Shown piece after piece: positions 1-64,000 of a stretch of 64,000 nucleotides of DNA. Where the stretch lies: IMG/VR virus record IMGVR_UViG_3300042691_008527, positions 9,888 to 73,887 of that record. One strand, written 5' to 3'. The first letter of the stretch is position 1, and each line of letters opens with the position of its first letter. The translations under genes were made by a program, and so were the position numbers. A model generated the notes under the pieces. It had not been told where the DNA came from. It did no database searches and was given only the letters and a program-made list of their open reading frames with translations. The stretch is from a virus.

Positions 1-2
1 CT

Positions 3-71
3 CAGTACTCTTTTATGACAGCTGTAAAAGTTGAAAGCGATGTTTGGTACGTTACTGGAGACATTTCTTAA
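3..71 (+). CDS. 3' end of a tail fibre gene (truncated by window start)
   Basis: Frame from nt 3 reads QYSFMTAVKVESDVWYVTGDIS-stop, resembling the C-terminus of 3665..4999 (RWSSATLIKR...DAWVAIGDLSA); its TAA overlaps the next ATG (TAATG at 69-73). Confidence 0.7.
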   Translation, partial: QYSFMTAVKVESDVWYVTGDIS

Positions 72-985
72 TGCAATCAATTATAGGAATTAACTCTGCA
101 TCATTTAGAGTTCCACCTAAACCAATAGTTACAGGTGGAACTTTATATTCTGATTCTACATATTATTATAGAAAGTTTACTTCTTCAGGAACTTTAACAG
201 TATCAGAAGTGCCATTATCACCAATAGATATTATTCTAATTGGAGGTGGTGGTGGAAGCTCCTCTGGTGGTGGAGGTGGTGGTGGAATTTATGATCCAGT
301 AGCACTTGATTCCTATACTATTACTGTACCAATAGGATCTACAACTGTAACTATTGGTGCTGGAGGAGCTGTTCAGTCAAAGGGTGGAGATACTTCCTGC
401 CCAGTGTTAAGAAATGGTGGACTTCCATTACCTAATCCAGCTTATGGTGGTGGTCAAGGTGGTCTAAGGCTTGGCCCAAGACCATCTTCAACTAATATTG
501 GAGGTGGAGGTGGCGGAGGTAATGGGTATCTTGGTGGTTTTAGAGGTTATGGTCAAGGAGCTAGTGGAGCTTTTGGAGCAAGTGATTATGCCTATGGTGG
601 TGGTGGCGGCGGAGGATGGCTTTGTGCACAAGATGGTGGAACAACAACCACTGTAGATGGATATAATGTTCAAGGATCAAAAGGTGGTGATGGATGTAAT
701 GCATATGCAACTTGGGCATCTGTAACATCTTCTGGAGCAGATGGTGGATATTTTGCTGGAGGTGGATCTGGTGGAAATGCTGATTATAATTTATTTAAAG
801 CTCTTGCTGGAGGACTAGGTGGTGGTGGCGGTGCATCAAGTGGTAGAGGGAACTATTCTCAAGCTGGAATAGCTAATACTGGCGGTGGTGGCGGAGGAAT
901 TATATCTTGGCTAAATGGAGGTACTGGACAACCTGGTGGATCAGGAATTGTAATTATTAGATATCTTAAATCATTAGTTGACTAA
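71..985 (+). CDS. Glycine-rich (polyglycine) putative tail adhesin
   Basis: ATG at 71 coupled to upstream stop (track start 44 unlikely); TGGT..YYYRKFTSSGTL, ILIGGGGG, ANTGGGGGG, GGSGIVIIRY motifs. Confidence 0.75.
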   Translation: MQSIIGINSASFRVPPKPIVTGGTLYSDSTYYYRKFTSSGTLTVSEVPLSPIDIILIGGGGGSSSGGGGGGGIYDPVALDSYTITVPIGSTTVTIGAGGAVQSKGGDTSCPVLRNGGLPLPNPAYGGGQGGLRLGPRPSSTNIGGGGGGGNGYLGGFRGYGQGASGAFGASDYAYGGGGGGGWLCAQDGGTTTTVDGYNVQGSKGGDGCNAYATWASVTSSGADGGYFAGGGSGGNADYNLFKALAGGLGGGGGASSGRGNYSQAGIANTGGGGGGIISWLNGGTGQPGGSGIVIIRYLKSLVD

Positions 986-990
986 TAATA

Positions 991-999
991 TGTTATAAT
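991..999 (+). promoter_or_regulatory. Extended -10 promoter (TGT-TATAAT), leaderless start at 1006
   Basis: TATAAT 994-999, 6 nt before ATG, no SD. Confidence 0.65.
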
Positions 1000-1005
1000 A
1001 AGTTT

Positions 1006-1275
1006 ATGGCCAGTACAAAAACAGTTACAATTACATCTACAGCACCAGTAATCCTTACTCCAGCAGCAGTTCATTCTGGCGTTGATATTACTATACAAAA
1101 TCAAGGTAGTGCAGATATCTATGTTGGCACATCGTCAGTTACAAGTACAAGTTACGGAGTTAAACTTGCTAGCGGCTCTGGACTTGGACTTACTGTTCCA
1201 GCAAGAGATGAAGTTTATGCAATTACAGCATCTGGAACAGCTACTGTAACAGTCTTGACGATGGGGCTACCATAA
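1006..1275 (+). CDS. Small beta-rich putative virion protein
   Basis: 89 aa Thr/Ser/Val-rich ORF within fibre region. Confidence 0.55.
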   Translation: MASTKTVTITSTAPVILTPAAVHSGVDITIQNQGSADIYVGTSSVTSTSYGVKLASGSGLGLTVPARDEVYAITASGTATVTVLTMGLP

Positions 1276-1276
1276 A

Positions 1277-1879
1277 ATGGGTCAAATATACGGTCCTAGT
1301 GCACAACAAATTATTGCAACAATTGTTGATAGCGCCCCAGCAACACTAGATACACTTAAAGAAATTGCAGATTCTATAAATGATGATGCTAACTTTGCAG
1401 TTACTGTTACAAATGATTTAGCATTAAAAGCTCCATTAGCTTCGCCAACATTTACTGGATCTCCAAGTCTTACTGGTACAACATCAGTTCAACAGCTTTT
1501 AGAGAAAGCAACTGTGTCTGCAACAGCAGCAAACGGTACAATAAATTATGATTTGCTAACAAATGGATCCGTTACATACTACACATCTGATGCTGCTGGT
1601 AACTGGACATTGAATGTTCGTGGAAATAGCACAACAAAATTAAATGCCTTAATGACTACTAACCAATCATTAACAATAGCATTTTTAGTAACAAATGGAG
1701 TATCAGCAAAATATCAAACAGCTTTTCAGATTGATGGTGCACCTGTATCTCCAAAATGGCAAGGTGGAGCTGCCCCAACCTCTGGTAATGCAAGTGCTAT
1801 AGATGTTTATTCAATTACAATTATTAAAACAGCTGATACTACTTTTACTGTATTAGCGTCTCAAGTTAAATTTGCTTAG
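1277..1879 (+). CDS. Short tail fibre / adaptor protein
   Basis: APATLDTLKEIADSINDDANFA...KAPLASPTFTG phage fibre motif; beta-rich C-terminal domain ending ASQVKFA. Confidence 0.7.
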   Translation: MGQIYGPSAQQIIATIVDSAPATLDTLKEIADSINDDANFAVTVTNDLALKAPLASPTFTGSPSLTGTTSVQQLLEKATVSATAANGTINYDLLTNGSVTYYTSDAAGNWTLNVRGNSTTKLNALMTTNQSLTIAFLVTNGVSAKYQTAFQIDGAPVSPKWQGGAAPTSGNASAIDVYSITIIKTADTTFTVLASQVKFA

Positions 1880-1887
1880 GAGATTAT

Positions 1888-2739
1888 ATGCCATTACTAT
1901 CTACTCGTGGCGCAGCATCAGCTAGATCATTTGGATTTTCTGGATCACTTCCTGAAGTTTTAGTTGAATATCTCGTAGTAGCAGGTGGAGGTGGTGGTGG
2001 CACAAATATTGGAGGAGGTGGTGGTGCAGGGGGATATTTAACTAATTATGGATCATCAACACTTTCTTTATCTAGTGGTGTAGCGCACACAGTAACAGTG
2101 GGTGGAGGTGGAGCCTCTGTTAATCCACAAGGTGTACTTGGATCAAGTTCTGTTTTTGCATCTATAACGGCAACTGGTGGTGGAGGTGGTGGAACATGCT
2201 GCAGTGGAACTACGACTGGTGGAAATGGTGCTTCTGGTGGTGGAGGCAGTACAGCTGTTAGTGGTGGAACTGGAATTCCTGGTCAAGGAACTAATGGTGG
2301 AAATGGTGCATATGGTGGAGGAGGATTTATTGCAGCAGGTGGTGGTGGAGGAGCTGGGGTGGCTGGAACAGCAGCATCAAATGGCTCAAATGGTGGAAAA
2401 GGTGGAAATGGACTATCTTCAAGTATCACAGGAACTGCAGTAGTTCGTGCAGGCGGAGGAGGTGGTGGAGCAAATACAACATATTCATATCAGAGCGTTG
2501 GTCAGGGTGGTACAGGTGGTGGAGGAAATGCTGGAACACCAAATGCAGCTTCTGGTAGCGCTAATACTGGTGGTGGCGGAGGTGGTGGAGGAAATGCAAG
2601 TGGCGGTTCAGGAGGTTCTGGAATAGTTATTATTAGAGCTCCTAAAGCTGCAGTTTCAACAACTGGATCTCCAACATATACAACTTCTGGCGGAAGTCAT
2701 ATTTATCAGTTTTTAACAAGTGGTAGTATAACATTTTAA
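1888..2739 (+). CDS. Glycine-rich putative tail adhesin
   Basis: AGGAG SD; N-terminal MPLLSTRGAASARSFGF; VEYLVVAGGGGGG...ANTGGGGGG...GGSGIVIIR. Confidence 0.75.
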   Translation: MPLLSTRGAASARSFGFSGSLPEVLVEYLVVAGGGGGGTNIGGGGGAGGYLTNYGSSTLSLSSGVAHTVTVGGGGASVNPQGVLGSSSVFASITATGGGGGGTCCSGTTTGGNGASGGGGSTAVSGGTGIPGQGTNGGNGAYGGGGFIAAGGGGGAGVAGTAASNGSNGGKGGNGLSSSITGTAVVRAGGGGGGANTTYSYQSVGQGGTGGGGNAGTPNAASGSANTGGGGGGGGNASGGSGGSGIVIIRAPKAAVSTTGSPTYTTSGGSHIYQFLTSGSITF

Positions 2740-2746
2740 TTCTTTG

Positions 2747-2755
2747 TGCTATAAT
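2747..2755 (+). promoter_or_regulatory. Extended -10 promoter (TGC-TATAAT)
   Basis: Intergenic, upstream of GGAGG SD and ATG 2772. Confidence 0.65.
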
Positions 2756-2771
2756 TTAACTGGAGGAATCA

Positions 2772-3116
2772 ATGGCATTTCCAGGTACATATAATTTTAA
2801 CTACTATCGTGGCGATACATTTCAGTTTATCGTAAGACCAAAAGATGCAAATGGTGCTCAGTTTGATTTAACTGGTTATACCGCTGGATTTACTATTGCA
2901 AGTTCTCGTGGTGCAACACCAACATCATTTTATTCTGGTACAACAGTTATCAATACAGTCGATGATATCGTTACTTGTACTATCTCATCTACAGTTGGAA
3001 ATAACCTTACACCTGGAACAACATGGGTGTATGATGTTCAAATTACAGACGGCACTGTTGTATACACACTTTTGACTGGATCAATCACAGTAACAGACGA
3101 TGTAAGGGAGCCATAA
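2772..3116 (+). CDS. Ig-like virion protein (BppU-N/collar-like)
   Basis: YRGDTF...DLTGYTA...YDVQI...TLLTGSITV pattern of phage collar/baseplate Ig-like domains. Confidence 0.6.
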   Translation: MAFPGTYNFNYYRGDTFQFIVRPKDANGAQFDLTGYTAGFTIASSRGATPTSFYSGTTVINTVDDIVTCTISSTVGNNLTPGTTWVYDVQITDGTVVYTLLTGSITVTDDVREP

Positions 3117-3119
3117 ACA

Positions 3120-3656
3120 ATGGCTGAAATCGTTTTAAGCACCGTAGACTTAGATGTTTTTGGTGGCCCCACAAGTCTGGATGTATCTGTTGATTTCGGG
3201 GCTCAAGGAGTCCGTGGAAGCCGTTTCTGGGCAGGTGCCAATGGTCCCACGGTAGATCTAGTAGGCCAAGATGTAGAACTTTATGATGTATATCTTAATA
3301 CTAATACTGGAGTATTTTCACAATATATTTTACAGGTTGGTAGCCCAACATGGACACCATTATTAGATATTGATGTTCCACAATATTCTTTAATTTCTGC
3401 CACTACTTTTACTGCAGGGTCTGGATCGGTAACAATTCCAATTTCAAGCTTAACGTCAGATACTGGAACAACGGCATCAGACTATGTTATTCGATATAAT
3501 ATTTCTAATACAAACCCAGTAGCCTCTAGTTTTACATCAAGCATTGTTTCTACAAATATTGTAGTAACACTAAATGCTATTGAATATTCTGGTGGAAGCT
3601 GGTCTAATTTATCAGGAAGTAAGAATGTACACTTGTTCATTTCTTACATAGGATAG
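3120..3656 (+). CDS. Putative virion structural protein
   Basis: 178 aa beta-rich ORF in fibre operon. Confidence 0.5.
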   Translation: MAEIVLSTVDLDVFGGPTSLDVSVDFGAQGVRGSRFWAGANGPTVDLVGQDVELYDVYLNTNTGVFSQYILQVGSPTWTPLLDIDVPQYSLISATTFTAGSGSVTIPISSLTSDTGTTASDYVIRYNISNTNPVASSFTSSIVSTNIVVTLNAIEYSGGSWSNLSGSKNVHLFISYIG

Positions 3657-3664
3657 GAGCATAA

Positions 3665-4999
3665 ATGTCAGAGTCAGTAGGTACGCTTTATCCAACACAG
3701 ATACCATCGCTTTCTGATGCTGCTGATATTCAAGAAGCTCTTAGGCTTTATCATTATGGCGCATATCCAGGCACAGATCCTGGAGAATATAATCCTACAA
3801 ACTCAAACCCAGCAAGCCTTGTATCAAGCTCAATAGCTGGAACATTTAATAGCTTACAAGGTCAAATTACAACTCTTTCTGGCAGCTTAGGTATTCAGCC
3901 TAGTACCCTAACCACTAAGGGAGATATTCTTGCTGCAACTGCTGCATCTACTGTAACACGTTTTGGTGTGGGAGCAAATGGAACGGTACTAACTGCAAAT
4001 AGTGCAACTGCTACTGGTTTAGAATGGGCTACCCCAGTTGTAACAAACTCAAGCACCAACACGTTTACTAATAAAACAATGAATAATTTTTCTGTTACAG
4101 CAGGATCAAGCATTCTTGATACCAACACAAATGAGCTTTTGACTTTCCCATCTTTAGTGGCATCAGCAGTTAATAATATACAAATAAATAATTCTGCTAC
4201 TGGCGTAGCCCCAAGCCTTCAATCAATTGGAAATGATACAAATGTTGGCTTTAATATTATAACTAAGGGTACTGGATTAGCTCAAGTAAACGGTGTTCCA
4301 ATTGCAACAACTACAGACTCTCAAACTTTAACAAACAAAACTTTAACATCACCTTTGATAACTCTTAGTACAACATCTTCTACAACTGATGCTAGAATTT
4401 CTTGGGACACTACAAATAAAAAGATTCAAGTTGGTGATGGAACATCTGCAACAGATTTTGCGTCATCGACATTGAGAACAAATGCTGCAACGCTTTCATC
4501 TAATAACTATACTATAGTTCTTGCTGATAAAGATAAAATGGTTGAAATAGATAATGGTGCCACTGCATCTACTGTTACCATTCCAGCAAATGCAACAACT
4601 GCATTTTTACCAGGAACTCAAATTAATATTATTCAAACTGGAACTGCACAAGTAACTATATTGCCAGCATCTATAACAACTGCAACATTTTCTTCTGGAG
4701 GAGCTGCAGCAGCTACTACTTTTGTTATATCTACGCCAAATGCTAGCATTGCAGTTGGTCAAAAAGTTACGGGTACTGGTTTTGCAGATAATACATATGT
4801 TACAAATGTTGCTGGAACGACAATAACAGTAAGCCCAGCAATATCTTCACAGGTATCTGGAACAGTTACATTTAGTGTTGGAGTTATGGGAACTCCTGGA
4901 CTTAAACTTAGATCACGATGGTCTTCTGCAACTCTTATTAAGCGACCAACAGCAGCTGGTGTAGATGCATGGGTAGCAATTGGAGACCTTAGTGCATGA
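3665..4999 (+). CDS. Tail fibre protein
   Basis: TTKGDILAAT..VGANGTVLTANSATATGLEW and QTLTNKTLTSP fibre repeats; C-terminal GLKLRSRWSSATLIKR..W..IGDL domain. Confidence 0.75.
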   Translation: MSESVGTLYPTQIPSLSDAADIQEALRLYHYGAYPGTDPGEYNPTNSNPASLVSSSIAGTFNSLQGQITTLSGSLGIQPSTLTTKGDILAATAASTVTRFGVGANGTVLTANSATATGLEWATPVVTNSSTNTFTNKTMNNFSVTAGSSILDTNTNELLTFPSLVASAVNNIQINNSATGVAPSLQSIGNDTNVGFNIITKGTGLAQVNGVPIATTTDSQTLTNKTLTSPLITLSTTSSTTDARISWDTTNKKIQVGDGTSATDFASSTLRTNAATLSSNNYTIVLADKDKMVEIDNGATASTVTIPANATTAFLPGTQINIIQTGTAQVTILPASITTATFSSGGAAAATTFVISTPNASIAVGQKVTGTGFADNTYVTNVAGTTITVSPAISSQVSGTVTFSVGVMGTPGLKLRSRWSSATLIKRPTAAGVDAWVAIGDLSA

Positions 5000-6285
5000 A
5001 AATAGGCAACTCTGCTTCTTCATTTTTAAACGCCAATACAGATAGTTTTAATAGGGCTAATGATCCTACATCTCTTGGAATTTCTGATCGTGGAATTAGG
5101 TGGGGTGCTGTAAGAGATACCTGGCAAGTACTAGACAATGAAGCATATTCTGCAGCAAATCAAGCCTCATATGCTTTGGCAGCTGGTAGTGTCGGTATAA
5201 ATAATATTAATTCTAGAATTGTAATACCAGACGGTACTTCTGGAGCAGGTTTGGCATTTTGGGTAGAAGATGCAAATAACTGGTATGGTGTATTCCCATA
5301 TTATAATCAAACAGGAACTGCTGGATGCTTTGGTAGTGTCGTATATAATAATTCTGGTGCTTGTGGTGGATGTCCTACTACTAGTTATAGCTATCAAGTA
5401 TGCGATGTTTATAGTACAGACACTTCTAGCGGTTGCTGTAGCGGCATAACTAATGTTGCATCATCTACATATTGTGCTGGACCTTCCATTACTGGTCCTA
5501 CATCAACTGGTGTAATTACACCCGCTGGATGTTGCCCTGGGACTGCAACAACGTCTACATCATCTACTTGTACAACTGGTGGAACTGGGAATGTTTGTAA
5601 TACTGAAACCACATATGTAGAGTCTTGTTCTGGAAGCCAGCTATTTTGTTATCATAGTGGTGGTGGATGTACGCCGTCTGGATGTGGTGGTTGCTATGTC
5701 TATGATAGTGGACAAACAACATACTATACTTCTACATGTTCATACTCTGGACAATTTGTTAGTGGCAATGCCCCAGGTTGCGGTACATTCGGTGATCAGT
5801 GTGATTTTCCAGGTCAAGTATTTTCATTAACATGTTATGCTAGATATTGTTTTCAGCCAGTATATGAGCCAGTATATACTTATTATTATACTACGCTATA
5901 CTATACTGTATCTTGTTCTCAAACACAATATACTAGCCCAGGATATTCATATTGCTATAAGCCAAGGACAGAGAGTGGATATTATTGTAATCCCTATACG
6001 ACTACAATAACTACTACCTATGCTTATAAAGTAATAAAGATGGTTTCTGGTGTAGTTACAGAAATAGCTACTGTAACAGTACCTTCTGCTATACTAGGAT
6101 TAAGGGCCCAAACAAATGGTACCTCAATAAATATAACTGCATATTCTGATGTTAATCTTTCTAACATTATTGGACAGAGTAGCTATTCTGAGCTTTCTGC
6201 TACAAGAGGTGTTGGAGTTGGGGTACTATATGCTCCAACGCTGTATAATGGTTCATCAGTGTTAGATAATTTTGGAGTGGAGTAA
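4996..6285 (+). CDS. Putative fibre-tip adhesin: beta-sandwich with 24-Cys insertion
   Basis: ATGA overlap with fibre gene; DSFNRAN..GLAFWVEDANNWY..LDNFGVE lectin-like scaffold; all 24 Cys lie in nt 5326-5988. Confidence 0.65.
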   Translation: MKIGNSASSFLNANTDSFNRANDPTSLGISDRGIRWGAVRDTWQVLDNEAYSAANQASYALAAGSVGINNINSRIVIPDGTSGAGLAFWVEDANNWYGVFPYYNQTGTAGCFGSVVYNNSGACGGCPTTSYSYQVCDVYSTDTSSGCCSGITNVASSTYCAGPSITGPTSTGVITPAGCCPGTATTSTSSTCTTGGTGNVCNTETTYVESCSGSQLFCYHSGGGCTPSGCGGCYVYDSGQTTYYTSTCSYSGQFVSGNAPGCGTFGDQCDFPGQVFSLTCYARYCFQPVYEPVYTYYYTTLYYTVSCSQTQYTSPGYSYCYKPRTESGYYCNPYTTTITTTYAYKVIKMVSGVVTEIATVTVPSAILGLRAQTNGTSINITAYSDVNLSNIIGQSSYSELSATRGVGVGVLYAPTLYNGSSVLDNFGVE

Positions 6286-6286
6286 C

Positions 6287-6520
6287 ATGGAAAAAGGTGC
6301 AAGACCGTGGGATATTTTTAATAGAAATATTAAAAAGGTAGATGCAAGTATAGGTGATGAAAGAATGGAGATTTGTAATGCATGTCCATTTTTAATACAG
6401 GCGACTAAAACATGTACGAAATGCGGATGCTTTATGACTGCTAAAACAAAACTTCCGCATGCTTCATGTCCAGAAGGAAAATGGGGAGCTATCAAGATCT
6501 CTTTGAAAGAGGATATGTGA
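6287..6520 (+). CDS. Small six-Cys protein (DUF6171-like)
   Basis: ATG 6287 with GGAG SD; R..ICxxCP...CxxCGCFM..KT.L...SCP.GKW pattern. Confidence 0.65.
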   Translation: MEKGARPWDIFNRNIKKVDASIGDERMEICNACPFLIQATKTCTKCGCFMTAKTKLPHASCPEGKWGAIKISLKEDM

Positions 6521-6711
6521 TGAATAATATTGCTTTTGTAATTGATGAAGAAATTGTTTCTGTAGTTAACTGTGACGATCAACACGCTGCGGTTTTGTTA
6601 TCTGAGCCAATTATGGTTGATATCACGGATATGCCAAATGTTCATATAGGTTGGAAATATATTAATGGACAGCTTATCGCCCCAGAAATGCCAAGACCTG
6701 TAAATTCATAA
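6520..6711 (+). CDS. Putative tail fibre assembly chaperone (Tfa-like)
   Basis: ATG 6520 overlapping upstream TGA, GAGGA SD; IAFVIDEEIV...IGWKYINGQLIAP. Confidence 0.5.
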   Translation: MNNIAFVIDEEIVSVVNCDDQHAAVLLSEPIMVDITDMPNVHIGWKYINGQLIAPEMPRPVNS

Positions 6712-6721
6712 TTTTAAATAT

Positions 6722-6765
6722 AAAAAATACCCCCCGCTTTTAAACAGGGGGTATTTTATTTTTTT
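6722..6765. terminator. Bidirectional intrinsic terminator
   Basis: AAAATACCCCC / GGGGGTATTTT 11-bp stem flanked by A and T tracts between convergent genes. Confidence 0.85.
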
Positions 6766-6768
6766 ATA

Positions 6769-7347
6769 TTATGCAGGGAACTTTTTCATCCACTGCTTAG
6801 TTCTTGGAGTCATACCTTTCCAGGCAGTCCAATTTTTACCCCCAGCGCTCATATGATATGCAACCTGTGCATTAATGACAGGGTTCAGCAATTCGCTGGA
6901 AAAATTAATACCATATTTTTCTCTACGATCGGGACCAAGCATTCCAATCATATTGATTTGGAAAATACCAAAAGAACTGTCTCCAGTATTTGAATTTCCA
7001 TTAAATGCCAATGGTCTTCCATTAGATTCTTTTTTTGCTACAGCCCAAGCCTTCTTGAGACCTTCCCCACGAAAACCGACGGCATGTAAAAGTTTCTTCA
7101 ACTCTCTATCAGTCAAGCTGGTAGCATTCTGAAATTTATGAAGGTCGTTGAGATCTTTTTTGACCCTAACTAAGCTTTTAGGCTTAGAAACCAAAAAAAC
7201 CGCCTTAGCGGTCTTATCAGCAACTACCTTGGTTTCCTGTTTAATAAAATTATTCTCTGAGCTAAGGGCATTAGCCTTATTAGCCAAGATAGCAACTGCA
7301 AAAACAGTAGCCAAGACTCCAATCAGAAATTTTTGATCTTGCTTCAT
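6769..7347 (-). CDS. Secreted or membrane-anchored lytic transglycosylase (SLT, lysozyme-like fold)
   Basis: ATG at 7347 with AGGAGG SD; N-terminal hydrophobic segment; AVAKKESNG (catalytic Glu), GIFQIN, NPVINA, WTAW motifs. Confidence 0.8.
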   Translation of the reverse strand: MKQDQKFLIGVLATVFAVAILANKANALSSENNFIKQETKVVADKTAKAVFLVSKPKSLVRVKKDLNDLHKFQNATSLTDRELKKLLHAVGFRGEGLKKAWAVAKKESNGRPLAFNGNSNTGDSSFGIFQINMIGMLGPDRREKYGINFSSELLNPVINAQVAYHMSAGGKNWTAWKGMTPRTKQWMKKFPA

Positions 7348-7395
7348 ACTTTTTCCTCCTAGAAACAAAAAACACCTTTTCGGGTGTTAAGTATT

Positions 7396-7424
7396 AGTAT
7401 AACACCTAAAAATATTATTGTCAA
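7396..7424 (-). promoter_or_regulatory. Consensus sigma70-type promoter for the transglycosylase
   Basis: Minus strand TTGACA-17nt-TATACT with TG extension. Confidence 0.8.
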
Positions 7425-7470
7425 ACCAGTTTACGCATGAGTAGGAAAACTTTTTTATTAATTTTGAGCG

Positions 7471-7479
7471 TGGTATAAT
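7471..7479 (+). promoter_or_regulatory. Extended -10 promoter (TGG-TATAAT)
   Basis: 9 nt before ATG 7489, no SD. Confidence 0.65.
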
Positions 7480-7488
7480 TAAATCACT

Positions 7489-8976
7489 ATGGCATCAGGC
7501 TTTACACCTACATATCTTATCCCTTATCCACTGCCTACAGATCCAGTCAATGTGGCTTCTGATATGGAAGAAATGGCTGATAGGTTAGAAACTTTATTCA
7601 CAAATACCGTTCAGCTATCTGCTGCCAATATATTTACAAATACAAATATTTTTAGTGTTAACTCTTCCTCTGCCGCAGTTAGAATTACACAGGTAGGATC
7701 AGGAAATGCCTTCCTCGTTGAAGATGATGCCAATCCAGACACTAGTGCTTTCGTTATTACAAATGCTGGAGATGTCGGTATTGGAAAGTTATCTCCACAA
7801 GAAAAAGTTGATGTAATAGGAAATATTAAACTAAGCGGTAATCTTATTTTTGAGGGTACTGATGATACTTATGAATTATCATTTGCATACACAGATCCGA
7901 CAGCAGATAGAACTATTACTCTGCCAGATGTAACAGGAACAGTTATAACAAATGGTAATTTGACAGATATTACTACAGTTGGTACTGTGATTGCTGGTTT
8001 GTGGAATGCATCAACTATTGGTGCAAATTATGGTGGCACTGGTATAAGTACATATTTAACTGGAGATATTTTATATTCTAGCTCAACCAATGTTTTGTCA
8101 AAGCTGGCTATTGGAACATCTGGACAGGTGTTAAGAGTTTCTTCTGGCGGTATACCAGAATGGGCAACAATTTCTGTATCTGCTGCAACACCCACCGTAG
8201 CTGGAACAGTATTTGGATATACAAATGCAGTTGGTGGAAATATTGGTCTTGGATATAGCGCTCTTGGTAGTCAGTCAGCATCAAATGATGAACATATAGC
8301 AATTGGATATGAGGCTCTTTCATCAATAACAAATACCGCATTTGCAGATGTTATGGTTGGATATAGGTCTGGATATGGTCTAACTACTGGCGATTATAAT
8401 ATCGGCATCGGAGGATTTAATTTTTGGGGAACAACTACTGGAAGCTATAATATAGCAATCGGTTACGAAACACTTCCAGCTTATGCAGTGGGAGGTTTAA
8501 CATCTAGTCATAACATATTTATTGGGCATACATCTGGATATAATGCTGCATCAACTATTGTTGACAATGTTTCTGTAGGTAACGGAAATTTGTATGCTTA
8601 TCAGGGAGCATATACGGTAGCTATTGGTAATGGAGCTCTTGCAGCAAGCACAACGGGGAATGAAAATACTGCAGTAGGATTTTATGCTGGAGGAGCGATA
8701 ACAACTGGTGCACAAAATACTCTTCTAGGATCACGAGCTGCCAATGATGGTGGTGGACCAAATATAGAGTTAACAACTGGATCTAACAATATTATTATTG
8801 GATATGAGTCTGCCCCTACCTCTTCATCTGTATCAAACGAAATAACTATCGGAAATGCATCTAATAATAGGTTTAGAGTTCCAGGCCTTGGTATTGATTG
8901 GACACCAGCAACAGTTCCTAGTGGATCTGGTGGAGGAGCTTCTCTTTCACAAGTTTTTATGTTGATGGGTGCATAG
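7489..8976 (+). CDS. Tail fibre with beta-roll repeats
   Basis: N-terminal TPTYLIPYP..D anchor; TADRTITLPD.TGT motif; repeated N(I/T)A(I/V)G(Y/F) units; ends VFMLMGA. Confidence 0.75.
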   Translation: MASGFTPTYLIPYPLPTDPVNVASDMEEMADRLETLFTNTVQLSAANIFTNTNIFSVNSSSAAVRITQVGSGNAFLVEDDANPDTSAFVITNAGDVGIGKLSPQEKVDVIGNIKLSGNLIFEGTDDTYELSFAYTDPTADRTITLPDVTGTVITNGNLTDITTVGTVIAGLWNASTIGANYGGTGISTYLTGDILYSSSTNVLSKLAIGTSGQVLRVSSGGIPEWATISVSAATPTVAGTVFGYTNAVGGNIGLGYSALGSQSASNDEHIAIGYEALSSITNTAFADVMVGYRSGYGLTTGDYNIGIGGFNFWGTTTGSYNIAIGYETLPAYAVGGLTSSHNIFIGHTSGYNAASTIVDNVSVGNGNLYAYQGAYTVAIGNGALAASTTGNENTAVGFYAGGAITTGAQNTLLGSRAANDGGGPNIELTTGSNNIIIGYESAPTSSSVSNEITIGNASNNRFRVPGLGIDWTPATVPSGSGGGASLSQVFMLMGA

Positions 8977-9000
8977 TGTATAATAGATCAGGAGGAAAAT

Positions 9001-9240
9001 ATGTCTGAAGAAATTTTAACAAAGATTGTAGTTGATTGTTCTACTGGAGAACAAAAGGTGGTTCCTCTTACCCCAGCAGAAATTGCACAGAGGGATCAAG
9101 ATGCAGCTGCATTTGCAGAAGCAGAAGCTGCACGAAAAGCAGAGGAAGATAGAATTGCTGCTCTTAAAGAGTCAGCCAAAAAGAAACTAATTGCGGGAAC
9201 AAAGCTTACTGCTGAAGAAGCAGAAGTATTGGTAATTTAA
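9001..9240 (+). CDS. Putative fibre assembly chaperone
   Basis: AGGAGG SD; KIVVDCSTGEQ..PLT..EIAQR followed by a charged helix. Confidence 0.55.
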   Translation: MSEEILTKIVVDCSTGEQKVVPLTPAEIAQRDQDAAAFAEAEAARKAEEDRIAALKESAKKKLIAGTKLTAEEAEVLVI

Positions 9241-9250
9241 GGAGAATATA

Positions 9251-9634
9251 ATGGCACACTTTGCAGAAGTAGACGAAAATAATATTGTTACTCGTGTACT
9301 AGTTGTTGGAGATGATCAAGAGCATCGTGGACATGACTTTCTTGCTAATGACCTTGGTCTTGGCGGTACATGGATTAAAACTTCATACAATACATTAGCT
9401 GGACAACATACTAAGGGTGGAACACCACTTAGATATAATTATGCTGGTATTGGTTATACTTGGGATCCAGGGTTTGGTGAAGATGGAGCATTTATTCCAC
9501 CAAAGCCTTTTGATTCTTGGCTACTTGATAATAATACTGCAACATGGAATCCACCAGTTGCTTATCCAAATGATGGAAAGCTTTATAGTTGGAATGAAAA
9601 AGACGGTACTTGGGATGAGGTTGTAGCAGAGTAA
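9251..9634 (+). CDS. Putative chaperone/partner of Gly-rich adhesins
   Basis: MAHFAEVDENNIV..WIKTSYN..RYNYAGIGYTWD..FIPPKPF.SW..Y.W.E pattern. Confidence 0.6.
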   Translation: MAHFAEVDENNIVTRVLVVGDDQEHRGHDFLANDLGLGGTWIKTSYNTLAGQHTKGGTPLRYNYAGIGYTWDPGFGEDGAFIPPKPFDSWLLDNNTATWNPPVAYPNDGKLYSWNEKDGTWDEVVAE

Positions 9635-9996
9635 TGGCAACAGCATACAAGGTATTAGGACAAACTGGATCATCTGGAAATTTTGGTAATGGTGCACAAA
9701 CATTAACAGCTAATACAAATACAAATGTTTACACAGTTCCAGCAGCAACAGAAACAGTTGTTTCTACTATCACGGTATGCAATCAGGCATCTACTGCAGC
9801 TACTTTTAGAATTGCTGTAAGACCAGATGGTGCTGCTATTGCAACGCAACACTATCTTGCGTATGATACCCCAATTGCTGCAAACGATACTGTTGGCTTA
9901 ACACTTGGTATTACAATAAATGCTGCTGATATTATTACAGTTTATGCTTCTGCAGCAACAATGTCATTCTCAGTCTTCGGCTCTGAAACAACGTAA
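9634..9996 (+). CDS. Small beta-sandwich virion adaptor
   Basis: MATAYKVLGQ..YTVPA..STITVCN..SFSVFGSE; TAATG coupling. Confidence 0.6.
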   Translation: MATAYKVLGQTGSSGNFGNGAQTLTANTNTNVYTVPAATETVVSTITVCNQASTAATFRIAVRPDGAAIATQHYLAYDTPIAANDTVGLTLGITINAADIITVYASAATMSFSVFGSETT

Positions 9997-10008
9997 GGGG
10001 GTAGGCTA

Positions 10009-10596
10009 ATGTCAGTTAGCAGATTTTCCCAATCATCTTTACAAAATGGTTTTGAAAAATTTAATACCATTTGGGATGGAAAAACTGCTGTTGGCTCAAT
10101 GGAAGCCATCAGTTCTGTTACTTTGTCTAGTACTCTTGGATCTGTTAGCTTTAATAATATACCGCAAACATATCAACACTTAGAGCTTAGGACAATGGCT
10201 CTTGGAAGTAGCTCAAATCAGGATATTTTAATTAGATTTGGGTCTTCATCAACCATAGACTCAGGATCTAATTATTCTTGGCACGAACTTCGTGGAACTG
10301 GAACAAATCCTGTATCATCTACTGCAACTCCAAATGCATCTGCATTATATGTTTCATCTAATGCTATAGATTCAGCATTTCCAGATATTTCTATACTTAG
10401 TATTGTAGACTATTCAAATATAAATAAATATAAAACTCTCAGGGTTTTACGTGGTGGAGATAGAAATGGTAGCGGTACCATGGGTATCTTCAGTGGTAAT
10501 TGGAGAAGCTTTAATGCAATAGATAGTCTATTAATATATGTATCTGGTGGAAGCTTTAATGCAAATTCAACCTTTTCTTTATATGGGATTAAATAA
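10009..10596 (+). CDS. Cassette 1 subunit A (IPQTY beta domain with N-terminal peptide)
   Basis: F.NIPQTY.HL..R ... STFSLYGIK; paralog of 13339..13932. Confidence 0.7.
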   Translation: MSVSRFSQSSLQNGFEKFNTIWDGKTAVGSMEAISSVTLSSTLGSVSFNNIPQTYQHLELRTMALGSSSNQDILIRFGSSSTIDSGSNYSWHELRGTGTNPVSSTATPNASALYVSSNAIDSAFPDISILSIVDYSNINKYKTLRVLRGGDRNGSGTMGIFSGNWRSFNAIDSLLIYVSGGSFNANSTFSLYGIK

Positions 10597-11966
10597 TGCC
10601 TACATATACACCAATACAATCTATCACAACATCTTCAGTATCAACTGAGGTAAACTTTTCTAACATTCCTCAAACTTATCAAGATTTAGTTATTGTTGCT
10701 TCAATGAAAGGAACTACTGGCACTAACTCTGGAGTTGGTCTTCAGTTTAATGGAGACACCTCATCTCTATATTCGTTTACATATGCTCAGGGAACTGGAT
10801 CAGCAGCAGAAACTGCTAGATTGGCAAACTCATCTAGTATAAATGTTGGTCCAGGAAATGCTGGAATACCAACTGCAAGTAATACTTTTGGTCCATCTGT
10901 TTTTAGTATTCAAAACTATTCGAATACAACAACAAATAAAGCAGTTATGCATAGAGGAAACAATTCAGCCAATATGGTTGGTTTATTGACTGGACTATGG
11001 AGGTCAACCTCTGCAATAACAAGTATAAGATTATTCATTTATGCTGGAAATTTTGATTCTGGATGTACTTTTGATCTTTATGGAATATCGCCAGTTGCAG
11101 CACAAGCAACAAAAGCATCTGGTGGCACAGAGATATATTATGATTCAACATATGCTTACCACGTATTTAAGGGATCTGGAATTTTTACACCAAACCAATC
11201 ATTAAGTGCTGATATTTTAGTAATAGCTGGTGGAGGTGGAGGAGCTGGAGGAGGTGGAGGAGCTGGAGGACTTCTTGAATGGCAGTCTTGGCCCCTTACG
11301 GCACAAAGTTATCCTGTTGTGGTCGGTGCTGGAGGTCCTGGAGGAACAGATACCTTGCAGGGAGGAAATGGTCAAGACTCTCAATTTGGAACATTAGTTT
11401 TAGCAGGAACATATCCTCGTGGAGGTGGAGGTGGTGGTGCTATAACCACAAATCTTAGTGGTATTACTGGAGGTTCTGGAGGTGGAGGTGGGCCAGCAGA
11501 TCTAAGTGCTGGTTCTGGAGGAAGTGGTTTAGCTCCTGGACAAGGCAATTCTGGCGGTACGGCATTTCAAAGACAAGCAGGAAATGGCGGTGGCGGCGGT
11601 GGAGGTGGTTGTGGAAACCAACCTAGTGGAAGTGCTGGTGGTGTAGGAACTGGTGGAACTGCAACATCTGGTGCTGCTGGAAATGGAGGTAGAGGAGCAT
11701 TATATTACTCTTCATGGGGAGCCGTTACTAATACTGGACATAACGTAGGTGGAACATATTATTATTGTGGTGGTGGAGGCGGTGGATCAAACCTTGCAAC
11801 TCGTGGTACTGGTGGTCTTGGCGGTGGAGGAGATGGATATAAGCAAACAGGTCCAGTGCTTGGATCAAGTGGTATGACAAATACAGGAGGCGGTGGTGGC
11901 GCAGGATGGAACACTACTGGATATAATGGTGGTTCTGGTCTTGTAATTGTGAGGTATCCAAAATGA
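10596..11966 (+). CDS. Cassette 1 subunit B: IPQTY domain plus Gly-rich adhesin domain
   Basis: IPQTYQDL..IQNYSNTTTNK..LYGI then LVIAGGGGG..GGSGLVIVRY. Confidence 0.7.
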   Translation: MPTYTPIQSITTSSVSTEVNFSNIPQTYQDLVIVASMKGTTGTNSGVGLQFNGDTSSLYSFTYAQGTGSAAETARLANSSSINVGPGNAGIPTASNTFGPSVFSIQNYSNTTTNKAVMHRGNNSANMVGLLTGLWRSTSAITSIRLFIYAGNFDSGCTFDLYGISPVAAQATKASGGTEIYYDSTYAYHVFKGSGIFTPNQSLSADILVIAGGGGGAGGGGGAGGLLEWQSWPLTAQSYPVVVGAGGPGGTDTLQGGNGQDSQFGTLVLAGTYPRGGGGGGAITTNLSGITGGSGGGGGPADLSAGSGGSGLAPGQGNSGGTAFQRQAGNGGGGGGGGCGNQPSGSAGGVGTGGTATSGAAGNGGRGALYYSSWGAVTNTGHNVGGTYYYCGGGGGGSNLATRGTGGLGGGGDGYKQTGPVLGSSGMTNTGGGGGAGWNTTGYNGGSGLVIVRYPK

Positions 11967-13303
11967 GTATAGAAACAATGACAAAGCTTTCTTCATATAC
12001 GGTTGGTGTTGGAGGCATATCAGCTATTGATTTTATAAATATACCACAAGAATATACTGATCTTAAAATTGTTATAAGTGGAAGAACTGACGAATCAAGT
12101 GATCGCTCTGTTCCGTATGTTTATTTTAATAGTGATACTTCTGCAACAACAAACTATTCATATAGAAGGCTTTATGGTATAGCATCAATAGCTACAAGTT
12201 CTGACAATGGAGCAGGAGTTATTGGTGGATATATTTCTGGTGCAACTGCTACGGCAGGAGTATTTGGAAATTTAGAATTTTATATTCCTAATTATAGTCA
12301 ATATATGCAAAAAAGTATTACATCAGACGGAGTATCTGAAACTAACGCTTCTCCAGCAGGAATAGCCATAACAGCATCTTTATGGAATCAGGTAGCGCCA
12401 ATAACATCTATAAAAATATATGCTGGACTAAACACATCTATAAAGTTTGTTCAACATTCTACTGCTACATTATATGGAGTAAAAAATGCTCGTGCTACTG
12501 CAGGTAATTCAATAAAAGCAACAGGTGGATCAATTAGTTTTGATGGTACATATGTTTATCATACTTTTAATAATAGTGGTAGTTTTATACCTACAGCTGG
12601 ACTAACTATTGATTATTTAGTTGTTGCTGGCGGTGGGGGTGGAGCAAATGGCGGTGGTGGTGCAGGTGGTTTTAGAACATCTGCTGGAACTTCTGGTGCT
12701 AACTCTGCTTCAGAGTCAAAACTATCTTTATTTGCAAATACCCCATATACAGTTACAATTGGCGCAGGTGGAGCACCAGTTGCTTGGGCTAATAGCGGAA
12801 ATGATGGAAACAATTCTGCTTTTAGCACTATAAGTTCTTTAGGTGGTGGAGGTGGTGGTGGTCCAAATGCAGCTGGTAGAAATGGTGGTTCTGGCGGTGG
12901 AGCTGGAAATATTGCAGCGGGTGGTGCACCAGCTGCTGGAAATGGAACTGCTAATCAAGGCTTAGGCGGTGGTGGTGCAGTAAGTAATGGAAATAATCAA
13001 AGCGGAGGAGGTGGCGGCGGCGGAGCAAGTGTTGCTGGAGCTAGTTTTGGCTCTGGTGGTGCTGGTGGAGCTGGACTTGCTTCCACTATCAGTGGACGTT
13101 CTATAGTATATGCTGGTGGTGGCGGTGCAGCAAATATTGCTGGTGCTGGTGGTTCTGGTGGAGGTGGTGCTGGTGGTAGTGGTACTAATGGCGCTGGAAT
13201 AAATGGAACTGCTAATACTGGTGGTGGGGGTGGAGGCTCTATTTTTGGTACGCATGGTGCGGGTGGATCTGGAGTAGTAATTATTCGTTACTTAGCACAA
13301 TGA
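11963..13303 (+). CDS. Cassette 1 subunit C: IPQ domain plus Gly-rich adhesin domain
   Basis: VGVGG..IPQEYTDL..EFYIPNY..LYGV then YLVVAGGGGG..GGSGVVIIRY. Confidence 0.7.
   Translation: MSIETMTKLSSYTVGVGGISAIDFINIPQEYTDLKIVISGRTDESSDRSVPYVYFNSDTSATTNYSYRRLYGIASIATSSDNGAGVIGGYISGATATAGVFGNLEFYIPNYSQYMQKSITSDGVSETNASPAGIAITASLWNQVAPITSIKIYAGLNTSIKFVQHSTATLYGVKNARATAGNSIKATGGSISFDGTYVYHTFNNSGSFIPTAGLTIDYLVVAGGGGGANGGGGAGGFRTSAGTSGANSASESKLSLFANTPYTVTIGAGGAPVAWANSGNDGNNSAFSTISSLGGGGGGGPNAAGRNGGSGGGAGNIAAGGAPAAGNGTANQGLGGGGAVSNGNNQSGGGGGGGASVAGASFGSGGAGGAGLASTISGRSIVYAGGGGAANIAGAGGSGGGGAGGSGTNGAGINGTANTGGGGGGSIFGTHGAGGSGVVIIRYLAQ
13204..13236 (+). repeat. 33-nt exact direct repeat, copy 1
   Basis: TGGAACTGCTAATACTGGTGGTGGGGGTGGAGG, identical to 16519-16551. 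Confidence 0.9.
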
Positions 13304-13309
13304 TATAAT
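13301..13309 (+). promoter_or_regulatory. Extended -10 promoter (TGA-TATAAT) for cassette 2
   Basis: Overlaps stop codon of 11963..13303; upstream of AGGAG SD and GTG 13339. Confidence 0.6.
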
Positions 13310-13338
13310 AGACATGAAATACTTACTAGGAGAAAAAA

Positions 13339-13932
13339 GTGGCATTTAGAAATCTAAGCACATCAAGTATCTTCACTGGTGTTAAAACTAGTAAGCTATG
13401 GGATCAAACCACTTTTCCAGGTACTTTTGAAAGTATACAGACTGTTTATTTAGCTAGTGCTCAAAGTACTATTTCTTTTACTAATATACCCCAGACTTAT
13501 TCACATTTACAAATTAGAGTACTATCTCGTGACAATAGAGCAGCTACTGCTAATAGTGTTTTTTATCGTATTAATGGAGATACAGGTTCTAATTATTCCT
13601 ACCATATTCTTGCTGGAGATGGTTCAAATACTAGTGCTGGTGCAGCAAGTTCCACTACTTTTACTTATGGAATGATACAAACATCAGCCAGCACAACTTC
13701 TAATATATTTACCGCTGGTATTATAGATATACTTGATTATTCAAACACAAATAAAAATACTACAATTAGAACTCTTCAGGGTTATGATTCTAATGGTAGC
13801 GGTCATATAAGGTTAAATTCTGGTCTTTGGATGAATACTGCTGCTGTAACCTCATTTTTAATTTATGCTGATGCTAGCGCTAATTTTGTAGCAAATTCAC
13901 ATTTTGCGTTATATGGAATTAGGAGCGCATAA
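13339..13932 (+). CDS. Cassette 2 subunit A
   Basis: FTNIPQTYSHLQIR..DYSNTNKNTTIRTLQGYDSNGSG..FALYGI. Confidence 0.7.
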   Translation: MAFRNLSTSSIFTGVKTSKLWDQTTFPGTFESIQTVYLASAQSTISFTNIPQTYSHLQIRVLSRDNRAATANSVFYRINGDTGSNYSYHILAGDGSNTSAGAASSTTFTYGMIQTSASTTSNIFTAGIIDILDYSNTNKNTTIRTLQGYDSNGSGHIRLNSGLWMNTAAVTSFLIYADASANFVANSHFALYGIRSA

Positions 13933-15254
13933 TGCCAGCAGGAGAAACATATATAAAACTTAGGTCTACTACGCTGAGTAGCACTGCTTCATCTGTGGTT
14001 TTTTCTAACATCCCACAAACATTTACAGACCTTATCATAGTATTCAATGGAACTTTGAGTTCTGGAACAAGCGTTTATGGATTGCGATACAATTCAGATA
14101 GTTCAGGCCTTTATTCTTGGACTTCGCTTCGTGGTGATGGATCTGCCGCAAGTAGTGCAAGAGACACCAACTCTTCTCGAATTTTATGTGGATGGATTGG
14201 AACAAGTCAAGTAACTGAAATAATACAGATTCAAAATTATTCAAATAGCACAACGAATAAAACAAACATTACCCGCAACAATTCAACTGTTGCAAGCACT
14301 TATGTTTCCGCAAACGTTGGTCTATGGAGAAACACTGCTGCAATTACGTCTGTAACTTTATTGCCAGATAGCAGCACGTTTGCCTCTGGCTCTACCTTTA
14401 CGCTCTACGGCATAGCAGCATCTGCTTCACCACAAGCATCTGGTGGAACTATTACAACTGATGGAACATATTGGATACATACATTTACAAGTTCTGGAGT
14501 TTTTACCCCAATAAATGGTTTACAGGATGTTGACTATATGGTTCTTGCTGGTGGAGGCGGAGGAGCAGCAGGTGGTGGTGGTGCGGGGGGTTTACGCTCT
14601 ACTGTAACAGCTTCTGGAAGAGGGTCTTCAGTTGAGTCAAGAATAAATTTAAGCCCTGGATCTTATGTTGTAACTGTAGGGGCTGGCGGTAACGGTAACA
14701 ATTCTTATAGCGGTGGTGCTGCTACTAAAGCAGGTGACAATGGTAGTGATTCAGTATTTGCAAGCATTACATCTTTAGGCGGCGGCGGTGGTGGTTCTGC
14801 TGGAAATAATTCTTTCCCATATGTAGCAAAGAACGGTGGTTGTGGTGGTGGCGCCTCTTATTCATCAGGAACTGCAAATAGAGGTTTAGGAACAGCTGGA
14901 CAAGGATATGATGGTGGTGCAGATACTATTGATGCAGCACCTTACCCTGGTCCTGGCGGTGGTGGTACTGGTCAAGATGGTCAAAGTCCACCAAACTCAA
15001 GCACTGCTGGAGCTGGTGGTAATGGAACCGCAGTAGCTATAAGTGGTTCATCTGTAACTTATGGTGGCGGTGGCGGAGGCGGCGTTTATGGAGGTGGCAG
15101 CGGTGGTGCTGGAGGATCAGGTGGTGGAGGAAGTTTTAGTAATCCAGGAGGAAATGGAACAGTTAATCTTGGCGGAGGTGGAGGAGGTACAGTAAATAAT
15201 GCTGTTGGAGGTAATGGTGGAAGCGGTATTGTAATTGTGAGGTATCCACGATAA
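13932..15254 (+). CDS. Cassette 2 subunit B with Gly-rich domain
   Basis: IPQTFTDL..IQNYSNSTTNK..GSTFTLYGI then Gly-rich domain ending GGSGIVIVRY. Confidence 0.7.
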   Translation: MPAGETYIKLRSTTLSSTASSVVFSNIPQTFTDLIIVFNGTLSSGTSVYGLRYNSDSSGLYSWTSLRGDGSAASSARDTNSSRILCGWIGTSQVTEIIQIQNYSNSTTNKTNITRNNSTVASTYVSANVGLWRNTAAITSVTLLPDSSTFASGSTFTLYGIAASASPQASGGTITTDGTYWIHTFTSSGVFTPINGLQDVDYMVLAGGGGGAAGGGGAGGLRSTVTASGRGSSVESRINLSPGSYVVTVGAGGNGNNSYSGGAATKAGDNGSDSVFASITSLGGGGGGSAGNNSFPYVAKNGGCGGGASYSSGTANRGLGTAGQGYDGGADTIDAAPYPGPGGGGTGQDGQSPPNSSTAGAGGNGTAVAISGSSVTYGGGGGGGVYGGGSGGAGGSGGGGSFSNPGGNGTVNLGGGGGGTVNNAVGGNGGSGIVIVRYPR

Positions 15255-16624
15255 TGGCTAAAACATATAAAGCATTACAGACTGTTGTTGTAGGAGCAGG
15301 AGGTGCTGCAAGCATTAATTTTACAAACATTCCACAGAACTATGATGATCTTATTATAAAACATAGTCTTAGATCTAATCATGCACAAATTTATGAATAT
15401 TGTGGGGTAAGGTTTAATAGTAACAGTTCATCAATTTATAGTCTTAAAAATCTTCGTGGTAATGGCTCTACCGTAATTAGTCAAACTCTTACCAATCAGA
15501 CAAGATTTGAGTTTGAAATGGCGGAAGGAAATACAGCAACATCAAACACATTTAGTAATGGTGAGTTTTATATCCCAAATTATAGAGGAAGTGCAAATAA
15601 GTCTGTAAGTTCTGAATCGGTCCAAGAAACAAATGCCACCCTTGCTTATTCTGCTATGGATGCTGGAATCTGGGCAAGCACTGCAGCAATTACAGATATT
15701 CAAATTTTTCCTACTGTTGGAACTTTATGGAATCAATATTCTATGGCTACTCTCTATGGCGTAGGTGGTGCTCGTGCAACTGGTGGTACTATAACTGCTG
15801 ATGGATTATATACATATCATACTTTTACATCAAGTGGAGCTTTTATACCTCTTGAAAATATAGAAGGAATTGATTATCTTGTTGTTGCAGGTGGTGGAGG
15901 CGGAGCTGGATGGTACGGTGGCGGAGGTGGAGCTGGAGGTCTTAGATCTAGTAGAGTAAGAACTGGTGGTGGGGGATCAGTTCAAAATCAAATTAATGCT
16001 ATTGCTGGAACAACATATTCGGTAACTGTTGGTTCTGGAGGTGCATCTCAAACAAATGGAAATAACTCTATATTTGCTAATGTAATGTCTACTGGAGGAG
16101 GACGTGGTGGAAGCTATCAGTCTAATGCTCCTGGTGGTAACGGAGGTTCTGGAGGAGGTGGTGGTGCTGGTAATGCTGTAGGTGGTGTTTGGCTTCCAGG
16201 AGGAACTGGAACTGCAAATGAAGGATATGGCGGTGGTACTGGACATGCATCTAATGCTGGTGCTCCAGGAGGCGGTGGTGCAGGTGCTGCTGCTAGTAAT
16301 GCACCAGCTTCTCCAAATGGAACTGCTACAGATGGTGGCATAGGTGTTGAGCTTGCTGTTTTTGCTAATCCAACAGGAACTGGCTCTAATAATTATTATG
16401 CAGGTGGTGGAGGTGGTGGCTCTACTGTTGGCGGTGGTAATGGAGTATATGCTGGAGTTGGCGGTCTTGGTGGTGGAGGCGCTGGCTCTCTTGTTGCAAA
16501 CAGTGGAACTGGTGTGGCTGGAACTGCTAATACTGGTGGTGGGGGTGGAGGATCTGCCTACAATGTAAACTCTGGTGGAGCTGGTGGATCTGGTATAGTA
16601 ATTGTTAGATATCCAAACACTTGA
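15254..16624 (+). CDS. Cassette 2 subunit C with Gly-rich domain
   Basis: VGAGG..IPQNYDDL..EFYIPNY..LYGV then Gly-rich domain ending GGSGIVIVRY. Confidence 0.7.
   Translation: MAKTYKALQTVVVGAGGAASINFTNIPQNYDDLIIKHSLRSNHAQIYEYCGVRFNSNSSSIYSLKNLRGNGSTVISQTLTNQTRFEFEMAEGNTATSNTFSNGEFYIPNYRGSANKSVSSESVQETNATLAYSAMDAGIWASTAAITDIQIFPTVGTLWNQYSMATLYGVGGARATGGTITADGLYTYHTFTSSGAFIPLENIEGIDYLVVAGGGGGAGWYGGGGGAGGLRSSRVRTGGGGSVQNQINAIAGTTYSVTVGSGGASQTNGNNSIFANVMSTGGGRGGSYQSNAPGGNGGSGGGGGAGNAVGGVWLPGGTGTANEGYGGGTGHASNAGAPGGGGAGAAASNAPASPNGTATDGGIGVELAVFANPTGTGSNNYYAGGGGGGSTVGGGNGVYAGVGGLGGGGAGSLVANSGTGVAGTANTGGGGGGSAYNVNSGGAGGSGIVIVRYPNT
16519..16551 (+). repeat. 33-nt exact direct repeat, copy 2
   Basis: Identical to 13204-13236. 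Confidence 0.9.
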
Positions 16625-16649
16625 CAATAAATAATCTTAATGCTACAAT
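16621..16649 (+). promoter_or_regulatory. Consensus promoter TTGACA-17-TACAAT
   Basis: Has TG extension; upstream of AAGGAG SD and ATG 16671. Confidence 0.75.
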
Positions 16650-16670
16650 ATAGAAAACAAAGGAGAAATA

Positions 16671-16910
16671 ATGACAATTGATTTTGCATCAATGTTATCA
16701 AATGATCAAAAGCGACAACTTATTCTTAATCGTATTCAGCAGTTTGTTGCTGAGGGGTATCAATTAACTCTTAATAAACGTACCGCTGAAAGTCTGGGAT
16801 CTAATACACAAGTAGAGTCTACAGAAAAAGCAATTGCAGTTCTTGAAGAAGCAATTCGTGTTCATAAAGAAGAGCTTGATAAGATTCCATCTACTGAAGA
16901 ACAGGCATAG
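16671..16910 (+). CDS. Hypothetical helical protein (monocistronic)
   Basis: 79 aa, strong SD, own promoter and terminator. Confidence 0.7.
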   Translation: MTIDFASMLSNDQKRQLILNRIQQFVAEGYQLTLNKRTAESLGSNTQVESTEKAIAVLEEAIRVHKEELDKIPSTEEQA

Positions 16911-16934
16911 TTAGCACTTTAAAAAACTTATAGT

Positions 16935-16970
16935 CCTATACCTATACAAAAGGTATAGGCTTTAGTTTTT
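16935..16970 (+). terminator. Intrinsic terminator
   Basis: CCTATACCT / AGGTATAGG stem followed by CTTTAGTTTTT. Confidence 0.7.
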
Positions 16971-16974
16971 ACGT

Positions 16975-17003
16975 TTGCAACTTAATAAATAAAGTGATAT
17001 ACT
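16975..17003 (+). promoter_or_regulatory. Promoter TTGCAA-17-TATACT for nrdJ
   Basis: Near-consensus boxes with TG extension. Confidence 0.7.
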
Positions 17004-17072
17004 TAGGGAGTACTTGCAAAAAGTTCAAGTACTATCATTATAAATCTAAAATTTGAAAGGTAAGTGTTATAA

Positions 17073-19103
17073 ATGTCAGAGTTCTTTTCTTTTCGTTTGC
17101 TAGATGAGTTTGTTTCAAAATATGAATCAACTCCCGCCCCATTTGGTTTTGCCGATGCAGGGGGTAACTCTTTAGGAGAAATTACGTTTATTCGTACATA
17201 TTCTCGTGTAAAGGAGGATGGCACAAAGGAAAAATGGCATGAGGTATGTCGTCGTGTTATTGAAGGCATGTATTCAGTTCAAAAAAATCACGCTAAAGAA
17301 AATCGTTTGCCTTGGAATGATAATAAGGCTCAGAAGTCTGCTCAGGAAGCCTATGATCGTATGTTTAATCTTAAGTGGACTCCCCCAGGTCGTGGCCTAT
17401 GGGCATTTGGTACCCCTATGACAATGGAGAAGCGTAACTCTGCTTCTCTACAAAACTGCGCTATGGTCTCTACTCGTGACCTTGATAGAAATGATCCAGG
17501 GGCATTATTTGCTTGGGTTATGGATGCTTTAATGCTTGGTATTGGTGTTGGGTTTGATACTGTTGGTCAGGATAAGGATCTTCTTATCTATGCCCCCACA
17601 GAACCAGCGGTAGTGTATGAAATCCCAGACACAAGAGAAGGATGGGTAGAAGCAACAAGACTGCTTATAAACTCATTTTTAAGGCAAAATCAGCCTATAC
17701 AGGATTTTGACTATAGCCTTATCCGACCCATGGGTGCCCCAATTAAGGGCTTCGGAGGCGTTGCAAGCGGTCCACAACCACTCATTGACCTCCATACACG
17801 GATTCGTAAAGTTATTGGCTCCAGAGCTGGAGAAAAGCTAGACTCTCGTGCAATTGTTGATATCGTAAATCTTATTGGAACATGTGTTGTTTCTGGAAAT
17901 GTTCGTAGATCAGCAACTCTTGCTTTAGGTGCTGCTGGCGATGATGCATTTATTAATCTTAAGAATGCAGAAATATTCCCAGATCGTAACTCGTTTGATC
18001 CAGAAAATCCAGGGTGGGCATGGATGTCAAATAATTCTATCTCTGCTACTGTAGGAACAAAGTATGAAGACTATGTTGATCTTATTGCAAATAATGGAGA
18101 GCCAGGTTTTATTTGGCTTGATGTTGCTCGTAATTTTGGTCGCCTTGCAGATCCAGCAGATGGAAAAGACTATCGTGTTATGGGATTCAACCCATGTGCT
18201 GAACAGCCACTAGAATCATATGAGCTTTGTACTCTAGTTGAGGTTCATCTTAATAGGCATGACTCAAAAGAAGACTTTCTACGAACATTAAAATTTGCAT
18301 ATTTGTATGGCAAGACGGTAACTCTTATGCCTACACACTGGCCTACAACAAATGGCATTATGCAGCGCAATCGTCGTATTGGAACATCTCTTACTGGTAT
18401 TGCATCTTTTGCAGATACCCACGGTATGCCAACGACTCGTGAATGGATGGATGAGGGATATAAGACCATCCGTAAATACGATCACTCATATTCTGAGTGG
18501 CTTTGTGTTCGTGAATCAATTCGTGTTACAACCGTAAAGCCATCTGGCTCTGTCTCAATTCTTTCTGGTGCTACCCCTGGAGTTCACTGGGGACCTGGAG
18601 GAAACTACTTCCTTCGTGCCATTAGATTTGGTGATGCAGATCCTATGCTTCATTTATTTAAAGCCGCAGGGTACAAGATTGAAAAAGATCTAGTATCTGC
18701 CAATACTCAAGTAGTATATTTCCCAGTAGCATCTGGACATCCAAGATCAGAAAAAGATGTAAGCCTATTTGAAAAAATTGGTCTTGCTGCCAGCACACAA
18801 AAATATTGGTCAGATAATGGTGTTTCTGTCACATTATCTTTTGATAAAGAAACAGAGACTAAGCACATTGCTCCAGCTCTTCATATGTACGAAGGGCAGC
18901 TAAAAGCAGTTTCATTCTTGCCAATGGGCAACACTGTTTATCCTCAGCAACCATATACTCAAATTACAAAAGAAGAGTATGAGTCATATATCGGAAAGAT
19001 TGCAAAGATTAATTTTAATGCAATTTACGACGGTGTTGAAAATCTTGAGGCTCAGGGAGAAATGTACTGCACTACAGATGCATGTGAGATAAAAATATCT
19101 TAA
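17073..19103 (+). CDS. nrdJ: Class II (adenosylcobalamin-dependent) ribonucleotide reductase, monomeric RTPR type
   Basis: PPGRGLW, GNVRRSA, NPCAE active-site loop, TTVKPSGSVS, C-terminal CTTDAC. Confidence 0.92.
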   Translation: MSEFFSFRLLDEFVSKYESTPAPFGFADAGGNSLGEITFIRTYSRVKEDGTKEKWHEVCRRVIEGMYSVQKNHAKENRLPWNDNKAQKSAQEAYDRMFNLKWTPPGRGLWAFGTPMTMEKRNSASLQNCAMVSTRDLDRNDPGALFAWVMDALMLGIGVGFDTVGQDKDLLIYAPTEPAVVYEIPDTREGWVEATRLLINSFLRQNQPIQDFDYSLIRPMGAPIKGFGGVASGPQPLIDLHTRIRKVIGSRAGEKLDSRAIVDIVNLIGTCVVSGNVRRSATLALGAAGDDAFINLKNAEIFPDRNSFDPENPGWAWMSNNSISATVGTKYEDYVDLIANNGEPGFIWLDVARNFGRLADPADGKDYRVMGFNPCAEQPLESYELCTLVEVHLNRHDSKEDFLRTLKFAYLYGKTVTLMPTHWPTTNGIMQRNRRIGTSLTGIASFADTHGMPTTREWMDEGYKTIRKYDHSYSEWLCVRESIRVTTVKPSGSVSILSGATPGVHWGPGGNYFLRAIRFGDADPMLHLFKAAGYKIEKDLVSANTQVVYFPVASGHPRSEKDVSLFEKIGLAASTQKYWSDNGVSVTLSFDKETETKHIAPALHMYEGQLKAVSFLPMGNTVYPQQPYTQITKEEYESYIGKIAKINFNAIYDGVENLEAQGEMYCTTDACEIKIS

Positions 19104-19106
19104 GCA

Positions 19107-19115
19107 TGGTAAAAT
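19107..19115 (+). promoter_or_regulatory. Extended -10 promoter (TGG-TAAAAT)
   Basis: Intergenic, upstream of AGGAG SD. Confidence 0.55.
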
Positions 19116-19129
19116 AGGGTAGGAGCAAA

Positions 19130-22100
19130 ATGACTATCCAATCTAACCTGTATGTAGAAAAAGTAAATTCGGAGCATCCGCTTGCAGTATGGATGCTTAA
19201 TGATCAGCTTGACTATATTCAGTTAGTTACTGAGGCTGAAAGATACTTTGAAGACTCTGGAGAGTGGACATTAACAAATGCCACGGCATCAGCAGAACCA
19301 TTAAGCTCAAATACTCCATTTAGGGATAGTCACTCAAGTAGAATAATTGGCTCTGTTCCATCTGGGCCAACTATGACTATACAAGCCCTTAGTGTATTTG
19401 AACAGGACCTAGCAGATTATAATAATGATCTTGCTAATTTTGCTATGGCATTTCATATATATTTTGATACAACATATCAAACATCTCTAACTTATGGGTA
19501 TCAATATTATGATCCAATCTCATTACTTACTGTTGAGGTAACAACATCTGATAGTCTTAACTCATCAGATTCTAATATATGGAAGTTTTTTTCTCATACT
19601 TTTGAAAATCCTCCAGCAACAGCTCAAAATATAAAATTAATTATTAGAGTTAATGTTGACTCTGGTGGATCTGCTGGAGAATATGATTTTATTATAAACG
19701 GATTAACTCTAGGTCAATGGTCAGAAGAATTTAATAGAACTTCTTTGGGTGTAAATCCAACACCTCTACCAGCAGGAATTGCATTCAATGGTTCTCCAGA
19801 CTGTATAGAGGCTCTTCCATATGGAACATCCTCCCTGAGTGGATACTATATAGCGCATGATGATAAGTTGTATGCAATTAACTATGGCATTCCTTTAGTT
19901 TATGGATCATCAAATGTGACTAGAACTGCCCCACATGAACACAGCGGTGAGTATTGGCCAAGCGTTATTTTTCCAGGGTACGGATTTTTAAATGAACGTG
20001 GCAAGTTTAATGAATATACAGTAGAGATGTGGGTAAGTCTTAATAGTGATGCAATTGCTCCAAGAAAATTTTTCGGTCCAATTACTGGCAATGATGGCTT
20101 GTATGTAGAAGATGGATTCTTGACAATGGTTGTTGGCAAAAACTTTGGATCTTACTTTGTTGGCGAGTGGTCTAGGCCAATGCTTATTCAAATACGATAT
20201 GTACAAAATAATATATCTATGCTTGTAAATGGTGAGCAGGTTGTATCTTTTGATTTTGTTGAGTCAGACTTAATTCTTCCAGATGAATATAATTCTTCTA
20301 ATGAAAGCCAAGATTGGTTAGCATTTTACTCCTATGAAGACTTAAGGAATATTGATATTGACTCTTTTGCCATTTATCCATATTCTGTGCCAGTTGAAGT
20401 AGCAAAACGTAGGTGGGTTTGGGGTCAGGGTGTGGTAGCTCCAGAAACTACTAATGCATCTCTTAATGCTACTACAGCTTTTAACGATTATGCATTTGCC
20501 GACTATTCTGTAAACTATAATTATCCAGACTTTGCTTCATGGAGGCAGGCATATTTTTCTAATGTTGAAACATCTTCAAATTATCTTAGTCTTCCAAATT
20601 ATGCAAAGCCAGAGGTGTATACTCAAGATTTTACAGAGCAAGAGTGGTATGATGATAATCAAGCTGCACAAACATCGAATGCTTTGAAGTATTATACCTT
20701 TAGACCAAATGCTGGATGGAACTCAAAAACCTGCTATATCTACTTTGATAATTTTGCAGTATTAAATGATCGGGTAGAGTCATTTTATGGAATATTTGAG
20801 TCTGATGGAACATCTGTAAATGAGCCGTTATTTAAAATACAAAACACAGTAACCAAAGATTATTTAACGTGTAGTATCAATTCAACAACTGTTACATATA
20901 CTATAAATATAAGTGGAACAAATACTACACTAGCAACTAAAACAATTACCGCCAATAATAAATTTGTTGTTGGTTTTAATATTCCACTGCTTTCATTGAG
21001 AGCAATAACTGGAATTAATAAATTCTTTACAAACCAATCCTTGCTTAATCTTTATGTTCATGGCGATGGTACTACAACATTTAAAGGCAAAGGATATGCT
21101 ATAGGCTTTAATAATGTTTATAATAATAAAAAAATACAGAATGCTTATGACTCTACTGGTATTTTTAAAATATCTGATACCGAATCAATAACAAATGCTG
21201 TAGCATCCAATAATCAGATAACGTTTACAGCAAACAATACTTTTATTTTAGGAGACAAGGTTACAACGTCTGGTGTAACATCCTCGCCAGCTGGAAACTT
21301 TAATTTATCAGATCAAACCATAGTAAAAAGATCAGATGCCAACTTTATAATTTCTAATGCTGCAACCGGAACTTATACGTCTGGAGGTACAGCCACGGTA
21401 TCTCAAGAAAACAGAGCAATGAATATCCTAAACTATAAGGCAAACTATACCTTTATCCCATTGGAACAATATAATATATTTTTTACTGACATTGCTGTAT
21501 CTGGATATTGGGAAGACTATATGCCATTGTCATATTTTGGCAGGTTTACTGAAGACTATGATGGAGAAACATACTACGATGTTGACTCAATTCAGGTAAA
21601 TCTTGATTACCCAGAACCTTTAGAGATTGACTCTATCGAATCTACAGCTTCGTGGATATATAGTGACCTTGAAGCAAGATATGATTCTCCAGTTCAGCAA
21701 ACATATTCTGAGTTAGATAATAACGTTTATTCTGGCTGGGATGATTATGAAGATATGGAAGAAGATTCTACTAAATATTATTATTATCCTACAACAGATA
21801 ATACAGTTAGGTCGTTTGTTTCATTTCAAAGAATTTCTCAGGGTGTAAATAAAAAACTAATAGATTTTGAAAACTTTGATGTGGCACGAGTAAAGGGAGT
21901 TGTTGATCCAAGCCTTGTTTCAACTCCATGGGAAACCACAGCCTTTGAGTTTGTTGACGGCTCTGTTATTTATCCACCTACCGTTGATCAAAACAACGAT
22001 CCAGTTGACTTTAATGATTTAGCTCTCGTATATCATTTAGATTTTAATTGTCAGGGTATCGTGCATCATCCAATTATATTTAGAGAGCTTCAATTTGCAT

Positions 22101-23008
22101 CAGAAGTTCTAGAAAGACAAGAGTTTACTCCAATAGGAACAAAGTTTGGTGCACAGGTCTACCCATATAGCCGCCTTGGTCTTTATTTTAATTTTAAAGA
22201 AAAAAATCCAATATCTATTTATAAAGGAAGCACCCCACACTTATATCTAAATAGACACTCTGGTTGGAGAATACGTGGAGACTTCAATTTCTTAGTTGAT
22301 AGAGGGGTATCATTGCCAGTAAATCCACAAGGAGGTATTGATATAGACGTAAGTGCTATTCAGATGTGGATTCGTTTTGCAGACAGGGTATTTCCAACTG
22401 CTGATCTAGAAATATTTTCTATAGATTTTAAAGATGCTATTTATGATTTTTATATTCATGCAGATGAAAGCACACAGCGTGGATATATTTATGCAAAGAA
22501 TAGAGAAACTAGTGCGATAGTGGATACTATTCAGTATTATGTTAATGGTCAATATGTGGATACCCCATATATTGTAAACGAACAATGGACAGTCCTTGGT
22601 ATGTCGTTTCCTGCATTGCTCAGCTTTGATTCCTATGTTGGAAGAATTAATCTAAATGGCCCACTGACATATAATAATATTTCTTATTATTTATCAACTA
22701 ATCTCCAGCAAACCCAGCAGGTTATTTCTAGAATCTGGGGAGACGTAAATAATGAAACATGGAACTATTGGAAGAACCTTCCTATCATAGAGCCTGACGG
22801 ATCTACACATTTAGCATATTGGAATAATATTAGTGTACTTAGTTCTACAAATATTTATGATATTAATCCAGAATTTATCTATAAAAAGTATGTTGGAACT
22901 GATCGAATAATAATTGATGACAATAGTGGCCCCCTGTCGCTTGAACCAGAAGAATTTACATTCTATAATGAGGTAATTTGGTCAACTTCAGTATCTAACG
23001 CTGTATAA
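19130..23008 (+). CDS. Large virion protein with LamG/ConA-like domains
   Basis: 1292 aa; HPLAVWMLND, YTVEMWV..MLVNGEQV..IDSFAIYPY LamG-like signatures. Confidence 0.6.
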   Translation: MTIQSNLYVEKVNSEHPLAVWMLNDQLDYIQLVTEAERYFEDSGEWTLTNATASAEPLSSNTPFRDSHSSRIIGSVPSGPTMTIQALSVFEQDLADYNNDLANFAMAFHIYFDTTYQTSLTYGYQYYDPISLLTVEVTTSDSLNSSDSNIWKFFSHTFENPPATAQNIKLIIRVNVDSGGSAGEYDFIINGLTLGQWSEEFNRTSLGVNPTPLPAGIAFNGSPDCIEALPYGTSSLSGYYIAHDDKLYAINYGIPLVYGSSNVTRTAPHEHSGEYWPSVIFPGYGFLNERGKFNEYTVEMWVSLNSDAIAPRKFFGPITGNDGLYVEDGFLTMVVGKNFGSYFVGEWSRPMLIQIRYVQNNISMLVNGEQVVSFDFVESDLILPDEYNSSNESQDWLAFYSYEDLRNIDIDSFAIYPYSVPVEVAKRRWVWGQGVVAPETTNASLNATTAFNDYAFADYSVNYNYPDFASWRQAYFSNVETSSNYLSLPNYAKPEVYTQDFTEQEWYDDNQAAQTSNALKYYTFRPNAGWNSKTCYIYFDNFAVLNDRVESFYGIFESDGTSVNEPLFKIQNTVTKDYLTCSINSTTVTYTINISGTNTTLATKTITANNKFVVGFNIPLLSLRAITGINKFFTNQSLLNLYVHGDGTTTFKGKGYAIGFNNVYNNKKIQNAYDSTGIFKISDTESITNAVASNNQITFTANNTFILGDKVTTSGVTSSPAGNFNLSDQTIVKRSDANFIISNAATGTYTSGGTATVSQENRAMNILNYKANYTFIPLEQYNIFFTDIAVSGYWEDYMPLSYFGRFTEDYDGETYYDVDSIQVNLDYPEPLEIDSIESTASWIYSDLEARYDSPVQQTYSELDNNVYSGWDDYEDMEEDSTKYYYYPTTDNTVRSFVSFQRISQGVNKKLIDFENFDVARVKGVVDPSLVSTPWETTAFEFVDGSVIYPPTVDQNNDPVDFNDLALVYHLDFNCQGIVHHPIIFRELQFASEVLERQEFTPIGTKFGAQVYPYSRLGLYFNFKEKNPISIYKGSTPHLYLNRHSGWRIRGDFNFLVDRGVSLPVNPQGGIDIDVSAIQMWIRFADRVFPTADLEIFSIDFKDAIYDFYIHADESTQRGYIYAKNRETSAIVDTIQYYVNGQYVDTPYIVNEQWTVLGMSFPALLSFDSYVGRINLNGPLTYNNISYYLSTNLQQTQQVISRIWGDVNNETWNYWKNLPIIEPDGSTHLAYWNNISVLSSTNIYDINPEFIYKKYVGTDRIIIDDNSGPLSLEPEEFTFYNEVIWSTSVSNAV

Positions 23009-23010
23009 TC

Positions 23011-23019
23011 TGGTATACT
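23011..23019 (+). promoter_or_regulatory. Extended -10 promoter (TGG-TATACT), leaderless start at 23027
   Basis: 7 nt before ATG 23027. Confidence 0.6.
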
Positions 23020-23026
23020 TGTGGTT

Positions 23027-23425
23027 ATGAATCCGCTTATTAGTCAAAAAACTGGTAAACCACTTGTTAGTAATGTCAGAAAAAAAGTTATTGATAAGAG
23101 CTATGACTGGGGTCTATATGTATATAAGAAGTCTACTGGAAAATGGTTTACAGACGGAGAAGGAAATGTTTTAAATATCCCTTCAATGAAAGGTGATATT
23201 TCTAAAATTTCAGAACTTAAGAAAGCCGCTATGCACTACGGAGATGATGGTCAGGGTGAAGCAATATTTGTTCCAGGCCTTACCAGGATTTCAGATGAAG
23301 AATATACAGAGCAAATGGAAAGAATGAAGCAAGGCTTAATCCCATCCATGAATGATCTCGGTGCTTGGCATGCTGCACAACAAACTTTAGACACACACGG
23401 GAGAGATATTTACGAAAATGGATAG
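23027..23425 (+). CDS. Hypothetical protein upstream of portal
   Basis: ORF overlapping portal start; ATG 23027 preferred over GTG 23021. Confidence 0.6.
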   Translation: MNPLISQKTGKPLVSNVRKKVIDKSYDWGLYVYKKSTGKWFTDGEGNVLNIPSMKGDISKISELKKAAMHYGDDGQGEAIFVPGLTRISDEEYTEQMERMKQGLIPSMNDLGAWHAAQQTLDTHGRDIYENG

Positions 23426-25031
23426 AGACTACAATTATATTGAAGCTAGCATAAATACTCAGTCTGAAGATGACAATATTTTTAGGGGTCAGGATCCGTT
23501 TAGCAAAAGCTGGTCAGACCTAAAAGAACTAACTGGTATGGACGCTAATTTTAAGCGTAGAACTGTTAGGAGTATGTCAAAATATGTTAATACTACTAAT
23601 CCATCTCCAAAGTATTTAGAAGATGCACTTAGCACTTCCACTGGTCGGGATGGTACAAAGTCTAAGCAACTAAATCCAGGAACAATATATCAAAACGGAT
23701 ATGGCATGTTTGATGTTATTACCCCACCATATAATATGTATGAGCTTTCTAGCTTTTATGATACATCTTTTGCCAACCATGCAGCTATTGATGCTAAGGT
23801 AGAAAATACAGTAGGCCTTGGATATCGCTTTGATCTAACAGATAAAACAATGCTTAGGTTTGAAATGAATGACGATGCAGATGCAGTAAATCGTGCAAGA
23901 AAGCGCATTGAAAGACTTAAGATCGAACTTCGTGATTGGCTTGAATCATTAAATGATGATGATAGTTTTCAGAAGACAATGGAAAAGTTTTATACAGATG
24001 TTCAAGCTACTGGAAATGGATATCTTGAAATAGGTCGTACAGTAAGTGGAGAAATCGGATATGTTGGTCATATCCCTGCAACTACGGTTCGTGTTCGCAG
24101 ACTTAGGGATGGTTTCGTTCAGATTATTGGTCAGAAGCTAGTTTACTTCCGTAATTTTGGAGCTACAAACACTAATCCAATAACATCAGATCCAAGACCA
24201 AATGAAATTATCCATTATAAAGAGTACTCCCCATTAAACACATTCTATGGTGTTCCAGATATTATTGCTGCTATGCCATCTTTAATTGGTGACTCTCTTG
24301 CTGCACAATATAATATTGATTATTTCCAAAATAAAGCGGTTCCACGATATGTCATCGTAACTAAGGGAGCAAAACTCTCTGCCGATGCAGAAGATAAAAT
24401 GTTTAGATTTTTGCAGACTGGGTTAAAGGCTCAAAATCACAGGACTCTGTATATTCCACTTCCTGGCGATACCGATAATAGCAAGGTAGAGTTTAAGATG
24501 GAGCCTATTGAAAACGGTATACAAGAAGGTTCATTTAAAGAATACCGTAAACAAAATCGTGATGATATTTTAATTGCACATCAAGTTCCTATCTCTAAAC
24601 TTGGTGGAGCGGAGTCTGGTGCTATTGCTGCTGCTTTAGCACAAGATAGAACATTCAAAGAGCAAGTATCTAGACCAGCACAGAAGCATTTAGAAAAGGT
24701 AGTAAATAAGATTATTCGTGAAAAAACAGATATTCTTGATCTTAAATTTAATGAACTTACTTTGACTGATGAAATTACACAATCTCAAATTATTGAAAGA
24801 TATGTAAAGGCTCAGGTTATGACTCCAAACGAAGCTCGTGAAAAGCTAGATCTTCCACAGAGGCCAGATGGTGACGATCCATTCGTAATGTCCTCAAGGG
24901 AAGCAGCTGATGCTAGAGCAAATTTTGCTGGGAATCGTGAAAGAGACTCTGAAAGAACAAATAATCAATCAGATGGCGAGGCCACTATATCTGGAAGAAA
25001 TCCACAGGGAGAGGGTCGTTCATCCACATAA
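23418..25031 (+). CDS. Portal protein
   Basis: TGNGYLEI, NEIIHYK..YGVP, YFQNKAVP, DILIAHQVP, MTPNEAREKLDLP motifs. Confidence 0.9.
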   Translation: MDRDYNYIEASINTQSEDDNIFRGQDPFSKSWSDLKELTGMDANFKRRTVRSMSKYVNTTNPSPKYLEDALSTSTGRDGTKSKQLNPGTIYQNGYGMFDVITPPYNMYELSSFYDTSFANHAAIDAKVENTVGLGYRFDLTDKTMLRFEMNDDADAVNRARKRIERLKIELRDWLESLNDDDSFQKTMEKFYTDVQATGNGYLEIGRTVSGEIGYVGHIPATTVRVRRLRDGFVQIIGQKLVYFRNFGATNTNPITSDPRPNEIIHYKEYSPLNTFYGVPDIIAAMPSLIGDSLAAQYNIDYFQNKAVPRYVIVTKGAKLSADAEDKMFRFLQTGLKAQNHRTLYIPLPGDTDNSKVEFKMEPIENGIQEGSFKEYRKQNRDDILIAHQVPISKLGGAESGAIAAALAQDRTFKEQVSRPAQKHLEKVVNKIIREKTDILDLKFNELTLTDEITQSQIIERYVKAQVMTPNEAREKLDLPQRPDGDDPFVMSSREAADARANFAGNRERDSERTNNQSDGEATISGRNPQGEGRSST

Positions 25032-25056
25032 TTATCCACATATTGGATAAAATATT

Positions 25057-25065
25057 TGGTATAAT
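25057..25065 (+). promoter_or_regulatory. Extended -10 promoter (TGG-TATAAT)
   Basis: 9 nt before ATG 25075, no SD. Confidence 0.65.
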
Positions 25066-25074
25066 TGGTTTGAT

Positions 25075-26391
25075 ATGAATATCAATAAAGCACACTGGGT
25101 TACTGAAGGAGATAATGTCCGTCTATCAATGCCTATTGGCAAGGTAGATGTTGAGCGTAGAATAGTATCTGGTTTTGCAACACTAGACAATATTGATAAG
25201 CAAGGCGATATTGTTACTACAGAAGCTAGCCTAGATGCATTTAGAAAATTTCGTGGCAATCTTCGTGAAATGCATCAACCATTAGCGGTTGGAAAAGTTT
25301 TATCTTTTAAGGAGGATCGCTACTTTGATCCAAATACAAAAAAGTTTTATAGTGGTGTTTATGTTTCATCATATATATCAAAGGGTGCACAAGATACTTG
25401 GGAAAAAGTTCTTGATGGAACACTAACTGGTTTTTCTATCGGCGGGAATATTACAAAGTCCGATGACTCATATGATGATAAGCTAGACAAGTCAATTAGA
25501 ATTATTAAAGAATATGATCTACACGAGTTATCATTAGTAGATAATCCTGCAAACCAATTTGCCAATGTCGTTTCTATTGAAAAGGTAAATGGAGAAACTA
25601 AGATGGGTGGATACCTTTCAAAGGCAGAAATTGAAAATGTTTTCTGGGATCAAGATAATGATGTTGTTCTTGTGTCAGCAGCTGATAATGAAGTAAGTCC
25701 ACACTCTGGTAAGCCTATGCAGAATATTGGTTTTGTTGAAAAAAGTGATTCAGATAATGTAGAAATAATAAAGTTCTTAGTTGATAGTGCAAAAGGCATT
25801 AAGACAATTAAGATGCAAAAGGAGGAAAGTCCTATGACAGAAGAAACAACAACAGAAGCAGTTGCTACAGAAGTTACTGCAGAAGAAGTAGTTGAAAATG
25901 TTGAGGTCGCTCCAGAGGCACAGCCAGCAGAAGCTACAGATCCTGTGGTTGAAGAAGCTGCTGCTCCTGCTGAAGAAGGTGCTCCTTCTGAAGAGCCTGC
26001 AGTTGAACCTGCAGCTCCAGAAGTCACAGAGAGTGCAGATGTTGCAAAATCCGAACAGGCTATCGCTGACGCCGTTGCAGACATCAAAAATTCTCTTACT
26101 AATGCCTTTGGCGATCTAGCAGCAACCGTTAAGTCAATTAACGATAAAGTTGCTGAGTTAAGCAAGTCCCTTGCAGATGTAACAACAAGTGTTGCTGCGG
26201 TAACAACTGAAGTTACAGGTGTAAAGAACGGCTTTAACGAGTTTGGCAAGCGTGTCGATAAAGTTGAGGCTGACACAGCTTTCCGCAAGTCTGGCGATCT
26301 TGGCGAGATCGTTCAGGAATTGGTGGAAACACCAGTTCAAAAATCCCTATGGGGCGGTCGTTTCCTCAAAAATACCGACCTATTTAATTAA
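25075..26391 (+). CDS. HK97-type prohead protease fused to scaffold
   Basis: VSGFAT..DKQGD, REMH, GFSIGG, ELSLVDNPAN; acidic linker and coiled-coil C-terminus. Confidence 0.88.
   Translation: MNINKAHWVTEGDNVRLSMPIGKVDVERRIVSGFATLDNIDKQGDIVTTEASLDAFRKFRGNLREMHQPLAVGKVLSFKEDRYFDPNTKKFYSGVYVSSYISKGAQDTWEKVLDGTLTGFSIGGNITKSDDSYDDKLDKSIRIIKEYDLHELSLVDNPANQFANVVSIEKVNGETKMGGYLSKAEIENVFWDQDNDVVLVSAADNEVSPHSGKPMQNIGFVEKSDSDNVEIIKFLVDSAKGIKTIKMQKEESPMTEETTTEAVATEVTAEEVVENVEVAPEAQPAEATDPVVEEAAAPAEEGAPSEEPAVEPAAPEVTESADVAKSEQAIADAVADIKNSLTNAFGDLAATVKSINDKVAELSKSLADVTTSVAAVTTEVTGVKNGFNEFGKRVDKVEADTAFRKSGDLGEIVQELVETPVQKSLWGGRFLKNTDLFN
25834..26391 (+). CDS. Nested in-frame scaffolding protein (internal start)
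   Basis: AAGGAGG at 25819-25825, in-frame ATG at 25834. Confidence 0.6.
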   Translation: MTEETTTEAVATEVTAEEVVENVEVAPEAQPAEATDPVVEEAAAPAEEGAPSEEPAVEPAAPEVTESADVAKSEQAIADAVADIKNSLTNAFGDLAATVKSINDKVAELSKSLADVTTSVAAVTTEVTGVKNGFNEFGKRVDKVEADTAFRKSGDLGEIVQELVETPVQKSLWGGRFLKNTDLFN

Positions 26392-26413
26392 AAATCACTA
26401 GGAGGTGAAATAT

Positions 26414-27556
26414 ATGTCGGAACAAGAAAACAATGAGATCGTAAAGAATTACCCAGGCGCTCCAACAGTTGCACATCAGCATGCTGGAGATGGATCTTTT
26501 GCTTCAGGTGGTATTGGTGATGCAACAGCAACCAGCCCAACCTCTAACAATATTGGTTCAAACCTTGGTAACATCGCAACACCTTCGTGGGGCGATACTA
26601 CAGGTCCAAACGCAGTAAACCCAACTGGTACACCAGGTGGTATTCTGCTTCCAGAGCAGGCTCGTCGCTTCATCGACTATGTGTGGGATGCAACAGTTCT
26701 CGCCAAAGATGGACGTAGAGTTACAATGCGGGCTAACACCATGGAACTTGAAAAAGTTAACGTGGGTGAGCGAGTAATTCGTGCTGCTGCACAAGCAAGC
26801 AACGACTATACAAACGCAGGTGCTACATTCACAAAGGTAGAGCTTACAACCAAGAAGATTCGTCTTGATTGGGAAGTTTCAACTGAAGCATTAGAAGACA
26901 ATATTGAAGGTGGTGCTCTTGAAGATCACCTCGTTCGATTGATGACAAATGCTTTCGCTAACGATATCGAAGATCTCGCTATCAATGGTGACGGCGTTAC
27001 TGGTGACTTCCTTTCCATTATGGAAGGCTTCGTCTATGGTGTAACAACCTCAGGCGACGCTCATGAGGCAGTCGTTTCTGTCACAAATGACAACTGGACA
27101 ACCGAGGTAATGCAGGAGATCATCCTTGCAATGCCACGTAAGTATCGTGCCGTAAAGCAGAACCTCAAGTTCTATGCTGGTACAGATGCATTCCAGGGTA
27201 TTGTCAAGAACAACGGTACACTTGCTGATGCAATTGCTGAAGCATTTGCTCCACGCACTGGTGGTACAGAGCGTAACCGTCAAGCATACCTTGATGGCGC
27301 TGCTCAGACCTTCGGTGGAGCACGTACAACCCGTGTTCTCGGTGTTGACGTTATGGAAGTTCCTTACTACCCAGCAGATTATGTCGATTTGACATTCCCT
27401 GCTAACCGTGTTTGGGGTTTCCAGCGAGACATCACTGTGAATCGTGAGTACAAGCCAAAGAAGGATACAATTGAATACACTGTATTCGTCCGCTTTGGTG
27501 TGCAATGGGAAGAGCTTGATGCTGTTTCCTTCGCAGATGTCAGCACAGGTTCATAA
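26414..27556 (+). CDS. Major capsid protein (HK97 fold)
   Basis: GGAGGT SD before ATG 26414; GGILLPEQARRF, ELTTKKIRL..EVSTEALEDN, DLAINGDG; follows protease. Confidence 0.9.
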   Translation: MSEQENNEIVKNYPGAPTVAHQHAGDGSFASGGIGDATATSPTSNNIGSNLGNIATPSWGDTTGPNAVNPTGTPGGILLPEQARRFIDYVWDATVLAKDGRRVTMRANTMELEKVNVGERVIRAAAQASNDYTNAGATFTKVELTTKKIRLDWEVSTEALEDNIEGGALEDHLVRLMTNAFANDIEDLAINGDGVTGDFLSIMEGFVYGVTTSGDAHEAVVSVTNDNWTTEVMQEIILAMPRKYRAVKQNLKFYAGTDAFQGIVKNNGTLADAIAEAFAPRTGGTERNRQAYLDGAAQTFGGARTTRVLGVDVMEVPYYPADYVDLTFPANRVWGFQRDITVNREYKPKKDTIEYTVFVRFGVQWEELDAVSFADVSTGS

Positions 27557-27609
27557 TTAGTCTTTTAGACTAAAAAAGATAAGGGGAGTGAGTAAAATCG
27601 CTCCCCTTA
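27557..27609 (+). terminator. Tandem hairpins after major capsid gene
   Basis: TTAGTCT/AGACTAA, then TAAGGGGAGTGA/TCGCTCCCCTTA (12 bp, one G-U); weak U-tract. Confidence 0.65.
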
Positions 27610-27618
27610 ATCATATTC

Positions 27619-27627
27619 TGGTATAAT
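27619..27627 (+). promoter_or_regulatory. Extended -10 promoter (TGG-TATAAT)
   Basis: Directly after hairpin, before AAGGAG SD. Confidence 0.65.
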
Positions 27628-27645
27628 TGCTGTAAAGGAGTGATT

Positions 27646-28047
27646 ATGGAAAGTTTAGAAAATAATGAAAATAAAATTTTAGATCAAGAAGATGACGGAA
27701 AAACGTTTGCTGGTGGAGCACTTTTTGGTGATGATGTAGAGTCAGACGAATTAGAGTCAGATTTAGCTGAAGAACCAAAAGTAGAAAATCTTAAAGCTGA
27801 AGAGCCTAAAGTTGAAAAGGTAAAGGAAGAAAAACCTAAAAAGGCTGTTAAAAAAGAAGAACCTAAACCAGAAGAAGTAAAGGAAATAGCTCTTCATGCT
27901 GAGGCTAATCTGTTTAAGTTTGGCCTTGGAGAACTTAAGAAAGGCTATAATATTGTTGATAAAGAAGCAGCAGAGTTTTGGTTAAAACACAGAAAGGTAA
28001 GGATTGCAACTCCAAGAGAGTTAGCAAGATATTACGGTAAAGAATAA
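27646..28047 (+). CDS. Hypothetical protein (head-associated position)
   Basis: AAGGAG SD before ATG 27646; E/K/P-rich linker plus compact C-terminal domain. Confidence 0.6.
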   Translation: MESLENNENKILDQEDDGKTFAGGALFGDDVESDELESDLAEEPKVENLKAEEPKVEKVKEEKPKKAVKKEEPKPEEVKEIALHAEANLFKFGLGELKKGYNIVDKEAAEFWLKHRKVRIATPRELARYYGKE

Positions 28048-29015
28048 TGAATGTTCTCAGAGTTCCGCCATACCCACTAACAATATCTTATACTGTTCCA
28101 GATCCTAATGAAGAGTATTACTTAGTCATAAAGGAAAAAGACAGAAATATTATTGAGGATGAGCTTGCTCTGACATCTGATTCTAATAGTGTTATTACTT
28201 ATACTCTTCCAGAATGGTTCTCTGATTATGATGAGTCTTATTATGTAACTATTTATACTACCTTGCTTGGTGATCCAGACGAGGTAGTTATAGAAGATAA
28301 CTTAAATATTGAAAGACCATATGTAAATCCAGCAACCCTTGGCACAACTGCAACGGAGATAGCTGAATATACACAGTATGAATTTATTGCTAGGGCACTT
28401 ATAGATTCTATAGTTCCAGGTGGATTCTATTATATGACATATTGGTTAGAAACAACTGGACAAAATACAGACTATTTACCAGTTTGGCCAAGAACATATA
28501 AAATTCTAAAGGCTTATGAAAATACAGAATTAGTTTGGGACTCAAGCGAATCCCCATCTGCTTTAGGTGATTGGAACTATATCTTAACTAAAGATAAAAC
28601 AGCTATATTAAAAGATCCAGTTCAGGCAGTTGATTCTATTAATTACCTAGCATCTAATCCAGTCGGAGTAGATCTTGCAATTTCAGATTCATTTGCTTTT
28701 TATGATACTCAAGATAGTGGCAACATGTTTGCAGTTAAGCCAGGTGTAACATTTCCAATGGATGTAGATTATCTTATCTTGCTGGAGACTGGGTATAAAG
28801 TTGTTCCATATGATATTCAAGAAGCAACTAAACTTTTAATCAACGATATTAAATGTGGAAAGCTAGAATATTTTAAGCGTGGTATTACAAGTTATTCAAC
28901 TGATCAGTACAGAATGCAGATTGATAAATCAGTTTTAGACGGTACTGGCAATATTATTGTTGATAAAATATTAGATAAGTATATAGTAAATGTCAATAAA
29001 CCTGGGATGTTGTGA
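28047..29015 (+). CDS. Head-tail adaptor
   Basis: Position; GYKVVPYDIQEATKLLI and ILDKY motifs. Confidence 0.65.
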   Translation: MNVLRVPPYPLTISYTVPDPNEEYYLVIKEKDRNIIEDELALTSDSNSVITYTLPEWFSDYDESYYVTIYTTLLGDPDEVVIEDNLNIERPYVNPATLGTTATEIAEYTQYEFIARALIDSIVPGGFYYMTYWLETTGQNTDYLPVWPRTYKILKAYENTELVWDSSESPSALGDWNYILTKDKTAILKDPVQAVDSINYLASNPVGVDLAISDSFAFYDTQDSGNMFAVKPGVTFPMDVDYLILLETGYKVVPYDIQEATKLLINDIKCGKLEYFKRGITSYSTDQYRMQIDKSVLDGTGNIIVDKILDKYIVNVNKPGML

Positions 29016-29461
29016 TGGAATGCGAAACACCAGACTTTATGTTTCCACTTTATGCAGATATTTACTACCCGATAATTACGCAAGGAGCATATAATGAAGT
29101 TAAAAAAGAGTGGGTTTTTGATCGGACTATTATTTGTAACGCTTCCCCTGTTGGTGGTGCTGGCGAAGAAGATATTAAGCCAGCTGAATTTCTCCAATAT
29201 GAAAATAAACTCGTGGCACGAAGCAGAACCGACCTCAGAATAACATCTAATGAAAATAAACAAGCAGTAACAAATATTTTAATTACTAATATTAGAAATA
29301 TGGGCGGCGAATTAATTTACAAAGAAACTGCTGGCACTAGAAAAGGTCGTGGAACAATATATGAAGTTGCCACCCTAGAACCATTTCTTGGACCATTTAA
29401 TACTATAGAATACTATAAAATGCTATGGAGACGTTCTGAAAATCAGAGCGCTGGAGATTAA
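29012..29461 (+). CDS. Head closure/stopper protein
   Basis: Size and neck-module synteny. Confidence 0.55.
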   Translation: MMECETPDFMFPLYADIYYPIITQGAYNEVKKEWVFDRTIICNASPVGGAGEEDIKPAEFLQYENKLVARSRTDLRITSNENKQAVTNILITNIRNMGGELIYKETAGTRKGRGTIYEVATLEPFLGPFNTIEYYKMLWRRSENQSAGD

Positions 29462-30150
29462 TGAGAGTAAGAATGAATACCAAAGCGCTTGAAGCAGATC
29501 TTGCTAATCTAGTTGAGTATTCTGTGGGATATCTAGATGGTATACAAAAAGGGAAAAAAGAATTTTTAAATGGGCTTGGGGTTATTACAATCCAGGCATT
29601 GGGCCAATACATAGATGCAAGTGCTAGAGGAAATAGAGAAGCTCTTCATCACGTTTATGAGTGGTATCAAGAAGGCAGCCCTTCTGCAAGACTGTTTGAT
29701 TTACAATATACTGTTAGCAATTTAGGTCTTTCAATAGGATCTACGTTTAGACAGTCAAGCACAATGTCTCGTGACGCTAATAAGCCATTCTATGATAAGG
29801 CTAGAATTATGGAGCTCGGTCTCTCTGTAATTGTAAAACCAAAAGGAGATAACCCACTTGTTTTTGAAGCTGGTGGAGAAACAGTTTTTACTAAAAAGCC
29901 AGTCACTATTGAGGCCCCTGGAGGCATAGAAACCCAGGGATCGTATGAAAGAGTATTCGATCAGTTTATGTTACAATATTTTAAGCAATCATTTTTGAAG
30001 GCCTCTGGAATTTATGATTATATTAAAAAGCCAGTTTTATATAAGAAGAATTTTAAGGCTGGAATTAAAGGCGGAGGCAGATCAAAAGGGTATCAAACAG
30101 GATACCGATGGATTGCTAATGCTACGACTGGAGTTGATATAAGTGCCTAA
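29461..30150 (+). CDS. Neck / tail completion protein
   Basis: Synteny; basic protein with KARIMELG motif. Confidence 0.5.
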   Translation: MRVRMNTKALEADLANLVEYSVGYLDGIQKGKKEFLNGLGVITIQALGQYIDASARGNREALHHVYEWYQEGSPSARLFDLQYTVSNLGLSIGSTFRQSSTMSRDANKPFYDKARIMELGLSVIVKPKGDNPLVFEAGGETVFTKKPVTIEAPGGIETQGSYERVFDQFMLQYFKQSFLKASGIYDYIKKPVLYKKNFKAGIKGGGRSKGYQTGYRWIANATTGVDISA

Positions 30151-30703
30151 TTTAGCAGCAAATCTACCATATCCACCACACTGGATAAATGCATATTTAA
30201 GAGCAGAGCTAGAAAAATATGACGATATTGGTGTAAGTAGCACACAGGCCCTATCTCCTATTTTTGCTACAACTCCTACTAATATAACTGAATTATGGAA
30301 CCAGATACTCCAGTCTGGGGAGGTATCTAATCCGCTGCTTATCCAGTATGAGCACTTGATGAGGTTTAGGTCTAGACCATTTTATGGAGTAAGAAAAGAG
30401 CAGATTGTCTATTATTTATATAGCGATACAACAGCAAATATTTATAATGCAATAAATGTAATAACTTACCTGTTTGACCGAGAAGACGCTGCGGCACAAG
30501 ATCTAAATAAATGGGCAGTAGAAAATGCAGCTTCTGTAGGACAGCCACATAATGTATATTTTCACAATATGAAGGTTTACCATATAGATGAATCTAGGGA
30601 TGTTATTGAGCTTGGATCTGCAAAGACATTTACTGCAAATAAGATTATTGTTGAGTATGACTATCACCTTTCTGTAGACCCTCAGACTTTTCCATATACC
30701 TAA
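30143..30703 (+). CDS. Tail terminator-like protein
   Basis: Immediately upstream of tail tube gene. Confidence 0.5.
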   Translation: MPNLAANLPYPPHWINAYLRAELEKYDDIGVSSTQALSPIFATTPTNITELWNQILQSGEVSNPLLIQYEHLMRFRSRPFYGVRKEQIVYYLYSDTTANIYNAINVITYLFDREDAAAQDLNKWAVENAASVGQPHNVYFHNMKVYHIDESRDVIELGSAKTFTANKIIVEYDYHLSVDPQTFPYT

Positions 30704-30709
30704 AAATGA

Positions 30710-30718
30710 TGTTATAAT
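30710..30718 (+). promoter_or_regulatory. Extended -10 promoter (TGT-TATAAT)
   Basis: Intergenic upstream of major tail gene. Confidence 0.65.
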
Positions 30719-30776
30719 TGGTGTGAGGAAACACGCCAACAATTTAATAACAATTTAAGAAATAAGAGGTGAAAAT

Positions 30777-31412
30777 ATGCCATATAGCCGTGGTAATTCT
30801 AATAATATCATCGTCGGTGCTGCTGCGTTCTTCGTTGCAGACACAACGCTTGATAATTCCACACTGCCAGCTTTTGTAAGCTCTGAGTCTTATAAGGACA
30901 CCCTTTCTGACGAAATCGACTTCACAAACGTTGGTTATACAATGAATGGTCTTGAATTACAATTCCAACCAGATTTCGGTGAAGTTCAGGTTGATCAGCT
31001 TCTTGACGTTGCTAAGCTCTTCAAGCAGGGTATGCAAGTTAATCTTGTTACTGCTTTTGCTGAAGCAACACTTGAAAACCTTCTTCTTGCAATTGCAGGA
31101 CAGAGCGCTGATCTTACTGGTACCAAGTCAACATCCGCAGGTCAAGTTCTTAACATGTCCGCAGGAGAGCTTGGTGAATGCCCAGTTGAGCGAGGAATCA
31201 TTGCAGTCGGTCCAGGAACTGGAGACTGTGCAGAATCTGATGTGATTGAGCGTGTTTACGCTGCATATCGTGCACTCTCTATTGAGAGCGTTACAGTATC
31301 TGCAAAGCGTGATGAGCCTTCGATGTTCGAAGTTTCATTCCGTCTTCTTCCAGATGATACAGATGCATCATATGGAAAGCTCATAGACCGTACTTGGACA
31401 CCAGCTTCGTAA
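30777..31412 (+). CDS. Major tail (tube) protein
   Basis: NIIVGAA, VGYTMNGLEL, EVQVDQLLD, FAEATLENL, FEVSFRLLPD; GAGGTG SD. Confidence 0.85.
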   Translation: MPYSRGNSNNIIVGAAAFFVADTTLDNSTLPAFVSSESYKDTLSDEIDFTNVGYTMNGLELQFQPDFGEVQVDQLLDVAKLFKQGMQVNLVTAFAEATLENLLLAIAGQSADLTGTKSTSAGQVLNMSAGELGECPVERGIIAVGPGTGDCAESDVIERVYAAYRALSIESVTVSAKRDEPSMFEVSFRLLPDDTDASYGKLIDRTWTPAS

Positions 31413-31434
31413 TTTAGCTTCCAAGTCCAACATT

Positions 31435-31464
31435 GCCCACCCATAGCGGTGGGCTTTGTTGTTT
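31435..31464 (+). terminator. Intrinsic terminator after tail tube gene
   Basis: GCCCACC / GGTGGGC stem then TTTGTTGTTT. Confidence 0.75.
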
Positions 31465-31465
31465 A

Positions 31466-31474
31466 TGATAGAAT
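31466..31474 (+). promoter_or_regulatory. Extended -10 promoter (TGA-TAGAAT), leaderless start at 31482
   Basis: 7 nt before ATG, no SD. Confidence 0.6.
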
Positions 31475-31481
31475 GGTATGA

Positions 31482-32219
31482 ATGGCTACTAAATTATACA
31501 AAAATAATTATGTTCAAACTATTGATGGTAAAAAAATAAAAATAACACCATTAAAGTTAAAATATTTGTATGATTTTATGGACCATTTTGAAACTATAGG
31601 TAACAGCAAAAATGATGAAGAAGCCATAGAAGTTTTAGTTGAATGTGTCAGAATTTGTATGATGCAGTATTATCCAGAAATATCTAATTCAACTGAAGAT
31701 ATAGAGGATAATTTTGATATGCCAACAATATATGAAATATTAGATTATAGTGCTGGCATTAAGATGAATAAAAATAAACAAGATAAAGATGTAAAACAGC
31801 AAGCTGTAGAAAGCAAAGATAAAAATGACTGGGCTAGTTTTGATTTATTGTCTATAGAGTCCGAGGTTTTTTTACTCGGTATGTGGAAAAATTTTGATGA
31901 AATGGAAGAGTCTATTTGTTTGCCAGAACTTATACATTTAATATCTACACAAAGAGATTTAGATTATAAAGAAAAAAGATTTATGGCAGCTCTGCAAGGT
32001 GTTGATCTTGATAAGGGGACAGGGTATTCTGGTGGAGAACAGGCAAAGGGGCAAAAAGAATGGGAAGATCTTAAAGCAAGAGTTTATAGTAAAGGCAAAG
32101 CTACAGATAGTAATGATATTCTTGCTCTTCAAGGACAAAATGCAAAGAAGGCTGGCTTTGGTATTGGCATGGGGCTAGACTATGAAGATTTAAGAAGTTC
32201 TCCAAATAAAAATGTTTAG
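31482..32219 (+). CDS. Tail assembly chaperone, long (GT-like) form
   Basis: Between tube and tape measure; N-terminal ~100 aa paralogous to 32259..32585. Confidence 0.7.
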   Translation: MATKLYKNNYVQTIDGKKIKITPLKLKYLYDFMDHFETIGNSKNDEEAIEVLVECVRICMMQYYPEISNSTEDIEDNFDMPTIYEILDYSAGIKMNKNKQDKDVKQQAVESKDKNDWASFDLLSIESEVFLLGMWKNFDEMEESICLPELIHLISTQRDLDYKEKRFMAALQGVDLDKGTGYSGGEQAKGQKEWEDLKARVYSKGKATDSNDILALQGQNAKKAGFGIGMGLDYEDLRSSPNKNV

Positions 32220-32222
32220 CTA

Positions 32223-32231
32223 TGCTATAAT
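32223..32231 (+). promoter_or_regulatory. Extended -10 promoter (TGC-TATAAT)
   Basis: Intergenic, upstream of GGAGG SD. Confidence 0.65.
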
Positions 32232-32258
32232 TGAGTTACCTATATATATGGAGGAAAA

Positions 32259-32585
32259 ATGGCTACAACAACGCATGAGGCTAAGACCCTCACGCTAATC
32301 GATGGAACAACCATCGAAGTTCGTCCGCTTAAAATATCGCTTCTCAAGCCTTTTATGGCAAAATTTGAGGGCATTGCATCAGTTCAGGAAGACAATGATA
32401 AGTCATTAGGTCTTCTTATGGAGTGTGTACAAATAGCAATGAAACAGTACAAGCCTGAAATGTCTGCTGATATTGCTAAGTTGGAAGATGTTCTTGATCT
32501 ACCGACTGTGTATAAGATTGTCGAAGCAGCTTCTGGAATTAAGCTTTCAGAGGTTACAGACCTTCTTAATACCACAATTGAATAA
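32259..32585 (+). CDS. Tail assembly chaperone, short (G-like) form
   Basis: 108 aa directly before tape measure gene. Confidence 0.7.
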   Translation: MATTTHEAKTLTLIDGTTIEVRPLKISLLKPFMAKFEGIASVQEDNDKSLGLLMECVQIAMKQYKPEMSADIAKLEDVLDLPTVYKIVEAASGIKLSEVTDLLNTTIE

Positions 32586-32605
32586 AAATTAAAAGAGGTG
32601 AGTAA

Positions 32606-35600
32606 ATGGCTGACGTTAATTCTAATATTAGTATTAATATAGATTCGTCTAAAGCCTTAAGTCAACTCAAATCTTTACAACGACAGATAGCTCAATTTCA
32701 TCTATCTGTAGCAAAGTCTAGCGAAGCAGCTGCATTAGCTCAGCGTGACCTGCAGAGAAATCTTATAAATAGTATTAACTCTATTGGAGCTTTCTCTGCA
32801 GAGCTTCGTACCGTAAAAACATCTGCTGAAAACTTTACAACATCGCTTGAAAAGAATAAATTTTCAATGCGGGAATACTTCCGCTATGCTGGTGCATCTA
32901 CAAAAACATTTGGCAGACTATTTAAATCTGAATTCGACACAATCGGCAGGGTAGCAGAGGAAAGAGTAAAAAGGCTTCAGACTCAATACATAAAGCTTGG
33001 TCGTGATACTACTGGCGCAATGAAGGCTATTGCTGTCATGCCAACAGAGCTCAATCTTAAAGATCACTCTACACAGCTTCAGCTAACTGCACAAAGACAA
33101 GCAATCTTTAATCAACTTGTAAAACAAGGATCTACTAATCTTCTTAATTTTGGTAAAAATACTCAATGGGCTGGTCGCCAGCTTATGGTTGGTTTTACCA
33201 TACCAATTACTATGCTTGGCACCGCTGCTGCAAAAACATTTATGGATATGGAAACTGCAGCAATTAAATTTAAAAAAGTATATGGAGATTTATTTACACC
33301 AGCCGCAGAAACCCAACAAGCGTTAGATAGCATTCAACAGCTTGGAAATGCTTTTACCAAATATGGTATTGCTGTATCAGATACAGTTTCATTAGCAGCA
33401 GAAGCAGCTGCAGCTGGCTTCCAAGGTTTAGATCTACAAAGACAAACAACAGAAGCAACACGACTACAGGTTCTTGGTCAGATTGATGCACAAAAAGCAT
33501 TAGAGACGACCATATCTCTTCAGAATGCATTTCAGATGTCATCAGAAGATCTGGCTGAATCTATTAACTTCTTAAACGCAGTAGAAAACCAGACTGTCGT
33601 ATCTCTTGATGATATTACAACTGCAATACCTAAAGCAGCACCAGTGGTAAAACAACTTGGCGGAGATGTTAAAGATTTAGCATTTTTTATGGCTGCTATG
33701 AAAGAGGGTGGTATCAATGCATCAGAAGGAGCTAATGCTCTAAAGTCTGGTCTTGCTTCATTAATTAATCCTACTGATAAAGCAAGAGAGATGATGCAAG
33801 GATTTGGCATAGATATTGATTCTATTGTTAATAAAAATGCAGGCAATGTAAAGCAAACAGTTATAGAGTTTGCAATGGCATTAGACAACTTATCTGATCT
33901 TAATAGGCAAAGAGCTATAGAGCAGTTGTTTGGTAAGTTCCAGCTAGCACGTCTATCAACTTTATTTGAAAATGTTACAAAAAGTGGTAATCAGGCATCA
34001 AGAGTATTAGATTTAGCAACAGCCTCTACTGGTGATTTAGCTGCTATGGCTGAAAAAGAATTAGGAATGACTGCCGAATCAGCAATGAATAAATTTAGAA
34101 AAGCAGTTGAAGATTTGAAGGTTGCGCTTGTTCCACTTGGCAAGGTATTTCTTGAGACCGTTACTCCAATATTAGAAAGTTTGGGTGGCATACTAGATAA
34201 ATTTGCTTCATTGTCAGAGGGTAGCAAAAAGGCTATTGCTATTCTAACCATTGCTGTTGGAGGAATTGCCCCAGTATTACTTATGACATTTGGCTTGCTT
34301 GCCAACTTTATCGCTAATGGAATTAAATTTTTTGCACTACTAAGAAATGGATATTTAAGATTAACTGGACAATCAAAGATACTTGGAGCTCAAACTCAAT
34401 ATCTTACTACAGAACAGCTTGATGCGGCGGCAGCAGCACATTCATTAAATCAATCTCATGCTAACTTAACCCAAACATTTAGTGTAGAAACAAAAGCTCT
34501 TAATCAACTAATTGCTGCATATAGATCTGCTGCTACAGCTGCTAGAAATTTTGCACAAACAAATCCAGGAATGATGGCTCCAATTCCAGGCAGACGTGGT
34601 GGTAAAAAATACTCTGACGGAGTCTCAAGTGTTCCAGGACCAAGAGGAGCTGGAGATATTGTTCCTGCGATGCTCTCTCCTGGTGAAGCGGTTATTCCAG
34701 CAAAAATGGTTGAAAAATATGCTCCACTTATTCAGGGAATGGTAGCAGGAAATATTCCTGGATTCCAAAAAGGTCTTTTCCCAGGGTATACAAATGCAGT
34801 AACTCTACTAAGCAGTGCTGCTAATCAAGGATTAAAAGGCAAAAGTGGATATTCTGCATCTGCATTAGCAAAAGAATTTTCGAAAGGTGGAGCTGGGATA
34901 CAAGCACCAATTGTTAGAGCAATGGCAGAAGCTATGGGTGCTACAAATGCAAACGATGTTGTTAAAATGATTAAAAATGATCCTAATTTAGCAAAATTTG
35001 GAGAAAGCATTTCTAAGGGTGTTGCAGAAGAGCTTGCTAAAAAAACTGGTAAGGTAACAGATCCAGAATTATCAAAGATATATAATAAAGTAGCTAGAAC
35101 ACAAGCCAAAAAATTTGGCAAAACATATCAAGCTGCTACTAATAAATTTTTAACACAAGTAACTACTTTTGAAGATGTAACTAGGACACGAGTTTCACAG
35201 TCAACTGGCAGAAAGCGTTCTATTGGTAGGGCAGCTATTTTCAAAAATGTTGGATCATACAGAGGAAAGGAATTTGGAAAAATTGCTGGAGCTCTTGGAC
35301 TTTCTAGTATTGCTGGATTAGTAAAAGCACATATGACTCCAGCACAAGAAATAAATCTTATGGAAATGGCTAAAAGTGGAGAATTGACACCAACAGCTAT
35401 TGCTGCAGCAGAAAGAGCTGGAACAGTTATTCCAGTAGAGGTAAAGAAAGAAGTTAAAAAACAAGCTTCAAAGAAAAAAACAACTGCTACAAGAAGACCA
35501 ACTACTCAATCTGGTAAAACAGTTGCACCACCAAAAACAACATTTAGACAAAGAGCTGGAACAGTTGGAAGGAGTCTTGTTGGTGGTAGAGCTGGAATGG

Positions 35601-38600
35601 CTGCTAGTGCTGGACTCATGGCTGCATCATTTTTACCAGGCAAGGTTGGGCAGGTTGCGGGAACTGCTGCAACAGCAGCTTTTGGTATCCAGGCTATAAC
35701 ACAGTTTGCTAAAATTCTTCCAATACCACATTTAAAAGTTTTTGCTTTAGGACTAACTGCAACAGTTGGAATTATTAAAGCAGTAAATGCAGCAAGAGAA
35801 AGAGAACGAGTTTCTATAGAAGGCTTATCTGATGCTGCAAGTATAACAGCAGAAAAAACAAAACTTCTAGGTGATTTTTTTGGGGTTGCTGCAACAGAAA
35901 CACCATTTGAAAAAGATTTAGTTACTGATGTATTAACTCCACAAACACGATCACAAATCTCTTTACTTAGAGAAAATAAAGATTTTCAAAAACAATATAA
36001 GACAGATATTGGTGTATTAAGAGGTGCTACAGATCAAGAAGCATCAAGAGTTTTCCAGTCATTGGCTATAGGATTACAAGGAAAAGGATTTGCAAAAGAG
36101 CAGATAAATGTTCTTATTGCAGCATTACGTGAAGAATCTGGAAAGACTAATGTAACGCTTGATTTTGAATCATTAGATTTAACCACTAAACAAGGCAGGG
36201 CTGGAATAAAGAAAAGCGTTGATAATTTACTTAAAGATTATCAAAAAGAATTTAAGAGTGGTTTTGTTGAAGATTTAGTTGCAGTTGCTTTAGCTCCATC
36301 ACCAACTCGCTCTGGTGGTGCAGGAACAAGAGGTGGTGCACAAGGTGGAATTTCATGGGTAAAGCAACTTGTACCATCAAAAGAACTTAAAAAAGAAACA
36401 AAACTTATGGCAGAAGAATTAAAAAATGTTTTTACTGGACTTAGTGGTGCTTTACAAAATGGAGTTATAACAGGAGATCAATTTAATAATACTTTTGAAA
36501 AAATACAAGATAGCATTATGGCTTTGAATGAAAGTAACCCAGCTGCAGCATTAATGATTATAAACGGTGTAATATCACAAATGCCAAAGAAATTTCAAAA
36601 AGCTGTAGAAGGTGTAGATAGTTTGAAAGGAAAAATGCTTCTTCTTAGAATGCAAGCAGTAGGACTTACCTCTAATCTTGCAGGAGTAGCAGAAGCATTA
36701 AGGCTAATTGCTAATCCAAATGCAGACGTAAGCGATAGAGTTAAGGCTCAGCTTTTGGTAGAAAAAACAATGAAGCAGGTTGCAGAAGCTGCAAAGATAA
36801 CAGAAAAAGAACTTAAGAAACTATTTGCTACAGAATCTGCTGGTGGTGGAGGTGGGGGTAAGAAATTTAACCTACTTAAATCCTTAGAGGATAGAATTAA
36901 AGCTACACAAAATCAAACAAAAGCTTTAAAGGCAATGGAAAAAGCAGGAATTGCTGCATCAGTAGCTACCCAGCTAGCTTCTGATCCAGAAACTGCTGCT
37001 GCAATTGCAGCTCTTGCTGAAAAACCTGGCAAAAAATGGGATGAAGCAACGGAAAAAATAAAAGCTTATGCAGAAGCATTAAGAATGTTGAGAAAATTTG
37101 AAGAAGAGCAAGAGGAAAAAGAAAAAACTCAAGTTGAAAGAATGGGCGAGTCTCTTGATAAACTTAATGCATACTATGACTTACAAGAAGAATTAATCAG
37201 ATTAAACTATGCAAACGAGCTAGAAAAAGAAACTAAAAATCTTGAAGATCAGCAAACTGTCCTTGATGATATTAATCGATCAATTGAAAGTATCAATAGA
37301 ACAATTGAACAAAAGACAGCCCCACTAACTAAGATTTTAGAAAATAATAATTATGAGCTTGAAAGAATATCTTTTATCGAAGATAAAATTAATGAAAAAT
37401 ATGATAAACAAGAAGAAGCACTTGACAGAATTGCATCACTACAACAAGATATAGCTAATATTCAAAAGGGTAGGCTATCTATAGCAGATGCTTTGACTCG
37501 TGGAGATATTTCCGCTGCCGCTTCTGCTATCCAAGAGCTTAGAGCAACTCAATCATCAGAGCAAATATCTTCTCAAAGAGATGTCATTGCTGTCGCTAGA
37601 AAACAAGAAATATCTGCACTCAAGAGAGTAGATATTGAAAAAGAAAATAAATTACTTCAGTTTGAAATAGCAACAATTCAAAGGAATACAGATAAAGCAA
37701 GACTAGATGCTCTTGAACTGCAAAAGAAAACGGTAGAGTCTAATATATTTTTAATTGAAGGAAATATTACATCCATAGAGTCTACAATTCAATCTAAGAT
37801 AGCTGCTATGGCAACAAGATTCCAGGCAATGTTTGGTATAACTAAAACTCAAATAGAGGGAATAGTTAAAGCTTTAGACTTAACTGAGGCTGCTGGTATA
37901 AAAGGAAATAAAAAGACACTTGATTTTGTGTTAGGAGCTGCATCTGGTAATGCTACTGCTTTAAACCATGCATTAGAGGACGCTCCAGCATTATTTGATC
38001 CAATCTTAACAAAATTTGGAAAGCTATATGATTCTATTAAATCTATATTTGATTATGCTGAAGAATCTACCAAGCCTGCAAAACCAAAGGGTGTTGCTGG
38101 ACAAGAATGGGTATGGGAAAATAATAAATGGGTATTAAAGCCATTAATAAAAGATAAAACATCTACACCACAACAAACTACAGCATTAACAAAAACAGAA
38201 GAGGAAATATTTAAACCTAGCGGACAATCTAGCACTTCTGCACCTATAACTTTTAGAGATATGCCAGATATCGGATTTAGCTCGGGAGCATCTTCTGCTT
38301 ATACTTCGGCACAAAAAGATATTGCAGAAAGCACTAAAATATTTGACGATAAAATGGAAAAAGCTACTAGCCTTCTTCAAGATATAAATTCTGCACTACA
38401 GGCTGCTGCAAAAGGAACAATTATTGGGAAACTGGAGGCACTAAATATTCTTGCTCCTGAAGACAAGAGTGTGTCTCTTGTTGGAAGTAAGATAGTTGTT
38501 GAAGATTATAGCAGTAAATCAACTATAACTTCTTCGGGCGGCGGTGGCGGCGGTGGTGGTGGCATGATGCTTATGATGGCAAAGGGTGGTATGGTAAAAC

Positions 38601-38881
38601 CAAGATATTTTGCTAATGGAGCATTTGCAAGAGGAACAGATACTATTCCAGCAATGCTATCTCCAGGAGAATTTGTTGTTAGAAAATCTGCTGTAGATAA
38701 TATTGGAGTAAATGCACTTAATAGAATTAATGATGGGGCATCTAGTGGCTCAGGGGTGTATAATTATAACCTCAATGTTACACTCAATGGAACTGACATG
38801 GATGCAAACGATGTTGCTAATGTCGTAATGTCTAGAATTAAACAAATTGATGGACAAAGAATTAGAAGGCAGGTGATTTAG
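32606..38881 (+). CDS. Tape measure protein
   Basis: 2091 aa helical, Ala-rich; GINASEGANALKSGL core, hydrophobic segments, two D..PAMLSPGE.V motifs. Confidence 0.92.
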   Translation: MADVNSNISINIDSSKALSQLKSLQRQIAQFHLSVAKSSEAAALAQRDLQRNLINSINSIGAFSAELRTVKTSAENFTTSLEKNKFSMREYFRYAGASTKTFGRLFKSEFDTIGRVAEERVKRLQTQYIKLGRDTTGAMKAIAVMPTELNLKDHSTQLQLTAQRQAIFNQLVKQGSTNLLNFGKNTQWAGRQLMVGFTIPITMLGTAAAKTFMDMETAAIKFKKVYGDLFTPAAETQQALDSIQQLGNAFTKYGIAVSDTVSLAAEAAAAGFQGLDLQRQTTEATRLQVLGQIDAQKALETTISLQNAFQMSSEDLAESINFLNAVENQTVVSLDDITTAIPKAAPVVKQLGGDVKDLAFFMAAMKEGGINASEGANALKSGLASLINPTDKAREMMQGFGIDIDSIVNKNAGNVKQTVIEFAMALDNLSDLNRQRAIEQLFGKFQLARLSTLFENVTKSGNQASRVLDLATASTGDLAAMAEKELGMTAESAMNKFRKAVEDLKVALVPLGKVFLETVTPILESLGGILDKFASLSEGSKKAIAILTIAVGGIAPVLLMTFGLLANFIANGIKFFALLRNGYLRLTGQSKILGAQTQYLTTEQLDAAAAAHSLNQSHANLTQTFSVETKALNQLIAAYRSAATAARNFAQTNPGMMAPIPGRRGGKKYSDGVSSVPGPRGAGDIVPAMLSPGEAVIPAKMVEKYAPLIQGMVAGNIPGFQKGLFPGYTNAVTLLSSAANQGLKGKSGYSASALAKEFSKGGAGIQAPIVRAMAEAMGATNANDVVKMIKNDPNLAKFGESISKGVAEELAKKTGKVTDPELSKIYNKVARTQAKKFGKTYQAATNKFLTQVTTFEDVTRTRVSQSTGRKRSIGRAAIFKNVGSYRGKEFGKIAGALGLSSIAGLVKAHMTPAQEINLMEMAKSGELTPTAIAAAERAGTVIPVEVKKEVKKQASKKKTTATRRPTTQSGKTVAPPKTTFRQRAGTVGRSLVGGRAGMAASAGLMAASFLPGKVGQVAGTAATAAFGIQAITQFAKILPIPHLKVFALGLTATVGIIKAVNAARERERVSIEGLSDAASITAEKTKLLGDFFGVAATETPFEKDLVTDVLTPQTRSQISLLRENKDFQKQYKTDIGVLRGATDQEASRVFQSLAIGLQGKGFAKEQINVLIAALREESGKTNVTLDFESLDLTTKQGRAGIKKSVDNLLKDYQKEFKSGFVEDLVAVALAPSPTRSGGAGTRGGAQGGISWVKQLVPSKELKKETKLMAEELKNVFTGLSGALQNGVITGDQFNNTFEKIQDSIMALNESNPAAALMIINGVISQMPKKFQKAVEGVDSLKGKMLLLRMQAVGLTSNLAGVAEALRLIANPNADVSDRVKAQLLVEKTMKQVAEAAKITEKELKKLFATESAGGGGGGKKFNLLKSLEDRIKATQNQTKALKAMEKAGIAASVATQLASDPETAAAIAALAEKPGKKWDEATEKIKAYAEALRMLRKFEEEQEEKEKTQVERMGESLDKLNAYYDLQEELIRLNYANELEKETKNLEDQQTVLDDINRSIESINRTIEQKTAPLTKILENNNYELERISFIEDKINEKYDKQEEALDRIASLQQDIANIQKGRLSIADALTRGDISAAASAIQELRATQSSEQISSQRDVIAVARKQEISALKRVDIEKENKLLQFEIATIQRNTDKARLDALELQKKTVESNIFLIEGNITSIESTIQSKIAAMATRFQAMFGITKTQIEGIVKALDLTEAAGIKGNKKTLDFVLGAASGNATALNHALEDAPALFDPILTKFGKLYDSIKSIFDYAEESTKPAKPKGVAGQEWVWENNKWVLKPLIKDKTSTPQQTTALTKTEEEIFKPSGQSSTSAPITFRDMPDIGFSSGASSAYTSAQKDIAESTKIFDDKMEKATSLLQDINSALQAAAKGTIIGKLEALNILAPEDKSVSLVGSKIVVEDYSSKSTITSSGGGGGGGGGMMLMMAKGGMVKPRYFANGAFARGTDTIPAMLSPGEFVVRKSAVDNIGVNALNRINDGASSGSGVYNYNLNVTLNGTDMDANDVANVVMSRIKQIDGQRIRRQVI

Positions 38882-39561
38882 TGACTACTACTGGATACAT
38901 GGCTGGACGACAAAAATGGTATCGACCACAGGCAATGTTGTGGTCAGAAGATCAGGGTACCCTAGTAGATGGTAAATATATTCCTCTAGGAGTAGAAACC
39001 TTGTCTGACCTATCTGGAGTTCAACCAGCAAATAGATTCTTAATTTTATCAGATCATAATCGTGCACCAATTGATATTTATCCAGAAAGAATAGAGCAAA
39101 AGCGTAGAATGGTCAATGGGACTTTACGATCATATCATATAGCCGATAAATTAAAAATTTCAACCTCATGGTCGTTATTACCATCACGAAGCTTTTCTTT
39201 TAGACCAGATTTTAATCAATCTACTGGATTACCAGATACTACATCTACTATTGCAAATCCTAATCCGCCACCAGCATTTTATCCAGTAGAAGAATATACT
39301 GCAGATGGTGGTGCAGGTGGAGTGGAAATGTTATCTTGGTATCAGTCTCATACTGGACCATTTTGGGTATTCTTAGCGTACGATAAATATATTAATTTTG
39401 GTGTAACAGATACAGCATATACAAACTTACCTAATTATAATCAAATTGTACAAATGCAAATATCATCTTTTGATTACTCTATTATAAAAAGAAGCGGAGC
39501 TAACGCTAGTTTTAACGGTTACGACATGTGGAATGTCTCCGTAACATTGGAAGAGGTATAG
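38881..39561 (+). CDS. Distal tail protein-like
   Basis: Follows tape measure; RMVNGTLRSY..K..SW..L and WNVSVTLEEV. Confidence 0.6.
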   Translation: MTTTGYMAGRQKWYRPQAMLWSEDQGTLVDGKYIPLGVETLSDLSGVQPANRFLILSDHNRAPIDIYPERIEQKRRMVNGTLRSYHIADKLKISTSWSLLPSRSFSFRPDFNQSTGLPDTTSTIANPNPPPAFYPVEEYTADGGAGGVEMLSWYQSHTGPFWVFLAYDKYINFGVTDTAYTNLPNYNQIVQMQISSFDYSIIKRSGANASFNGYDMWNVSVTLEEV

Positions 39562-39562
39562 T

Positions 39563-42500
39563 ATGTTTCAAGATGAAGATTTAAAGGATCATCTTGAATC
39601 CTCATTTAGTATTAATACTGGGTCTTTATTAACTGCAGAATGGAATATGAATATTCCTGGCAATATTTTTAAATTAGGTAATTATAGATATCGTAAAAAT
39701 TCTGCACAGTTTTCTGCATTGCCAAATATATTTGATAGGAATGATGCTGGTGGATTTTATACTGGTGCAACAGATGCTGATATAACAATAGAATCGGGTC
39801 TTGAAAGTGATGGTATTACACCAATGCTATTTACATACAATAAAGAAAAAGAAAAGCTTTATTATTCTTTAGAGGATTGCATTAAACCATTTAGGCCAAG
39901 ATCTGGAATAAACAAAGCTTCATTTTTTACAAATAATTATTTTGCCCATGCAAATCAAAATATGTATCAAAGACCAAGATTTTATATGCCAGATAAAGAA
40001 GATCAGTTTAAATATTGGAGATCATACAGAACAGAAAGTTCTGGTTCCACTATTCAGTCAAGCAATAAAGAATATGGGATATCTAAAAATGATAGCAATG
40101 GTTTATTTACGATTGATGATGCAGTTCCATTTGTTGTATATAAAAATGAAGTTCCAACTAATAGAATTATTTTAAAAACTCAAACATATGTTGGCAACGT
40201 AAACCTTGGTCCTTTTACAACTCAAACAGCTGTTAATGCTACAGATCCATTCTACGGTGAAGAAAATAAAAGGGTGCCAGTTAGGTTTATTGTTCAATAT
40301 CTTGATAGCGATAATAAATGGAATGATGCTTATGAATTTGATGAAAATAGTTTACGTCCAGATAATATAAGTCCAATATTTAATTCAGATGGATATTTAA
40401 GTTTAGAGTATGGACTAAGCGTTCCAGAACAATATCAAGAAAACTTTGTATTTGTTGGAACAGTTTACGATACTTCTGCATTGCCAACAACAACTACTAT
40501 TGGTCACGCATACCTATATACCGCAGAATTATTTACCCGTGGAACTTTATATATTTATAACGGAGTTACATATGATACTTTTACTCCAGAATATATATGG
40601 CAGATAGGATCAGATTCTGTTGGGGAGTCAACCCCATTTGTATCTGATTTAACTGATCCAGATTATTTTTCTAATCCAGGCGATGGTAAAAAAATATACC
40701 GTGAAATGGTATTTATCAAAGGTATTCGTATAGTTGTAGAAACAATGTCATTGCCAAATATACCGTTTGAATTGATTGAAATGTCACCTAGACTTGTAGT
40801 AGATCTTAGTGAAAGATTAACTAATTTTGAGGTAAACAAAGTGTTATCAGATATAGGAATAACTGGATTACCAGTTGGACAAATTAATGCTTCTACTGGA
40901 AGTTTAGAACTATTTGATGATGATAGCGCTTTTAATGTGAATAATGCCTGGAATGGTACCACTGGTAGTATCATTTCTGGATATTTAGATACAAATATAA
41001 AATTTGTTTTTTATGAAATAATTAAAAATGTTAATAATGTTAATTATTTAATTCCTATCAAAACATTGTACTCAGAAGGTATCCCGCAGGTTGACCAATC
41101 AAATGGGACTATCTCTGTTGATCTTAGAGACTTATTTTTTTACTTTGAGTCATTAGATGCTCCGCAAGTTTTACTATCTGAAATATCTTTGAGTCAGGCT
41201 ATTTGTATATTATTAGATTCTATTGGATTTTCTAATTATATTTTTAAAAGATTATCTGATGAGTCAGATCCAGTAATACCATTCTTTTTTGTAGCACCAA
41301 ATCAAAATGTTGCAGAGGTATTAAATGAACTTGCCATAGCAACACAATCTGCAATGTTTTTTGATGAATATAATAATTTTGTCATAATGTCTAAAGATTA
41401 TCTTTTAGATGATACTGGAGAAAGACCAGTAGATTTAGTTCTATATGGATCAAGCAATCCAACAATGACGGGCATTGTAGAAAATAACTATACTGCACCA
41501 CTTTCTAATATTGCTGCCATAGCATCTGATGAAAGAAAAGTTTTTAATGATGGACAAATTAATTATACTTCAAGATATATCCAAAGATCTTACGGAAGCT
41601 TAAAACAAGCTCAACTTGCTGATCAAGATAGAACATGGATATATAAACCAGTTCTTTTGTGGGAGGTTGCTGGAACAGAGGCAACAAAAAGCTTAAATAA
41701 TGAAAGACAAGAAAAGTATACTCTTGGAGCAATGCCGCTAAACTCTGATTTATCTATTCAAGTACCATATGTACAAAATAGAGAGTTAAAGTCAAACGTT
41801 ATGGATTTCGGTGAGAACATCTATTATATAACCAGATTTCAAGGTTATTTTTATTCTAGTGGAGAAATAATCAAATATGATGCTGTTCAGCATAACATCA
41901 CTTTGCCAGTCTGTTATCCAAAAAATACTGATGGGTCTATAAATACAAATAAACCATTAATATTGACAAGAGACCAATCTGTTCCCGCTGGATATGTTAT
42001 TGGAAGCAGTAACGTCTGGATTACAAACAATCTTGATTATCAAAAATATTTTTCATCATTACCATTTAATGGAAAAATGTATCCAACTGGTCTAGTTAGA
42101 ATATATGCTGAGCCGTACTATGAAACGATTGATGGAATTACAAAGATAAAAAATGGACCAGTTGCAGAGCATGGTCGTGGTCAGTTTGGAACCCCAATTG
42201 TTGCACACAGCGCTGGGCTGGATTCATATTGGACTAACAATGCATATGTGCAAGGATGTCAGATGGCATCACAGTACTTGTATACAACAGACCTTGACCC
42301 AACATCTAATCCATCATTTCCTAGCATTACAACAGGAGTAGCAGGACTTAGTACAAATATTGCAGCTAAATCTCAAAGAAATGGAATTATTAGAAACTTT
42401 TTATCATCTGGATATTCTACAGAAACTAGCGTTTCATTTCTTAAAACAGCACAAACTGGAACAGTCCAATCTTCAGCTTTGGTATTTAATGGACCTTCAT

Positions 42501-44029
42501 TTGAAGCAACAGAAAATCCAAGAAATTTTATAAGTTATGCATGGAAAACCTTGGCTGGAGCATATAAACATTTTGGTACGAGAATGAGAATTGTTGGCAA
42601 GGTAGAGTCAGCGTCTGATAATGCTCAAAGTCCAGTTGGCGGCATGACATATTATAGTGTTACTAGTACAGATCCAACCCAGCCAATTACAATTGGTGGT
42701 GGTTCTGGCGGTGTAGCAATTGTTAATCCACTTACAAATAATGGTTACTTTTTTGAAATTGCTGCATTAACATCTGCAGACATAACATCATATTTAAACC
42801 TTGATCAGGAAGGTCAGCCAAGTATAGCAATTGATAATATTATGTTTTATAAAATACAGCAGCAAACATCGACTACAAATGCAATACCATATAAACTTTG
42901 GGGCGGAAATGGTAAGATTTTGGTAGATGATGGTAGCTTTGTTGGTCAATACAGATTTATTGGTGATGAAAATCCAACAGTATACGATCTTGCTATAGAG
43001 TATGTTGATATTAATGAAACAACTAGGGTATTTTATTTATATATTAATCAAAGGCTTATTCGTGTAGTTACTGATACAAATCCAATACCGCTTATTAATA
43101 CATCTGTAGCTATGTTTGTTCGTGGCACATCTAAGATTATGTTTGAAAATATTTATGCTCTCAGTAAAAACTATGCAGACAATTCAGTATATGATCTTAA
43201 TGCCCCGATAGCCTCGGCGTTTATCGGGTTTGATGACAAAGAAATTGACGCAAGCGAAGCATTAACAAAATATGCAATAAGCGGTGTTGTACAAAAAACA
43301 TATTTAAGTGGAATTAACACTTCTACCACAAAAAGCTTTGACATGTATTATGATGAGTTTGGTTCTATAATGAGAGAGTGTGCATACTTTAATGTTAAAT
43401 ATGATCGTGCATTCCCTGCTCTTTACGCACAGATAGCTCCAACATTTAATAAGATTCGTGGGTATACAATATCAGGGTTTTTGGCTGGGGCATATGGAGC
43501 AGAATTCTTAGTATTTAATAATACAGATACACTACTTAACCTAGATGAAACAACTGGAAACTATCTAAGAATTCTTGGTGTTACTTTTACCCAAGACACA
43601 ACTAATACAATAACGGTTGATGATTATTTTAAGAAAATAGGTAATTTTTCTAATCCAATGCTACAAGGAGATGTTGTTTTGCAATCTCCATATAGAGTTT
43701 TACAAGATTATGACCAAGTTAGAACTAGTAGAATTCTTTATGGCAAAAGTAGCTTCGCAATTGAAAGCATGTATATTCAAGATCAAGATACTGCTGAAAA
43801 TCTCATTGGATGGATTGTCGGCAAAAGCTTAAGGCCTAGAAAAGTTGTTGGCATTGACTTATTCTCTATGCCAATTCTGCAGCTAGGAGATATAGTAAAT
43901 ATTAACTATAAGAATAATGATGATATTGATGTGGTTGCGCCAGCAGATACAAGGTTTGTAGTATATAATATAGACTACTCAAAATCTTTGGAAGGACCTG
44001 AGATGACTGTATATCTCAGCGAGGTGTAA
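39563..44029 (+). CDS. Large tail tip/hub protein
   Basis: 1488 aa; LAIATQSAMFFDEYNNF and PILQLGDIVNI hub-like motifs. Confidence 0.65.
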   Translation: MFQDEDLKDHLESSFSINTGSLLTAEWNMNIPGNIFKLGNYRYRKNSAQFSALPNIFDRNDAGGFYTGATDADITIESGLESDGITPMLFTYNKEKEKLYYSLEDCIKPFRPRSGINKASFFTNNYFAHANQNMYQRPRFYMPDKEDQFKYWRSYRTESSGSTIQSSNKEYGISKNDSNGLFTIDDAVPFVVYKNEVPTNRIILKTQTYVGNVNLGPFTTQTAVNATDPFYGEENKRVPVRFIVQYLDSDNKWNDAYEFDENSLRPDNISPIFNSDGYLSLEYGLSVPEQYQENFVFVGTVYDTSALPTTTTIGHAYLYTAELFTRGTLYIYNGVTYDTFTPEYIWQIGSDSVGESTPFVSDLTDPDYFSNPGDGKKIYREMVFIKGIRIVVETMSLPNIPFELIEMSPRLVVDLSERLTNFEVNKVLSDIGITGLPVGQINASTGSLELFDDDSAFNVNNAWNGTTGSIISGYLDTNIKFVFYEIIKNVNNVNYLIPIKTLYSEGIPQVDQSNGTISVDLRDLFFYFESLDAPQVLLSEISLSQAICILLDSIGFSNYIFKRLSDESDPVIPFFFVAPNQNVAEVLNELAIATQSAMFFDEYNNFVIMSKDYLLDDTGERPVDLVLYGSSNPTMTGIVENNYTAPLSNIAAIASDERKVFNDGQINYTSRYIQRSYGSLKQAQLADQDRTWIYKPVLLWEVAGTEATKSLNNERQEKYTLGAMPLNSDLSIQVPYVQNRELKSNVMDFGENIYYITRFQGYFYSSGEIIKYDAVQHNITLPVCYPKNTDGSINTNKPLILTRDQSVPAGYVIGSSNVWITNNLDYQKYFSSLPFNGKMYPTGLVRIYAEPYYETIDGITKIKNGPVAEHGRGQFGTPIVAHSAGLDSYWTNNAYVQGCQMASQYLYTTDLDPTSNPSFPSITTGVAGLSTNIAAKSQRNGIIRNFLSSGYSTETSVSFLKTAQTGTVQSSALVFNGPSFEATENPRNFISYAWKTLAGAYKHFGTRMRIVGKVESASDNAQSPVGGMTYYSVTSTDPTQPITIGGGSGGVAIVNPLTNNGYFFEIAALTSADITSYLNLDQEGQPSIAIDNIMFYKIQQQTSTTNAIPYKLWGGNGKILVDDGSFVGQYRFIGDENPTVYDLAIEYVDINETTRVFYLYINQRLIRVVTDTNPIPLINTSVAMFVRGTSKIMFENIYALSKNYADNSVYDLNAPIASAFIGFDDKEIDASEALTKYAISGVVQKTYLSGINTSTTKSFDMYYDEFGSIMRECAYFNVKYDRAFPALYAQIAPTFNKIRGYTISGFLAGAYGAEFLVFNNTDTLLNLDETTGNYLRILGVTFTQDTTNTITVDDYFKKIGNFSNPMLQGDVVLQSPYRVLQDYDQVRTSRILYGKSSFAIESMYIQDQDTAENLIGWIVGKSLRPRKVVGIDLFSMPILQLGDIVNINYKNNDDIDVVAPADTRFVVYNIDYSKSLEGPEMTVYLSEV

Positions 44030-44031
44030 TA

Positions 44032-44532
44032 ATGGTTCAAGCAACTCCTTACAGCAGCGGATACTCTGTTTCTCCAGATATAATGAGTCTTTTAAATTTA
44101 AATAAAAATGTTAAAACTGCAACTCCAGACATTATTGAATTTGATGATGCAGATTTAATTGCAAATGCAGAGATTATTGCTGATCTGCTATTTGAAAATA
44201 TTGGTGGACAAGAAATTCTTAGCATGGCACGATATGATACTGTAAATGGACAGGATATTGCCTATCAGCCAATAAAAAACTTAAAAATAATTAATCAAGA
44301 ATTTAGTCCAACCAACCTACTTAGATTACAAAAAACATCAGATAGAATTTTTGCAAACTTTCCAATTAAACTGCTAACTAAAGTTCCAAATGAGGGAAAC
44401 GGTCCAGATGGAACAAATGTATACAGAAATACAGACGGATCTATTGTTTTAGAATTTGTTAATTTAGCAGAAGATGAGCAAATTGAAATTCAAATAGCTA
44501 CTAGTGGTACAATATATGAGGCAGGTATATAA
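44032..44532 (+). CDS. Minor tail protein
   Basis: Position in tail-tip operon. Confidence 0.5.
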   Translation: MVQATPYSSGYSVSPDIMSLLNLNKNVKTATPDIIEFDDADLIANAEIIADLLFENIGGQEILSMARYDTVNGQDIAYQPIKNLKIINQEFSPTNLLRLQKTSDRIFANFPIKLLTKVPNEGNGPDGTNVYRNTDGSIVLEFVNLAEDEQIEIQIATSGTIYEAGI

Positions 44533-46094
44533 TGATAACTAATACTGGTAAAGAGATTATTGCAAAATATCTTTTGGGCACTGCCCCAGCCTATGCATCT
44601 TATATTGCGTTGGGCTGTGGTGCCAAACCTAGGCCTGCCGCTACAACAATATCTAGCATAAGCTCTGCCTCAACTACATTCACTGTTGGAGGCGGCGGCA
44701 ATACTGATGCTCTTTGGGTCGGTGCAAAAATAACAAAGACTAGCGGCACAGGAACACTAAATACATCTGGAGACACTATTGTTACAGCAGTTAATAGTTC
44801 TACAACCTTTACAGTTAATCTTGCCCCATCTGTAGCCCTTTCTGGTGCAACAATTTCAATAATGGCAGACCCATCCACTGAAGTATTAGATTTTGAAATG
44901 TTTAGAATTCCTATTACTTCTCAAGGATATATTAATGATAGTGGAATCAACAAAATAGTTTTAACTGCAGAGTTACCAACAGAAGAAAGATATGAAATTA
45001 CTGAAGTTGGTATTTTTTCTGCTGGATCAAATTCGCTTGCTGGTGCACAGGATAGCCGAGTAATATATTCTTTCTCGGGGGATGAAAACTGGGAGTATCA
45101 TGGCCCTGGATCTGCAATAGATATTCCAACTGTCTTGGCTCCACTAGATTCTGCAAATGATGATGTCATTGACGTTACATATCCAGTATTTGAGACAAAT
45201 GCAGATAATAGAACTTTTAGTTCTCAAGATAGAATAGACAGATATGAAGAGCCAAGATTTTTAAATAATACAATTATCATGATTGGTAATAACTCAAATC
45301 TAGGTAAGTCAGTATCAGTAACAAATGCAGCAGGAACTGGAGCTGTAGTTACATATACAACTGCTCTACCACATACATTAGTTCCAGGAGATACAATCAC
45401 AGTAACTGGAGTAAATCCATCCGCATACAATCTTACTGGTGTAACTGTTGCAACTACCCCAACAAATACAACCTTTACTGTAAACAATGCAGCTACTGGA
45501 GCATATGTGTCTGGGGGCAGCATTGCCACTACACATCTTATAGTTAATAGCGGCTCCTATCATATTCACTTGACTGGTGCAAATGTTAATTTTGATAGAA
45601 ATTCCCCATCTGATCTTATGAAGCTTGCATTTTCTGTTATCAATAAAGATGGGGATAGCCTAGATGTTCCAGATACAGTAAGAATATTATTAGATTTTGC
45701 ATCAACAGATGTTGCTGGAACTGGTGAGTTTGCTAGATTTGAAGTAGATATTACAAATGGTACTGGTGTTGGACAATATGATTTAGAAAGTAATAGATAT
45801 GTGGTTATTGAAAAACAACTTCAGGAACTATATAAAAGCTCAGGATTTACTTGGGAAGCAGTTGATGTTGTAAAAATTTATGCTTGTGTTATTGATGGCG
45901 GATCTCCATCATCAAATTTCTATGTAGCATTAGACGCAATCAGATTAGATAATGTTGGAACTCCAAACCCACTATATGGAATGACTGGGTATTCAATTGT
46001 TCAAGACTCCATTAATACAATTCCACAACCAGTTGTTAAGTTGTCAAACACTACAAACTTTATTGAATTTAGATTTGGGTTAGAGGTTTCATAA
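44532..46094 (+). CDS. Baseplate/minor tail protein with two inserted small beta domains
   Basis: MITNTGK..YIALGCG..ITEVGIFS baseplate-type motifs. Confidence 0.6.
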   Translation: MITNTGKEIIAKYLLGTAPAYASYIALGCGAKPRPAATTISSISSASTTFTVGGGGNTDALWVGAKITKTSGTGTLNTSGDTIVTAVNSSTTFTVNLAPSVALSGATISIMADPSTEVLDFEMFRIPITSQGYINDSGINKIVLTAELPTEERYEITEVGIFSAGSNSLAGAQDSRVIYSFSGDENWEYHGPGSAIDIPTVLAPLDSANDDVIDVTYPVFETNADNRTFSSQDRIDRYEEPRFLNNTIIMIGNNSNLGKSVSVTNAAGTGAVVTYTTALPHTLVPGDTITVTGVNPSAYNLTGVTVATTPTNTTFTVNNAATGAYVSGGSIATTHLIVNSGSYHIHLTGANVNFDRNSPSDLMKLAFSVINKDGDSLDVPDTVRILLDFASTDVAGTGEFARFEVDITNGTGVGQYDLESNRYVVIEKQLQELYKSSGFTWEAVDVVKIYACVIDGGSPSSNFYVALDAIRLDNVGTPNPLYGMTGYSIVQDSINTIPQPVVKLSNTTNFIEFRFGLEVS

Positions 46095-46651
46095 TGGCTG
46101 ATGCAGGAATAAAAAAGGTAACAATTGCTCCACAATCTTTGCCTTATGTAGATATAGATTCTAATGGTTTATTTTATAATATTAGATATAGAGTTATTTC
46201 TGAAGATAGAAACCGAATTTCACACTGGTCAAAAGTATATCGTGTAGATATGCCCTCAACAACAGACGCAGATCTTCCATATACAACAGATGAAAGAATA
46301 CATGTTAATAAAGTGGGTTCAACACCAAAAACTGTTATAGTAACATGGTCGCATCCGCTAGAATCTGGACTTAATCCAGACCCAGTAAAAGCACAACTAG
46401 AAAGAATATTTGATGAAACAATTGCTTATGATGTTTGGATTAGATGGTCTACATTAAATACTCCAGATCCAAATAATCCAGCTAACTGGGCAACAGATTG
46501 GACATATTTTTCTACTGTATCTGCTGATACATTTTCTATCTTTGTTCCAACAGGATATAATGCAATCGGGGTAGCTATACAACTTCCTACTGTAGAAAAA
46601 ACTAGAGATGTTAGACTTACTCTTTTTCAAACCCAGGGGAATAACTTATAA
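46094..46651 (+). CDS. Minor tail protein (Fn3-like)
   Basis: YNIRYRVISEDRNRISHWS motif; position. Confidence 0.5.
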   Translation: MADAGIKKVTIAPQSLPYVDIDSNGLFYNIRYRVISEDRNRISHWSKVYRVDMPSTTDADLPYTTDERIHVNKVGSTPKTVIVTWSHPLESGLNPDPVKAQLERIFDETIAYDVWIRWSTLNTPDPNNPANWATDWTYFSTVSADTFSIFVPTGYNAIGVAIQLPTVEKTRDVRLTLFQTQGNNL

Positions 46652-46660
46652 AGGAGAATC

Positions 46661-47104
46661 ATGGCTAAAGTACCACTACCAGAACGAGGACAACCACTTG
46701 ATGTTAGTTATATTTATCAAGTAACAAATGCACTAAATCAGTTATCTGATCAAGTATCAAATGCTACTTATAACTATACAACTATCGATACAGTATCTGC
46801 TGGCAAGCAAAATGTTAAAACTTCTGAAGCTAGAATGATCGGTGGATTTGTTACTGTTGCAAGTAATGCAACTGTTTCAGCATCTAGCACTAAAACTTTT
46901 AATTATACATTTCCAGCAGATTTTAAATATACCCCAATTGTGACGGCTTCACCAATTAATAGTGGAAAAACTGCTGCTGGAGAAAATGTATCAGTTGTAT
47001 TAACAGATGTTACAAGATCAAATGTAAGTGGCCTGGTTAGGTTCAACGCATCTGGTGATGTATCAATAGTTGTAAACCTGATTATCATAGGTATCCCTAA
47101 CTAA
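46661..47104 (+). CDS. Minor tail protein with small C-terminal beta domain
   Basis: FPADFKYTPIVTAS...VNLIIIG pattern; AAGGAG SD. Confidence 0.55.
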   Translation: MAKVPLPERGQPLDVSYIYQVTNALNQLSDQVSNATYNYTTIDTVSAGKQNVKTSEARMIGGFVTVASNATVSASSTKTFNYTFPADFKYTPIVTASPINSGKTAAGENVSVVLTDVTRSNVSGLVRFNASGDVSIVVNLIIIGIPN

Positions 47105-47116
47105 TAGGAGTTTAAA

Positions 47117-47308
47117 TTGATTACTTGTAATAAATGCAAAAAACGCATGTTTGTTGATAGGCAGTATAGTTCTATTCAGCACCTTGAAATTTTTTGCATT
47201 TGCTGCGGATCTCGTAGATTTTTTCATCCACCAGAGAGCTCAATGGAGGGGCTATGGCTACTTCAAAAAGAAAAGACTTTAGCGAAGAATATAATAGTGA
47301 GCCTATAG
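47117..47308 (+). CDS. Zinc-ribbon protein
   Basis: CNKC..MFVD...CICCG; AGGAG SD before TTG. Confidence 0.6.
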   Translation: MITCNKCKKRMFVDRQYSSIQHLEIFCICCGSRRFFHPPESSMEGLWLLQKEKTLAKNIIVSL

Positions 47309-47796
47309 TAAAAGGAAACAAAAAAGTTTGGTTCCTTAATGGTGATTTGGTAAGACCACATCATCATAGTAGGTCTACTGGCATGGTTACATTCTATAAT
47401 ATAACACAGGATAGAATGGAAACCTGTTTTATATCTGACTTTAAAAGAAATAGAGAAAAAGCATATACTGTTGGAGAAACGGCTGAACTAGTTCATAGAC
47501 ATAAAAAATATATGCCAAGATTAATAAAAAGAGGGGTTATCCCACCACCAACTGGATCTCAAAAGGGTGGCAAGACTGGATGGCAAGTAAGATCATATTA
47601 TTCTGAATCGCAGGTAAAAGAGATACGTGATATACTGGCTAGTCTACATATTGGTAGACCACGCAAGGACGGCCTGTTGACAAATAATATGACTCCTAAT
47701 AAACAAGAGTTGACACGTAGAATGGGCGATGGTATACTTACATATACAAAGACTGAGGATGGTAGATTTATCCCAGTTTGGAATGAAAGCATTTAA
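47254..47796 (+). CDS. MerR-like HTH DNA-binding protein
   Basis: AYTVGETAELV..RLIKRGVIPPP..RSYYSESQV winged-helix pattern. Confidence 0.65.
   Translation: MATSKRKDFSEEYNSEPIVKGNKKVWFLNGDLVRPHHHSRSTGMVTFYNITQDRMETCFISDFKRNREKAYTVGETAELVHRHKKYMPRLIKRGVIPPPTGSQKGGKTGWQVRSYYSESQVKEIRDILASLHIGRPRKDGLLTNNMTPNKQELTRRMGDGILTYTKTEDGRFIPVWNESI
47710..47738 (+). promoter_or_regulatory. Consensus promoter TTGACA-17-TATACT inside coding sequence
   Basis: Has TG extension; upstream of replication genes. Confidence 0.7.
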
Positions 47797-47813
47797 TAGT
47801 ACCTGGAGGGGTA

Positions 47814-48026
47814 ATGGTAGAAAAAGATACAACAAAAGTCTCAGTAACGCTTGGATATACCCTTAATTTGGGCAATTTCCAGTCTTTAAGGCTAGATCTT
47901 GGAGTGGTTGACTATACCCGTAGTGAAGAGACAACTAACGACGCTATGGACCGTGTATACCAGTTTGTTGAAAACAAGCTGATCTCAAAAATACAAGAAG
48001 CGAAAGAACAGCTGGCTGACGAGTAA
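47814..48026 (+). CDS. Hypothetical protein
   Basis: GGAGG SD; VTLGYTLNLGNFQSLRLD. Confidence 0.65.
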   Translation: MVEKDTTKVSVTLGYTLNLGNFQSLRLDLGVVDYTRSEETTNDAMDRVYQFVENKLISKIQEAKEQLADE

Positions 48027-48334
48027 TGGCTGACCGCAAAGACCGTATGGCTTTGCTGAGCAGATACTCAAAATTTCATACCCAGCGGTATGAGGCAAAG
48101 CCTTCTCTTAATATTAATGTAGAGCAGTGGGCTGCTGATGCACTTGTTGAGTCCTATGGACTACACGGCTGTTATGATATTTTAGAGTATTACTTTAATG
48201 TAAGCCAAAATCCTTCTTGGAATTATTTTGCATATAATGCAGAGAAGATTTTACAGGCTAAAAAAGATAAAGAGCAAGATGCTAAAGACAGGGCAGAGCG
48301 AAGGAAGATGGCTAAGGAGTGGTTGAGTGAATAA
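48026..48334 (+). CDS. Hypothetical protein (possible helicase loader)
   Basis: Coupled directly upstream of helicase. Confidence 0.55.
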   Translation: MADRKDRMALLSRYSKFHTQRYEAKPSLNINVEQWAADALVESYGLHGCYDILEYYFNVSQNPSWNYFAYNAEKILQAKKDKEQDAKDRAERRKMAKEWLSE

Positions 48335-49553
48335 TACAGAGTCAAAACTAATAAGTGCTGTTCTAGAAGATAAGCAGATGCATGTATTATTACAGGCCAA
48401 TGTGGATAACATCCTTAGAACTCATAGTGATATTTGGAACTTTATGCGCCGATATTTTGAGAGCAATGGTACAGTTCCTCCTAAAACTCTTGTAGTAGAA
48501 AAGTTTAGAGATTTTGTTCCTGCAGAAGATGTTGGATCTACTAAGCATCATCTAGAAGAGTTACAGTCAGAATATCTTACAGATAGCCTTAAAGATATTA
48601 TTCGCAATGCTGCTACAGAAATTCAATCTGGGTCTGGCACAGAGGCATTAAATCAACTTATCACAAAAACTTCTGAGTTAAAGAAAAACACATCTGCAAT
48701 TAGAGATATTGATGCTACTGATCTAGAGTCTGCAGTTGCTTATTTTGAAGAGGTAAAGAAACAAAAAGAAGCAGGTCTTGTTGGTATAAAGACTGGACTT
48801 CCAGGATTTGATAACTATCTTCCAGCAGGTATTATGCCAGGACAACTTGGGGTATTTTTAGCATATCCAGGAATAGGTAAATCATGGCTTGCTTTATACT
48901 TTGCAGTTCAAGCTTGGAAGCAAGGAAAATCCCCATTAATTATTTCTCTTGAAATGTCTGAAACCGAAGTTCGCAATCGTGTATTCACTATTATGGGTGA
49001 AGGCTTGTGGTCGCATAGAAAGATATCTAACGGAGATATTGAAATAGATATGTTAAAGAAATGGCATGCTGATAAATTAGAGGGCAGGCCAGAGTTTCAT
49101 ATTATTTCAAATGACAATGGTGGTGAGATTACGCCATCGGTACTTCGTGGAAAGATTGATCAGTATAAGCCAGACTTTGTTATTGTTGACTATCTTCAGT
49201 TGATGTCGCCTAATCAAAAGTCAGATAATGAAACTGTTCGTATGAAAAATTTATCTCGTGAGCTTAAGCTTATGGCTATTGGTGAAGAGGTTCCTATTAT
49301 TGCTATCTCCTCTGCTACCCCAGACGATGTTACGGATCTGAGTACAGTCCCCACTCTTGGTCAAACGGCGTGGTCTAGGCAGATTGCGTATGATGCTGAC
49401 TGGGTTATGGCTCTAGGTCGTAGTGCCAATAGTGACGTGATTGAGTGTGCCTTTAGAAAGAATCGTAATGGATTTATGGGAGATTTCCTAGTTCAAGTCG
49501 ATTTTGACCGAGGGTATTATAGATATAAAGATTTTGAAGATAAGCAGGTATAA
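48327..49553 (+). CDS. dnaB: DnaB-like replicative helicase
   Basis: Walker A AYPGIGKS, ISLEMS, IVDYLQLM, KNRNG. Confidence 0.9.
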   Translation: MNNTESKLISAVLEDKQMHVLLQANVDNILRTHSDIWNFMRRYFESNGTVPPKTLVVEKFRDFVPAEDVGSTKHHLEELQSEYLTDSLKDIIRNAATEIQSGSGTEALNQLITKTSELKKNTSAIRDIDATDLESAVAYFEEVKKQKEAGLVGIKTGLPGFDNYLPAGIMPGQLGVFLAYPGIGKSWLALYFAVQAWKQGKSPLIISLEMSETEVRNRVFTIMGEGLWSHRKISNGDIEIDMLKKWHADKLEGRPEFHIISNDNGGEITPSVLRGKIDQYKPDFVIVDYLQLMSPNQKSDNETVRMKNLSRELKLMAIGEEVPIIAISSATPDDVTDLSTVPTLGQTAWSRQIAYDADWVMALGRSANSDVIECAFRKNRNGFMGDFLVQVDFDRGYYRYKDFEDKQV

Positions 49554-49559
49554 TATTAT

Positions 49560-49886
49560 GTGCGACAATTTCATCATAAACCAATTAAAAGGGTACACCT
49601 TAGCGGTGAGATTTTTGATGAAGCAGCCATCCCTAGACTTAAAAACGAATACATAAGACTTTTATGTTTTCAAATGAAATCGTCTGGCTATGTGATAAGA
49701 CTTGACATAGAACCAGACTTTACAATAGAATATATAGAAGAAAAGAATATATTTAAGTTTAAACTATCAGTATATGGCGTTTATGTAGGGAGAAAGAGTA
49801 GCGAATGGATATTAGGGATAGACGGAACAAAAGTGATATCTATACAAAAGAGCAGATCAAGAGAGTACTCACAGGAGCAGGTATAG
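49560..49886 (+). CDS. Hypothetical protein
   Basis: 108 aa ORF between helicase and primase; TATAAT 5 nt upstream. Confidence 0.55.
   Translation: MRQFHHKPIKRVHLSGEIFDEAAIPRLKNEYIRLLCFQMKSSGYVIRLDIEPDFTIEYIEEKNIFKFKLSVYGVYVGRKSSEWILGIDGTKVISIQKSRSREYSQEQV
49702..49731 (+). promoter_or_regulatory. Promoter TTGACA-18-TAGAAT upstream of primase
   Basis: Consensus boxes inside the upstream ORF. Confidence 0.45.
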
Positions 49887-50749
49887 ATATAGAGAAAGAG
49901 ATAGACTCTGACTATATTATTTTCTGCCCATTTCATCCAAATCATAGAACACCAGCTGGCGAAGTAGATAAAAGCACTGGAATGTTTTACTGTTTTTCTT
50001 GTCAAAAGATTGCTGATATCATAGAGTTTGTTATGTTTGTTTCTGGTAGATCTTATTTTGAATCTATAAGATTTATTAAAGATAAAGAGCAGAATATTGA
50101 TCTAGAAAAGCAAATCAACCAACAGCTTTATGTTAAGCCAGACTATATTCAGTTTGATGAACTATTAATCAAACGACTAAATACTCAGGCACTGGAATCT
50201 CCTAGGGCAACCACATATTATCATGGTCGCAGAATTACAGAAATGTCTATCAAAAAGTTTCATCTTGGATATTCTGAAAAACAGGACATGGTAACTATAC
50301 CAGTTCATTCTCCAGATGGAATGTGTGTTGGCTTTGTTGGAAGATCTATAGAAGGAAAAGATTTTAAAAATACTCCAGGCCTTCCTAAGTCAAAGGTATT
50401 GTTCAACCTACATAGAATAAAAAATTCTGATAAGGTATACATAGTGGAATCCTCATTTGATGCTATTAGGCTAGATCAGGTCGGGCTACCAGCAATTGCT
50501 ACGCTTGGTGCCAATGTATCAAATACACAAACTGAATTGTTAAAAAAATATTTTAATAACATTATTGTTATAGCTGATAATGATGAAGCTGGTAACAACA
50601 TGAAACAACGAATATCTGATAAACTTGGTTCAAGGGTATCAGTAATCGAAATTGATCCAAAGTATAAAGACATTGGTGATATGGAAGATGAAGCAATAAA
50701 GAAGCTAGAGTATAGGTTTGACAACTCAATCATAGCTATGCTAAAATAG
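49805..50749 (+). CDS. dnaG: DNA primase (CHC2 zinc finger plus TOPRIM)
   Basis: CPFH..CFSC, GFVGR, IVESSFDA, ADNDEAG, KDIGD. Confidence 0.9.
   Translation: MDIRDRRNKSDIYTKEQIKRVLTGAGIDIEKEIDSDYIIFCPFHPNHRTPAGEVDKSTGMFYCFSCQKIADIIEFVMFVSGRSYFESIRFIKDKEQNIDLEKQINQQLYVKPDYIQFDELLIKRLNTQALESPRATTYYHGRRITEMSIKKFHLGYSEKQDMVTIPVHSPDGMCVGFVGRSIEGKDFKNTPGLPKSKVLFNLHRIKNSDKVYIVESSFDAIRLDQVGLPAIATLGANVSNTQTELLKKYFNNIIVIADNDEAGNNMKQRISDKLGSRVSVIEIDPKYKDIGDMEDEAIKKLEYRFDNSIIAMLK
50718..50747 (+). promoter_or_regulatory. Promoter TTGACA-18-TAAAAT for ssb-dnaE
   Basis: In primase 3' end; has TG extension. Confidence 0.65.
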
Positions 50750-50775
50750 AAAAACAGAAACAAGAGGAGAAAAAC

Positions 50776-51429
50776 ATGAGCGTAATTAAGGGACTAAAGA
50801 ATATTAATACCCTGCTCGACAAGTCAAAGGTAGAATCATCAGGAATCAAAGTTCGTTGGGTAAAGCTTGCCGACGGACAATCAGCAAAGATTCGTTTCAT
50901 TGAGGAGTTGGATTCAGATTCAGCACACTACAATGAGATTCGTGGTCTTGCTGCAGTAATCTCAGAGCATGTAAATCCAAAGGATTACAAGCGTCGTGCT
51001 GCATGCACAATGGAATCTATGGGTCGTTGCTTTGGTTGTGAAATGGCACGTAAAGAACCAAAGAGTGGCTGGAGAGCAAGACTTCGATTCTATTGCAACG
51101 TACTAGTTGATGATGGTCTAGAAGATCCATATGTTGCAGTATGGTCTCAGGGTATCAGCAAGCAGTCTGCATTTAATACAATTCGTGAATACGCATTAGA
51201 AACTGGAAGTGTTTCTAACCTTCAGTGGAAGCTAAAGCGTAATGGTCAGGGAACTGAGACTAACTATACCCTCATCCCAACTGCACCAGATGCAGAACCA
51301 TATAAGTGGGATGGCATTGAGCCATACAATCTAGATAAGGTTGTTCGTGAAGTACCGTATCCAGAGCAAGAAGCATTTTACTTCGGCTTTGATACGCCTT
51401 CTACTACTGCTACCAATACAGACTGGTAG
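50776..51429 (+). CDS. Single-stranded DNA-binding protein (gp32-like)
   Basis: KLADGQSAKIRF, H/C..CxxC, KRNGQGTETNY, short tail ending DW; lies between primase and polymerase. Confidence 0.65.
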   Translation: MSVIKGLKNINTLLDKSKVESSGIKVRWVKLADGQSAKIRFIEELDSDSAHYNEIRGLAAVISEHVNPKDYKRRAACTMESMGRCFGCEMARKEPKSGWRARLRFYCNVLVDDGLEDPYVAVWSQGISKQSAFNTIREYALETGSVSNLQWKLKRNGQGTETNYTLIPTAPDAEPYKWDGIEPYNLDKVVREVPYPEQEAFYFGFDTPSTTATNTDW

Positions 51430-51432
51430 TAG

Positions 51433-54400
51433 ATGAACTACGTAGGCTTACATGTCCACACACACTATTCCTTGATGGATGGTGTCGCTACTCCAGAAGA
51501 ATACGTGAACCGAGCAGTTGATCTTGGTATGCCAGCGCTTGCTATCACAGATCATGGTACATTATCTGGGCATAGGGAACTGCACCGTGTTGCAAAAGCA
51601 AAGGGTATTAAGCCTATCCTTGGCGTAGAAGGCTATATGACTACCAATCGCTTTGATAACAGAGCGAAGGCAGATAGAACAGATCCATTAGATCAAAACT
51701 ATCATCATATAGTCCTTCTCGCCAAAAATCAAAAAGGTCTAGAGAATCTTAATAAAATAAATGAGATTGGTTGGACTGAGGGATTTTTTAGTAAGCCAAG
51801 GTTTGATTTTGAAATTTTGTCAAAATACAAAGAAGGAATTATTGTAACATCTGCATGTCTTAGTGGCTGGATAGCAAAGGCTGTAGAACTTGGAGAACTC
51901 GCTATCGCCAAAAAGCATATTACTTGGTTTAAAGAAGAGTTTGGAGATGATTATTATTTAGAGATAATGCCACACAATCCTCCCCATGTTAATAAGGGCA
52001 TTTGTGATTTAGCAGATTCTATGGGGGTCAACCTTGTGGTTACACCAGATTGCCACCATTCAGATACCAGCCAAAAAGAAATACAAGAGCTTATGCTTAT
52101 CCTTAATACACACGCAAAGCTTGAAAAAGATGCAACATATGATAAGTCTAAAAAGTTTGATAACTTCATGGAAAGACTTGATTATTTATATGGTGCAGAT
52201 AGACAAATGAGTTTTAATAAGTTTGACATTCATCTGCTCTCTTATGATGAAATGAAAGCTGCTATGAAAAAGCAAGGCATTGAAAGAGAAGACATGTTTC
52301 AGTCTACCCTAGATATAGCCAACAAGGTAGAAGAATATGACATTAGGTCTGGCATGGATCTATTACCAGTGCAATATCGCAAGCCAATGGAGGAGCTTAA
52401 AAACCTTGCTTGGGAGGCAATGGAAGAAAAGAAGCTTACATCTAACTGGATTGGTAATGATGTATATGAACAAAGACTTTATGAAGAGCTTGATATCATT
52501 GAGCAAAAGAATTTTGGTCCATACTTTCTTGTAGTCCGTAATATGATTAATTGGGCTAAGAAGGAAGGAATCATGGTTGGTCCAGGTCGTGGTTCATCTG
52601 CTGGCTCTTTGCTTTGCTACCTTATTGGTATTACAGATATTGATCCAATTGAACATGGTCTTCTGTTCTTCCGATTTATTAACCCAGAGCGTAATGACTT
52701 CCCAGATATTGATACAGATATTCAAGATTCTAGACGTGATGAAGTAAAAGATTATTTGGTAAGGCAGTATAAACACGTTGCATCTATTGCTACATTTTTA
52801 GAGTTCAAAGATAAAGGTGTTGTTCGTGACGTAGCAAGATCACTCAATATACCACTAGCAGATGTTAATAAAGTGCTAAAACTTGTAGATACATGGGATG
52901 AATTTTGTACATCTAGAACTACACAATGGTTTAGAGATAAATATCCAGAAGTAGAAAAATATGGAGAACAACTTCGTGGTCGCATTCGTGGAACTGGTAT
53001 TCATGCTGCTGGTGTTGTAACAAGTAAAGAGCCTATCTTTAGACATGCTCCATTAGAGACACGATCATCTACTGGCAGTGACGAAAGAATTCCCGTTGTT
53101 GCAGTCGATATGGAAGAAGCTGAACGTATCGGTCTAATTAAGATTGATGCTCTTGGTCTAAAAACACTAAGCGTACTGAAGGACACCTTAAATATCATTG
53201 AGGAAAGACACGATAAAAAGATTGATCTATTATCTATTGATATGGAAGATGTTAAAGTATATGAGATGCTTTCAGATGGATATACAAAGGGTGTATTTCA
53301 ATGCGAAGCAACTCCATATACAAACCTTCTGGTTAAAATGGGTGTGAAAAATTTATCAGAACTTGCTGCATCAAATGCTCTTGTACGCCCTGGCGCTATG
53401 AATACTATTGGAAAAGAATATATTGAGCGTAAGCATGGTAGACATAACATTAATTATTTGCATCAAATTCTTAAGCCATTCACAGAAGAAACATATGGGT
53501 GTATCCTATACCAGGAACAGGTTATGCAGGCTTGCGTTGAATTGGGTGGTATGACAATGGCAGAGGCAGACAAGGTTCGTAAGATCATTGGTAAAAAGAA
53601 GGATGCTAAGGAGTTTAATGTCTTTCAAGATAAGTTTGTTGCTGGTGCTTCTAAGTTTATTAGTCCTAATAATGCTTTGGATCTATGGAAAGACTTTGAG
53701 GCGCATGCGGGATATTCGTTCAACAAGTCTCATGCGGTTGCTTACTCTACGCTCTCGTATTGGACGGCATGGCTAAAGTATCATTATCCGCTTGAGTTCA
53801 TGTATTCTTTATTAAAAAATGAAAAAGATAAAGATGCAAGAACTGAATACCTTATTGAAGCAAAAAGAATGGGGATTAGCATTAAACTACCTCATATTAA
53901 TGATTCAGATATTGATTTTAAGATTGAAGGTAAGGGTATTCGGTTTGGACTTAGTGCTATTAAATTTATATCTGATAAAATTGCAGAAAGATATATTGCA
54001 GCACGACCATTTAGTTCGTATAAAGAACTTGAAGAGTTTACCTTTACTAAAGGAAATGGGGTAAATAGTAGAGCACTGCAGGCATTAAGAGTTATTGGTG
54101 CTGCAACATTTACAGACAATCCAAGAAATGATGATGAGATTCGTGAAAACCTCTACGAATATTTAAACCTTCCAGAGTTTAATATATCTGTTCCATCTCA
54201 TTATCATGCATTTATAAATCCAGTAGAAGATTATGAAGAAAAGGGATCTTTCATATTGATGGGTATGATAAAATCAATTAAGAGATCTAAGGGTTGGTCA
54301 AGAGTAGAGTTGTTAGATAAAACAGGTAGTGTTGGTATATTTGATGAAGAAAATACCACTATTGAGATTGGCCGTACATATATTATTCTTGCAAGCGATA

Positions 54401-54717
54401 ATAGAATTGTATCTGCAGTCCCTGTTGATGAGATATCAAACTCTAAAGATGCTCTGATAAGATTTCTTAACTACAGAATGCTTCCGTTTAAAGATGAAGA
54501 AATGTTTGTAGTTTCATTTAAGCCAAGAGTAACTAAGGCTGGCAAGAAAATGGCTTCCCTTACTCTTGCAGATACATCTAGAGATTTGCACTCTGTGGTC
54601 GTGTTTCCTACCCAGTTTGCAAAAGCATATATGAAGATAGAAGAAGGAAGCGCATATAAGTTTAGTTTTGGCAAAACAAAAGACGGAACCGTTATATTGG
54701 AGGATATACATGTTTGA
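51433..54717 (+). CDS. dnaE: DNA polymerase III alpha subunit
   Basis: PHP HVHTHYS, TDHG; GPGRGSSAGS, FPDIDTD, HAAGVV, KIDALGL, FNKSH. Confidence 0.95.
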   Translation: MNYVGLHVHTHYSLMDGVATPEEYVNRAVDLGMPALAITDHGTLSGHRELHRVAKAKGIKPILGVEGYMTTNRFDNRAKADRTDPLDQNYHHIVLLAKNQKGLENLNKINEIGWTEGFFSKPRFDFEILSKYKEGIIVTSACLSGWIAKAVELGELAIAKKHITWFKEEFGDDYYLEIMPHNPPHVNKGICDLADSMGVNLVVTPDCHHSDTSQKEIQELMLILNTHAKLEKDATYDKSKKFDNFMERLDYLYGADRQMSFNKFDIHLLSYDEMKAAMKKQGIEREDMFQSTLDIANKVEEYDIRSGMDLLPVQYRKPMEELKNLAWEAMEEKKLTSNWIGNDVYEQRLYEELDIIEQKNFGPYFLVVRNMINWAKKEGIMVGPGRGSSAGSLLCYLIGITDIDPIEHGLLFFRFINPERNDFPDIDTDIQDSRRDEVKDYLVRQYKHVASIATFLEFKDKGVVRDVARSLNIPLADVNKVLKLVDTWDEFCTSRTTQWFRDKYPEVEKYGEQLRGRIRGTGIHAAGVVTSKEPIFRHAPLETRSSTGSDERIPVVAVDMEEAERIGLIKIDALGLKTLSVLKDTLNIIEERHDKKIDLLSIDMEDVKVYEMLSDGYTKGVFQCEATPYTNLLVKMGVKNLSELAASNALVRPGAMNTIGKEYIERKHGRHNINYLHQILKPFTEETYGCILYQEQVMQACVELGGMTMAEADKVRKIIGKKKDAKEFNVFQDKFVAGASKFISPNNALDLWKDFEAHAGYSFNKSHAVAYSTLSYWTAWLKYHYPLEFMYSLLKNEKDKDARTEYLIEAKRMGISIKLPHINDSDIDFKIEGKGIRFGLSAIKFISDKIAERYIAARPFSSYKELEEFTFTKGNGVNSRALQALRVIGAATFTDNPRNDDEIRENLYEYLNLPEFNISVPSHYHAFINPVEDYEEKGSFILMGMIKSIKRSKGWSRVELLDKTGSVGIFDEENTTIEIGRTYIILASDNRIVSAVPVDEISNSKDALIRFLNYRMLPFKDEEMFVVSFKPRVTKAGKKMASLTLADTSRDLHSVVVFPTQFAKAYMKIEEGSAYKFSFGKTKDGTVILEDIHV

Positions 54718-55027
54718 TGACTTGGCTGAAAAGATACATAAAAATGCAGTAGACAAAGGTTTTTGGGATCGACCTGCAGATGAAATATTTGTTGCAAAAC
54801 AGATGATGATGATTGTCTCCGAAGTGGTTGAGGCAATGGAGGTTGTCCGAAAAGATATGGATCCAGATAAGCTATCTGATGAGTTTGCTGATATTATCAT
54901 TCGCACCCTTGATCTTTATGCTGGCATGGTTGATGCAGGGTATATGAAAAAGTCGCTTGATTATGCTATTAAAGAAAAGATGGAAGTAAATTCCTCTAGA
55001 CCAAAGAAGCATGGGGTTCGTTTCTAA
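54710..55027 (+). CDS. MazG-like nucleotide pyrophosphohydrolase
   Basis: GGAGG SD before ATG 54710; SEVVEAME..DEFADIIIR..KMEVN. Confidence 0.75.
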   Translation: MFDDLAEKIHKNAVDKGFWDRPADEIFVAKQMMMIVSEVVEAMEVVRKDMDPDKLSDEFADIIIRTLDLYAGMVDAGYMKKSLDYAIKEKMEVNSSRPKKHGVRF

Positions 55028-56046
55028 TGACAGTTACAGTAGAAGATGTTTTGGCTCAACTAGATCCTAGAATTAGGAAAAGACTAGGAACTGGTGAGGG
55101 AATAAAGATTGAATATCAACAAACCCCAAGTTTTGGTTTGAATAGAGCTCTAAATGGTGGTTTACCATATGGTAGACAGATTTTAATTTGGGGCAGCAAG
55201 TCTAGCGCTAAGTCATCATTTTGTTTACAAATGATAGCTTTAGCTCAACAAGAAGGCAAGCTTTGTGCATGGATTGATGCAGAAATGTCATATTCTGAAG
55301 ACTGGGCTCACAGGCTAGGTGTTGATACATCTAAGTTGATATATTCACAAGCAAGGACTATCAATGATATGGTAGATGTTGCGGTAGGCCTAATGGAAGC
55401 TGGTGTTGATATAATAGTAGTAGACAGTATCACATCGCTGCTGCCTGCAGTTTATTTTGAAAAGGACTCTGATGAACTTAAACAGCTTGAGAATACGAAA
55501 CAGATTGGTGCAGAATCTAGGGATTTTAGCAACGCATGGAAAATGCTTAATTACGCAAACAATAAAGTTAAGCCTACTATGCTTGTTCTTATTTCTCAAT
55601 CTCGTAATAATATTAGTGCTATGTATACTAGCCAGCAGCCTAGCGGTGGTCAAGCTACTAAATTCTACTCTTCGACGGTTATTAAACTATTCTCTTCAGA
55701 GTCAGATAATCAAGCAATTAAGGGTAAACTTGAGGTGGGGGACAAGATTATTGAAGAGAAAACTGGTCGTAAGGTACGATGGGATTTACAGTTTTCTAAA
55801 ACCTCTCCTGCTTTTCAGTCTGGCGAGTATGACTTTTATTTTAGGGGAGATTCTGTGGGTATTGATAGCATTGGCGATCTTGTTGATACAGCAGAAATGA
55901 TGGGTATTGTAAATAGAACTGGCGCTTGGTATCAGCTTGAAGATGGTACAAAGGTACAAGGTCGTGACGGATTTATTGCAAGAGTTCGTGAAGATTTAGA
56001 TTTGCAAGAATCCATAAAGTCTAAGGTTTTAAATGTCGGGAAATAA
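55027..56046 (+). CDS. recA: RecA-like recombinase
   Basis: GGLPYGR, WIDAE, IVVDSI, ISQSR, GGQATKFYSS, GAWY. Confidence 0.9.
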   Translation: MTVTVEDVLAQLDPRIRKRLGTGEGIKIEYQQTPSFGLNRALNGGLPYGRQILIWGSKSSAKSSFCLQMIALAQQEGKLCAWIDAEMSYSEDWAHRLGVDTSKLIYSQARTINDMVDVAVGLMEAGVDIIVVDSITSLLPAVYFEKDSDELKQLENTKQIGAESRDFSNAWKMLNYANNKVKPTMLVLISQSRNNISAMYTSQQPSGGQATKFYSSTVIKLFSSESDNQAIKGKLEVGDKIIEEKTGRKVRWDLQFSKTSPAFQSGEYDFYFRGDSVGIDSIGDLVDTAEMMGIVNRTGAWYQLEDGTKVQGRDGFIARVREDLDLQESIKSKVLNVGK

Positions 56047-56224
56047 TTACACTATATATTATGGACAGTTCCCTTGCAGAACATGCGGGGAAGAGGTAAA
56101 GTCAATAAGAGTTTATCCAAATACTGGCCAATCAACTTGGATGTGTAGTAAAAAACATTTATCTAGATCTCAACTTTATGTTGTAGGATATAAAAAGAAA
56201 AAGGACTATGAGCGAAAGATCTGA
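56033..56224 (+). CDS. Small zinc-binding protein
   Basis: CxxC...CxxxH. Confidence 0.55.
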   Translation: MSGNNYTIYYGQFPCRTCGEEVKSIRVYPNTGQSTWMCSKKHLSRSQLYVVGYKKKKDYERKI

Positions 56225-56501
56225 AAGTAAAAGACTTGGCGCTAAGCAACATAAAAATTCTGGTAGAAATACTAAAAAGGGTGATGCTTCCTGGGATAGA
56301 TTTACTGTAGATTTTAAGGAAAACTCAAAATCATTTACATTAAATAAAGATGTGTGGGCTAAGGCTACTACTGATGCAATAAGAAACGGAAATGATCCAA
56401 TCATTATTGTAATTCTAGGAGAAAATGGCGTAAAGACAAGGCTTGGTATAATTGAGGTAGAAGTGCTTGAAGAGATACTTGGAGAAGACTATGGAAAATA
56501 A
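56208..56501 (+). CDS. PD-(D/E)xK nuclease, Holliday junction resolvase-like
   Basis: E..NSGR..KGD..VDFK pattern. Confidence 0.55.
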   Translation: MSERSESKRLGAKQHKNSGRNTKKGDASWDRFTVDFKENSKSFTLNKDVWAKATTDAIRNGNDPIIIVILGENGVKTRLGIIEVEVLEEILGEDYGK

Positions 56502-56811
56502 TAATACTGAACAATCTGGCACTACTTTGGAGATGGTCAATGGACTTTCCGAAATAGCAGAATATATGAACGATGAAGAGCTTACTGTGGCCCTGACCAT
56601 GATTGCAAAACTCATTATTAAGCCAGATATTCCAATGAACGTTGCTACCCTTGAAATTGTAAGGCTACAAGCTATTGCAGCAAAGATGTCTTTCAAAGCT
56701 ACATGGATGACAAATGTTGATAAGTCTGATAGGGGAAAGAAGAATATTTATTACACGGCAGCCGAAGCTATTAATAGTTTGGTGTCAGCTCTGAAGTATA
56801 TTACCAGGTAA
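56491..56811 (+). CDS. Hypothetical helical protein
   Basis: GGAG SD before ATG 56491. Confidence 0.6.
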   Translation: MENNNTEQSGTTLEMVNGLSEIAEYMNDEELTVALTMIAKLIIKPDIPMNVATLEIVRLQAIAAKMSFKATWMTNVDKSDRGKKNIYYTAAEAINSLVSALKYITR

Positions 56812-56812
56812 C

Positions 56813-56821
56813 TGGTATAAT
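56813..56821 (+). promoter_or_regulatory. Extended -10 promoter (TGG-TATAAT)
   Basis: Intergenic. Confidence 0.6.
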
Positions 56822-56843
56822 TAATTAAAAGAAAAGAGATATA

Positions 56844-57629
56844 ATGGCAACAAACTTATTAAAGCAGGTAATGATGAAACCTGCTGCCAAAAGCACTATT
56901 GTAGATACAGATGAACTAATTAAAAAGATTGAATCTGGGTATACTGTAAATAGAGGTCCAAAACATCAACAAAAGAAGACATTTGCACCATCTACAATTG
57001 CTTATTCTCATGGAGAATGTCCACGGTATTGGTATCTAGCATTTACTGGTGGAACATTTGAAGATAACTCAGATGCTTATGGTGTTGCAAATATGACAAG
57101 CGGAACCCTTTCTCATGAAAGAATTCAAAAGGCAATGTCTGATGCTGGAATATTACAAGACTCAGAATTTAAGATAACGTCTGAAGACCCACCAATTTTT
57201 GGCTATGGCGACGTCATGCTTGATTGGATGGGAGAAAGTTTGCTTGGAGAAATTAAGACTATGCCAAGCGATACATTTGAATTTTTTAAAACTCGTGGCA
57301 AACCTAAAAAGGGTCACATGATTCAACTTTTAATATACATGAAGATTTTAAAAAAAGCAAAAGCAGTAATGATTTATGAGAATAAAAATAATCATGAGCT
57401 TTTGATCTTTCCAGTTGAAGTAACTGAGGGTTATATAAAGTGGGTAGATTATGCATTTAATTGGATGAGGGAGGTTCGTAAAGCTTGGGAAAATAAAACA
57501 ATTCCTAAGAAAAACTATAGATCTAATTCTAAGATCTGTAAAACCTGTCCATTGCAAAAAGAATGTGCAATAGCAGAGGTGGGAGATATTAAAATAGCAT
57601 CTCTGGAGGAATTGAGTGAAACAATGTAA
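56844..57629 (+). CDS. Cas4-like PD-(D/E)xK exonuclease
   Basis: CPRYW, GT..H, GDV..GEIKT, QLLIY, C-terminal CxxCx5C. Confidence 0.8.
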   Translation: MATNLLKQVMMKPAAKSTIVDTDELIKKIESGYTVNRGPKHQQKKTFAPSTIAYSHGECPRYWYLAFTGGTFEDNSDAYGVANMTSGTLSHERIQKAMSDAGILQDSEFKITSEDPPIFGYGDVMLDWMGESLLGEIKTMPSDTFEFFKTRGKPKKGHMIQLLIYMKILKKAKAVMIYENKNNHELLIFPVEVTEGYIKWVDYAFNWMREVRKAWENKTIPKKNYRSNSKICKTCPLQKECAIAEVGDIKIASLEELSETM

Positions 57630-57921
57630 CTGGTGCGATAAGGCATTTAAGCCATCGGTATCATATCAAATATATTGCTCTCCAGAGTGTAGAGATGAAT
57701 CTACAAAACAAAAAATTGTAGAACGACATAAAGTATTAAGAAGGAGAAAGCGCAAAGAAAAAATAAGGCTTTGCGCTGGTGGGTGCGGCACCAAGTTATC
57801 TTTATATAATGACGATAAAATGTGTAATGCCTGTAGTATTAATTCTAAACAAGTAAATAAAAAAATAAAAGAAATTAAGGACCTGATGCATGAATATGAA
57901 GATAGACGAAAGCCCAAATAG
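57616..57921 (+). CDS. Zinc-finger protein
   Basis: CxxC..YCSxxC and CxxxC..CxxC. Confidence 0.65.
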   Translation: MKQCNWCDKAFKPSVSYQIYCSPECRDESTKQKIVERHKVLRRRKRKEKIRLCAGGCGTKLSLYNDDKMCNACSINSKQVNKKIKEIKDLMHEYEDRRKPK

Positions 57922-58465
57922 AATCTGTGCTATTGATGCTAGCACAAGCAGTTTGGCCTATGCAATCTTTGTTGATAAAGAGCTATCTGAATATGGAAAA
58001 ATTAATTTTGCTGGATCAGATATTTATCAAAAGGTAGCAGATGCTGCTAGAAAAACAAAAGCATATTTTGATGGTTTTATAAACATTGATGCACTAGTAA
58101 TAGAGCATACGGTATTTATGAACAGTCCAAAGACTGCTGCTGACCTTGCCTTGGTCCAAGGAGCCATCTTAGGAGCAGTGGCTACCTCTGGTGTTAAAGT
58201 TTTTGGAAGGGTATCGCCAATAACTTGGCAAAACTATATAGGCAATAAAAAATTAAGCAATGAAGAAAAGATAATGATACAGTCTCAAAATCCAGGGAAA
58301 TCTGTATCTTGGCTAAAGTCTTATGAAAGAAATATCAGAAAACAAAGAACTTCTAAGTTTATTGAAATAAACTATAATAAAGTTATAGATGATAACGATG
58401 TTGCAGATGCTTGTGCAATAGGTCATTGGGCTATTAACAATTGGGGAAAGGCAGTTGACAAATAA
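57890..58465 (+). CDS. RuvC-like Holliday junction resolvase
   Basis: AIDAST, VIEH, DVADACAIG. Confidence 0.75.
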   Translation: MNMKIDESPNRICAIDASTSSLAYAIFVDKELSEYGKINFAGSDIYQKVADAARKTKAYFDGFINIDALVIEHTVFMNSPKTAADLALVQGAILGAVATSGVKVFGRVSPITWQNYIGNKKLSNEEKIMIQSQNPGKSVSWLKSYERNIRKQRTSKFIEINYNKVIDDNDVADACAIGHWAINNWGKAVDK

Positions 58466-58483
58466 TATTATGAGTGCTAAACT
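58455..58483 (+). promoter_or_regulatory. Promoter TTGACA-17-TAAACT
   Basis: Has TG extension; straddles the ATG of the 51-aa HTH gene. Confidence 0.5.
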
Positions 58484-58625
58484 ATATACAAGCGAGTCTT
58501 GGCTTCGTAAACGATATGTTATGGATAAAAAGACTCCACAAGAAATAGCAAAGGAGTGTGGGGCAAGCCTAGAAACTATCTATGTTTACCTTGCAAAATT
58601 TGGATTGAGGAAGTCAAAACGATGA
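58470..58625 (+). CDS. Small HTH DNA-binding protein (absent from ORF track)
   Basis: MSAKLYTSESWLRKRYVMDKKTPQEIAKECGASLETIYVYLAKFGLRKSKR; ATGA overlap with next gene. Confidence 0.8.
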   Translation: MSAKLYTSESWLRKRYVMDKKTPQEIAKECGASLETIYVYLAKFGLRKSKR

Positions 58626-58867
58626 CAGAAAAGTTTAAGATTGTTGTAGATCAGGTAAATCATCCTGCACATTATACATCTGATCCATCTGGAGTTGAAT
58701 GTATCCAAATTACTAGACATCGTAATTTTAATGTTGGCAATGCATTTAAGTATTTGTGGAGAGCTGGATTAAAAAATGAAGACACGCAGATAGAAGATCT
58801 TAAAAAGGCAATCTTTTATATTCAAGATGAAATTAAAAGACTAGAAGGCATTAATGACAAGCACTGA
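58622..58867 (+). CDS. DUF3310-like protein (T7 gp1.7-like)
   Basis: DQVNHPAHY..GVECI..GNAFKYLWRAGLK..EDLKKA; start at ATG 58622. Confidence 0.8.
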   Translation: MTEKFKIVVDQVNHPAHYTSDPSGVECIQITRHRNFNVGNAFKYLWRAGLKNEDTQIEDLKKAIFYIQDEIKRLEGINDKH

Positions 58868-59393
58868 AATAGATTTAGTTAAACACCTTGATGAGGTAAA
58901 TCGTGTTGTAGAAGAATATCTTAAGGGTAACGATCCTACTAGAATATCTAAAGATCTTGCTATGCCACGTACTCGTGTTGTCGCTCATCTTGATGAATGG
59001 AAAAGAATGGCATCAGACAATACCGCCATTCGTACAAGAGCAAAAGAAGCCCTTGTCGGTGCTGATGCACATTATAATAAGCTTATTACAAAAGCCTATG
59101 AGGTTATTGAGGAGGCAAGTACAACTGCTAATCTTAATGCAAAAACTGCAGGAATTAAGCTTGTAATGGATATTGAGTCTAGAAGAATTGATATGCTTCA
59201 AAAGGCTGGTTTGCTTGAAAATAAAGAACTTGCTGAAGAGATGGTTGAAATAGAAAAAAGACAAGAAGTTCTTGTTGGTATCCTTAGAGATATTGCCTCT
59301 TCTCATCCAGAGGTAAGAGATCTTATTATGGAAAGGCTTTCTATGATAGCCAAAGAGGGCGAAGTGATTACGATTGTCCACGATGTTCAATGA
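58854..59393 (+). CDS. Probable terminase small subunit
   Basis: N-terminal HTH plus helices, overlapping terminase large subunit gene. Confidence 0.6.
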   Translation: MTSTEIDLVKHLDEVNRVVEEYLKGNDPTRISKDLAMPRTRVVAHLDEWKRMASDNTAIRTRAKEALVGADAHYNKLITKAYEVIEEASTTANLNAKTAGIKLVMDIESRRIDMLQKAGLLENKELAEEMVEIEKRQEVLVGILRDIASSHPEVRDLIMERLSMIAKEGEVITIVHDVQ

Positions 59394-61152
59394 TTTTCTT
59401 GAGGCTTTACAGGATAACCATTTTGAGGAAAAACCAGTAGATGTAAAAACATTTGTTGAATCATTGGATTATTTGGGACAGCCACCACTTTCTGCTATAC
59501 AATATGAAATAGTAGAGGCAATGAGTCAAATCTATCGAAAAGAAGATTTGCAAAATTTAATGGGGACAGATAAGGGAGCAAGGCATTTTGATAAATATAC
59601 AAAAAATGAAATCATCTTGCAGCTTGGCAAGGGTAGTGGTAAAGACCATACTTCTACCGTTGCTTGTGCTTACGTTGTTTATAAACTACTATGTCTTAAA
59701 GATCCTGCCAGATATTTCGGAAAGCCAGGAGGAGATGCCATAGACATCATTAATATTGCTATTAATGCTGAACAGGCAAAGAATGTTTTCTTCAAAGGAT
59801 TTAAAAATAAGATAGAAAAGTCTCCTTGGTTTGCTGGAAAATATGATCCAAAAGTAAACTCAATAGGATTTGATAAATCTATTACAGTTTATTCTGGACA
59901 CTCAGAGCGTGAATCACACGAAGGTCTTAACTTATTTATGGCAGTCCTTGATGAAATTTCTGGATTTGCTACTGAGGTTGGAACTGGAAATGATCAGGGT
60001 AAAACTGCAGACAATATATATAAAGCATTTCGTGGTACTGTAGATTCTCGTTTCCCAGATCTTGGTAAAGTTGTTCTTCTTTCATTCCCACGATACCAAG
60101 GTGATTTTATTTCAAAGCGGTATGAAGATGTTATTATGGAAAAGGACGTATTAGAAAGACGACATAAATTTGTTATTAATGAAGAACTTCCATTAGGTCC
60201 AGATAATGAGTTTGAAATTGTATGGGAAGAAGACCATATTAAATCATATAAATACCCTAGAATGTTTGCACTAAAGCGTCCGACATGGGAAGTTAATCCG
60301 ACTCGCAAAATAGAAGATTTCAAAATATCATTTTTAACAGATCCAGGAGATGCCATGATGCGTTTCCTTTGTACTCCTACATTTTCCTCGGATGCATTTT
60401 TTAAACAAAAAGATAAGTTAGAAAAATGCATGACACTAAGAAACCCACTTGATAATCACAGGAGGTTTGACCCAAGCTTTAAACCAGATCCAGATAAAGT
60501 TTATTATGTACATGCAGACCTTGCACAAAAACATGACAAATGTGCAGTTGCTATCGCACATGTTGAACGATGGGTAAACATTCAAGTAATTAAAGATTAC
60601 GAACAGGTTGCGCCAATTGTTATTGTTGATGCAGTTGCTTGGTGGGAACCAAAAGTAGAAGGTCCAGTAAATCTATCTGAAGTAAAGCAATGGATACAAA
60701 ATCTCCGTAGGGAGGGATTTAATATATCAATGGTTACATTTGATAGATGGCAGTCTTTTGATATCCAACAAGAGTTAAAAGCAGTTGGAATGAGAACTGA
60801 TACTGTTTCTGTTGCAAAAAAACATTATGAAGATTTAGCAATGATGATATACGAGGAAAGATTGGCTATGCCTATGATTCCATTATTATTAGAAGAACTT
60901 TCAGAGCTTAAAATAATGAAAGGAAATCGTGTGGATCACCCTAGAAAAAAGTCTAAAGATTTGGCAGATGCTGTATGTGGGGCGGTATTTGGAGCAATAT
61001 CTCATACCAATAGAGATTCTAATATAGAAATAGATGTTCATACCTGGTCCTCATCACGAATTGACAGGAAAAAAGACAATATGGTAGAATTAGAAACTAA
61101 GGAAATGCCTAACGATGTTAGGGATTACTTGGATAAATTAAATCTAATATAA
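59374..61152 (+). CDS. Terminase large subunit
   Basis: Walker A LGKGSGKD, Walker B AVLDE, nuclease HADLA...KDLADA. Confidence 0.9.
   Translation: MSTMFNDFLEALQDNHFEEKPVDVKTFVESLDYLGQPPLSAIQYEIVEAMSQIYRKEDLQNLMGTDKGARHFDKYTKNEIILQLGKGSGKDHTSTVACAYVVYKLLCLKDPARYFGKPGGDAIDIINIAINAEQAKNVFFKGFKNKIEKSPWFAGKYDPKVNSIGFDKSITVYSGHSERESHEGLNLFMAVLDEISGFATEVGTGNDQGKTADNIYKAFRGTVDSRFPDLGKVVLLSFPRYQGDFISKRYEDVIMEKDVLERRHKFVINEELPLGPDNEFEIVWEEDHIKSYKYPRMFALKRPTWEVNPTRKIEDFKISFLTDPGDAMMRFLCTPTFSSDAFFKQKDKLEKCMTLRNPLDNHRRFDPSFKPDPDKVYYVHADLAQKHDKCAVAIAHVERWVNIQVIKDYEQVAPIVIVDAVAWWEPKVEGPVNLSEVKQWIQNLRREGFNISMVTFDRWQSFDIQQELKAVGMRTDTVSVAKKHYEDLAMMIYEERLAMPMIPLLLEELSELKIMKGNRVDHPRKKSKDLADAVCGAVFGAISHTNRDSNIEIDVHTWSSSRIDRKKDNMVELETKEMPNDVRDYLDKLNLI
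61061..61090 (+). promoter_or_regulatory. Promoter TTGACA-18-TAGAAT inside terminase 3' end
   Basis: Has TG extension; upstream of 61168 gene. Confidence 0.65.
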
Positions 61153-61167
61153 CAAACAAGGAGAAAA

Positions 61168-62904
61168 ATGAATTCATTTAAGAAATTTGCTACTATCTTG
61201 GCTGCAGCCTTGACATTTAGCACATTTTCTGCAACGCCGTCTAGTGCGGCAGTTCTTGCTGATAGTTTTGCTATTGATGCGGTGGCTGATACCATCACAG
61301 CTGGCGAGACAGCAACTGCTGTTTTGACTTTGACATTTATTGCAGAAAATGCAGGAGATACAGTTTCTGTGTTATCTCTAGTATCAAGTCAGCCTGTTGG
61401 TGCTGGTAAGTCTGCCACACTTGCAGTTGCTGAAACTACAAGCGCAGTAGTTACTCTTGGTGCTGGGAATACTTCTGCAGATGTTAGTTCTACAACTAAT
61501 TCTGCATCACAAGTAACTGCTAAATTTAATGCAACTTTGGTTGCTCCATCTGTTGCTGGTGCATATGTTGTTAATTTTTATCCAGTTCTCAAGAGTACTG
61601 GTGGAAGAGTTACAGCATCGCCACTCGTTTGGACAGTTACTGTAAATGCAGCAGATGTAAAGGCATCTGTAGCAACATCTACATCTATTATTAATAAGGG
61701 TGAGACAATTTCTGCAACTGCAGATGCATCCGTCTTTGCTTCAAAGACAGTATCATCAGATGCAGCAGCAGTTATTGTTGTAACTCAAAAGAATGCTGCT
61801 GGTACATCGGTTGCAGAGTCTCTTACTGTAACAGTAGCAGGTCCAGGTCTTATTGGACACGGATCAAATCATGCAACAATTTCTGGATCTGTTAGAGCAG
61901 CAGTTGTTCCTGCAGGACACTATATTGGTGTATTTGCAGATGGAACAGCAGGGGTAGGAACCGTAACGATTACATCTGCATCAAATGTTGTTCTTGCTAC
62001 AGAAAAGGTAACATTCTATGGCGATATTGCTAAGATTGTTACAACTGTTGCTAAGCCTGTTCTTGCAGTTGGCTCAAACGCTGATGCAATTACAGCAGTT
62101 GCATACGATGCAAATAATGTTATTGTGGGCAATGGTACCCTATATGCCACATCTGATACTGTCGGGGTAGTAAGCAACTCTGCTACTTCTGCAACTATTG
62201 TTGATGGTGTAGCAAAGTTTAACCTTACTGGTGTTCGAACTGGTAATGCAAAGGTGGGAGTTTACTCTGGATCTATTGCAGATACCGCCTCTGTTCGTGT
62301 TGAAGGTGCTGCTGCTAAGGTAGCGATTACCTTTGATAAGGATCAGTACACCCCAGGTGAGGCAGCAACAATTACTGTATCAGTAACAGATGCTGCTGGT
62401 CTTCCATTGGTTGGACAGACATTCGCTAATTTATTTGCTAGTGGTGGTATTTCTACATCATACGCATTCGGTACTGCTAGCGATGCAATTAACGTTGTTT
62501 CAGTAACTACAGATACAACAACTGCCACTAAGGTATTTAAGGTATTTATGCCTACTGCTGAAGTCAATGTTGTCATTTCTGCTACTGGTGGAGTCTCTAT
62601 TGCAGAAGCAGGTCGTGTACTTATTACAGATTCTGCTACAGTCTTCAATCCAGCACGACAGGCTTCTGATGAGGCCCTTGCTGCTGCACAGGCTGCAACT
62701 GATGCTGCAGTAGATGCAACAAAGGCTGCAACTTCTGCTCAAGAGGCTGCAGATAAAGCTGCTCTTGCTTCCGCTGAGGCTGCTAAGGCTGCACAAGATG
62801 CACTTGCTGCAGTTAACAATCTTGCTCTTGAAGTCGTAAAGATTACAAAGCAAATTGCTGCAATGCAAAAGACAATCAATGCAATTGCAAAAAAGCTAAA
62901 GTAA
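61168..62904 (+). CDS. Secreted Ig-like repeat surface protein with C-terminal coiled coil
   Basis: Sec-type signal peptide MNSFKKFATILAAAL..SSA; A/T/V-rich beta repeats (YTPGEAATITVSVTDAAG); Ala-rich heptads. Confidence 0.75.
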   Translation: MNSFKKFATILAAALTFSTFSATPSSAAVLADSFAIDAVADTITAGETATAVLTLTFIAENAGDTVSVLSLVSSQPVGAGKSATLAVAETTSAVVTLGAGNTSADVSSTTNSASQVTAKFNATLVAPSVAGAYVVNFYPVLKSTGGRVTASPLVWTVTVNAADVKASVATSTSIINKGETISATADASVFASKTVSSDAAAVIVVTQKNAAGTSVAESLTVTVAGPGLIGHGSNHATISGSVRAAVVPAGHYIGVFADGTAGVGTVTITSASNVVLATEKVTFYGDIAKIVTTVAKPVLAVGSNADAITAVAYDANNVIVGNGTLYATSDTVGVVSNSATSATIVDGVAKFNLTGVRTGNAKVGVYSGSIADTASVRVEGAAAKVAITFDKDQYTPGEAATITVSVTDAAGLPLVGQTFANLFASGGISTSYAFGTASDAINVVSVTTDTTTATKVFKVFMPTAEVNVVISATGGVSIAEAGRVLITDSATVFNPARQASDEALAAAQAATDAAVDATKAATSAQEAADKAALASAEAAKAAQDALAAVNNLALEVVKITKQIAAMQKTINAIAKKLK

Positions 62905-62919
62905 GCAACTTATAAAACT

Positions 62920-62947
62920 GGGGGCAGGGAAACTTGCCCCCTTTTTT
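62920..62947 (+). terminator. Intrinsic terminator
   Basis: GGGGGCAGG-GAAA-CTTGCCCCC-TTTTTT. Confidence 0.88.
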
Positions 62948-62966
62948 ATTACATAAAACTAAATAA

Positions 62967-62975
62967 TGATATAAT
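62967..62975 (+). promoter_or_regulatory. Extended -10 promoter (TGA-TATAAT)
   Basis: Intergenic before ATG 62992. Confidence 0.55.
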
Positions 62976-62991
62976 TAGGCAGGTAGCCCTT

Positions 62992-64000
62992 ATGAAATCT
63001 ATTCGTAAGTTATTTAGAATATTAATTGTTTCGGGGCTAGTAATAACAACTTCATTTTTTGGTATATATGCAGCAGATGCTAATGCACAATTAGATAGAA
63101 TACAATCACAATTAGCAGGCCTGGACCCAGTAACAGATGATATTAAGTCGGCCATATCAAATATTCAAAGCGCAATAAACAAATCAAATAATTTAAAAAA
63201 TCAATTAGATTCTGCTATTGAGACTGATAAGAAAAACAAGGAACTATTAGCAAAGTCAGAAAAAGAGCTTGAGCAATCAAAAGCAGAATTAGAATTATCT
63301 ACATCAGAACTTGAAGAGGCTAAATCAACTCTTGAAGAAGCATTAACAAAATACAATGAAAAAGAAGCGGAATTAAAAGAAAAACTTGATCTAATAGAGT
63401 CAATAAAGTCTACTCTAGTATCTGAAAAAGAAAAATTAGATGCTAAAAAGGCTGAAATAGTCGTAGTTATAGAGCAGATCAAAAATAAACAAGAGCTCAT
63501 ATCTGGAACAAAATCTGCCATAACAAGTCTTGAATCTTCTATATCCGCCTTAGATGGATCAATAAATAGCCAGTCTACAGTAGTAAATAATATTAAGTCA
63601 GAGGTTGATTCTTTAAATACATCCATATCGTCTCTGACTACTGCAATAACAAACCAACAGTCTGTTGTTTCTACCGCACAATCAGAATATAATGTTACAC
63701 AGTCAGCATTAACTTCTGCAACAAACGCAGTTAATAATCAGGAAACCGTTGTTGCTACTGCTCTTACAAATAAAACCAATGCAGAAAATGCAGTCAATAA
63801 TGCTGGATCAGCAGGACTTCAATATACTGTATATGAATTATTAAGAGATGGTTATGTTAATGGACAGCACGTAGCAGTGCCTGGTTCTGTAATATGTACT
63901 GGCGTTTGGAATTCTGGCTCTATGAATCTTCCAGTATGTGGTAATAGATACTATGATGTTATTGTTAAATTTACTGGAAAAATTACTGTGCCATCACATT
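62992..64000 (+). CDS. Secreted coiled-coil protein with probable PA14-like domain (truncated by window end)
   Basis: Open frame to end: MKSIRKLFRILIVSGLVITTSFFGIYAADANA signal peptide, ~240 aa of heptads, then GLQYTVY...VKFTGKITVP. Confidence 0.75.
   Translation, partial: MKSIRKLFRILIVSGLVITTSFFGIYAADANAQLDRIQSQLAGLDPVTDDIKSAISNIQSAINKSNNLKNQLDSAIETDKKNKELLAKSEKELEQSKAELELSTSELEEAKSTLEEALTKYNEKEAELKEKLDLIESIKSTLVSEKEKLDAKKAEIVVVIEQIKNKQELISGTKSAITSLESSISALDGSINSQSTVVNNIKSEVDSLNTSISSLTTAITNQQSVVSTAQSEYNVTQSALTSATNAVNNQETVVATALTNKTNAENAVNNAGSAGLQYTVYELLRDGYVNGQHVAVPGSVICTGVWNSGSMNLPVCGNRYYDVIVKFTGKITVPSH

Follow-up and report, generated by a model that had tools for sequence, protein, structure and literature searches.

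How does a phage that encodes several short fibres, each followed by a gene of another kind, bring the products of these genes together? The question is raised by the window analyzed here, a 64,000-nucleotide stretch of a viral genome (IMGVR_UViG_3300042691_008527:9888-73887), in which all of the genes discussed below, named A to V, lie on the + strand. A preliminary description had proposed a plug-and-socket system, in which the C-termini of fibres accept short docking peptides at the N-termini of tip proteins, and every peptide quoted there for the four fibre-to-tip junctions was found at its place. We consider it fairly probable, judging from sequence comparison, structure models and analogy, that adaptor fibres and separately encoded heads form a branched receptor-binding apparatus held together by predicted peptide docking.

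An inspection of the window shows the anatomy of the junctions. Fibre A (281 aa; nucleotides 9113-9958 of the genome, L001:9113-9958) reaches into the window with its 3' end (1-71). Behind its collagen-like Gly-X-Y shaft lies a C-terminal domain of ~105 aa, the XD-type (gp10-like) domain, whose last residues are WYVTGDIS. At junction 1 this motif ends at 66-68, the stop codon lies at 69-71 and the ATG of tip B at 71 (TAATG overlap). Tip B (71-985, 304 aa) carries Gly_rich_2 behind the address peptide MQSIIGINSAS (71-103). An 89-aa beta-rich protein (1006-1275) lies 5' of fibre D (1277-1879, 200 aa), which joins a tail-fibre-type N-terminal segment to a D-type C-terminal domain (about 1454-1879, phrog_5906). 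At junction 3, fibre D ends in ASQVKFA (1879), and tip E (1888-2739, 283 aa) starts at 1888 with the D-class address peptide MPLLSTRGAASARSFGF (1888-1938), again followed by Gly_rich_2. The small proteins F (114 aa, phrog_1084) and G (178 aa) are encoded at 2772-3656, 5' of fibre H (3665-4999, 444 aa). The XD-type C-terminal domain of fibre H (about 4460-4999) contains an insertion of ~60 aa and ends in WVAIGDLSA; at junction 2 the fibre stop overlaps the ATG of tip I at 4996 (ATGA). Tip I (4996-6285, 429 aa) consists of the address peptide MKIGNSASS (4996-5022) and a lectin-like payload, a DSFNR-type beta-sandwich with a Cys-rich insertion. The conserved N-terminal ~70 aa of fibre H include a DAADIQEALRLYHYG-type stretch present in many contigs; residues ~8-70 are conserved across dozens of contigs whose bodies otherwise differ, as expected for an anchor. 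Fibres A and D have N-termini other than that of fibre H.

Junctions 1-3 are not due to chance. When all six frames of the 73.9-kb genome were searched, IG.?NSAS and W...GD[ILV][SA] each occurred twice, at junctions 1 and 2 only, and the peptide pattern fitted 2 of the 87 ORF N-termini (ORFs of at least 80 aa), those of the tips at the same two junctions. The C-termini of fibres A and H are homologous (pairwise E 8e-5), one iterated profile recovers both, and both peptides contain NSAS, which bears out the proposal that one socket type precedes similar peptides at these two junctions. Since the two fibres share a domain type and similar peptides, they represent one code and not two orthogonal ones.

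Junction 4 is a weaker case than junctions 1-3. Fibre or spike M (7489-8976, 495 aa), with tailspike-like repeats, ends in VFMLMGA at 8976. The small conserved proteins N (9001-9240, 79 aa), O (9251-9634, 127 aa, phrog_7759) and P (start 9634, 120 aa, MATAYKVLGQ, phrog_1276/11338) occupy 9001-9996, so that the genes at 9001-9240 and 9251-9634 separate the fibre ending in VFMLMGA from the genes that come later. Cassette 1 (Q, R and S, 10009-13303) and its tandem paralog, cassette 2 (T, U and V, 13339-16624), follow. Both Q (start 10009, 195 aa) and T (GTG start at 13339, 197 aa) have a class-3 peptide, MSVSRFSQSS and MAFRNLSTSS respectively, in front of a QT domain. The other four proteins carry Gly_rich_2 behind a QT domain: R (456 aa) and S (446 aa), which lack an extension ahead of the QT domain, and likewise U (440 aa) together with V (456 aa). 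The end of fibre M, earlier counted among the sockets, shows no socket-type features, and a search for relatives of it that are followed by a conserved peptide found none. By sequence comparison the class-3 peptide is real and recurrent; its upstream neighbour varies, and therefore no socket can be assigned to it. Relatives of N, O and P each stand just 5' of QT genes in other contigs. What is left of the at least three orthogonal codes of the preliminary description is two classes, XD-type and D-type, as class 3 is without a fixed partner and A and H count once.

The association of socket and peptide was followed through about 230 related viral contigs in which an ORF with a C-terminal XD-type domain of ~105 aa precedes a translationally coupled gene with an MPILGxIASS-like start; at one quarter to one third of XD ends something else comes next. 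The peptide behind the XD-type domain has ~10 residues of the form hhG-hh-(A/D)-S-(S/A). The one behind the D-type domain, with its LASQxKFA end, reads MPLL...S.SFGF, with ~18-23 residues ending in (S/A)x(F/Y)G(F/W/L). Thus a short N-terminal sequence of the second protein is conserved across phages while the rest is variable: the payload behind the XD-type peptide can be Gly_rich_2, the jelly-roll-like QT domain, a lectin-like domain or another module. Among loci ascertained by the socket, the strict peptide was present in 29/33 payload genes directly after an XD end versus 1/52 elsewhere (Fisher p = 3e-17, a statistic that ignores contig kinship). Among loci ascertained by the payload (77 contigs retrieved with protein T), 14/27 genes after an XD end had the strict pattern and the remaining 13 had motif variants, while it occurred in 4/209 genes in other positions, 2 of those at a contig edge (p = 4e-12); as many contigs come from related phages, the counts in both sets are not independent events and the Fisher p-values overstate the support. 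The same payloads thus mostly lack the peptide where no XD-type end precedes them. QT genes have a median N-terminal extension of 16 aa behind an XD end and 23 aa behind a D-type one, as against 1 aa in other positions. In the socket tree, the peptide is kept in 32 of the 34 rows of the WYVxGDI clade, and the payload label changes at least 20 times on the whole tree. The expectation that socket type predicts the downstream peptide whatever the payload thus held in both sets, and the peptide follows the socket, not the payload.

The two classes do not mix. The socket-by-peptide table has 54 XD-type, 0 D-type and 24 other peptides behind XD sockets, and 0 XD-type, 9 D-type and 7 other peptides behind D sockets, with no cross-pairing between the types. 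This genome and contigs L006 and L007 each combine the two socket types, every socket with its cognate peptide; the payloads of L006 are QT in both cases. Five contigs have a Pro/Thr linker between peptide and payload, and the Atlas structural alignments of T begin at residues 4-25, mostly 11-25. The peptide is accordingly a module separate from its payload.

At the DNA level, contigs with different payloads are 75-99% identical in the last 300 nt of the fibre and 63-97% in the first 30 nt of the tip, after which identity falls to about 50-60%. Stop and start overlap in 32/32 junctions, as TAATG/TGATG in 29 and ATGA in 3, and GGAGA lies 6-9 nt 5' of the start in 29/32, within the conserved Gly-Asp codons of the fibre. 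The junction might therefore be a linker for module exchange and expression alone, made of a ribosome binding site, reinitiation signals and a left homology arm used in exchanging cassettes, with a peptide that has no binding role; the Shine-Dalgarno sequence inside the Gly-Asp codons, the universal overlap and a homology that stops about 30 nt into the tip gene, as a recombination boundary would, all agree with this. We nevertheless hold it to be unlikely. The conserved P, I, L, G and S of the peptide are each written with 3-5 synonymous codons, unlike a pure nucleotide signal, which points to selection at the protein level. Peptide variants persist down to about 30-40% socket identity, where the DNA can no longer be aligned. 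Two unrelated socket families keep two different peptides without cross-pairing, and the sockets are predicted to fold like known docking domains. Another reading of the same overlap is a programmed -1 frameshift that fuses fibre and tip, so that the peptide is an interdomain linker. The tip frame is indeed -1 relative to the fibre at most junctions, and covalently fused relatives exist. But a canonical X XXY YYZ heptamer occurs in the last 15 codons at just 1/32 junctions, every tip gene starts at a codon of its own, preceded by a Shine-Dalgarno sequence at good spacing, other junctions are +4 to +20 nt apart and in other frames, and the fused relatives show no peptide motif behind GDI; a frameshift is most improbable.

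The fold of the sockets favors docking of the peptide. The AF2 model of the end of fibre A (pLDDT 89) matches the capsid spike of Pa223 (Z 12.7), the KP1 baseplate (Z 10.2), residues ~80-180 of CBA120 TSP4 (Z 9.4-9.7), residues 49-149 of T4 gp10 (Z 8.4, rmsd 2.8, 92 aa aligned) and T4 gp9 (Z 8.2). All high matches are phage attachment domains, and the next unrelated one has Z 3.0; the XD domain of fibre A is thus predicted to have the T4 gp10 D2/D3 (XD) fold. The model of the D-type domain, with a pLDDT of 72 and Foldseek E values of 0.013-1, has the same ten phage entries on top (Z 4.6-7.2, then 2.2). In sequence the two socket types showed no relation by hhalign of their profiles, the fibres matched no Pfam family, and a profile search of PDB sequences gave nothing below E 0.19; no sequence-level similarity of either type to gp10, Pfam or any solved structure was found. 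Some relatives have the XD-type domain inside the chain, which runs on covalently behind it (YGDI-YE-Pro/Thr linker-payload) and lacks the peptide motif, and hence the domain can also be a plain structural or trimerising unit.

The same matches bear on where the fibres sit. Fibres and heads could be mounted on the capsid or neck, with the docking logic unchanged but the head serving for adhesion to surfaces and not to bind a host receptor in infection. The Pa223 capsid spike C-terminal domain is the best match of both models (Z 12.7 and 7.2), and the fibre block precedes the genes for portal and head, while about 20 kb separate it from those for the tape measure and tail tip. Against this, fibres A, D and P match tail-fibre PHROG families (fibre A with phrog_21978/8780 at its C-terminus), the gp10, gp9, TSP4 and KP1 baseplate matches are tail parts, and in all three inspected Gordonia phages the last 'minor tail protein' encoded in the tail operon has the XD-type domain at its C-terminus. 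We regard a capsid or neck position as quite unlikely; still, because the block is outside the tail module and the best match is a capsid spike, a place on the tail is what we infer for these components, as we do their binding and stoichiometry.

The XD domain is matched by 222 Gordonia phage records. The Gordonia domains are 44-46% identical to the contig consensus, and that of Reyja ends in LWLVTGDLA. A gene for ~199 aa comes next, overlapping or adjacent, in Reyja (gp28/gp29), Nubi (gp36/gp37) and Zirinka (gp28/gp29); its N-terminus, translated for Reyja and Nubi, is conserved between both. The motif there, MVLPAPRFRT, differs from the one here, and a QT domain was not detected in the ~199-aa protein, which is annotated as hypothetical in records that propose no docking. 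In Nubi, lysin A follows after about another 1.1 kb.

While the preliminary description took T-even gp37/gp38 as the precedent, the AF2 fold match makes a gp10-like branching domain with an N-terminal peptide, as in K1-5/SP6, G7C, CBA120 and KP32, the closest system. In T2, T6 and S16, a separate head gene follows the fibre gene and its product is attached via its N-terminal part, as here. However, gp38 docks by a folded N-terminal domain and is not known to use a peptide of ~10 aa, and the gp37 tip differs from the gp10/gp9-like socket fold predicted here. The glycine-rich polyproline-II bundle that forms the S16 gp38 head (10.1101/2023.11.25.568672) is reminiscent of the Gly-rich payloads. 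Peptides of 7-29 aa are known on T4gp10-like domains of K1-5, G7C, CBA120 and Klebsiella phages; K1-5/SP6 gp37 takes 7- and 11-residue peptides, other pairs are G7C gp66/gp63.1 and CBA120 TSP2/TSP4, and K1-5 gp37 and some G7C-like gp66 orthologues are adaptors without a head of their own (PMC6872550). Genetic tests of peptide docking were performed in KP32/K11/KP34 (PMC13352976). Common to these systems and this phage are a gp10-like domain in the first protein and a short conserved N-terminus in the second; in the known systems, too, the peptide, down to 7 aa, differs by phage group and the rest of the protein varies. In contrast to their N-proximal domain before a tailspike body, the domain here forms the very C-terminal end of a fibre that is short and in part collagen-like. 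Neither sockets nor peptides resemble gp10 or the known peptides in sequence, and in place of depolymerases the heads comprise Gly_rich_2, QT, lectin-like and further modules, none of them enzymatic. The head gene is the next gene, overlapping in all 32 junctions surveyed for this, unlike in the gp10-like systems. One genome has two sequence-unrelated socket families with distinct peptides, related in fold as far as a D model of pLDDT 72 can tell, and the phage is a siphovirus of an uncultured host, possibly an actinobacterium, in which it also differs from the known systems. Probably, interchangeable receptor-binding heads are mounted on the fibre here by a new form of an arrangement that is already known.

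Fibres A, D and H are short and headless, each ending in a beta domain of ~105-140 aa with the predicted attachment fold of T4 gp10/gp9 and CBA120 XD (for D, from the pLDDT 72 model). The next gene is translationally coupled via the stop/start overlap, with the Gly-Asp codons of the fibre (GGAGA) serving as Shine-Dalgarno sequence. In the proposed mechanism, its peptide would dock non-covalently on the terminal domain and so hang the payload, be it Gly_rich_2, a QT domain or a lectin-like domain with its Cys-rich insert, on the fibre. Because the peptide stays with the socket and the sequence behind it is replaced, heads would be swappable by recombination just past the peptide. It is possible, if doubtful, that this is a general peptide-addressed assembly code of many uncultured, probably actinobacterial siphoviruses and cultured relatives, in which at least three address-peptide classes would send interchangeable heads to specific gp10-like or jelly-roll sockets, and arrays of three QT paralogs would form heterotrimeric knobs docked by one peptide, that of the first paralog. 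In that case, sequence alone could suffice to read off the entire branched architecture together with its set of heads.

The position of the tip genes directly after the fibre gene recalls Tfa genes, and D, S and U have weak matches to phrog_863 'tail fiber assembly' (E 1e-8 to 7e-4). The downstream proteins might thus be assembly factors like T4 gp38/Tfa, whose peptide binds transiently and which are absent from the virion. Yet the payloads, at 177-830 aa, are large; they vary greatly, have been replaced repeatedly and occur in paralog arrays, a pattern more in keeping with receptor-binding heads than with chaperones. A Pfam search turned up neither a Tfa nor a gp38 family, and we consider this role very unlikely for what we take to be docked heads.

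Searches of Pfam and PHROGs gave no gp38 or gp37 family match. Tips B and E, considered as members of the gp38 adhesin family, matched only PF21722 in Pfam, and phrog_2295 (function not known) in PHROGs. Correcting the preliminary description, the stretch encodes six Gly_rich_2 (PF21722) proteins, B (41.1 bits), E (70.1), R (43.2), S (53.3), U (75.5) and V (40.4), all above the Pfam gathering cut-off of 24.3 bits.

Every C-terminal and N-terminal peptide quoted in the preliminary description of the fibre-to-tip junctions was found at its place. Fibre A, truncated by the left edge of the window, has 281 aa in full and is collagen-like (genome 9113-9958). Pairwise comparison and iterated profiles showed homology between its C-terminal ~105 residues and the end of fibre H (444 aa), whose gp10-like domain carries an extra insertion of ~60 aa (residues ~351-415, window about 4715-4910) present in no other aligned member. 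A six-frame scan of the whole genome gave two occurrences each of the W...GD[IL]S ending and the IG.?NSAS motif, only at junctions 1 and 2. Stop and start codons overlap at both, as TAATG at junction 1 and ATGA at junction 2.

This fibre end, the XD-type socket, recurs with a short N-terminal address peptide on the gene behind it. A search with two fibres retrieved a socket-chosen set of 160 viral contigs. At ~35 distinct junctions the gene after an XD-ending ORF starts MPILG(T/V/I)IASS, MPIIGxxDSAK, MSPILGIIASS or similar, and the TAATG overlap is found at nearly all of them. The payloads behind the peptide include the ~180-aa QT domain (without Pfam or PHROG family, named after the window proteins Q and T), a Gly_rich_2 protein of 280-830 aa, FN3-like proteins, a DxFNR-type sandwich and others. 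Further down the array, the same payload families begin directly at the first strand of their own domain.

A strict peptide pattern was matched in the socket-chosen set by 29 of 33 genes after a socket versus 1 of 52 elsewhere. Because that set had been chosen by socket, a second set of 77 contigs was retrieved by payload, with protein T alone as the query. Here the strict pattern fits 14 of the 27 different payload genes located behind an XD end, and the other 13 start with clear variants (MIIPGVIASS, MPLFPGIFASA, MSLILGILAQS and others). Payload genes at other places fit it in 4/209 cases, two of the four at a contig edge. A measure that uses no pattern gives the same picture: the N-terminal extension of QT genes has a median of 16 aa behind an XD end and 23 aa behind a D-type end, against 1 aa for all other QT genes. 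The expectation that the socket type predicts the downstream peptide whatever the payload is borne out in both sets.

In the tree of socket domains, the clade ending WYVxGDI retains the peptide in 32 of 34 rows, and the payload label changes at least 20 times over the tree. In the sister clade with the ending WLVMGDIS (support 98), 17 of 20 rows have MSRLALTPTNVP next, with which a further fibre segment begins. Many contigs come from related phages, so tree and contig counts are not independent events; what is informative is the payload changing repeatedly behind an unchanged peptide. At about 4400-5300 in contigs L027, L034, L036, L009 and others, an ORF of ~85 aa with the MSRLALTPTNVP start lies behind the WLVMGDIS-type socket, and its end abuts or overlaps a 216-aa ORF bearing the next socket. 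The two ORFs could be one frameshift-split fibre gene or two small genes.

Contigs with different payloads share 75-99% nucleotide identity over the last 300 nt of the fibre and 63-97% over the first 30 nt of the tip, after which identity falls to a background of ~50-60%. Each of the conserved peptide residues (Pro, Ile, Leu, Gly, Ser) is encoded by three to five synonymous codons, which indicates selection on the protein. At 29 of 32 junctions, GGAGA, from the codons for the socket end's conserved Gly-Asp, lies 6-9 nt 5' of the tip start and acts as the Shine-Dalgarno sequence of the tip gene. Fusion of fibre and tip by frameshifting was judged unlikely, as a slippery heptamer is present at one junction of the 32. 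With GGAGA so frequent and the heptamer so rare, the fibre/tip pair is therefore read as translationally coupled rather than frameshift-fused.

In ~20 contigs with relatives of fibre H (L021, L045, L048, L062, L081 and others), the gp10-like domain is internal to a longer protein. It runs ...YGDI-YE into a long Pro/Thr or Pro/Val linker and a Cys-rich or PASTA-like (CGxMPNVVG...) payload, and the peptide motif is absent from these proteins. They are the fibre-plus-head arrangement in covalently fused form. A head can thus be attached covalently, and acting as a docking end is not the domain's only role. The QT genes stand in arrays of about three paralogs, in the window (10009-16624) and in L010, L024, L065 and L006, with the address peptide on the first only; in the window arrays the second and third paralogs also carry Gly_rich_2. 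A single peptide per array would fit a heterotrimeric knob with one docking peptide. The Atlas clusters of the QT domain are large and virus-only.

The D-type socket, the end of fibre D, is followed after 5-20 nt by a gene whose N-terminal peptide takes either of two forms: M(S)P(I/L)(L/V)...S.(S/A)(F/Y)G(F/W/L), as in MPLLSTRGAASARSFGF of the window and in MSPILGARGGLSASAYGF and MPYIGLSGVSPAKGFGW of other contigs, or MSPLFR..S.IGIFL, behind which come a Pro/Thr linker and the payload. XD sockets precede XD-type, D-type and other starts in 54, 0 and 24 cases, and D sockets in 0, 9 and 7, so cross-pairing is absent. Both socket types with their cognate peptides occur within one genome in the present phage, in L006 and in L007. 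As both payloads of L006 are QT domains, it is the socket and not the payload that the peptide follows. Both peptide classes begin alike (M-(S)-P-I/L-L-G), which limits any claim of full orthogonality.

A third, recurrent peptide class, MA(I/V)SR(L/F)S.SS...(L/V)WD with an extension of ~20-30 aa, includes the N-termini of Q and T and has at least 23 distinct examples. The gene upstream varies: in different examples it codes for a P-like protein, for a further QT protein or for a relative of the 127-aa or 79-aa protein of the window. The class is real, but its gene adjacency points to no one partner. The end of fibre M (...VFMLMGA) was rejected as a socket, having only three weak relatives and none of them a conserved downstream peptide. 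Of the at least three orthogonal codes proposed earlier, two socket/peptide classes stand, and the third is a peptide class with a varying upstream gene.

The fibre A end, modelled with AF2 on 42 homologues (pLDDT 89), has its matches at Z 8.2-12.7 within one closed set of phage attachment domains, and the next match is at Z 3. The set comprises the C-terminus of the Pa223 capsid spike, KP1 baseplate proteins, CBA120 TSP4 (residues ~80-180), T4 gp10 (residues 49-149), T4 gp9 and the Solidus tailspike. The model thus assigns the fibre A end to the "T4gp10-like" or XD fold, which gives docking sites for other fibres in T4, G7C, CBA120, K1-5 and Klebsiella phages (PMC6872550). The fibre D end (phrog_5906, ...LASQxKFA) gave a weaker model (pLDDT 72) that matches the same ten entries at Z 4.6-7.2. 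As hhalign found no relation between the D-type and XD-type socket profiles, any kinship of the two sockets is one of fold alone. Searched with profiles, neither socket type nor the QT domain gave a significant match among the sequences of solved structures. A complex prediction of three fibre A ends with three copies of the first 45 aa of tip B, run with separate alignments and without controls, scored 0.00 and speaks neither for nor against binding. The earlier interpretation is partly supported: its comparative prediction holds and the fold fits, docking is putative, and the codes are two rather than three or more.

The T-even gp37/gp38 pair had been named as precedent; the adapter/anchor-branch systems match more closely in fold and logic. 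The K1-5 protein gp37 has a T4gp10-like domain and binds two tailspikes through N-terminal peptides of 7 and 11 residues; the arrangement is alike in G7C, CBA120 and many Klebsiella phages, and the peptides vary from one phage group to another (PMC6872550). For KP32, K11 and KP34, genetic work showed that the domain-peptide pair is required (PMC13352976). The XD fold and the domain-peptide logic are common to those systems and the present case. The present sockets, however, belong to another sequence family, and the domain is the C-terminal end of a headless short fibre. The heads are Gly_rich_2, QT and lectin-like proteins instead of depolymerases, the head gene strictly overlaps, and two socket families, each with its own peptides, occur in one genome. 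The Gly-rich heads are reminiscent of S16 gp38 with its polyproline-II bundle (10.1101/2023.11.25.568672), with no family relation found. Neither docking of the gp10-like kind nor glycine-rich heads are mentioned in a mycobacteriophage baseplate cryo-EM preprint.

Only the consensus socket domain retrieved cultured relatives, matching 222 Gordonia phage records. In the three inspected, Nubi, Reyja and Zirinka, the domain ends the last minor tail protein, and the next gene encodes a "hypothetical protein" of ~199 aa. Translated for Reyja and Nubi, it begins MVLPAPRFRT in both; it shows no relation to the QT profile.

If docking is true, a C-terminal gp10-like domain, an overlapping next gene and an address peptide of 10-20 aa make a sequence rule that would reveal receptor-binding heads and their mounting in hundreds of uncultured freshwater phages. 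The rule would extend to >200 sequenced Gordonia phages, where the downstream gene is "hypothetical" in the records inspected. The branching-domain/conserved-peptide principle, so far from K1-5, G7C, CBA120 and Klebsiella podoviruses, would widen from enterobacterial tailspike phages to siphoviruses with non-enzymatic heads. Payloads replaced repeatedly right behind the peptide would then be natural evidence that the interface is the unit of head exchange.

The window covers bases 9888-73887 of a phage contig of 73.9 kb and encodes a portal (46% identity to Streptomyces phage portals), a 2091-aa tape measure and a 1488-aa minor tail protein, then replication genes; the source is therefore a long-tailed phage, its tail probably non-contractile. 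Neither megablast of the first 20 kb nor tblastn of fibre H matched cultured phages, and the phage has no close cultured relative. The fibre-gene block starts ~1.2 kb ahead of the window and lies 5' of a putative class II ribonucleotide reductase and the head genes, distant from the tail-tip genes. As to where the fibres sit, PHROG names and the arrangement in Gordonia phages favour the tail, while the best structural match (Pa223 capsid spike) and the gene position may indicate the capsid.

Between fibre block and head genes, the 676-aa ORF at 17073-19103 resembles a class II ribonucleotide reductase by eye, an unusual placement inside a structural region. The 1292-aa protein that follows before the portal (19130-23008) has no Pfam or PHROG match. 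A 138-aa protein and the small proteins C, F and P, compared as possible paralogs, gave BLAST E values of 0.03-0.3. On the minus strand in the middle of the fibre block (6769-7368) lies the gene for a 199-aa protein that is hydrophobic at its N-terminus and contains an SLT_3 lysozyme-like domain (PF18896, E 6e-16).

Follow-up and report, generated by a model that had tools for sequence, protein, structure and literature searches.

Why would a phage tail-fiber gene cluster encode a protein in which two cysteine-free stretches are separated by a segment containing 24 cysteines, and how might such a segment be folded? The gene lies in a 64,000-nucleotide stretch of viral DNA (here, the window; all coordinates refer to it), where an open reading frame on the plus strand (4996 to 6285) encodes a protein of 429 amino acids, P0001 (i.e., the tip protein). 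A previous, sequence-only reading had described a Cys-, Thr-, Tyr-, and Gly-rich segment of about 220 residues splitting Cys-free flanks, and its Cys count, coordinates, and motifs proved to be exact. All 24 Cys residues fall within residues 111 to 331 (nucleotides 5326 to 5988), and none occurs in the 208 flank residues. We propose that P0001 is the tip of a freshwater-phage tail fiber in which a jelly roll carries a 24-Cys hairpin excursion, closed by 12 disulfides arranged as nested rungs and local loops and bearing a distal knob, and we assign this reading a probability of roughly 60%.

Composition of the insert

The 221-residue insert is dominated by five residue types (35 Thr, 31 Ser, 30 Gly, 27 Tyr, and 24 Cys), with few charged or aliphatic residues. 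Its Cys residues are located at positions 111, 123, 126, 136, 147, 148, 160, 179, 180, 192, 201, 211, 218, 225, 230, 233, 248, 262, 269, 280, 285, 307, 320, and 331, the motifs RYC, VSC, SYC, and YYC terminating at C285, C307, C320, and C331, respectively. On either side, NNWYGV begins at residue 94 (nucleotide 5275) and YKVIK begins at residue 344 (nucleotide 6025). The Cys positions previously used to define outbound clusters of 3, 3, 3, 2, and 5 are correct, but the clustering itself is subjective, as the gaps between clusters (10, 12, 12, 10, and 15 residues) are no larger than some of the gaps within them (12, 11, and 19 residues). The nested sets of 4, 4, 4, 2, 6, and 4 that the sequence-only reading built on these clusters are a hypothetical arrangement.

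A jelly roll built from both flanks

The Cys-free N-terminal half of the scaffold (residues 1 to 110; 4996 to 5325, plus strand) and its Cys-free C-terminal half (residues 332 to 429; 5989 to 6285, plus strand) were predicted by AlphaFold2 to fold jointly as one jelly roll with a pLDDT of 96 to 98. By residue, pLDDT was 90 to 98 for residues 11 to 100 and 96 to 98 from residue 341 onward. Foldseek returned no match at an E value of ≤0.001 for the whole model, because the insert interrupts the domain; the list consisted mostly of legume lectins, galectins, and LG domains, all at E values of at least 0.05. The fold was assigned by a wide VIA structure search, in which the scaffold matched the CBM66 domain 4b1m (Z = 16.9, root mean square deviation = 2.7, 153 residues aligned), the receptor-binding domain of TM4 gp23 (9n6a; Z = 15.8), and the baseplate of mycobacteriophage Douge (8zdo; Z = 14.2), with alignments spanning model residues 19 to 429. 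As modeled, the scaffold is thus a ConA-like jelly roll of the lectin/glucanase type (CBM66-like) made from both flanks, which bears out the earlier description of a lectin-like protein. Ligand residues are not conserved in the ConA-like superfamily, and sugar binding by P0001 is putative.

P0001 matched no Pfam family (E value limit of 0.1) and no PHROG family (E value limit of 0.01), its family profile matched no PDB sequence, and neither the tip gene nor the first 20 kb of the window had a match by tblastn or megablast among 50,697 phage records.

Insertion at a hairpin turn

P0001 belongs to a family of uncultured phage proteins comprising 155 representative clusters and 281 unique sequences. 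Some homologs are free of the insert and have a beta-hairpin turn of 0 to 3 residues at the exact insertion site, so the Cys-rich segment, already taken for an insertion in the sequence-only reading, has genuinely been added at such a turn. With its ends kept next to each other by the scaffold, the excursion should be hairpin-like. The notion of a long beta-hairpin stalk finds support in its hairpin-turn origin and in some nested pairing, and the mirror-rank Cys co-variation described below favors an antiparallel apposition. A simple two-stranded ribbon is unlikely, since the halves differ greatly in length (130 amino acids outbound versus 46 on the return).

Most of the insert was modeled at a pLDDT below 50, with low confidence at residues 140 to 236 and 286 to 320. 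The only predicted stalk strands are the basal ones at residues 128 to 139 and 320 to 331 (pLDDT of 52 to 74). Residues 241 to 285 (5716 to 5850, plus strand) are the sole confidently predicted part, forming a four-stranded beta-sheet "knob" (pLDDT of 84 to 91) whose four Cys residues, C248, C262, C269, and C280, are invariant in the P0001 clade.

Cysteine parity and co-variation across the family

Across the family, inserts all occur at one beta-hairpin turn and range from 0 to approximately 450 amino acids with 0 to 46 Cys residues. Cys makes up 11.4% of insert residues versus 0.4% of flank residues, and the enrichment is therefore beyond chance. Of 228 members, 203 had an even total of Cys residues and 25 an odd one (P = 8e-36), and nonredundant counts gave 139 even versus 16 odd. 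Multiples of four were not preferred (mod-4 split of 113 versus 90). Inserts were depleted of Asp and Glu and nearly devoid of His (0.3% of their residues). Taken together, the even totals, the lack of a mod-4 preference, and the scarcity of His argue, if indirectly, for disulfides rather than metal sites, and of the disulfide or metal knots allowed by the sequence-only reading they disfavor the metal ones. The even parity supports a Cys pairing that is evolutionarily maintained.

Which Cys pairs with which may be read from residues gained or lost together. Among 25 clean two-Cys events, 7 followed mirror-rank pairing, in which the kth Cys from the start is matched with the kth from the end (expected, 1.8; P = 0.0012), and the proportion rose to 6 of 11 among long-range events (P = 1.7e-5). 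Mirror-rank co-variation was seen in independent clades; for several of these events the evidence comes from two to four sequences, and for two (L120 and P0059) from a gappy alignment. Another 8 of the 25 events were local, involving neighboring Cys residues, and the P0004 clade gained four local pairs (spacing of 2 to 7) in the outbound half only. The nested pairing suggested by the sequence-only reading therefore stands for part of the long-range Cys residues, while many pairs are local, and the co-variation supports a nested ladder combined with local loops. Insert length and Cys number were strongly correlated (r = 0.87), one P0001 relative gained a CxxxC module on both halves simultaneously, and another lost a 3-Cys block together with one distant Cys, all of which agrees with the idea of a stalk that is extendable by adding knots.

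Searching once more for homologs, now with the clade profile, recovered no further clade members, the first metagenome locus scan found no loci, and viral locus scans with P0001, with the full alignment, and with the Cys-free P0111 and P0028 found nothing.

The P0001 clade and natural variants

Within the clade of P0001, a third Cys beside C136 and C147 is present only if C320 is present, and the two are lost together. Where C320 is found, so is either C148 or a Cys in the column aligned to P0001 residue 139, and C320 co-varies with a Cys approximately 170 to 180 residues upstream. Outbound and return Cys counts in the clade shift parity together (16/4, 25/5, and 24/4). The expectation that 3-Cys and 1-Cys units are gained and lost together finds support in the protein's own clade in the third Cys of the second outbound cluster. 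Neither of the two outcomes that the sequence-only reading had named as weighing against itself was observed, as pairing is apparently not purely local, given the mirror-rank excess, and indels among homologs leave the outbound/return parity unbroken.

Identity between P0001 and P0003 by consecutive segment was 95, 90, 72, 40, 42, 74, and 98%, a gradient of conservation that is symmetric from both insert junctions and lowest at residues 201 to 285 (40 to 42%). Among natural variants of P0001, all four nonsynonymous differences were in the insert, none of them at a Cys, and four of the five synonymous differences were in a flank. A diversity-generating retroelement (DGR) was considered as the origin of this variability and rejected, as there is no reverse transcriptase (no RVT_1 in the 73.9-kb viral record, which is ~68% complete) and no template repeat (the insert DNA is not repeated in the window).

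Gene neighborhood

The tip gene sits in a cluster of tail-fiber-like genes, directly after a fiber-shaft gene of 444 amino acids (3665 to 4999, plus strand; weak PHROG match) whose stop overlaps the tip start (ATGA). Genes related to this shaft gene are found upstream in five other loci (L002, L003, L006, L011, and L015). Downstream, 2 nucleotides past the tip stop, begins a gene for a small DUF6171 protein (6287 to 6520, plus strand, from a putative ATG at 6287; Pfam PF19668 at an E value of 4e-07) with six invariant Cys residues (CxxC..CxxCxC..CP). It is followed through a coupled TGATG start by a gene of 63 amino acids (6520 to 6711, plus strand) with the motif IAFVID..LLSxP and only a weak Pfam match, DUF7723. 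A hairpin with a 15-bp stem (6724 to 6757), located between convergent genes, closes the fiber-tip-DUF6171-small gene unit. Judging from these junctions, the tip gene is translationally coupled to the DUF6171 and 63-amino-acid genes. The arrangement is conserved, with DUF6171 within 4 kb downstream of the tip gene in 90 of 103 relatives and homologs of the 63-amino-acid gene downstream in 73 of 103.

The DUF6171 protein may have a Cys-handling role. The only Cys-free relative with known context (L175) has a DUF6171-like gene nearby that is degenerate, and some very Cys-rich relatives have no DUF6171 within the DNA stretch examined. The DUF6171 model (pLDDT of 79) had no structural match above a Z score of 2.4, and an Atlas structure search with it returned other DUF6171 clusters only. 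A complex prediction for the tip and DUF6171 proteins scored 0.00, which gives no verdict and is evidence neither way. Many relatives also have extra conserved neighbor genes (phrog_7084 or DUF6065-like).

As for the phage itself, its portal is 46% identical to Streptomyces phage portals, and no WhiB gene, an actinophage marker, was found in the viral record.

Alternative explanations

The insert might instead be a string of locally disulfide-bonded mini-modules (knottin- or loop-like) or a compact Cys-rich globule, with no stalk and no systematic outbound-return pairing. The local co-variation events and the four pairs gained in the P0004 clade speak for such beads, as do the recurrence of CTPSGC and similar short motifs in inserts, the tandem CGTQC and CxxNC modules in relatives, and the low AlphaFold2 confidence over the supposed stalk. 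However, beads would not account for long-range mirror-rank co-variation well above chance, for the coupling of C320 to a Cys far upstream, or for a conservation gradient symmetric from both junctions, and the scaffold hairpin fixes the insert ends side by side; we therefore regard purely local folding as unlikely, if by no means far-fetched. Zinc or iron-sulfur knots would suit a protein synthesized in a reducing cytoplasm, and the adjoining DUF6171 protein has a metal-site-like Cys pattern, but metal binding by the insert seems extremely improbable when the extreme evenness of Cys totals comes with no favoring of multiples of four, when His, Asp, and Glu are so scarce, and when Cys residues are gained and lost across the family as single pairs rather than quartets.

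Cross-linking or modification of the insert, through intermolecular disulfides to other fiber subunits or the baseplate or through glycans on Thr and Ser, was also weighed. Cys/Tyr/Gly/Ser-rich compositions resemble those of cross-linked structural proteins, the extra neighbor genes of many relatives could serve modification, and in the cyanophage Pam3, disulfides between different chains attach the fibers to the wedge (PMC9942802). Against this, mirror-rank co-variation within one chain favors intramolecular pairing, and the unit in the window contains no transferase or oxygenase, closing at the hairpin after two small genes. We consider such a substrate role highly unlikely, while noting that glycosylation is compatible with the main explanation. 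Lanthionine-type thioether cross-links were rejected, as they need no paired Cys, so that the even parity would be unexplained, and no maturase-like gene stands out among the open reading frames of the unit.

A proposed disulfide-laddered fiber tip

Under the preferred explanation of a jelly roll with a disulfide-bonded hairpin excursion, P0001 would most likely be the distal tip with which the tail fiber of a freshwater phage, uncultured and related to large actinophages, recognizes its host, with receptor binding suggested by position and fold. One hairpin turn (strands at about residues 95 to 108 and 337 to 350) would have grown into the 221-residue excursion, whose 24 Cys residues would form 12 disulfides in the extracellular virion. 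Start-proximal Cys residues would bond end-proximal ones as nested rungs, one probably joining C148 to C320 and another, farther out, involving C331, and the remaining Cys residues would close short local loops. The four-Cys knob would lie near the far end, and the distal third (residues 201 to 285), which differs between close relatives, is probably the part that touches the host surface. In oxic water, the disulfides would provide stiffness and protection from proteases. The anchored ends may allow zipper-like oxidation that spares a search of some 3e11 possible pairings, and the co-transcribed DUF6171 and IAFVID proteins may aid folding or assembly.

A more far-reaching version is that phages of oxic fresh water have acquired an antibody-like display module, a scaffold-anchored hairpin that would zip up as disulfides form one after another in mirror order, could grow by single rungs, and would end in an exchangeable recognition tip, with DUF6171 as a thiol-oxidizing, isomerizing, or holding factor that lets a domain of 24 to 46 Cys residues mature despite its synthesis in a reducing cytoplasm. 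We consider this version, taken as a whole, distinctly unlikely.

Comparison with known systems

P0001 shares its jelly roll with the C-terminal receptor-binding domain of TM4 gp23 (9n6a), Douge (8zdo), the CBM2 of the Lactobacillus phage J-1 Dit (5ly8), and CBM66 (4b1m) at Z scores of 12 to 17 over 150 to 180 aligned residues, and it shares with the phage domains (TM4, Douge, and J-1) a location in a tail-fiber or baseplate gene cluster. It differs in that sequence searches of Pfam, PHROGs, and the PDB assigned it to no family. None of 9n6a, 8zdo, 5ly8, and 4b1m is known to us to have a 221-residue, 24-Cys excursion at a hairpin turn. Literature searches on DUF6171, on disulfide-rich phage receptor-binding proteins, and on TM4 gp23 yielded no account of an architecture of the P0001 type.

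In lambda stf-tfa and in T4 gp37 with gp38 and gp57A, a fiber gene is followed by small assembly helpers, and the P0001 locus likewise has tightly coupled small genes conserved behind the tip gene. The DUF6171 and 63-amino-acid proteins are unlike Tfa or gp38, however, and structural matches of DUF6171 reached a Z score of at most 2.4. In twin CX3C/CX9C proteins (small Tims and CHCH proteins), an antiparallel hairpin is stapled by mirror-order disulfides, the first Cys bonding the last and the second the one before it. These hairpins are short and helical, and their two bonds are oxidized by the Mia40 relay. The two-sided CxxxC gain among P0001 relatives shares this layout, whereas the segment of the P0001 family, poor in helix and rich in Thr, Tyr, and Gly, would contain up to ~20 bonds and has no known oxidase.

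Disulfides in a tail fiber have a freshwater precedent in the cyanophage Pam3, where they were shown by cryo-electron microscopy, mass spectrometry, and dithiothreitol (DTT) treatment (PMC9942802). Pam3 resembles the phage of P0001 in its oxic freshwater setting, its cytoplasmic assembly, and the disulfides (predicted ones for P0001) of its tail-fiber apparatus. The proteins are unrelated, and the fibers of Pam3 are tethered to the wedge by a small number of bonds between subunits (PMC9942802), whereas in P0001 12 putative intramolecular bonds would build a domain. If true, the proposed architecture would raise the question of how a bacterial virus comes to form at least 12 disulfides correctly in a protein made in the cytoplasm, and the most evident candidate for a part in this is the conserved DUF6171 gene with its six Cys residues.

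Phage host range is set by receptor-binding proteins, and the proposed Cys-laddered excursion on this fiber tip is likely a host-recognition device. Tips of this family seem to build a variable surface not from the loops of a compact domain but from a long, hydrophobic-poor excursion presumably held mainly by up to ~20 disulfides, which, if true, would be a new structural principle for phage adhesins. The nearest likeness is to the "stalk and knob" of bovine ultralong CDR-H3, a long excursion from the hairpin of adjacent beta-sandwich strands. Like it, the P0001 insert abounds in Tyr, Ser, Gly, Thr, and Cys, its Cys residues are even in number, and its variation is concentrated distally, where a small unit is predicted that may be disulfide bonded. 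This analogy, drawn by the sequence-only reading, is apt for a long hairpin-turn excursion in a sandwich domain but does not extend to homology, as the scaffold is a jelly roll and not an Ig fold. Rungs in P0001 apparently run along the whole excursion rather than in the knob alone, and its halves are unequal. The diversity of the P0001 family reflects ordinary evolution with module gain and loss, in contrast to the somatic mechanisms of bovine antibodies. If the proposed architecture is true, these tips would offer a scaffold for display that, much like knob-domain antibodies, is compact, evolvable, and resistant to proteases.

The tip gene and its genomic setting

The open reading frame at 4996 to 6285 (+) encodes a tip protein of 429 aa (P0001) with exactly 24 Cys residues, all of them within an insert at residues 111 to 331 (nt 5326 to 5988) and none among the 208 residues of the flanks. 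A sequence-only reading had described such a 24-Cys insertion, and its reading frame, Cys count, and quoted motifs were all confirmed. The source is a 73.9-kb IMG/VR virus record estimated to be 68% complete, of which the window is a part, and DNA near-identical to the window occurs in freshwater and aquatic metagenomes from 11 studies. Tail-fibre-like genes surround the tip gene, with portal, protease, and ribonucleotide reductase genes farther along. The portal protein shares 46% identity with its counterparts in large Streptomyces phages, which makes an actinobacterial host plausible, judging from sequence; a WhiB gene was looked for in the 73.9-kb record and not found.

Four genes are translationally coupled: the fibre gene (3665 to 4999, +) runs onto the tip gene through an ATGA overlap, the DUF6171 gene (+) follows the tip gene with its ATG at 6287, and a 63-aa gene (+) is joined to the latter by a TGATG overlap at 6520. 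A hairpin with a 15-bp stem (6724 to 6757) closes this unit. Convergent on the same hairpin is the sole sizeable minus-strand gene nearby (6769 to 7368, -), encoding an SLT_3 lysozyme-like protein with a hydrophobic N-terminal segment and preceded by a promoter matching the consensus at 11 of 12 positions (7424 to 7396). Seven Gly-rich paralogues (phrog_2295), with DNA repeats of the GGTGGTGG type, flank the tip region on both sides (44 to 2739 and 10596 to 16624).

The insertion as a family trait

An exhaustive homologue search with P0001 yielded 155 representative clusters, and the addition of IMG/VR and metagenome loci brought the family to 281 unique sequences. Its members share two conserved flanks, separated by an insert that ranges from 0 to about 450 aa and from 0 to 46 Cys, and insert length correlates with Cys number (r = 0.87). 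Members without an insert (~190 aa) have a β-hairpin turn of 0 to 3 residues at the exact site of the 221 residues in P0001. The segment is thus a real insertion and a trait of the whole family. Family inserts are rich in Cys (11.4%; flanks, 0.4%) and Tyr (9.8%; flanks, 3.7%) and depleted in charged and aliphatic residues, with His at 0.3%. A few members carry a Tyr/Pro-rich insert without Cys at that place; such Cys-free inserts (P0111, P0028, and locus L175 at 1075 to 2253) consist of Tyr/Pro/Ser-rich, PPSYYAG-like repeats, with 47 Tyr in 183 aa in one case. Two loci, L024 (2646 to 5239) and L225 (1024 to 3314), each encode two tip paralogues in tandem.

Probable pairing of the cysteines

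The sequence-only reading had allowed for either disulfide or metal knots. An even Cys total was counted for 203 members and an odd one for 25 (P = 8e-36); taking one member per 60% cluster leaves 139 versus 16. Multiples of four are not favored among the even totals (113 versus 90), and His partners are absent, which argues against Cys4 or Cys/His sites; metal sites in the insert are therefore disfavored at the level of sequence. Even parity without a preference for multiples of four would be the signature expected if all Cys were paired in the functional state.

Since most residues of the P0001 insert fall below pLDDT 50 in the AlphaFold2 model, the choice between nested and local pairing was put to co-variation, scored as pairs of Cys columns jointly present or absent within clusters of at least 55% identity. 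Twenty-five clean two-Cys events were found in separate clades. In 8 of the 25, the Cys are neighbors, i.e., local loops, whereas 7 of the 25 join Cys of mirrored rank, the kth from the insert start with the kth from its end (expected, 1.8; P = 0.0012). Among the 11 events spanning more than 30 residues, mirrored rank accounts for 6 (expected, 0.69; P = 1.7e-5). The cleanest mirror events are simple substitutions within conserved context: the 5th and 5th-from-last of 26 Cys, 166 residues apart, were lost in L006 and L011, and the 3rd and 3rd-from-last of 14 were gained in P0064. Those in L120 and P0059 are weaker, with gappy alignment underneath. L011 has also lost a three-Cys block along with a single Cys located 76 columns upstream of it, which together make a "3+1" unit, and in L097 a CxxxC module was gained simultaneously in each half. 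The clade of L097 to L099 and P0009 to P0013 has 36 to 40 Cys and a quasi-palindromic insert, with a GC(V/T)PSGCC motif close to both ends and tandem CGTQC modules in one half opposite tandem CxxNC modules in the other.

Within the clade of P0001 (P0001 to P0007), C320 is shared by P0001, P0003, and P0004 but missing from P0005 and P0006, and a third Cys beside C136/C147 follows the same pattern, being C148 in P0001 and P0003, lying in the column of P0001 residue 139 in P0004, and missing from P0005 and P0006. The four Cys of the knob, a small predicted β-sheet unit at residues 241 to 285, are invariant (248, 262, 269, and 280), and the numbers before and after it (16 and 4, 25 and 5, and 24 and 4) change parity jointly. 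The P0004 clade has gained four purely local pairs, all in the outbound half. Together, the co-occurrence, joint parity, and local pairs suggest that the P0001 insert may combine a ladder of long-range rungs near its base with local loops and is probably no pure ribbon. The outbound clusters of 3, 3, 3, 2, and 5 Cys in the sequence-only reading are not objective, because the spacing between clusters (10 to 15 residues) is no wider than some spacings inside a cluster (up to 19). By the tests proposed with that reading, the lectin-like scaffold with a nested, Cys-stapled, extendable excursion holds up, extendability being borne out by the L097 modules and the length correlation. This support does not extend to a regular β-ribbon stalk or to the exact sums of the proposed Cys groups.

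Distribution of variation

Compared segment by segment, P0001 and P0003 are 95, 90, 72, 40, 42, 74, and 98% identical, a symmetric gradient with its minimum at residues 201 to 285. Of 129 close pairs in the family, 107 show lower conservation in the insert than in the flanks. Among freshwater runs the tip gene is nearly invariant. Counting these runs and the 99% variant P0002, all four nonsynonymous changes (D142N, Y219S, S251P, and A282Y) lie within the insert and touch no Cys, and four of the five synonymous changes lie in the N-terminal flank, the other (codon 167) being in the insert. A DGR as the source of variability was ruled out, as there was neither a reverse transcriptase in the 73.9-kb record nor a repeat of the insert in the window.

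Partner genes

Of 103 unique IMG/VR relatives, 75 have a DUF6171 homologue no more than 300 nt behind the tip gene, 90 have one within 4 kb, and 73 have a second small gene (motif IAFVID..LLSxP); at least one of the two occurs at every locus with enough flanking DNA. At L024, each tip has its own IAFVID gene copy behind it, and L225 has two IAFVID matches for its two tips; DUF6171 was seen in the locus DNA of neither. At L053 (5381 to 6139) and many other loci, the tip gene and the small genes are followed by a gene for a conserved ~250-aa protein (phrog_7084, with a faint DUF6065 match), which is absent from the window.

The DUF6171 protein has six invariant Cys and belongs to a mostly viral family; its moderately confident model found no structural match. 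DUF6171 also occurs away from such tips (e.g., in Stenotrophomonas phage Moby), and among the Cys-free relatives, the only one whose context is known has a degenerate DUF6171-like copy 1.2 kb downstream. That DUF6171 helps the Cys-rich insert to mature is therefore purely a hypothesis. The degenerate copy, at L175, has lost the CxxCxC motif. The cultured cyanophage S-IOM18 of Synechococcus (L170, 3098 to 3752) has a DUF6171 homologue downstream of fibre-like genes, of which one encodes 9 Cys. This homologue overlaps the end of a 137-aa protein bearing a CPQC motif like that of thioredoxin; a 201-aa protein of oxygenase-like appearance is encoded downstream. Contig depth over the DUF6171 gene core (6388 to 6503) is 10 to 20 times that of its surroundings in freshwater runs. 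The excess is due to numerous diverged contigs with flanks that do not resemble the window, so the gene seems to be common to many different phages of the same waters, with conservation near the DNA level.

Scaffold fold and comparison with known systems

P0001 matched no curated sequence family in Pfam or PHROGs, the family profile matched no PDB sequence, and a literature search found no paper describing its architecture. In the AlphaFold2 model, built from an alignment of 117 sequences, residues 11 to 100 and 341 to 429 form one domain (pLDDT 90 to 98), and residues 101 to 110 have a pLDDT of 87. A Foldseek-independent search with this model matched CBM66 (PDB 4b1m; Z = 16.9), the receptor-binding domain of mycobacteriophage TM4 gp23 (PDB 9n6a; Z = 15.8), and a baseplate protein of mycobacteriophage Douge (PDB 8zdo; Z = 14.2), with numerous lectins of the ConA-like type and accessory domains of glycoside hydrolases ranking next. 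As a description of the fold, "lectin-like" is therefore correct. For the proposed disulfides, freshwater phage Pam3, which has structural disulfides in its tail, provides an experimental precedent (PMC9942802).

Follow-up and report, generated by a model that had tools for sequence, protein, structure and literature searches.

The window, a 64,000-nt stretch of DNA, comes from an uncultured freshwater siphophage in which a set of three genes (A, B and C) is present in duplicate. Six co-directional open reading frames were identified on the + strand between positions 10009 and 16624, in the order A1 B1 C1 A2 B2 C2 and with a period of 3330 nt from A1 to A2. These genes and the features around them are as follows:

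9001..9240, + strand: 79-aa helical protein (..KIVVDCSTGE..LTPAEIAQR..), profile match 1.6e-31
9634..9996, + strand: beta-rich protein of 120 aa encoded just ahead of A1, with PHROG matches to phrog_11338 and phrog_1276 (tail-fibre families)
10009..10596, + strand: A1, 195 aa; N-terminal peptide of residues 1-27 (10009-10089) and subtype-A beta-sandwich domain (10090-10590)
10596..11966, + strand: B1, 456 aa; subtype-B domain (10596-11087) and Gly_rich_2 head (about 11103-11963), matching PF21722 (6e-11) and phrog_2295
11963..13303, + strand: C1, 446 aa; subtype-C domain (11972-12481) and Gly_rich_2 head (12581-13291), matching PF21722 (5e-14)
13301..13309, + strand: TGATATAAT, a perfect extended -10-like motif seen in the sequence at the opening of the C1/A2 gap; putative
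13339..13932, + strand: A2, 197 aa, GTG start; N-terminal peptide (13339-13416) and subtype-A domain (13417-13920)
13932..15254, + strand: B2, 440 aa; subtype-B domain (13932-14414) and Gly_rich_2 head (14493-15245), matching PF21722 (8e-21)
15254..16624, + strand: C2, 456 aa; subtype-C domain (15260-15763) and Gly_rich_2 head (15833-16612), matching PF21722 (4e-10)
16621..16649, + strand: strong promoter-like site at the end of C2 (TTGACA-17-TACAAT with TG, 11/12 matches)

The original prediction of six genes with a common domain of about 165 aa, arranged A-B-C twice with a period of about 3.3 kb, was confirmed in full by the open reading frame list and the alignment. The gene overlaps which it described within the trios were present at all four junctions, as TAATG at A1/B1, A2/B2 and B2/C2 and as ATGA at B1/C1, while C1 and A2 were set apart by a gap of 35 nt. 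Translational coupling within each trio is supported by these overlaps, as read from the sequence, and was counted in favour of a mixed trimer. The second cassette had also been credited with a promoter of its own, which was not upheld; a consensus promoter scan gave no sigma-70-type site between C1 and A2 and did not call TGATATAAT, leaving only this putative motif, and an AGGAG lies 9 nt ahead of the A2 GTG start. The promoter-like site at 16621..16649 would mark the end of the cassette operon.

Homologues of the 120-aa protein upstream of A1 were found in 27 related loci, and its gene was located immediately 5' of A in 17 of 69; it is possible that this protein forms a stalk or socket for the trio. 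A 'socket' domain common to it and either the C-terminus of the 3665-4999 product or 7489-8976 was considered, and BLASTP showed no similarity. The 79-aa protein at 9001..9240 lies upstream of the cassettes in the window, whereas in 39 of 65 loci a homologue directly follows C; the 79-aa protein encoded after C2 (16671-16910) was compared with this family of about 75 aa, usual after C, and found to be unrelated. In this contig the trio module is separated from the genes for the tape measure and minor tail proteins, and stalk-like genes were observed upstream of the trio both here and in related loci. From this neighbourhood the trio products would be expected in the virion.

Alignment of the six copies of the common N-terminal domain identified F..NIPQ....L, G, I..Y, W and LYG as invariant, and a search of the whole genome returned exactly six copies (E 1e-11 to 1e-125). 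The subtype signatures were kept between the cassettes, as had been predicted, and were also recovered across 162 non-redundant trios: H-L-Q-x-R and D-x-L-D-Y-x-N-T-N-K...R.L.G.D.N in A (88-97% conserved), N-Y-S-N-T-T-T-x-K in B, and V-G-x-G-G and E-x-Y-I-P-N-Y in C. The N-terminal extension of about 26 aa was, again as predicted, exclusive to A, and in related loci only A has N-terminal extensions or FN3 domains.

No Pfam model was matched at E 0.1 or better by A1, A2 or the N-terminal parts of B and C, and neither A1 nor A2 had a PHROG match. Profile searches of the PDB returned nothing at E up to 10 for A2 and nothing at E up to 0.01 for full-length B2, and none of 50,697 phage records was matched when the region was compared with them by Megablast. 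A profile search with the domain recovered 40,150 cluster representatives (clusters at 50% identity), none of them named; database homologues of similar length numbered 3774 for A2, with a further set of 4441. Two phage proteins have a distant homologue of the domain in single copy, placed at the C-terminus or close to it: a 'tail fiber protein' of Erythrobacter phage L02, and Streptomyces phage Intolerant gp29, whose gene lies beside minor tail genes. Because these single-copy relatives lie inside fibre proteins, the ancestral state was probably homotrimeric. A single-protein scan of bacterial genomes matched one short contig, from a Lake Mendota Brevundimonas MAG; with this as the lone bacterial match, no host can be named.

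The context of the trio was read in IMG/VR loci using subtype HMMs applied blind to position. Among 201 viral loci the order ABC was found in 144, ABCABC in 14 and ABCABCABC in 4, the remainder being mostly contig-end fragments, together with a divergent 'AAC' variant in about ten loci. A tree of the domains, named beforehand as a check, grouped by subtype and not by cassette, with 10 subtype changes compared to a mean of 111.5 for shuffled labels, and A and C formed clades (99*). A1 and A2 were each closer to orthologues in other phages than to each other (L015_A1 being the nearest to A1). The A, B and C subtypes are thus placed by the tree as paralogues that appear to have diverged anciently.

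The C-terminal halves of B1, C1, B2 and C2 matched PF21722 (Gly_rich_2) at 40.4-75.5 bits (gathering score 24.3), with no match in A1 or A2. Matches of B and C to phrog_2295 (E 5e-33 to 7e-63), a family without known function, covered part of the N-terminal domain as well as the head. In related loci a tail longer than 150 aa was carried by none of 76 A proteins, by 16 of 77 B proteins and by 21 of 77 C proteins; each trio had 0, 1 or 2 heads, on B or C only and always C-terminal, in keeping with the predicted restriction of Gly-rich heads to these two subunits, for which no end of the protein had been specified. The AF2 model of B2 (pLDDT 92) was matched by Foldseek to 7ypx_A (Pam3 fibre; E 1.9e-4) and 9d93_Q (Bxb1 tail tip; E 1.7e-4), both with a probability of 1.00 and 21-23% identity. 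On these profile and model matches the heads belong to the receptor-binding modules of the Pam3 gp24 type (TNF-like/polyglycine). The four heads of this phage are 46-54% identical to one another. Most relatives have headless B and C proteins, made of the domain alone (about 165 aa) with no more than 3 residues at either end. The core is therefore not chiefly there to display two different adhesins, as originally suggested, and the heads are an optional addition.

Fusions were surveyed among the 150 best representatives of the 40,150. In A-B and B-C fusions the linkers were 0-13 aa long, while every one of the 20 C-A fusions had a spacer of about 90 aa, called as fn3 by Pfam in loci L054 and L058. 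This set also included 32 compact single chains of three domains (about 505-550 aa), in which the D1, D2 and D3 clades were position-specific, as well as one six-domain and one eleven-domain chain. The domain family was also found embedded in giant multi-domain chains of 1100-2100 aa.

Prediction of an A-B-C trimer had been proposed as a check, and a complex of A2, B2 (1-165) and C2 (1-174) was modelled. The ABC model, with C2 as the partner chain, scored well above its controls (ipSAE 0.92, best of 3 controls 0.01), but near relatives of a true partner are also passed by this measure, which does not distinguish homotrimers from heterotrimers. In the calibration, 58 of 80 solved complexes attained this ipSAE mark, as did 2 of 110 mismatched pairs; the counts apply roughly here, as the model had its own alignments and three chains. 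The runs agreed in at least 93% of contacts, with partner pLDDT of at least 93, and in the compact model C contacted both A and B (about 260-320 contacts). The modelled interface holds the strands which bear the subtype signatures (A 130-142; C 36-38 and 98-102). APC-corrected mutual information between the paralogues of the 162 non-redundant trios gave top pairs that were not enriched in the modelled interface; the six strongest pairs fell in N-terminal strands modelled between subunits, for which co-inheritance of the cassette could be just as good an explanation. Nor was there enrichment at this interface of concerted identity in the same column among the paralogues (p 0.32).

In the AF2 model of A2 (pLDDT 89) residues 1-28 were of low confidence and residues 30-194 formed a 12-strand sandwich. 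Foldseek of this domain against the PDB returned nothing at E 0.001 or better, and the VIA matches were weak, all with Z scores under 8, a level that the tool calls common. The best was to a GH32 C-terminal domain (Z 7.6), with galectins and legume lectins at Z about 6; these lectin-type sandwiches are not trimeric, and they score equal to or above the TNF/C1q-type trimers (Z 5.3-7.2), which comprised the Pgp3 C-terminal domain (Z 7.2) and C1q, collagen VIII NC1, GITRL, Cbln1, EDA and BclA (Z 5.3-5.9). The fold of the phage 1358 receptor-binding protein was not among the A2 matches listed.

Taken together, we consider it reasonably probable that each A-B-C trio forms one 1:1:1 pseudo-threefold knob, tethered through A to a fibre or stalk of the siphophage, on which the B and C heads are optional. 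The three domains of about 165 aa would pack side by side in a single mixed knob. A would be the sole tether, through its N-terminal peptide of about 26 aa or, in relatives, through FN3 spacers or covalent fusion to the product of the preceding gene, and would hold the knob on the virion by way of a short fibre or stalk. B and C could each bear one C-terminal head, which would probably contact the host surface. This phage would then have two knobs with four different heads, and so several distinct binding surfaces on asymmetric tips. The genes with their domains and subtypes, the recurring trio, the fusions and the family of the heads are results of the analysis, while we infer the 1:1:1 assembly, A as the anchor, the location on the virion and receptor binding. 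Of the obligate 1:1:1 heterotrimer originally predicted, the mixed trio is favoured by the ABC model, the ordered trios and the fusion linkers, but 'obligate' goes beyond a model that does not discriminate homotrimers; similarly, A alone was found to carry anchoring extensions, while its function as the anchor is a proposal.

The same genes could instead encode separate A3, B3 and C3 homotrimers, acting as different tips or as stacked layers of a fibre and encoded together since they work jointly, which we regard as unlikely although it is the best placed of the alternatives. The trimeric folds nearest to the domain (the Pgp3 C-terminal domain, C1q-family heads, collagen VIII NC1 and the HFTV1 trimeric fibre) are mostly homotrimeric (PMC12494034), as is the Pam3 gp24 head (PMC9608196), and the single-copy homologues lie within ordinary fibre proteins; the inability of the complex score to tell cousins from true partners, and covariation without interface enrichment, also leave room for homotrimers. 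Against this, the bare B and C domains of most phages would have no tether of their own, and the copies always make up complete ordered trios. Unlike domains are set adjacent by the very short A-B and B-C linkers and by the compact three-domain chains, and the need for an FN3 spacer in fusions from C to the following A would be unexpected under a simple stacking of layers.

Still less probable is that the products are independent, monomeric, lectin-like carbohydrate-binding sandwiches which decorate the particle or fibre without forming a definite oligomer. Monomeric sandwiches of the lectin type do provide the best structural matches of A2, but a strict ordered trio whose subtypes are conserved over deep divergence argues against free monomers, as do invariant subtype-specific residues on strands modelled between subunits and a complex score that is high relative to controls. 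That the trio is no part of the virion, but an assembly chaperone set or non-structural factor for neighbouring fibres, is very improbable; small helical proteins resembling assembly factors accompany it and the tail genes of this contig are at a distance from it, but the domain is fused to receptor-binding Gly_rich_2 heads and FN3 spacers, occurs inside annotated tail-fibre proteins and is embedded in giant chains.

A wider reading of the mixed knob is put forward more tentatively, at somewhat less than even chances: that the domain represents a very large undescribed class of modular symmetry-breaking tips, with obligate A:B:C composition, a single tether, chaining through FN3 or docking peptides, 0-2 different polyglycine heads, and a three-in-one solution arisen at least twice. 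The two origins would be the three genes (A/B/C) and the three tandem domains (D1/D2/D3). In work on tailed phages, receptor-binding proteins are nearly always taken to be homotrimers, an assumption that also underlies host-range prediction and engineering. If the proposal is correct, many aquatic phages use asymmetric tips, built by a very abundant uncharacterised family of ordered unlike trios; specificity would be spread over three genes, with optional heads on two subunits and a tether on one, and one tip could show up to three non-equivalent binding faces. As it occurs as one gene, as three genes and as a single chain of three domains, the family provides a natural system for the change from homotrimer to obligate heterotrimer, and the trio could serve as a scaffold presenting two different binders in fixed geometry.

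Several known systems resemble parts of this arrangement. Pam3 gp24 (PDB 7ypx; PMC9608196) and Bxb1 9d93_Q share the Pfam family PF21722 with the C-terminal halves of B and C, and the gp24 module combines a TNF-like sandwich, a polyglycine lattice and variable distal loops (PMC9608196). Pam3 gp24, however, is homotrimeric, docks through an alpha-helical shaft and has a trimeric chaperone, whereas here the heads sit one each on different subunits of the core, with none on A. The S16/T2 gp38 adhesin also places a polyglycine-lattice head with variable loops at a non-trimeric fibre tip (PMC9608196), but as a single monomer on the trimeric gp37 tip, with no trio core and with another N-terminal attachment domain. 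The C1q globular head is a heterotrimeric jelly-roll knob of three paralogous chains (A, B and C) whose genes are clustered, and C1q-family heads were among the structural neighbours (5hzf, Z 5.9; 6z6v, Z 5.3) at scores in the range of chance arrangements; it differs in having three collagen stalks, one per chain, rather than a single tether, and shows no sequence similarity to the larger domain described here (165 aa compared to about 130).

A three-gene design is seen in the tripartite tail of virophage DSLV2 (PMC12724248), in which three consecutive paralogous genes, conserved in the lineage, give one heterotrimeric receptor-binding fibre; its gp37/tail-collar-like fibres are of another fold and family, without sequence or Pfam relation to the present domain. 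A further parallel, from its description and gene arrangement, is ORF60-ORF61-ORF62 of the Mycobacterium abscessus siphophage Jabs, a mixed trimer seen by cryo-EM on the adhesion device, for which a receptor-binding role was proposed and a fold likened to the phage 1358 receptor-binding protein (bioRxiv 10.64898/2026.07.24.740622). Both systems have three consecutive paralogous beta-sandwich genes (the Jabs domains being of about 180-200 aa) and short N-terminal segments, which are anchors in Jabs and a putative tether here. In Jabs, N-terminal peptides anchor ORF61 and ORF62 and a C-terminal double sandwich anchors ORF60, whereas here the putative tether is on A only; the Jabs trio is without polyglycine heads, and tandem cassettes are not described there. 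The contrast originally drawn with the usual homotrimeric receptor-binding proteins thus applies to the mixed trio proposed here, but this trio would join Jabs ORF60-61-62 and DSLV2, which are already heterotrimeric three-gene modules.

The virus, a linear IMG/VR record of 73.9 kb with an estimated completeness of 68%, is a siphophage on the evidence of its gene content: TerL, a portal, a major-capsid-like protein, a protease, a minor tail protein and a tape measure protein of 2091 amino acids, together with DnaB, a primase, UvsX, a DNA polymerase and a class II-like ribonucleotide reductase (RNR). The fibre and tip module occupies positions 1-16.6 kb and includes six co-directional genes, arranged as two trios (cassettes 1 and 2) of three subtypes, A, B and C:

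10009-10596, + strand, A1, 195 amino acids
10596-11966, + strand, B1, 456 amino acids
11963-13303, + strand, C1, 446 amino acids
13339-13932, + strand, A2, 197 amino acids
13932-15254, + strand, B2, 440 amino acids
15254-16624, + strand, C2, 456 amino acids

Gene calls and alignment agreed with the original observation of six genes with one shared domain and overlapping junctions: all six proteins contain a domain of ~165 amino acids (F.NIPQ.Y..L ... LYG[IV]), genes within each trio are joined by TAATG or ATGA overlaps, and a 35-nt gap separates the trios. A whole-genome search found exactly these six copies of the domain. Domain identity was 41% for A1/A2, 47% for B1/B2 and 41% for C1/C2, compared to about 27-39% between subtypes. 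In this phage an N-terminal extension (~26 amino acids) is present on A only, and a Gly-rich continuation, or head (~280 amino acids, Pfam PF21722, Gly_rich_2), on B and C only. Two more Gly_rich_2 proteins, 44-985 and 1888-2739, lack the trio domain and are free-standing heads with short N-terminal peptides, so that, with the four on the trios, 16.6 kb of this phage encode six polyglycine heads. C1 (13204-13236) and C2 (16519-16551) share, at equivalent positions, a 33-nt perfect repeat that encodes GTANTGGGGGG, although their heads are about 54% identical outside it; B1 and B2 share a 20-nt perfect repeat (..VIVRYP) at 11941 and 15229; these may reflect short gene conversion tracts or nucleotide-level constraint.

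IMG/VR scans yielded 200 related loci, to which subtype HMMs were applied blind to position. The architecture was ABC in 144 loci, ABCABC in 14 and ABCABCABC in 4, with a divergent 'AAC' variant in about ten; most remaining loci were contig-end fragments (AB, BC, A, C, ABCA and similar). The subtype signatures originally proposed were 85-100% conserved across 162 non-redundant trios and, as had been suggested as a check, domains grouped by subtype, with 10 label changes on a 236-domain tree (minimum 2, shuffled mean 111.5); A and C were clades at 99 on a second tree. On the 236-domain tree A1 and A2 were closer to orthologues from other phages than to each other, which argues that the two cassettes are old and distinct and not a recent tandem duplication. 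Judged from these sequences, the trio is a conserved unit and not a local duplication. The observation is confirmed and is far broader than could be seen in the one genome from which it was made.

A 1:1:1 heterotrimer, as originally predicted, is the best-supported reading of the trio and one we consider rather probable; the ABC model passes its controls, although the support is computational throughout. A2, B2 (residues 1-165) and C2 (residues 1-174) were modelled with a separate alignment per chain, giving an ipSAE of 0.92 compared to 0.01 for the best of three controls, although close cousins of the true partner also pass. In a calibration made on pairs and with other alignments, and so only roughly applicable here, 58 of 80 solved complexes reached the same mark, as did 2 of 110 mismatched pairs. 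Contact agreement across runs was at least 93%, with partner pLDDT of at least 93. In the model C contacts both A and B (roughly 260-320 residue pairs), and the interface takes in the signature strands of A (130-142, DILDYSNTNK) and of C (36-38 and 98-102) as well as the G.G loops of B (66-73) and C (67-76). Neither covariation nor same-column concerted change between paralogues was enriched at the modelled interface; the strongest covarying pairs fall in N-terminal strands modelled between subunits, a result which co-inheritance could also give.

In fusions found among the 150 best representatives, linkers of 0-13 residues connect A to B and B to C, while all 20 C-A fusions had a ~90-residue spacer, as would be expected with A, B and C adjoining in one knob and C-to-A' joining two knobs. 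In the fusion proteins L054:5902-7194 and L058:7236-8537 (loci from other contigs) the spacer is an FN3 domain; gene order there is A, B, C-FN3-A', B', C', so that the first trio is covalently tied to the second. The same 150 included 32 compact single chains (about 505-550 amino acids) of three abutting domain copies, D1, D2 and D3, which formed position-specific groups outside A, B and C on the second tree, suggesting an independent three-in-one solution. Tandem copies were also found in giant single chains (cluster representatives P0241, 2087 amino acids, 6 copies; P0246, 1131 amino acids, 6 copies; P0248, 2147 amino acids, 11 copies), and fibre-sized chains of 1100-1700 amino acids (P0254, P0286, P0292, P0346 and P0349) carry exactly three mid-chain.

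Across related loci a tether was found on A only, a further point in favour of the mixed trimer; it takes the form of a peptide, of a fusion or of one to three FN3 domains. In the A proteins L033:7095-8525 and L060:5-1408 two or three FN3 domains replace the N-terminal peptide. Heads were found on B, C, both or neither, but never on A. Display of two adhesins, the role originally proposed, agrees with what is seen in this phage. It is not what the core does in general, as most trios are headless, B and C in most phages being bare domains of 160-175 amino acids. The N-terminal peptide found most often on A shows good conservation (M-x-[IV]-R-[RK]-[FL]-S-T-S-S-[IL]..G.K.SK[LF]WDQ.T). When the peptides of A1 (10009-10089) and A2 (13339-13416) were compared with the tip proteins 44-985, 1888-2739 and 4996-6285, which have unrelated folds, Ser-rich S-x-S-[SA]-[FLI]-like N-termini were found on these also, and may represent a common docking peptide.

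The gene directly upstream of A (69 loci) usually encodes a short stalk-like protein: a homologue of 9634-9996 in 17/69 loci, a protein built of the ~100 amino acid repeat of 3665-4999 in 19/69 and a homologue of 1277-1879 in 5/69. Downstream of C, 39 of 65 loci encode a helical protein of ~75 amino acids homologous to 9001-9240 (e.g. L007:9559-9777; ..KIVVDCSTGE..LT.EEIAQREADAAA..LGLTAEEIAAL), which has no family in Pfam or PHROG and is a candidate connector or assembly factor of the trio, and 8/65 a phrog_7759 protein homologous to 9251-9634. A 676 amino acid RNR-like gene (17073-19103) lies between the fibre module and portal; in the related loci L059 and L078 the trio is directly followed by a ~600 amino acid protein, then the portal.

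The promoter originally assigned to cassette 2 was not recovered, as a consensus scan called no site in the C1/A2 gap. On inspection, the gap was seen to open with a perfect extended -10, TGATATAAT (13301-13309), and cassette 2 may be transcribed separately. The very end of C2 (16621-16649) holds a promoter-like site close to consensus (TTGACA-17-TACAAT with TG). A small gene comes next, and between it and the RNR gene, just ahead of the latter, is a terminator-like hairpin (16935-16959).

The A2 model (pLDDT 89) is a 12-strand beta-sandwich following a low-confidence peptide. Foldseek gave no match for A2 at E 0.001 or better. VIA matches included GH32 C-terminal sandwiches (Z 7.6), chlamydial Pgp3 in its TNF-like C-terminal domain (Z 7.2), the trimeric HFTV1 tail fibre, also in its C-terminal domain (Z 6.9), galectins and legume lectins (Z about 6) and heads of the C1q and TNF families (Z 5.3-5.9). 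These searches were not decisive; the fold is a sandwich of jelly-roll or lectin type, and its affiliation is uncertain.

Searches with A2 and B2 returned 3774 (similar-length) and 4441 homologues, respectively, all unnamed, and the B-domain profile matched 40,150 representatives of 50% clusters with a cut-off of E 0.001, of which 30,315 also passed a cut-off of E 1e-10. The domain is covered by no Pfam family, no PDB chain was related by sequence, PHROG matched phrog_2295 (function unknown) alone, and ESM Atlas neighbours were hypothetical viral proteins throughout. Cultured phages yielded two distant, single-copy relatives: one near the C-terminus of a 999 amino acid 'tail fiber protein' of Erythrobacter phage vB_EliS-L02, and one that forms the C-terminal end of gp29 in Streptomyces phage Intolerant, where the gene adjoins minor tail genes. 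The sole match in 185,579 species genomes (L209, NZ_JBIIAY010000257.1) is a contig of 3.4 kb that was binned with a Brevundimonas MAG from Lake Mendota and is probably a piece of a phage genome. A freshwater habitat is suggested by the many IMG/VR relatives that come from samples with neighbouring numbers.

In the literature found, there is no description of the domain family, its size, its strict gene order, its chained and single-chain versions or its optional polyglycine heads. The concept itself is not new, as reports from 2025-2026 describe receptor-binding modules made of three mixed paralogues. The B2 model (pLDDT 92) matches, through its C-terminal half, a Bxb1 tail-tip chain and the Pam3 tail fibre gp24. 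In Pam3 this half is a TNF-like domain, with loops that build a polyglycine lattice ending in variable distal tips, and a role in receptor recognition has been proposed for it (PMC9608196). ORF60-61-62 of phage Jabs are, like A-B-C, three consecutive beta-sandwich paralogues; a heterotrimer of these, with N-terminal segments as its anchors, was seen by cryo-EM (bioRxiv 10.64898/2026.07.24.740622) and is a precedent for the mixed trimer predicted here.
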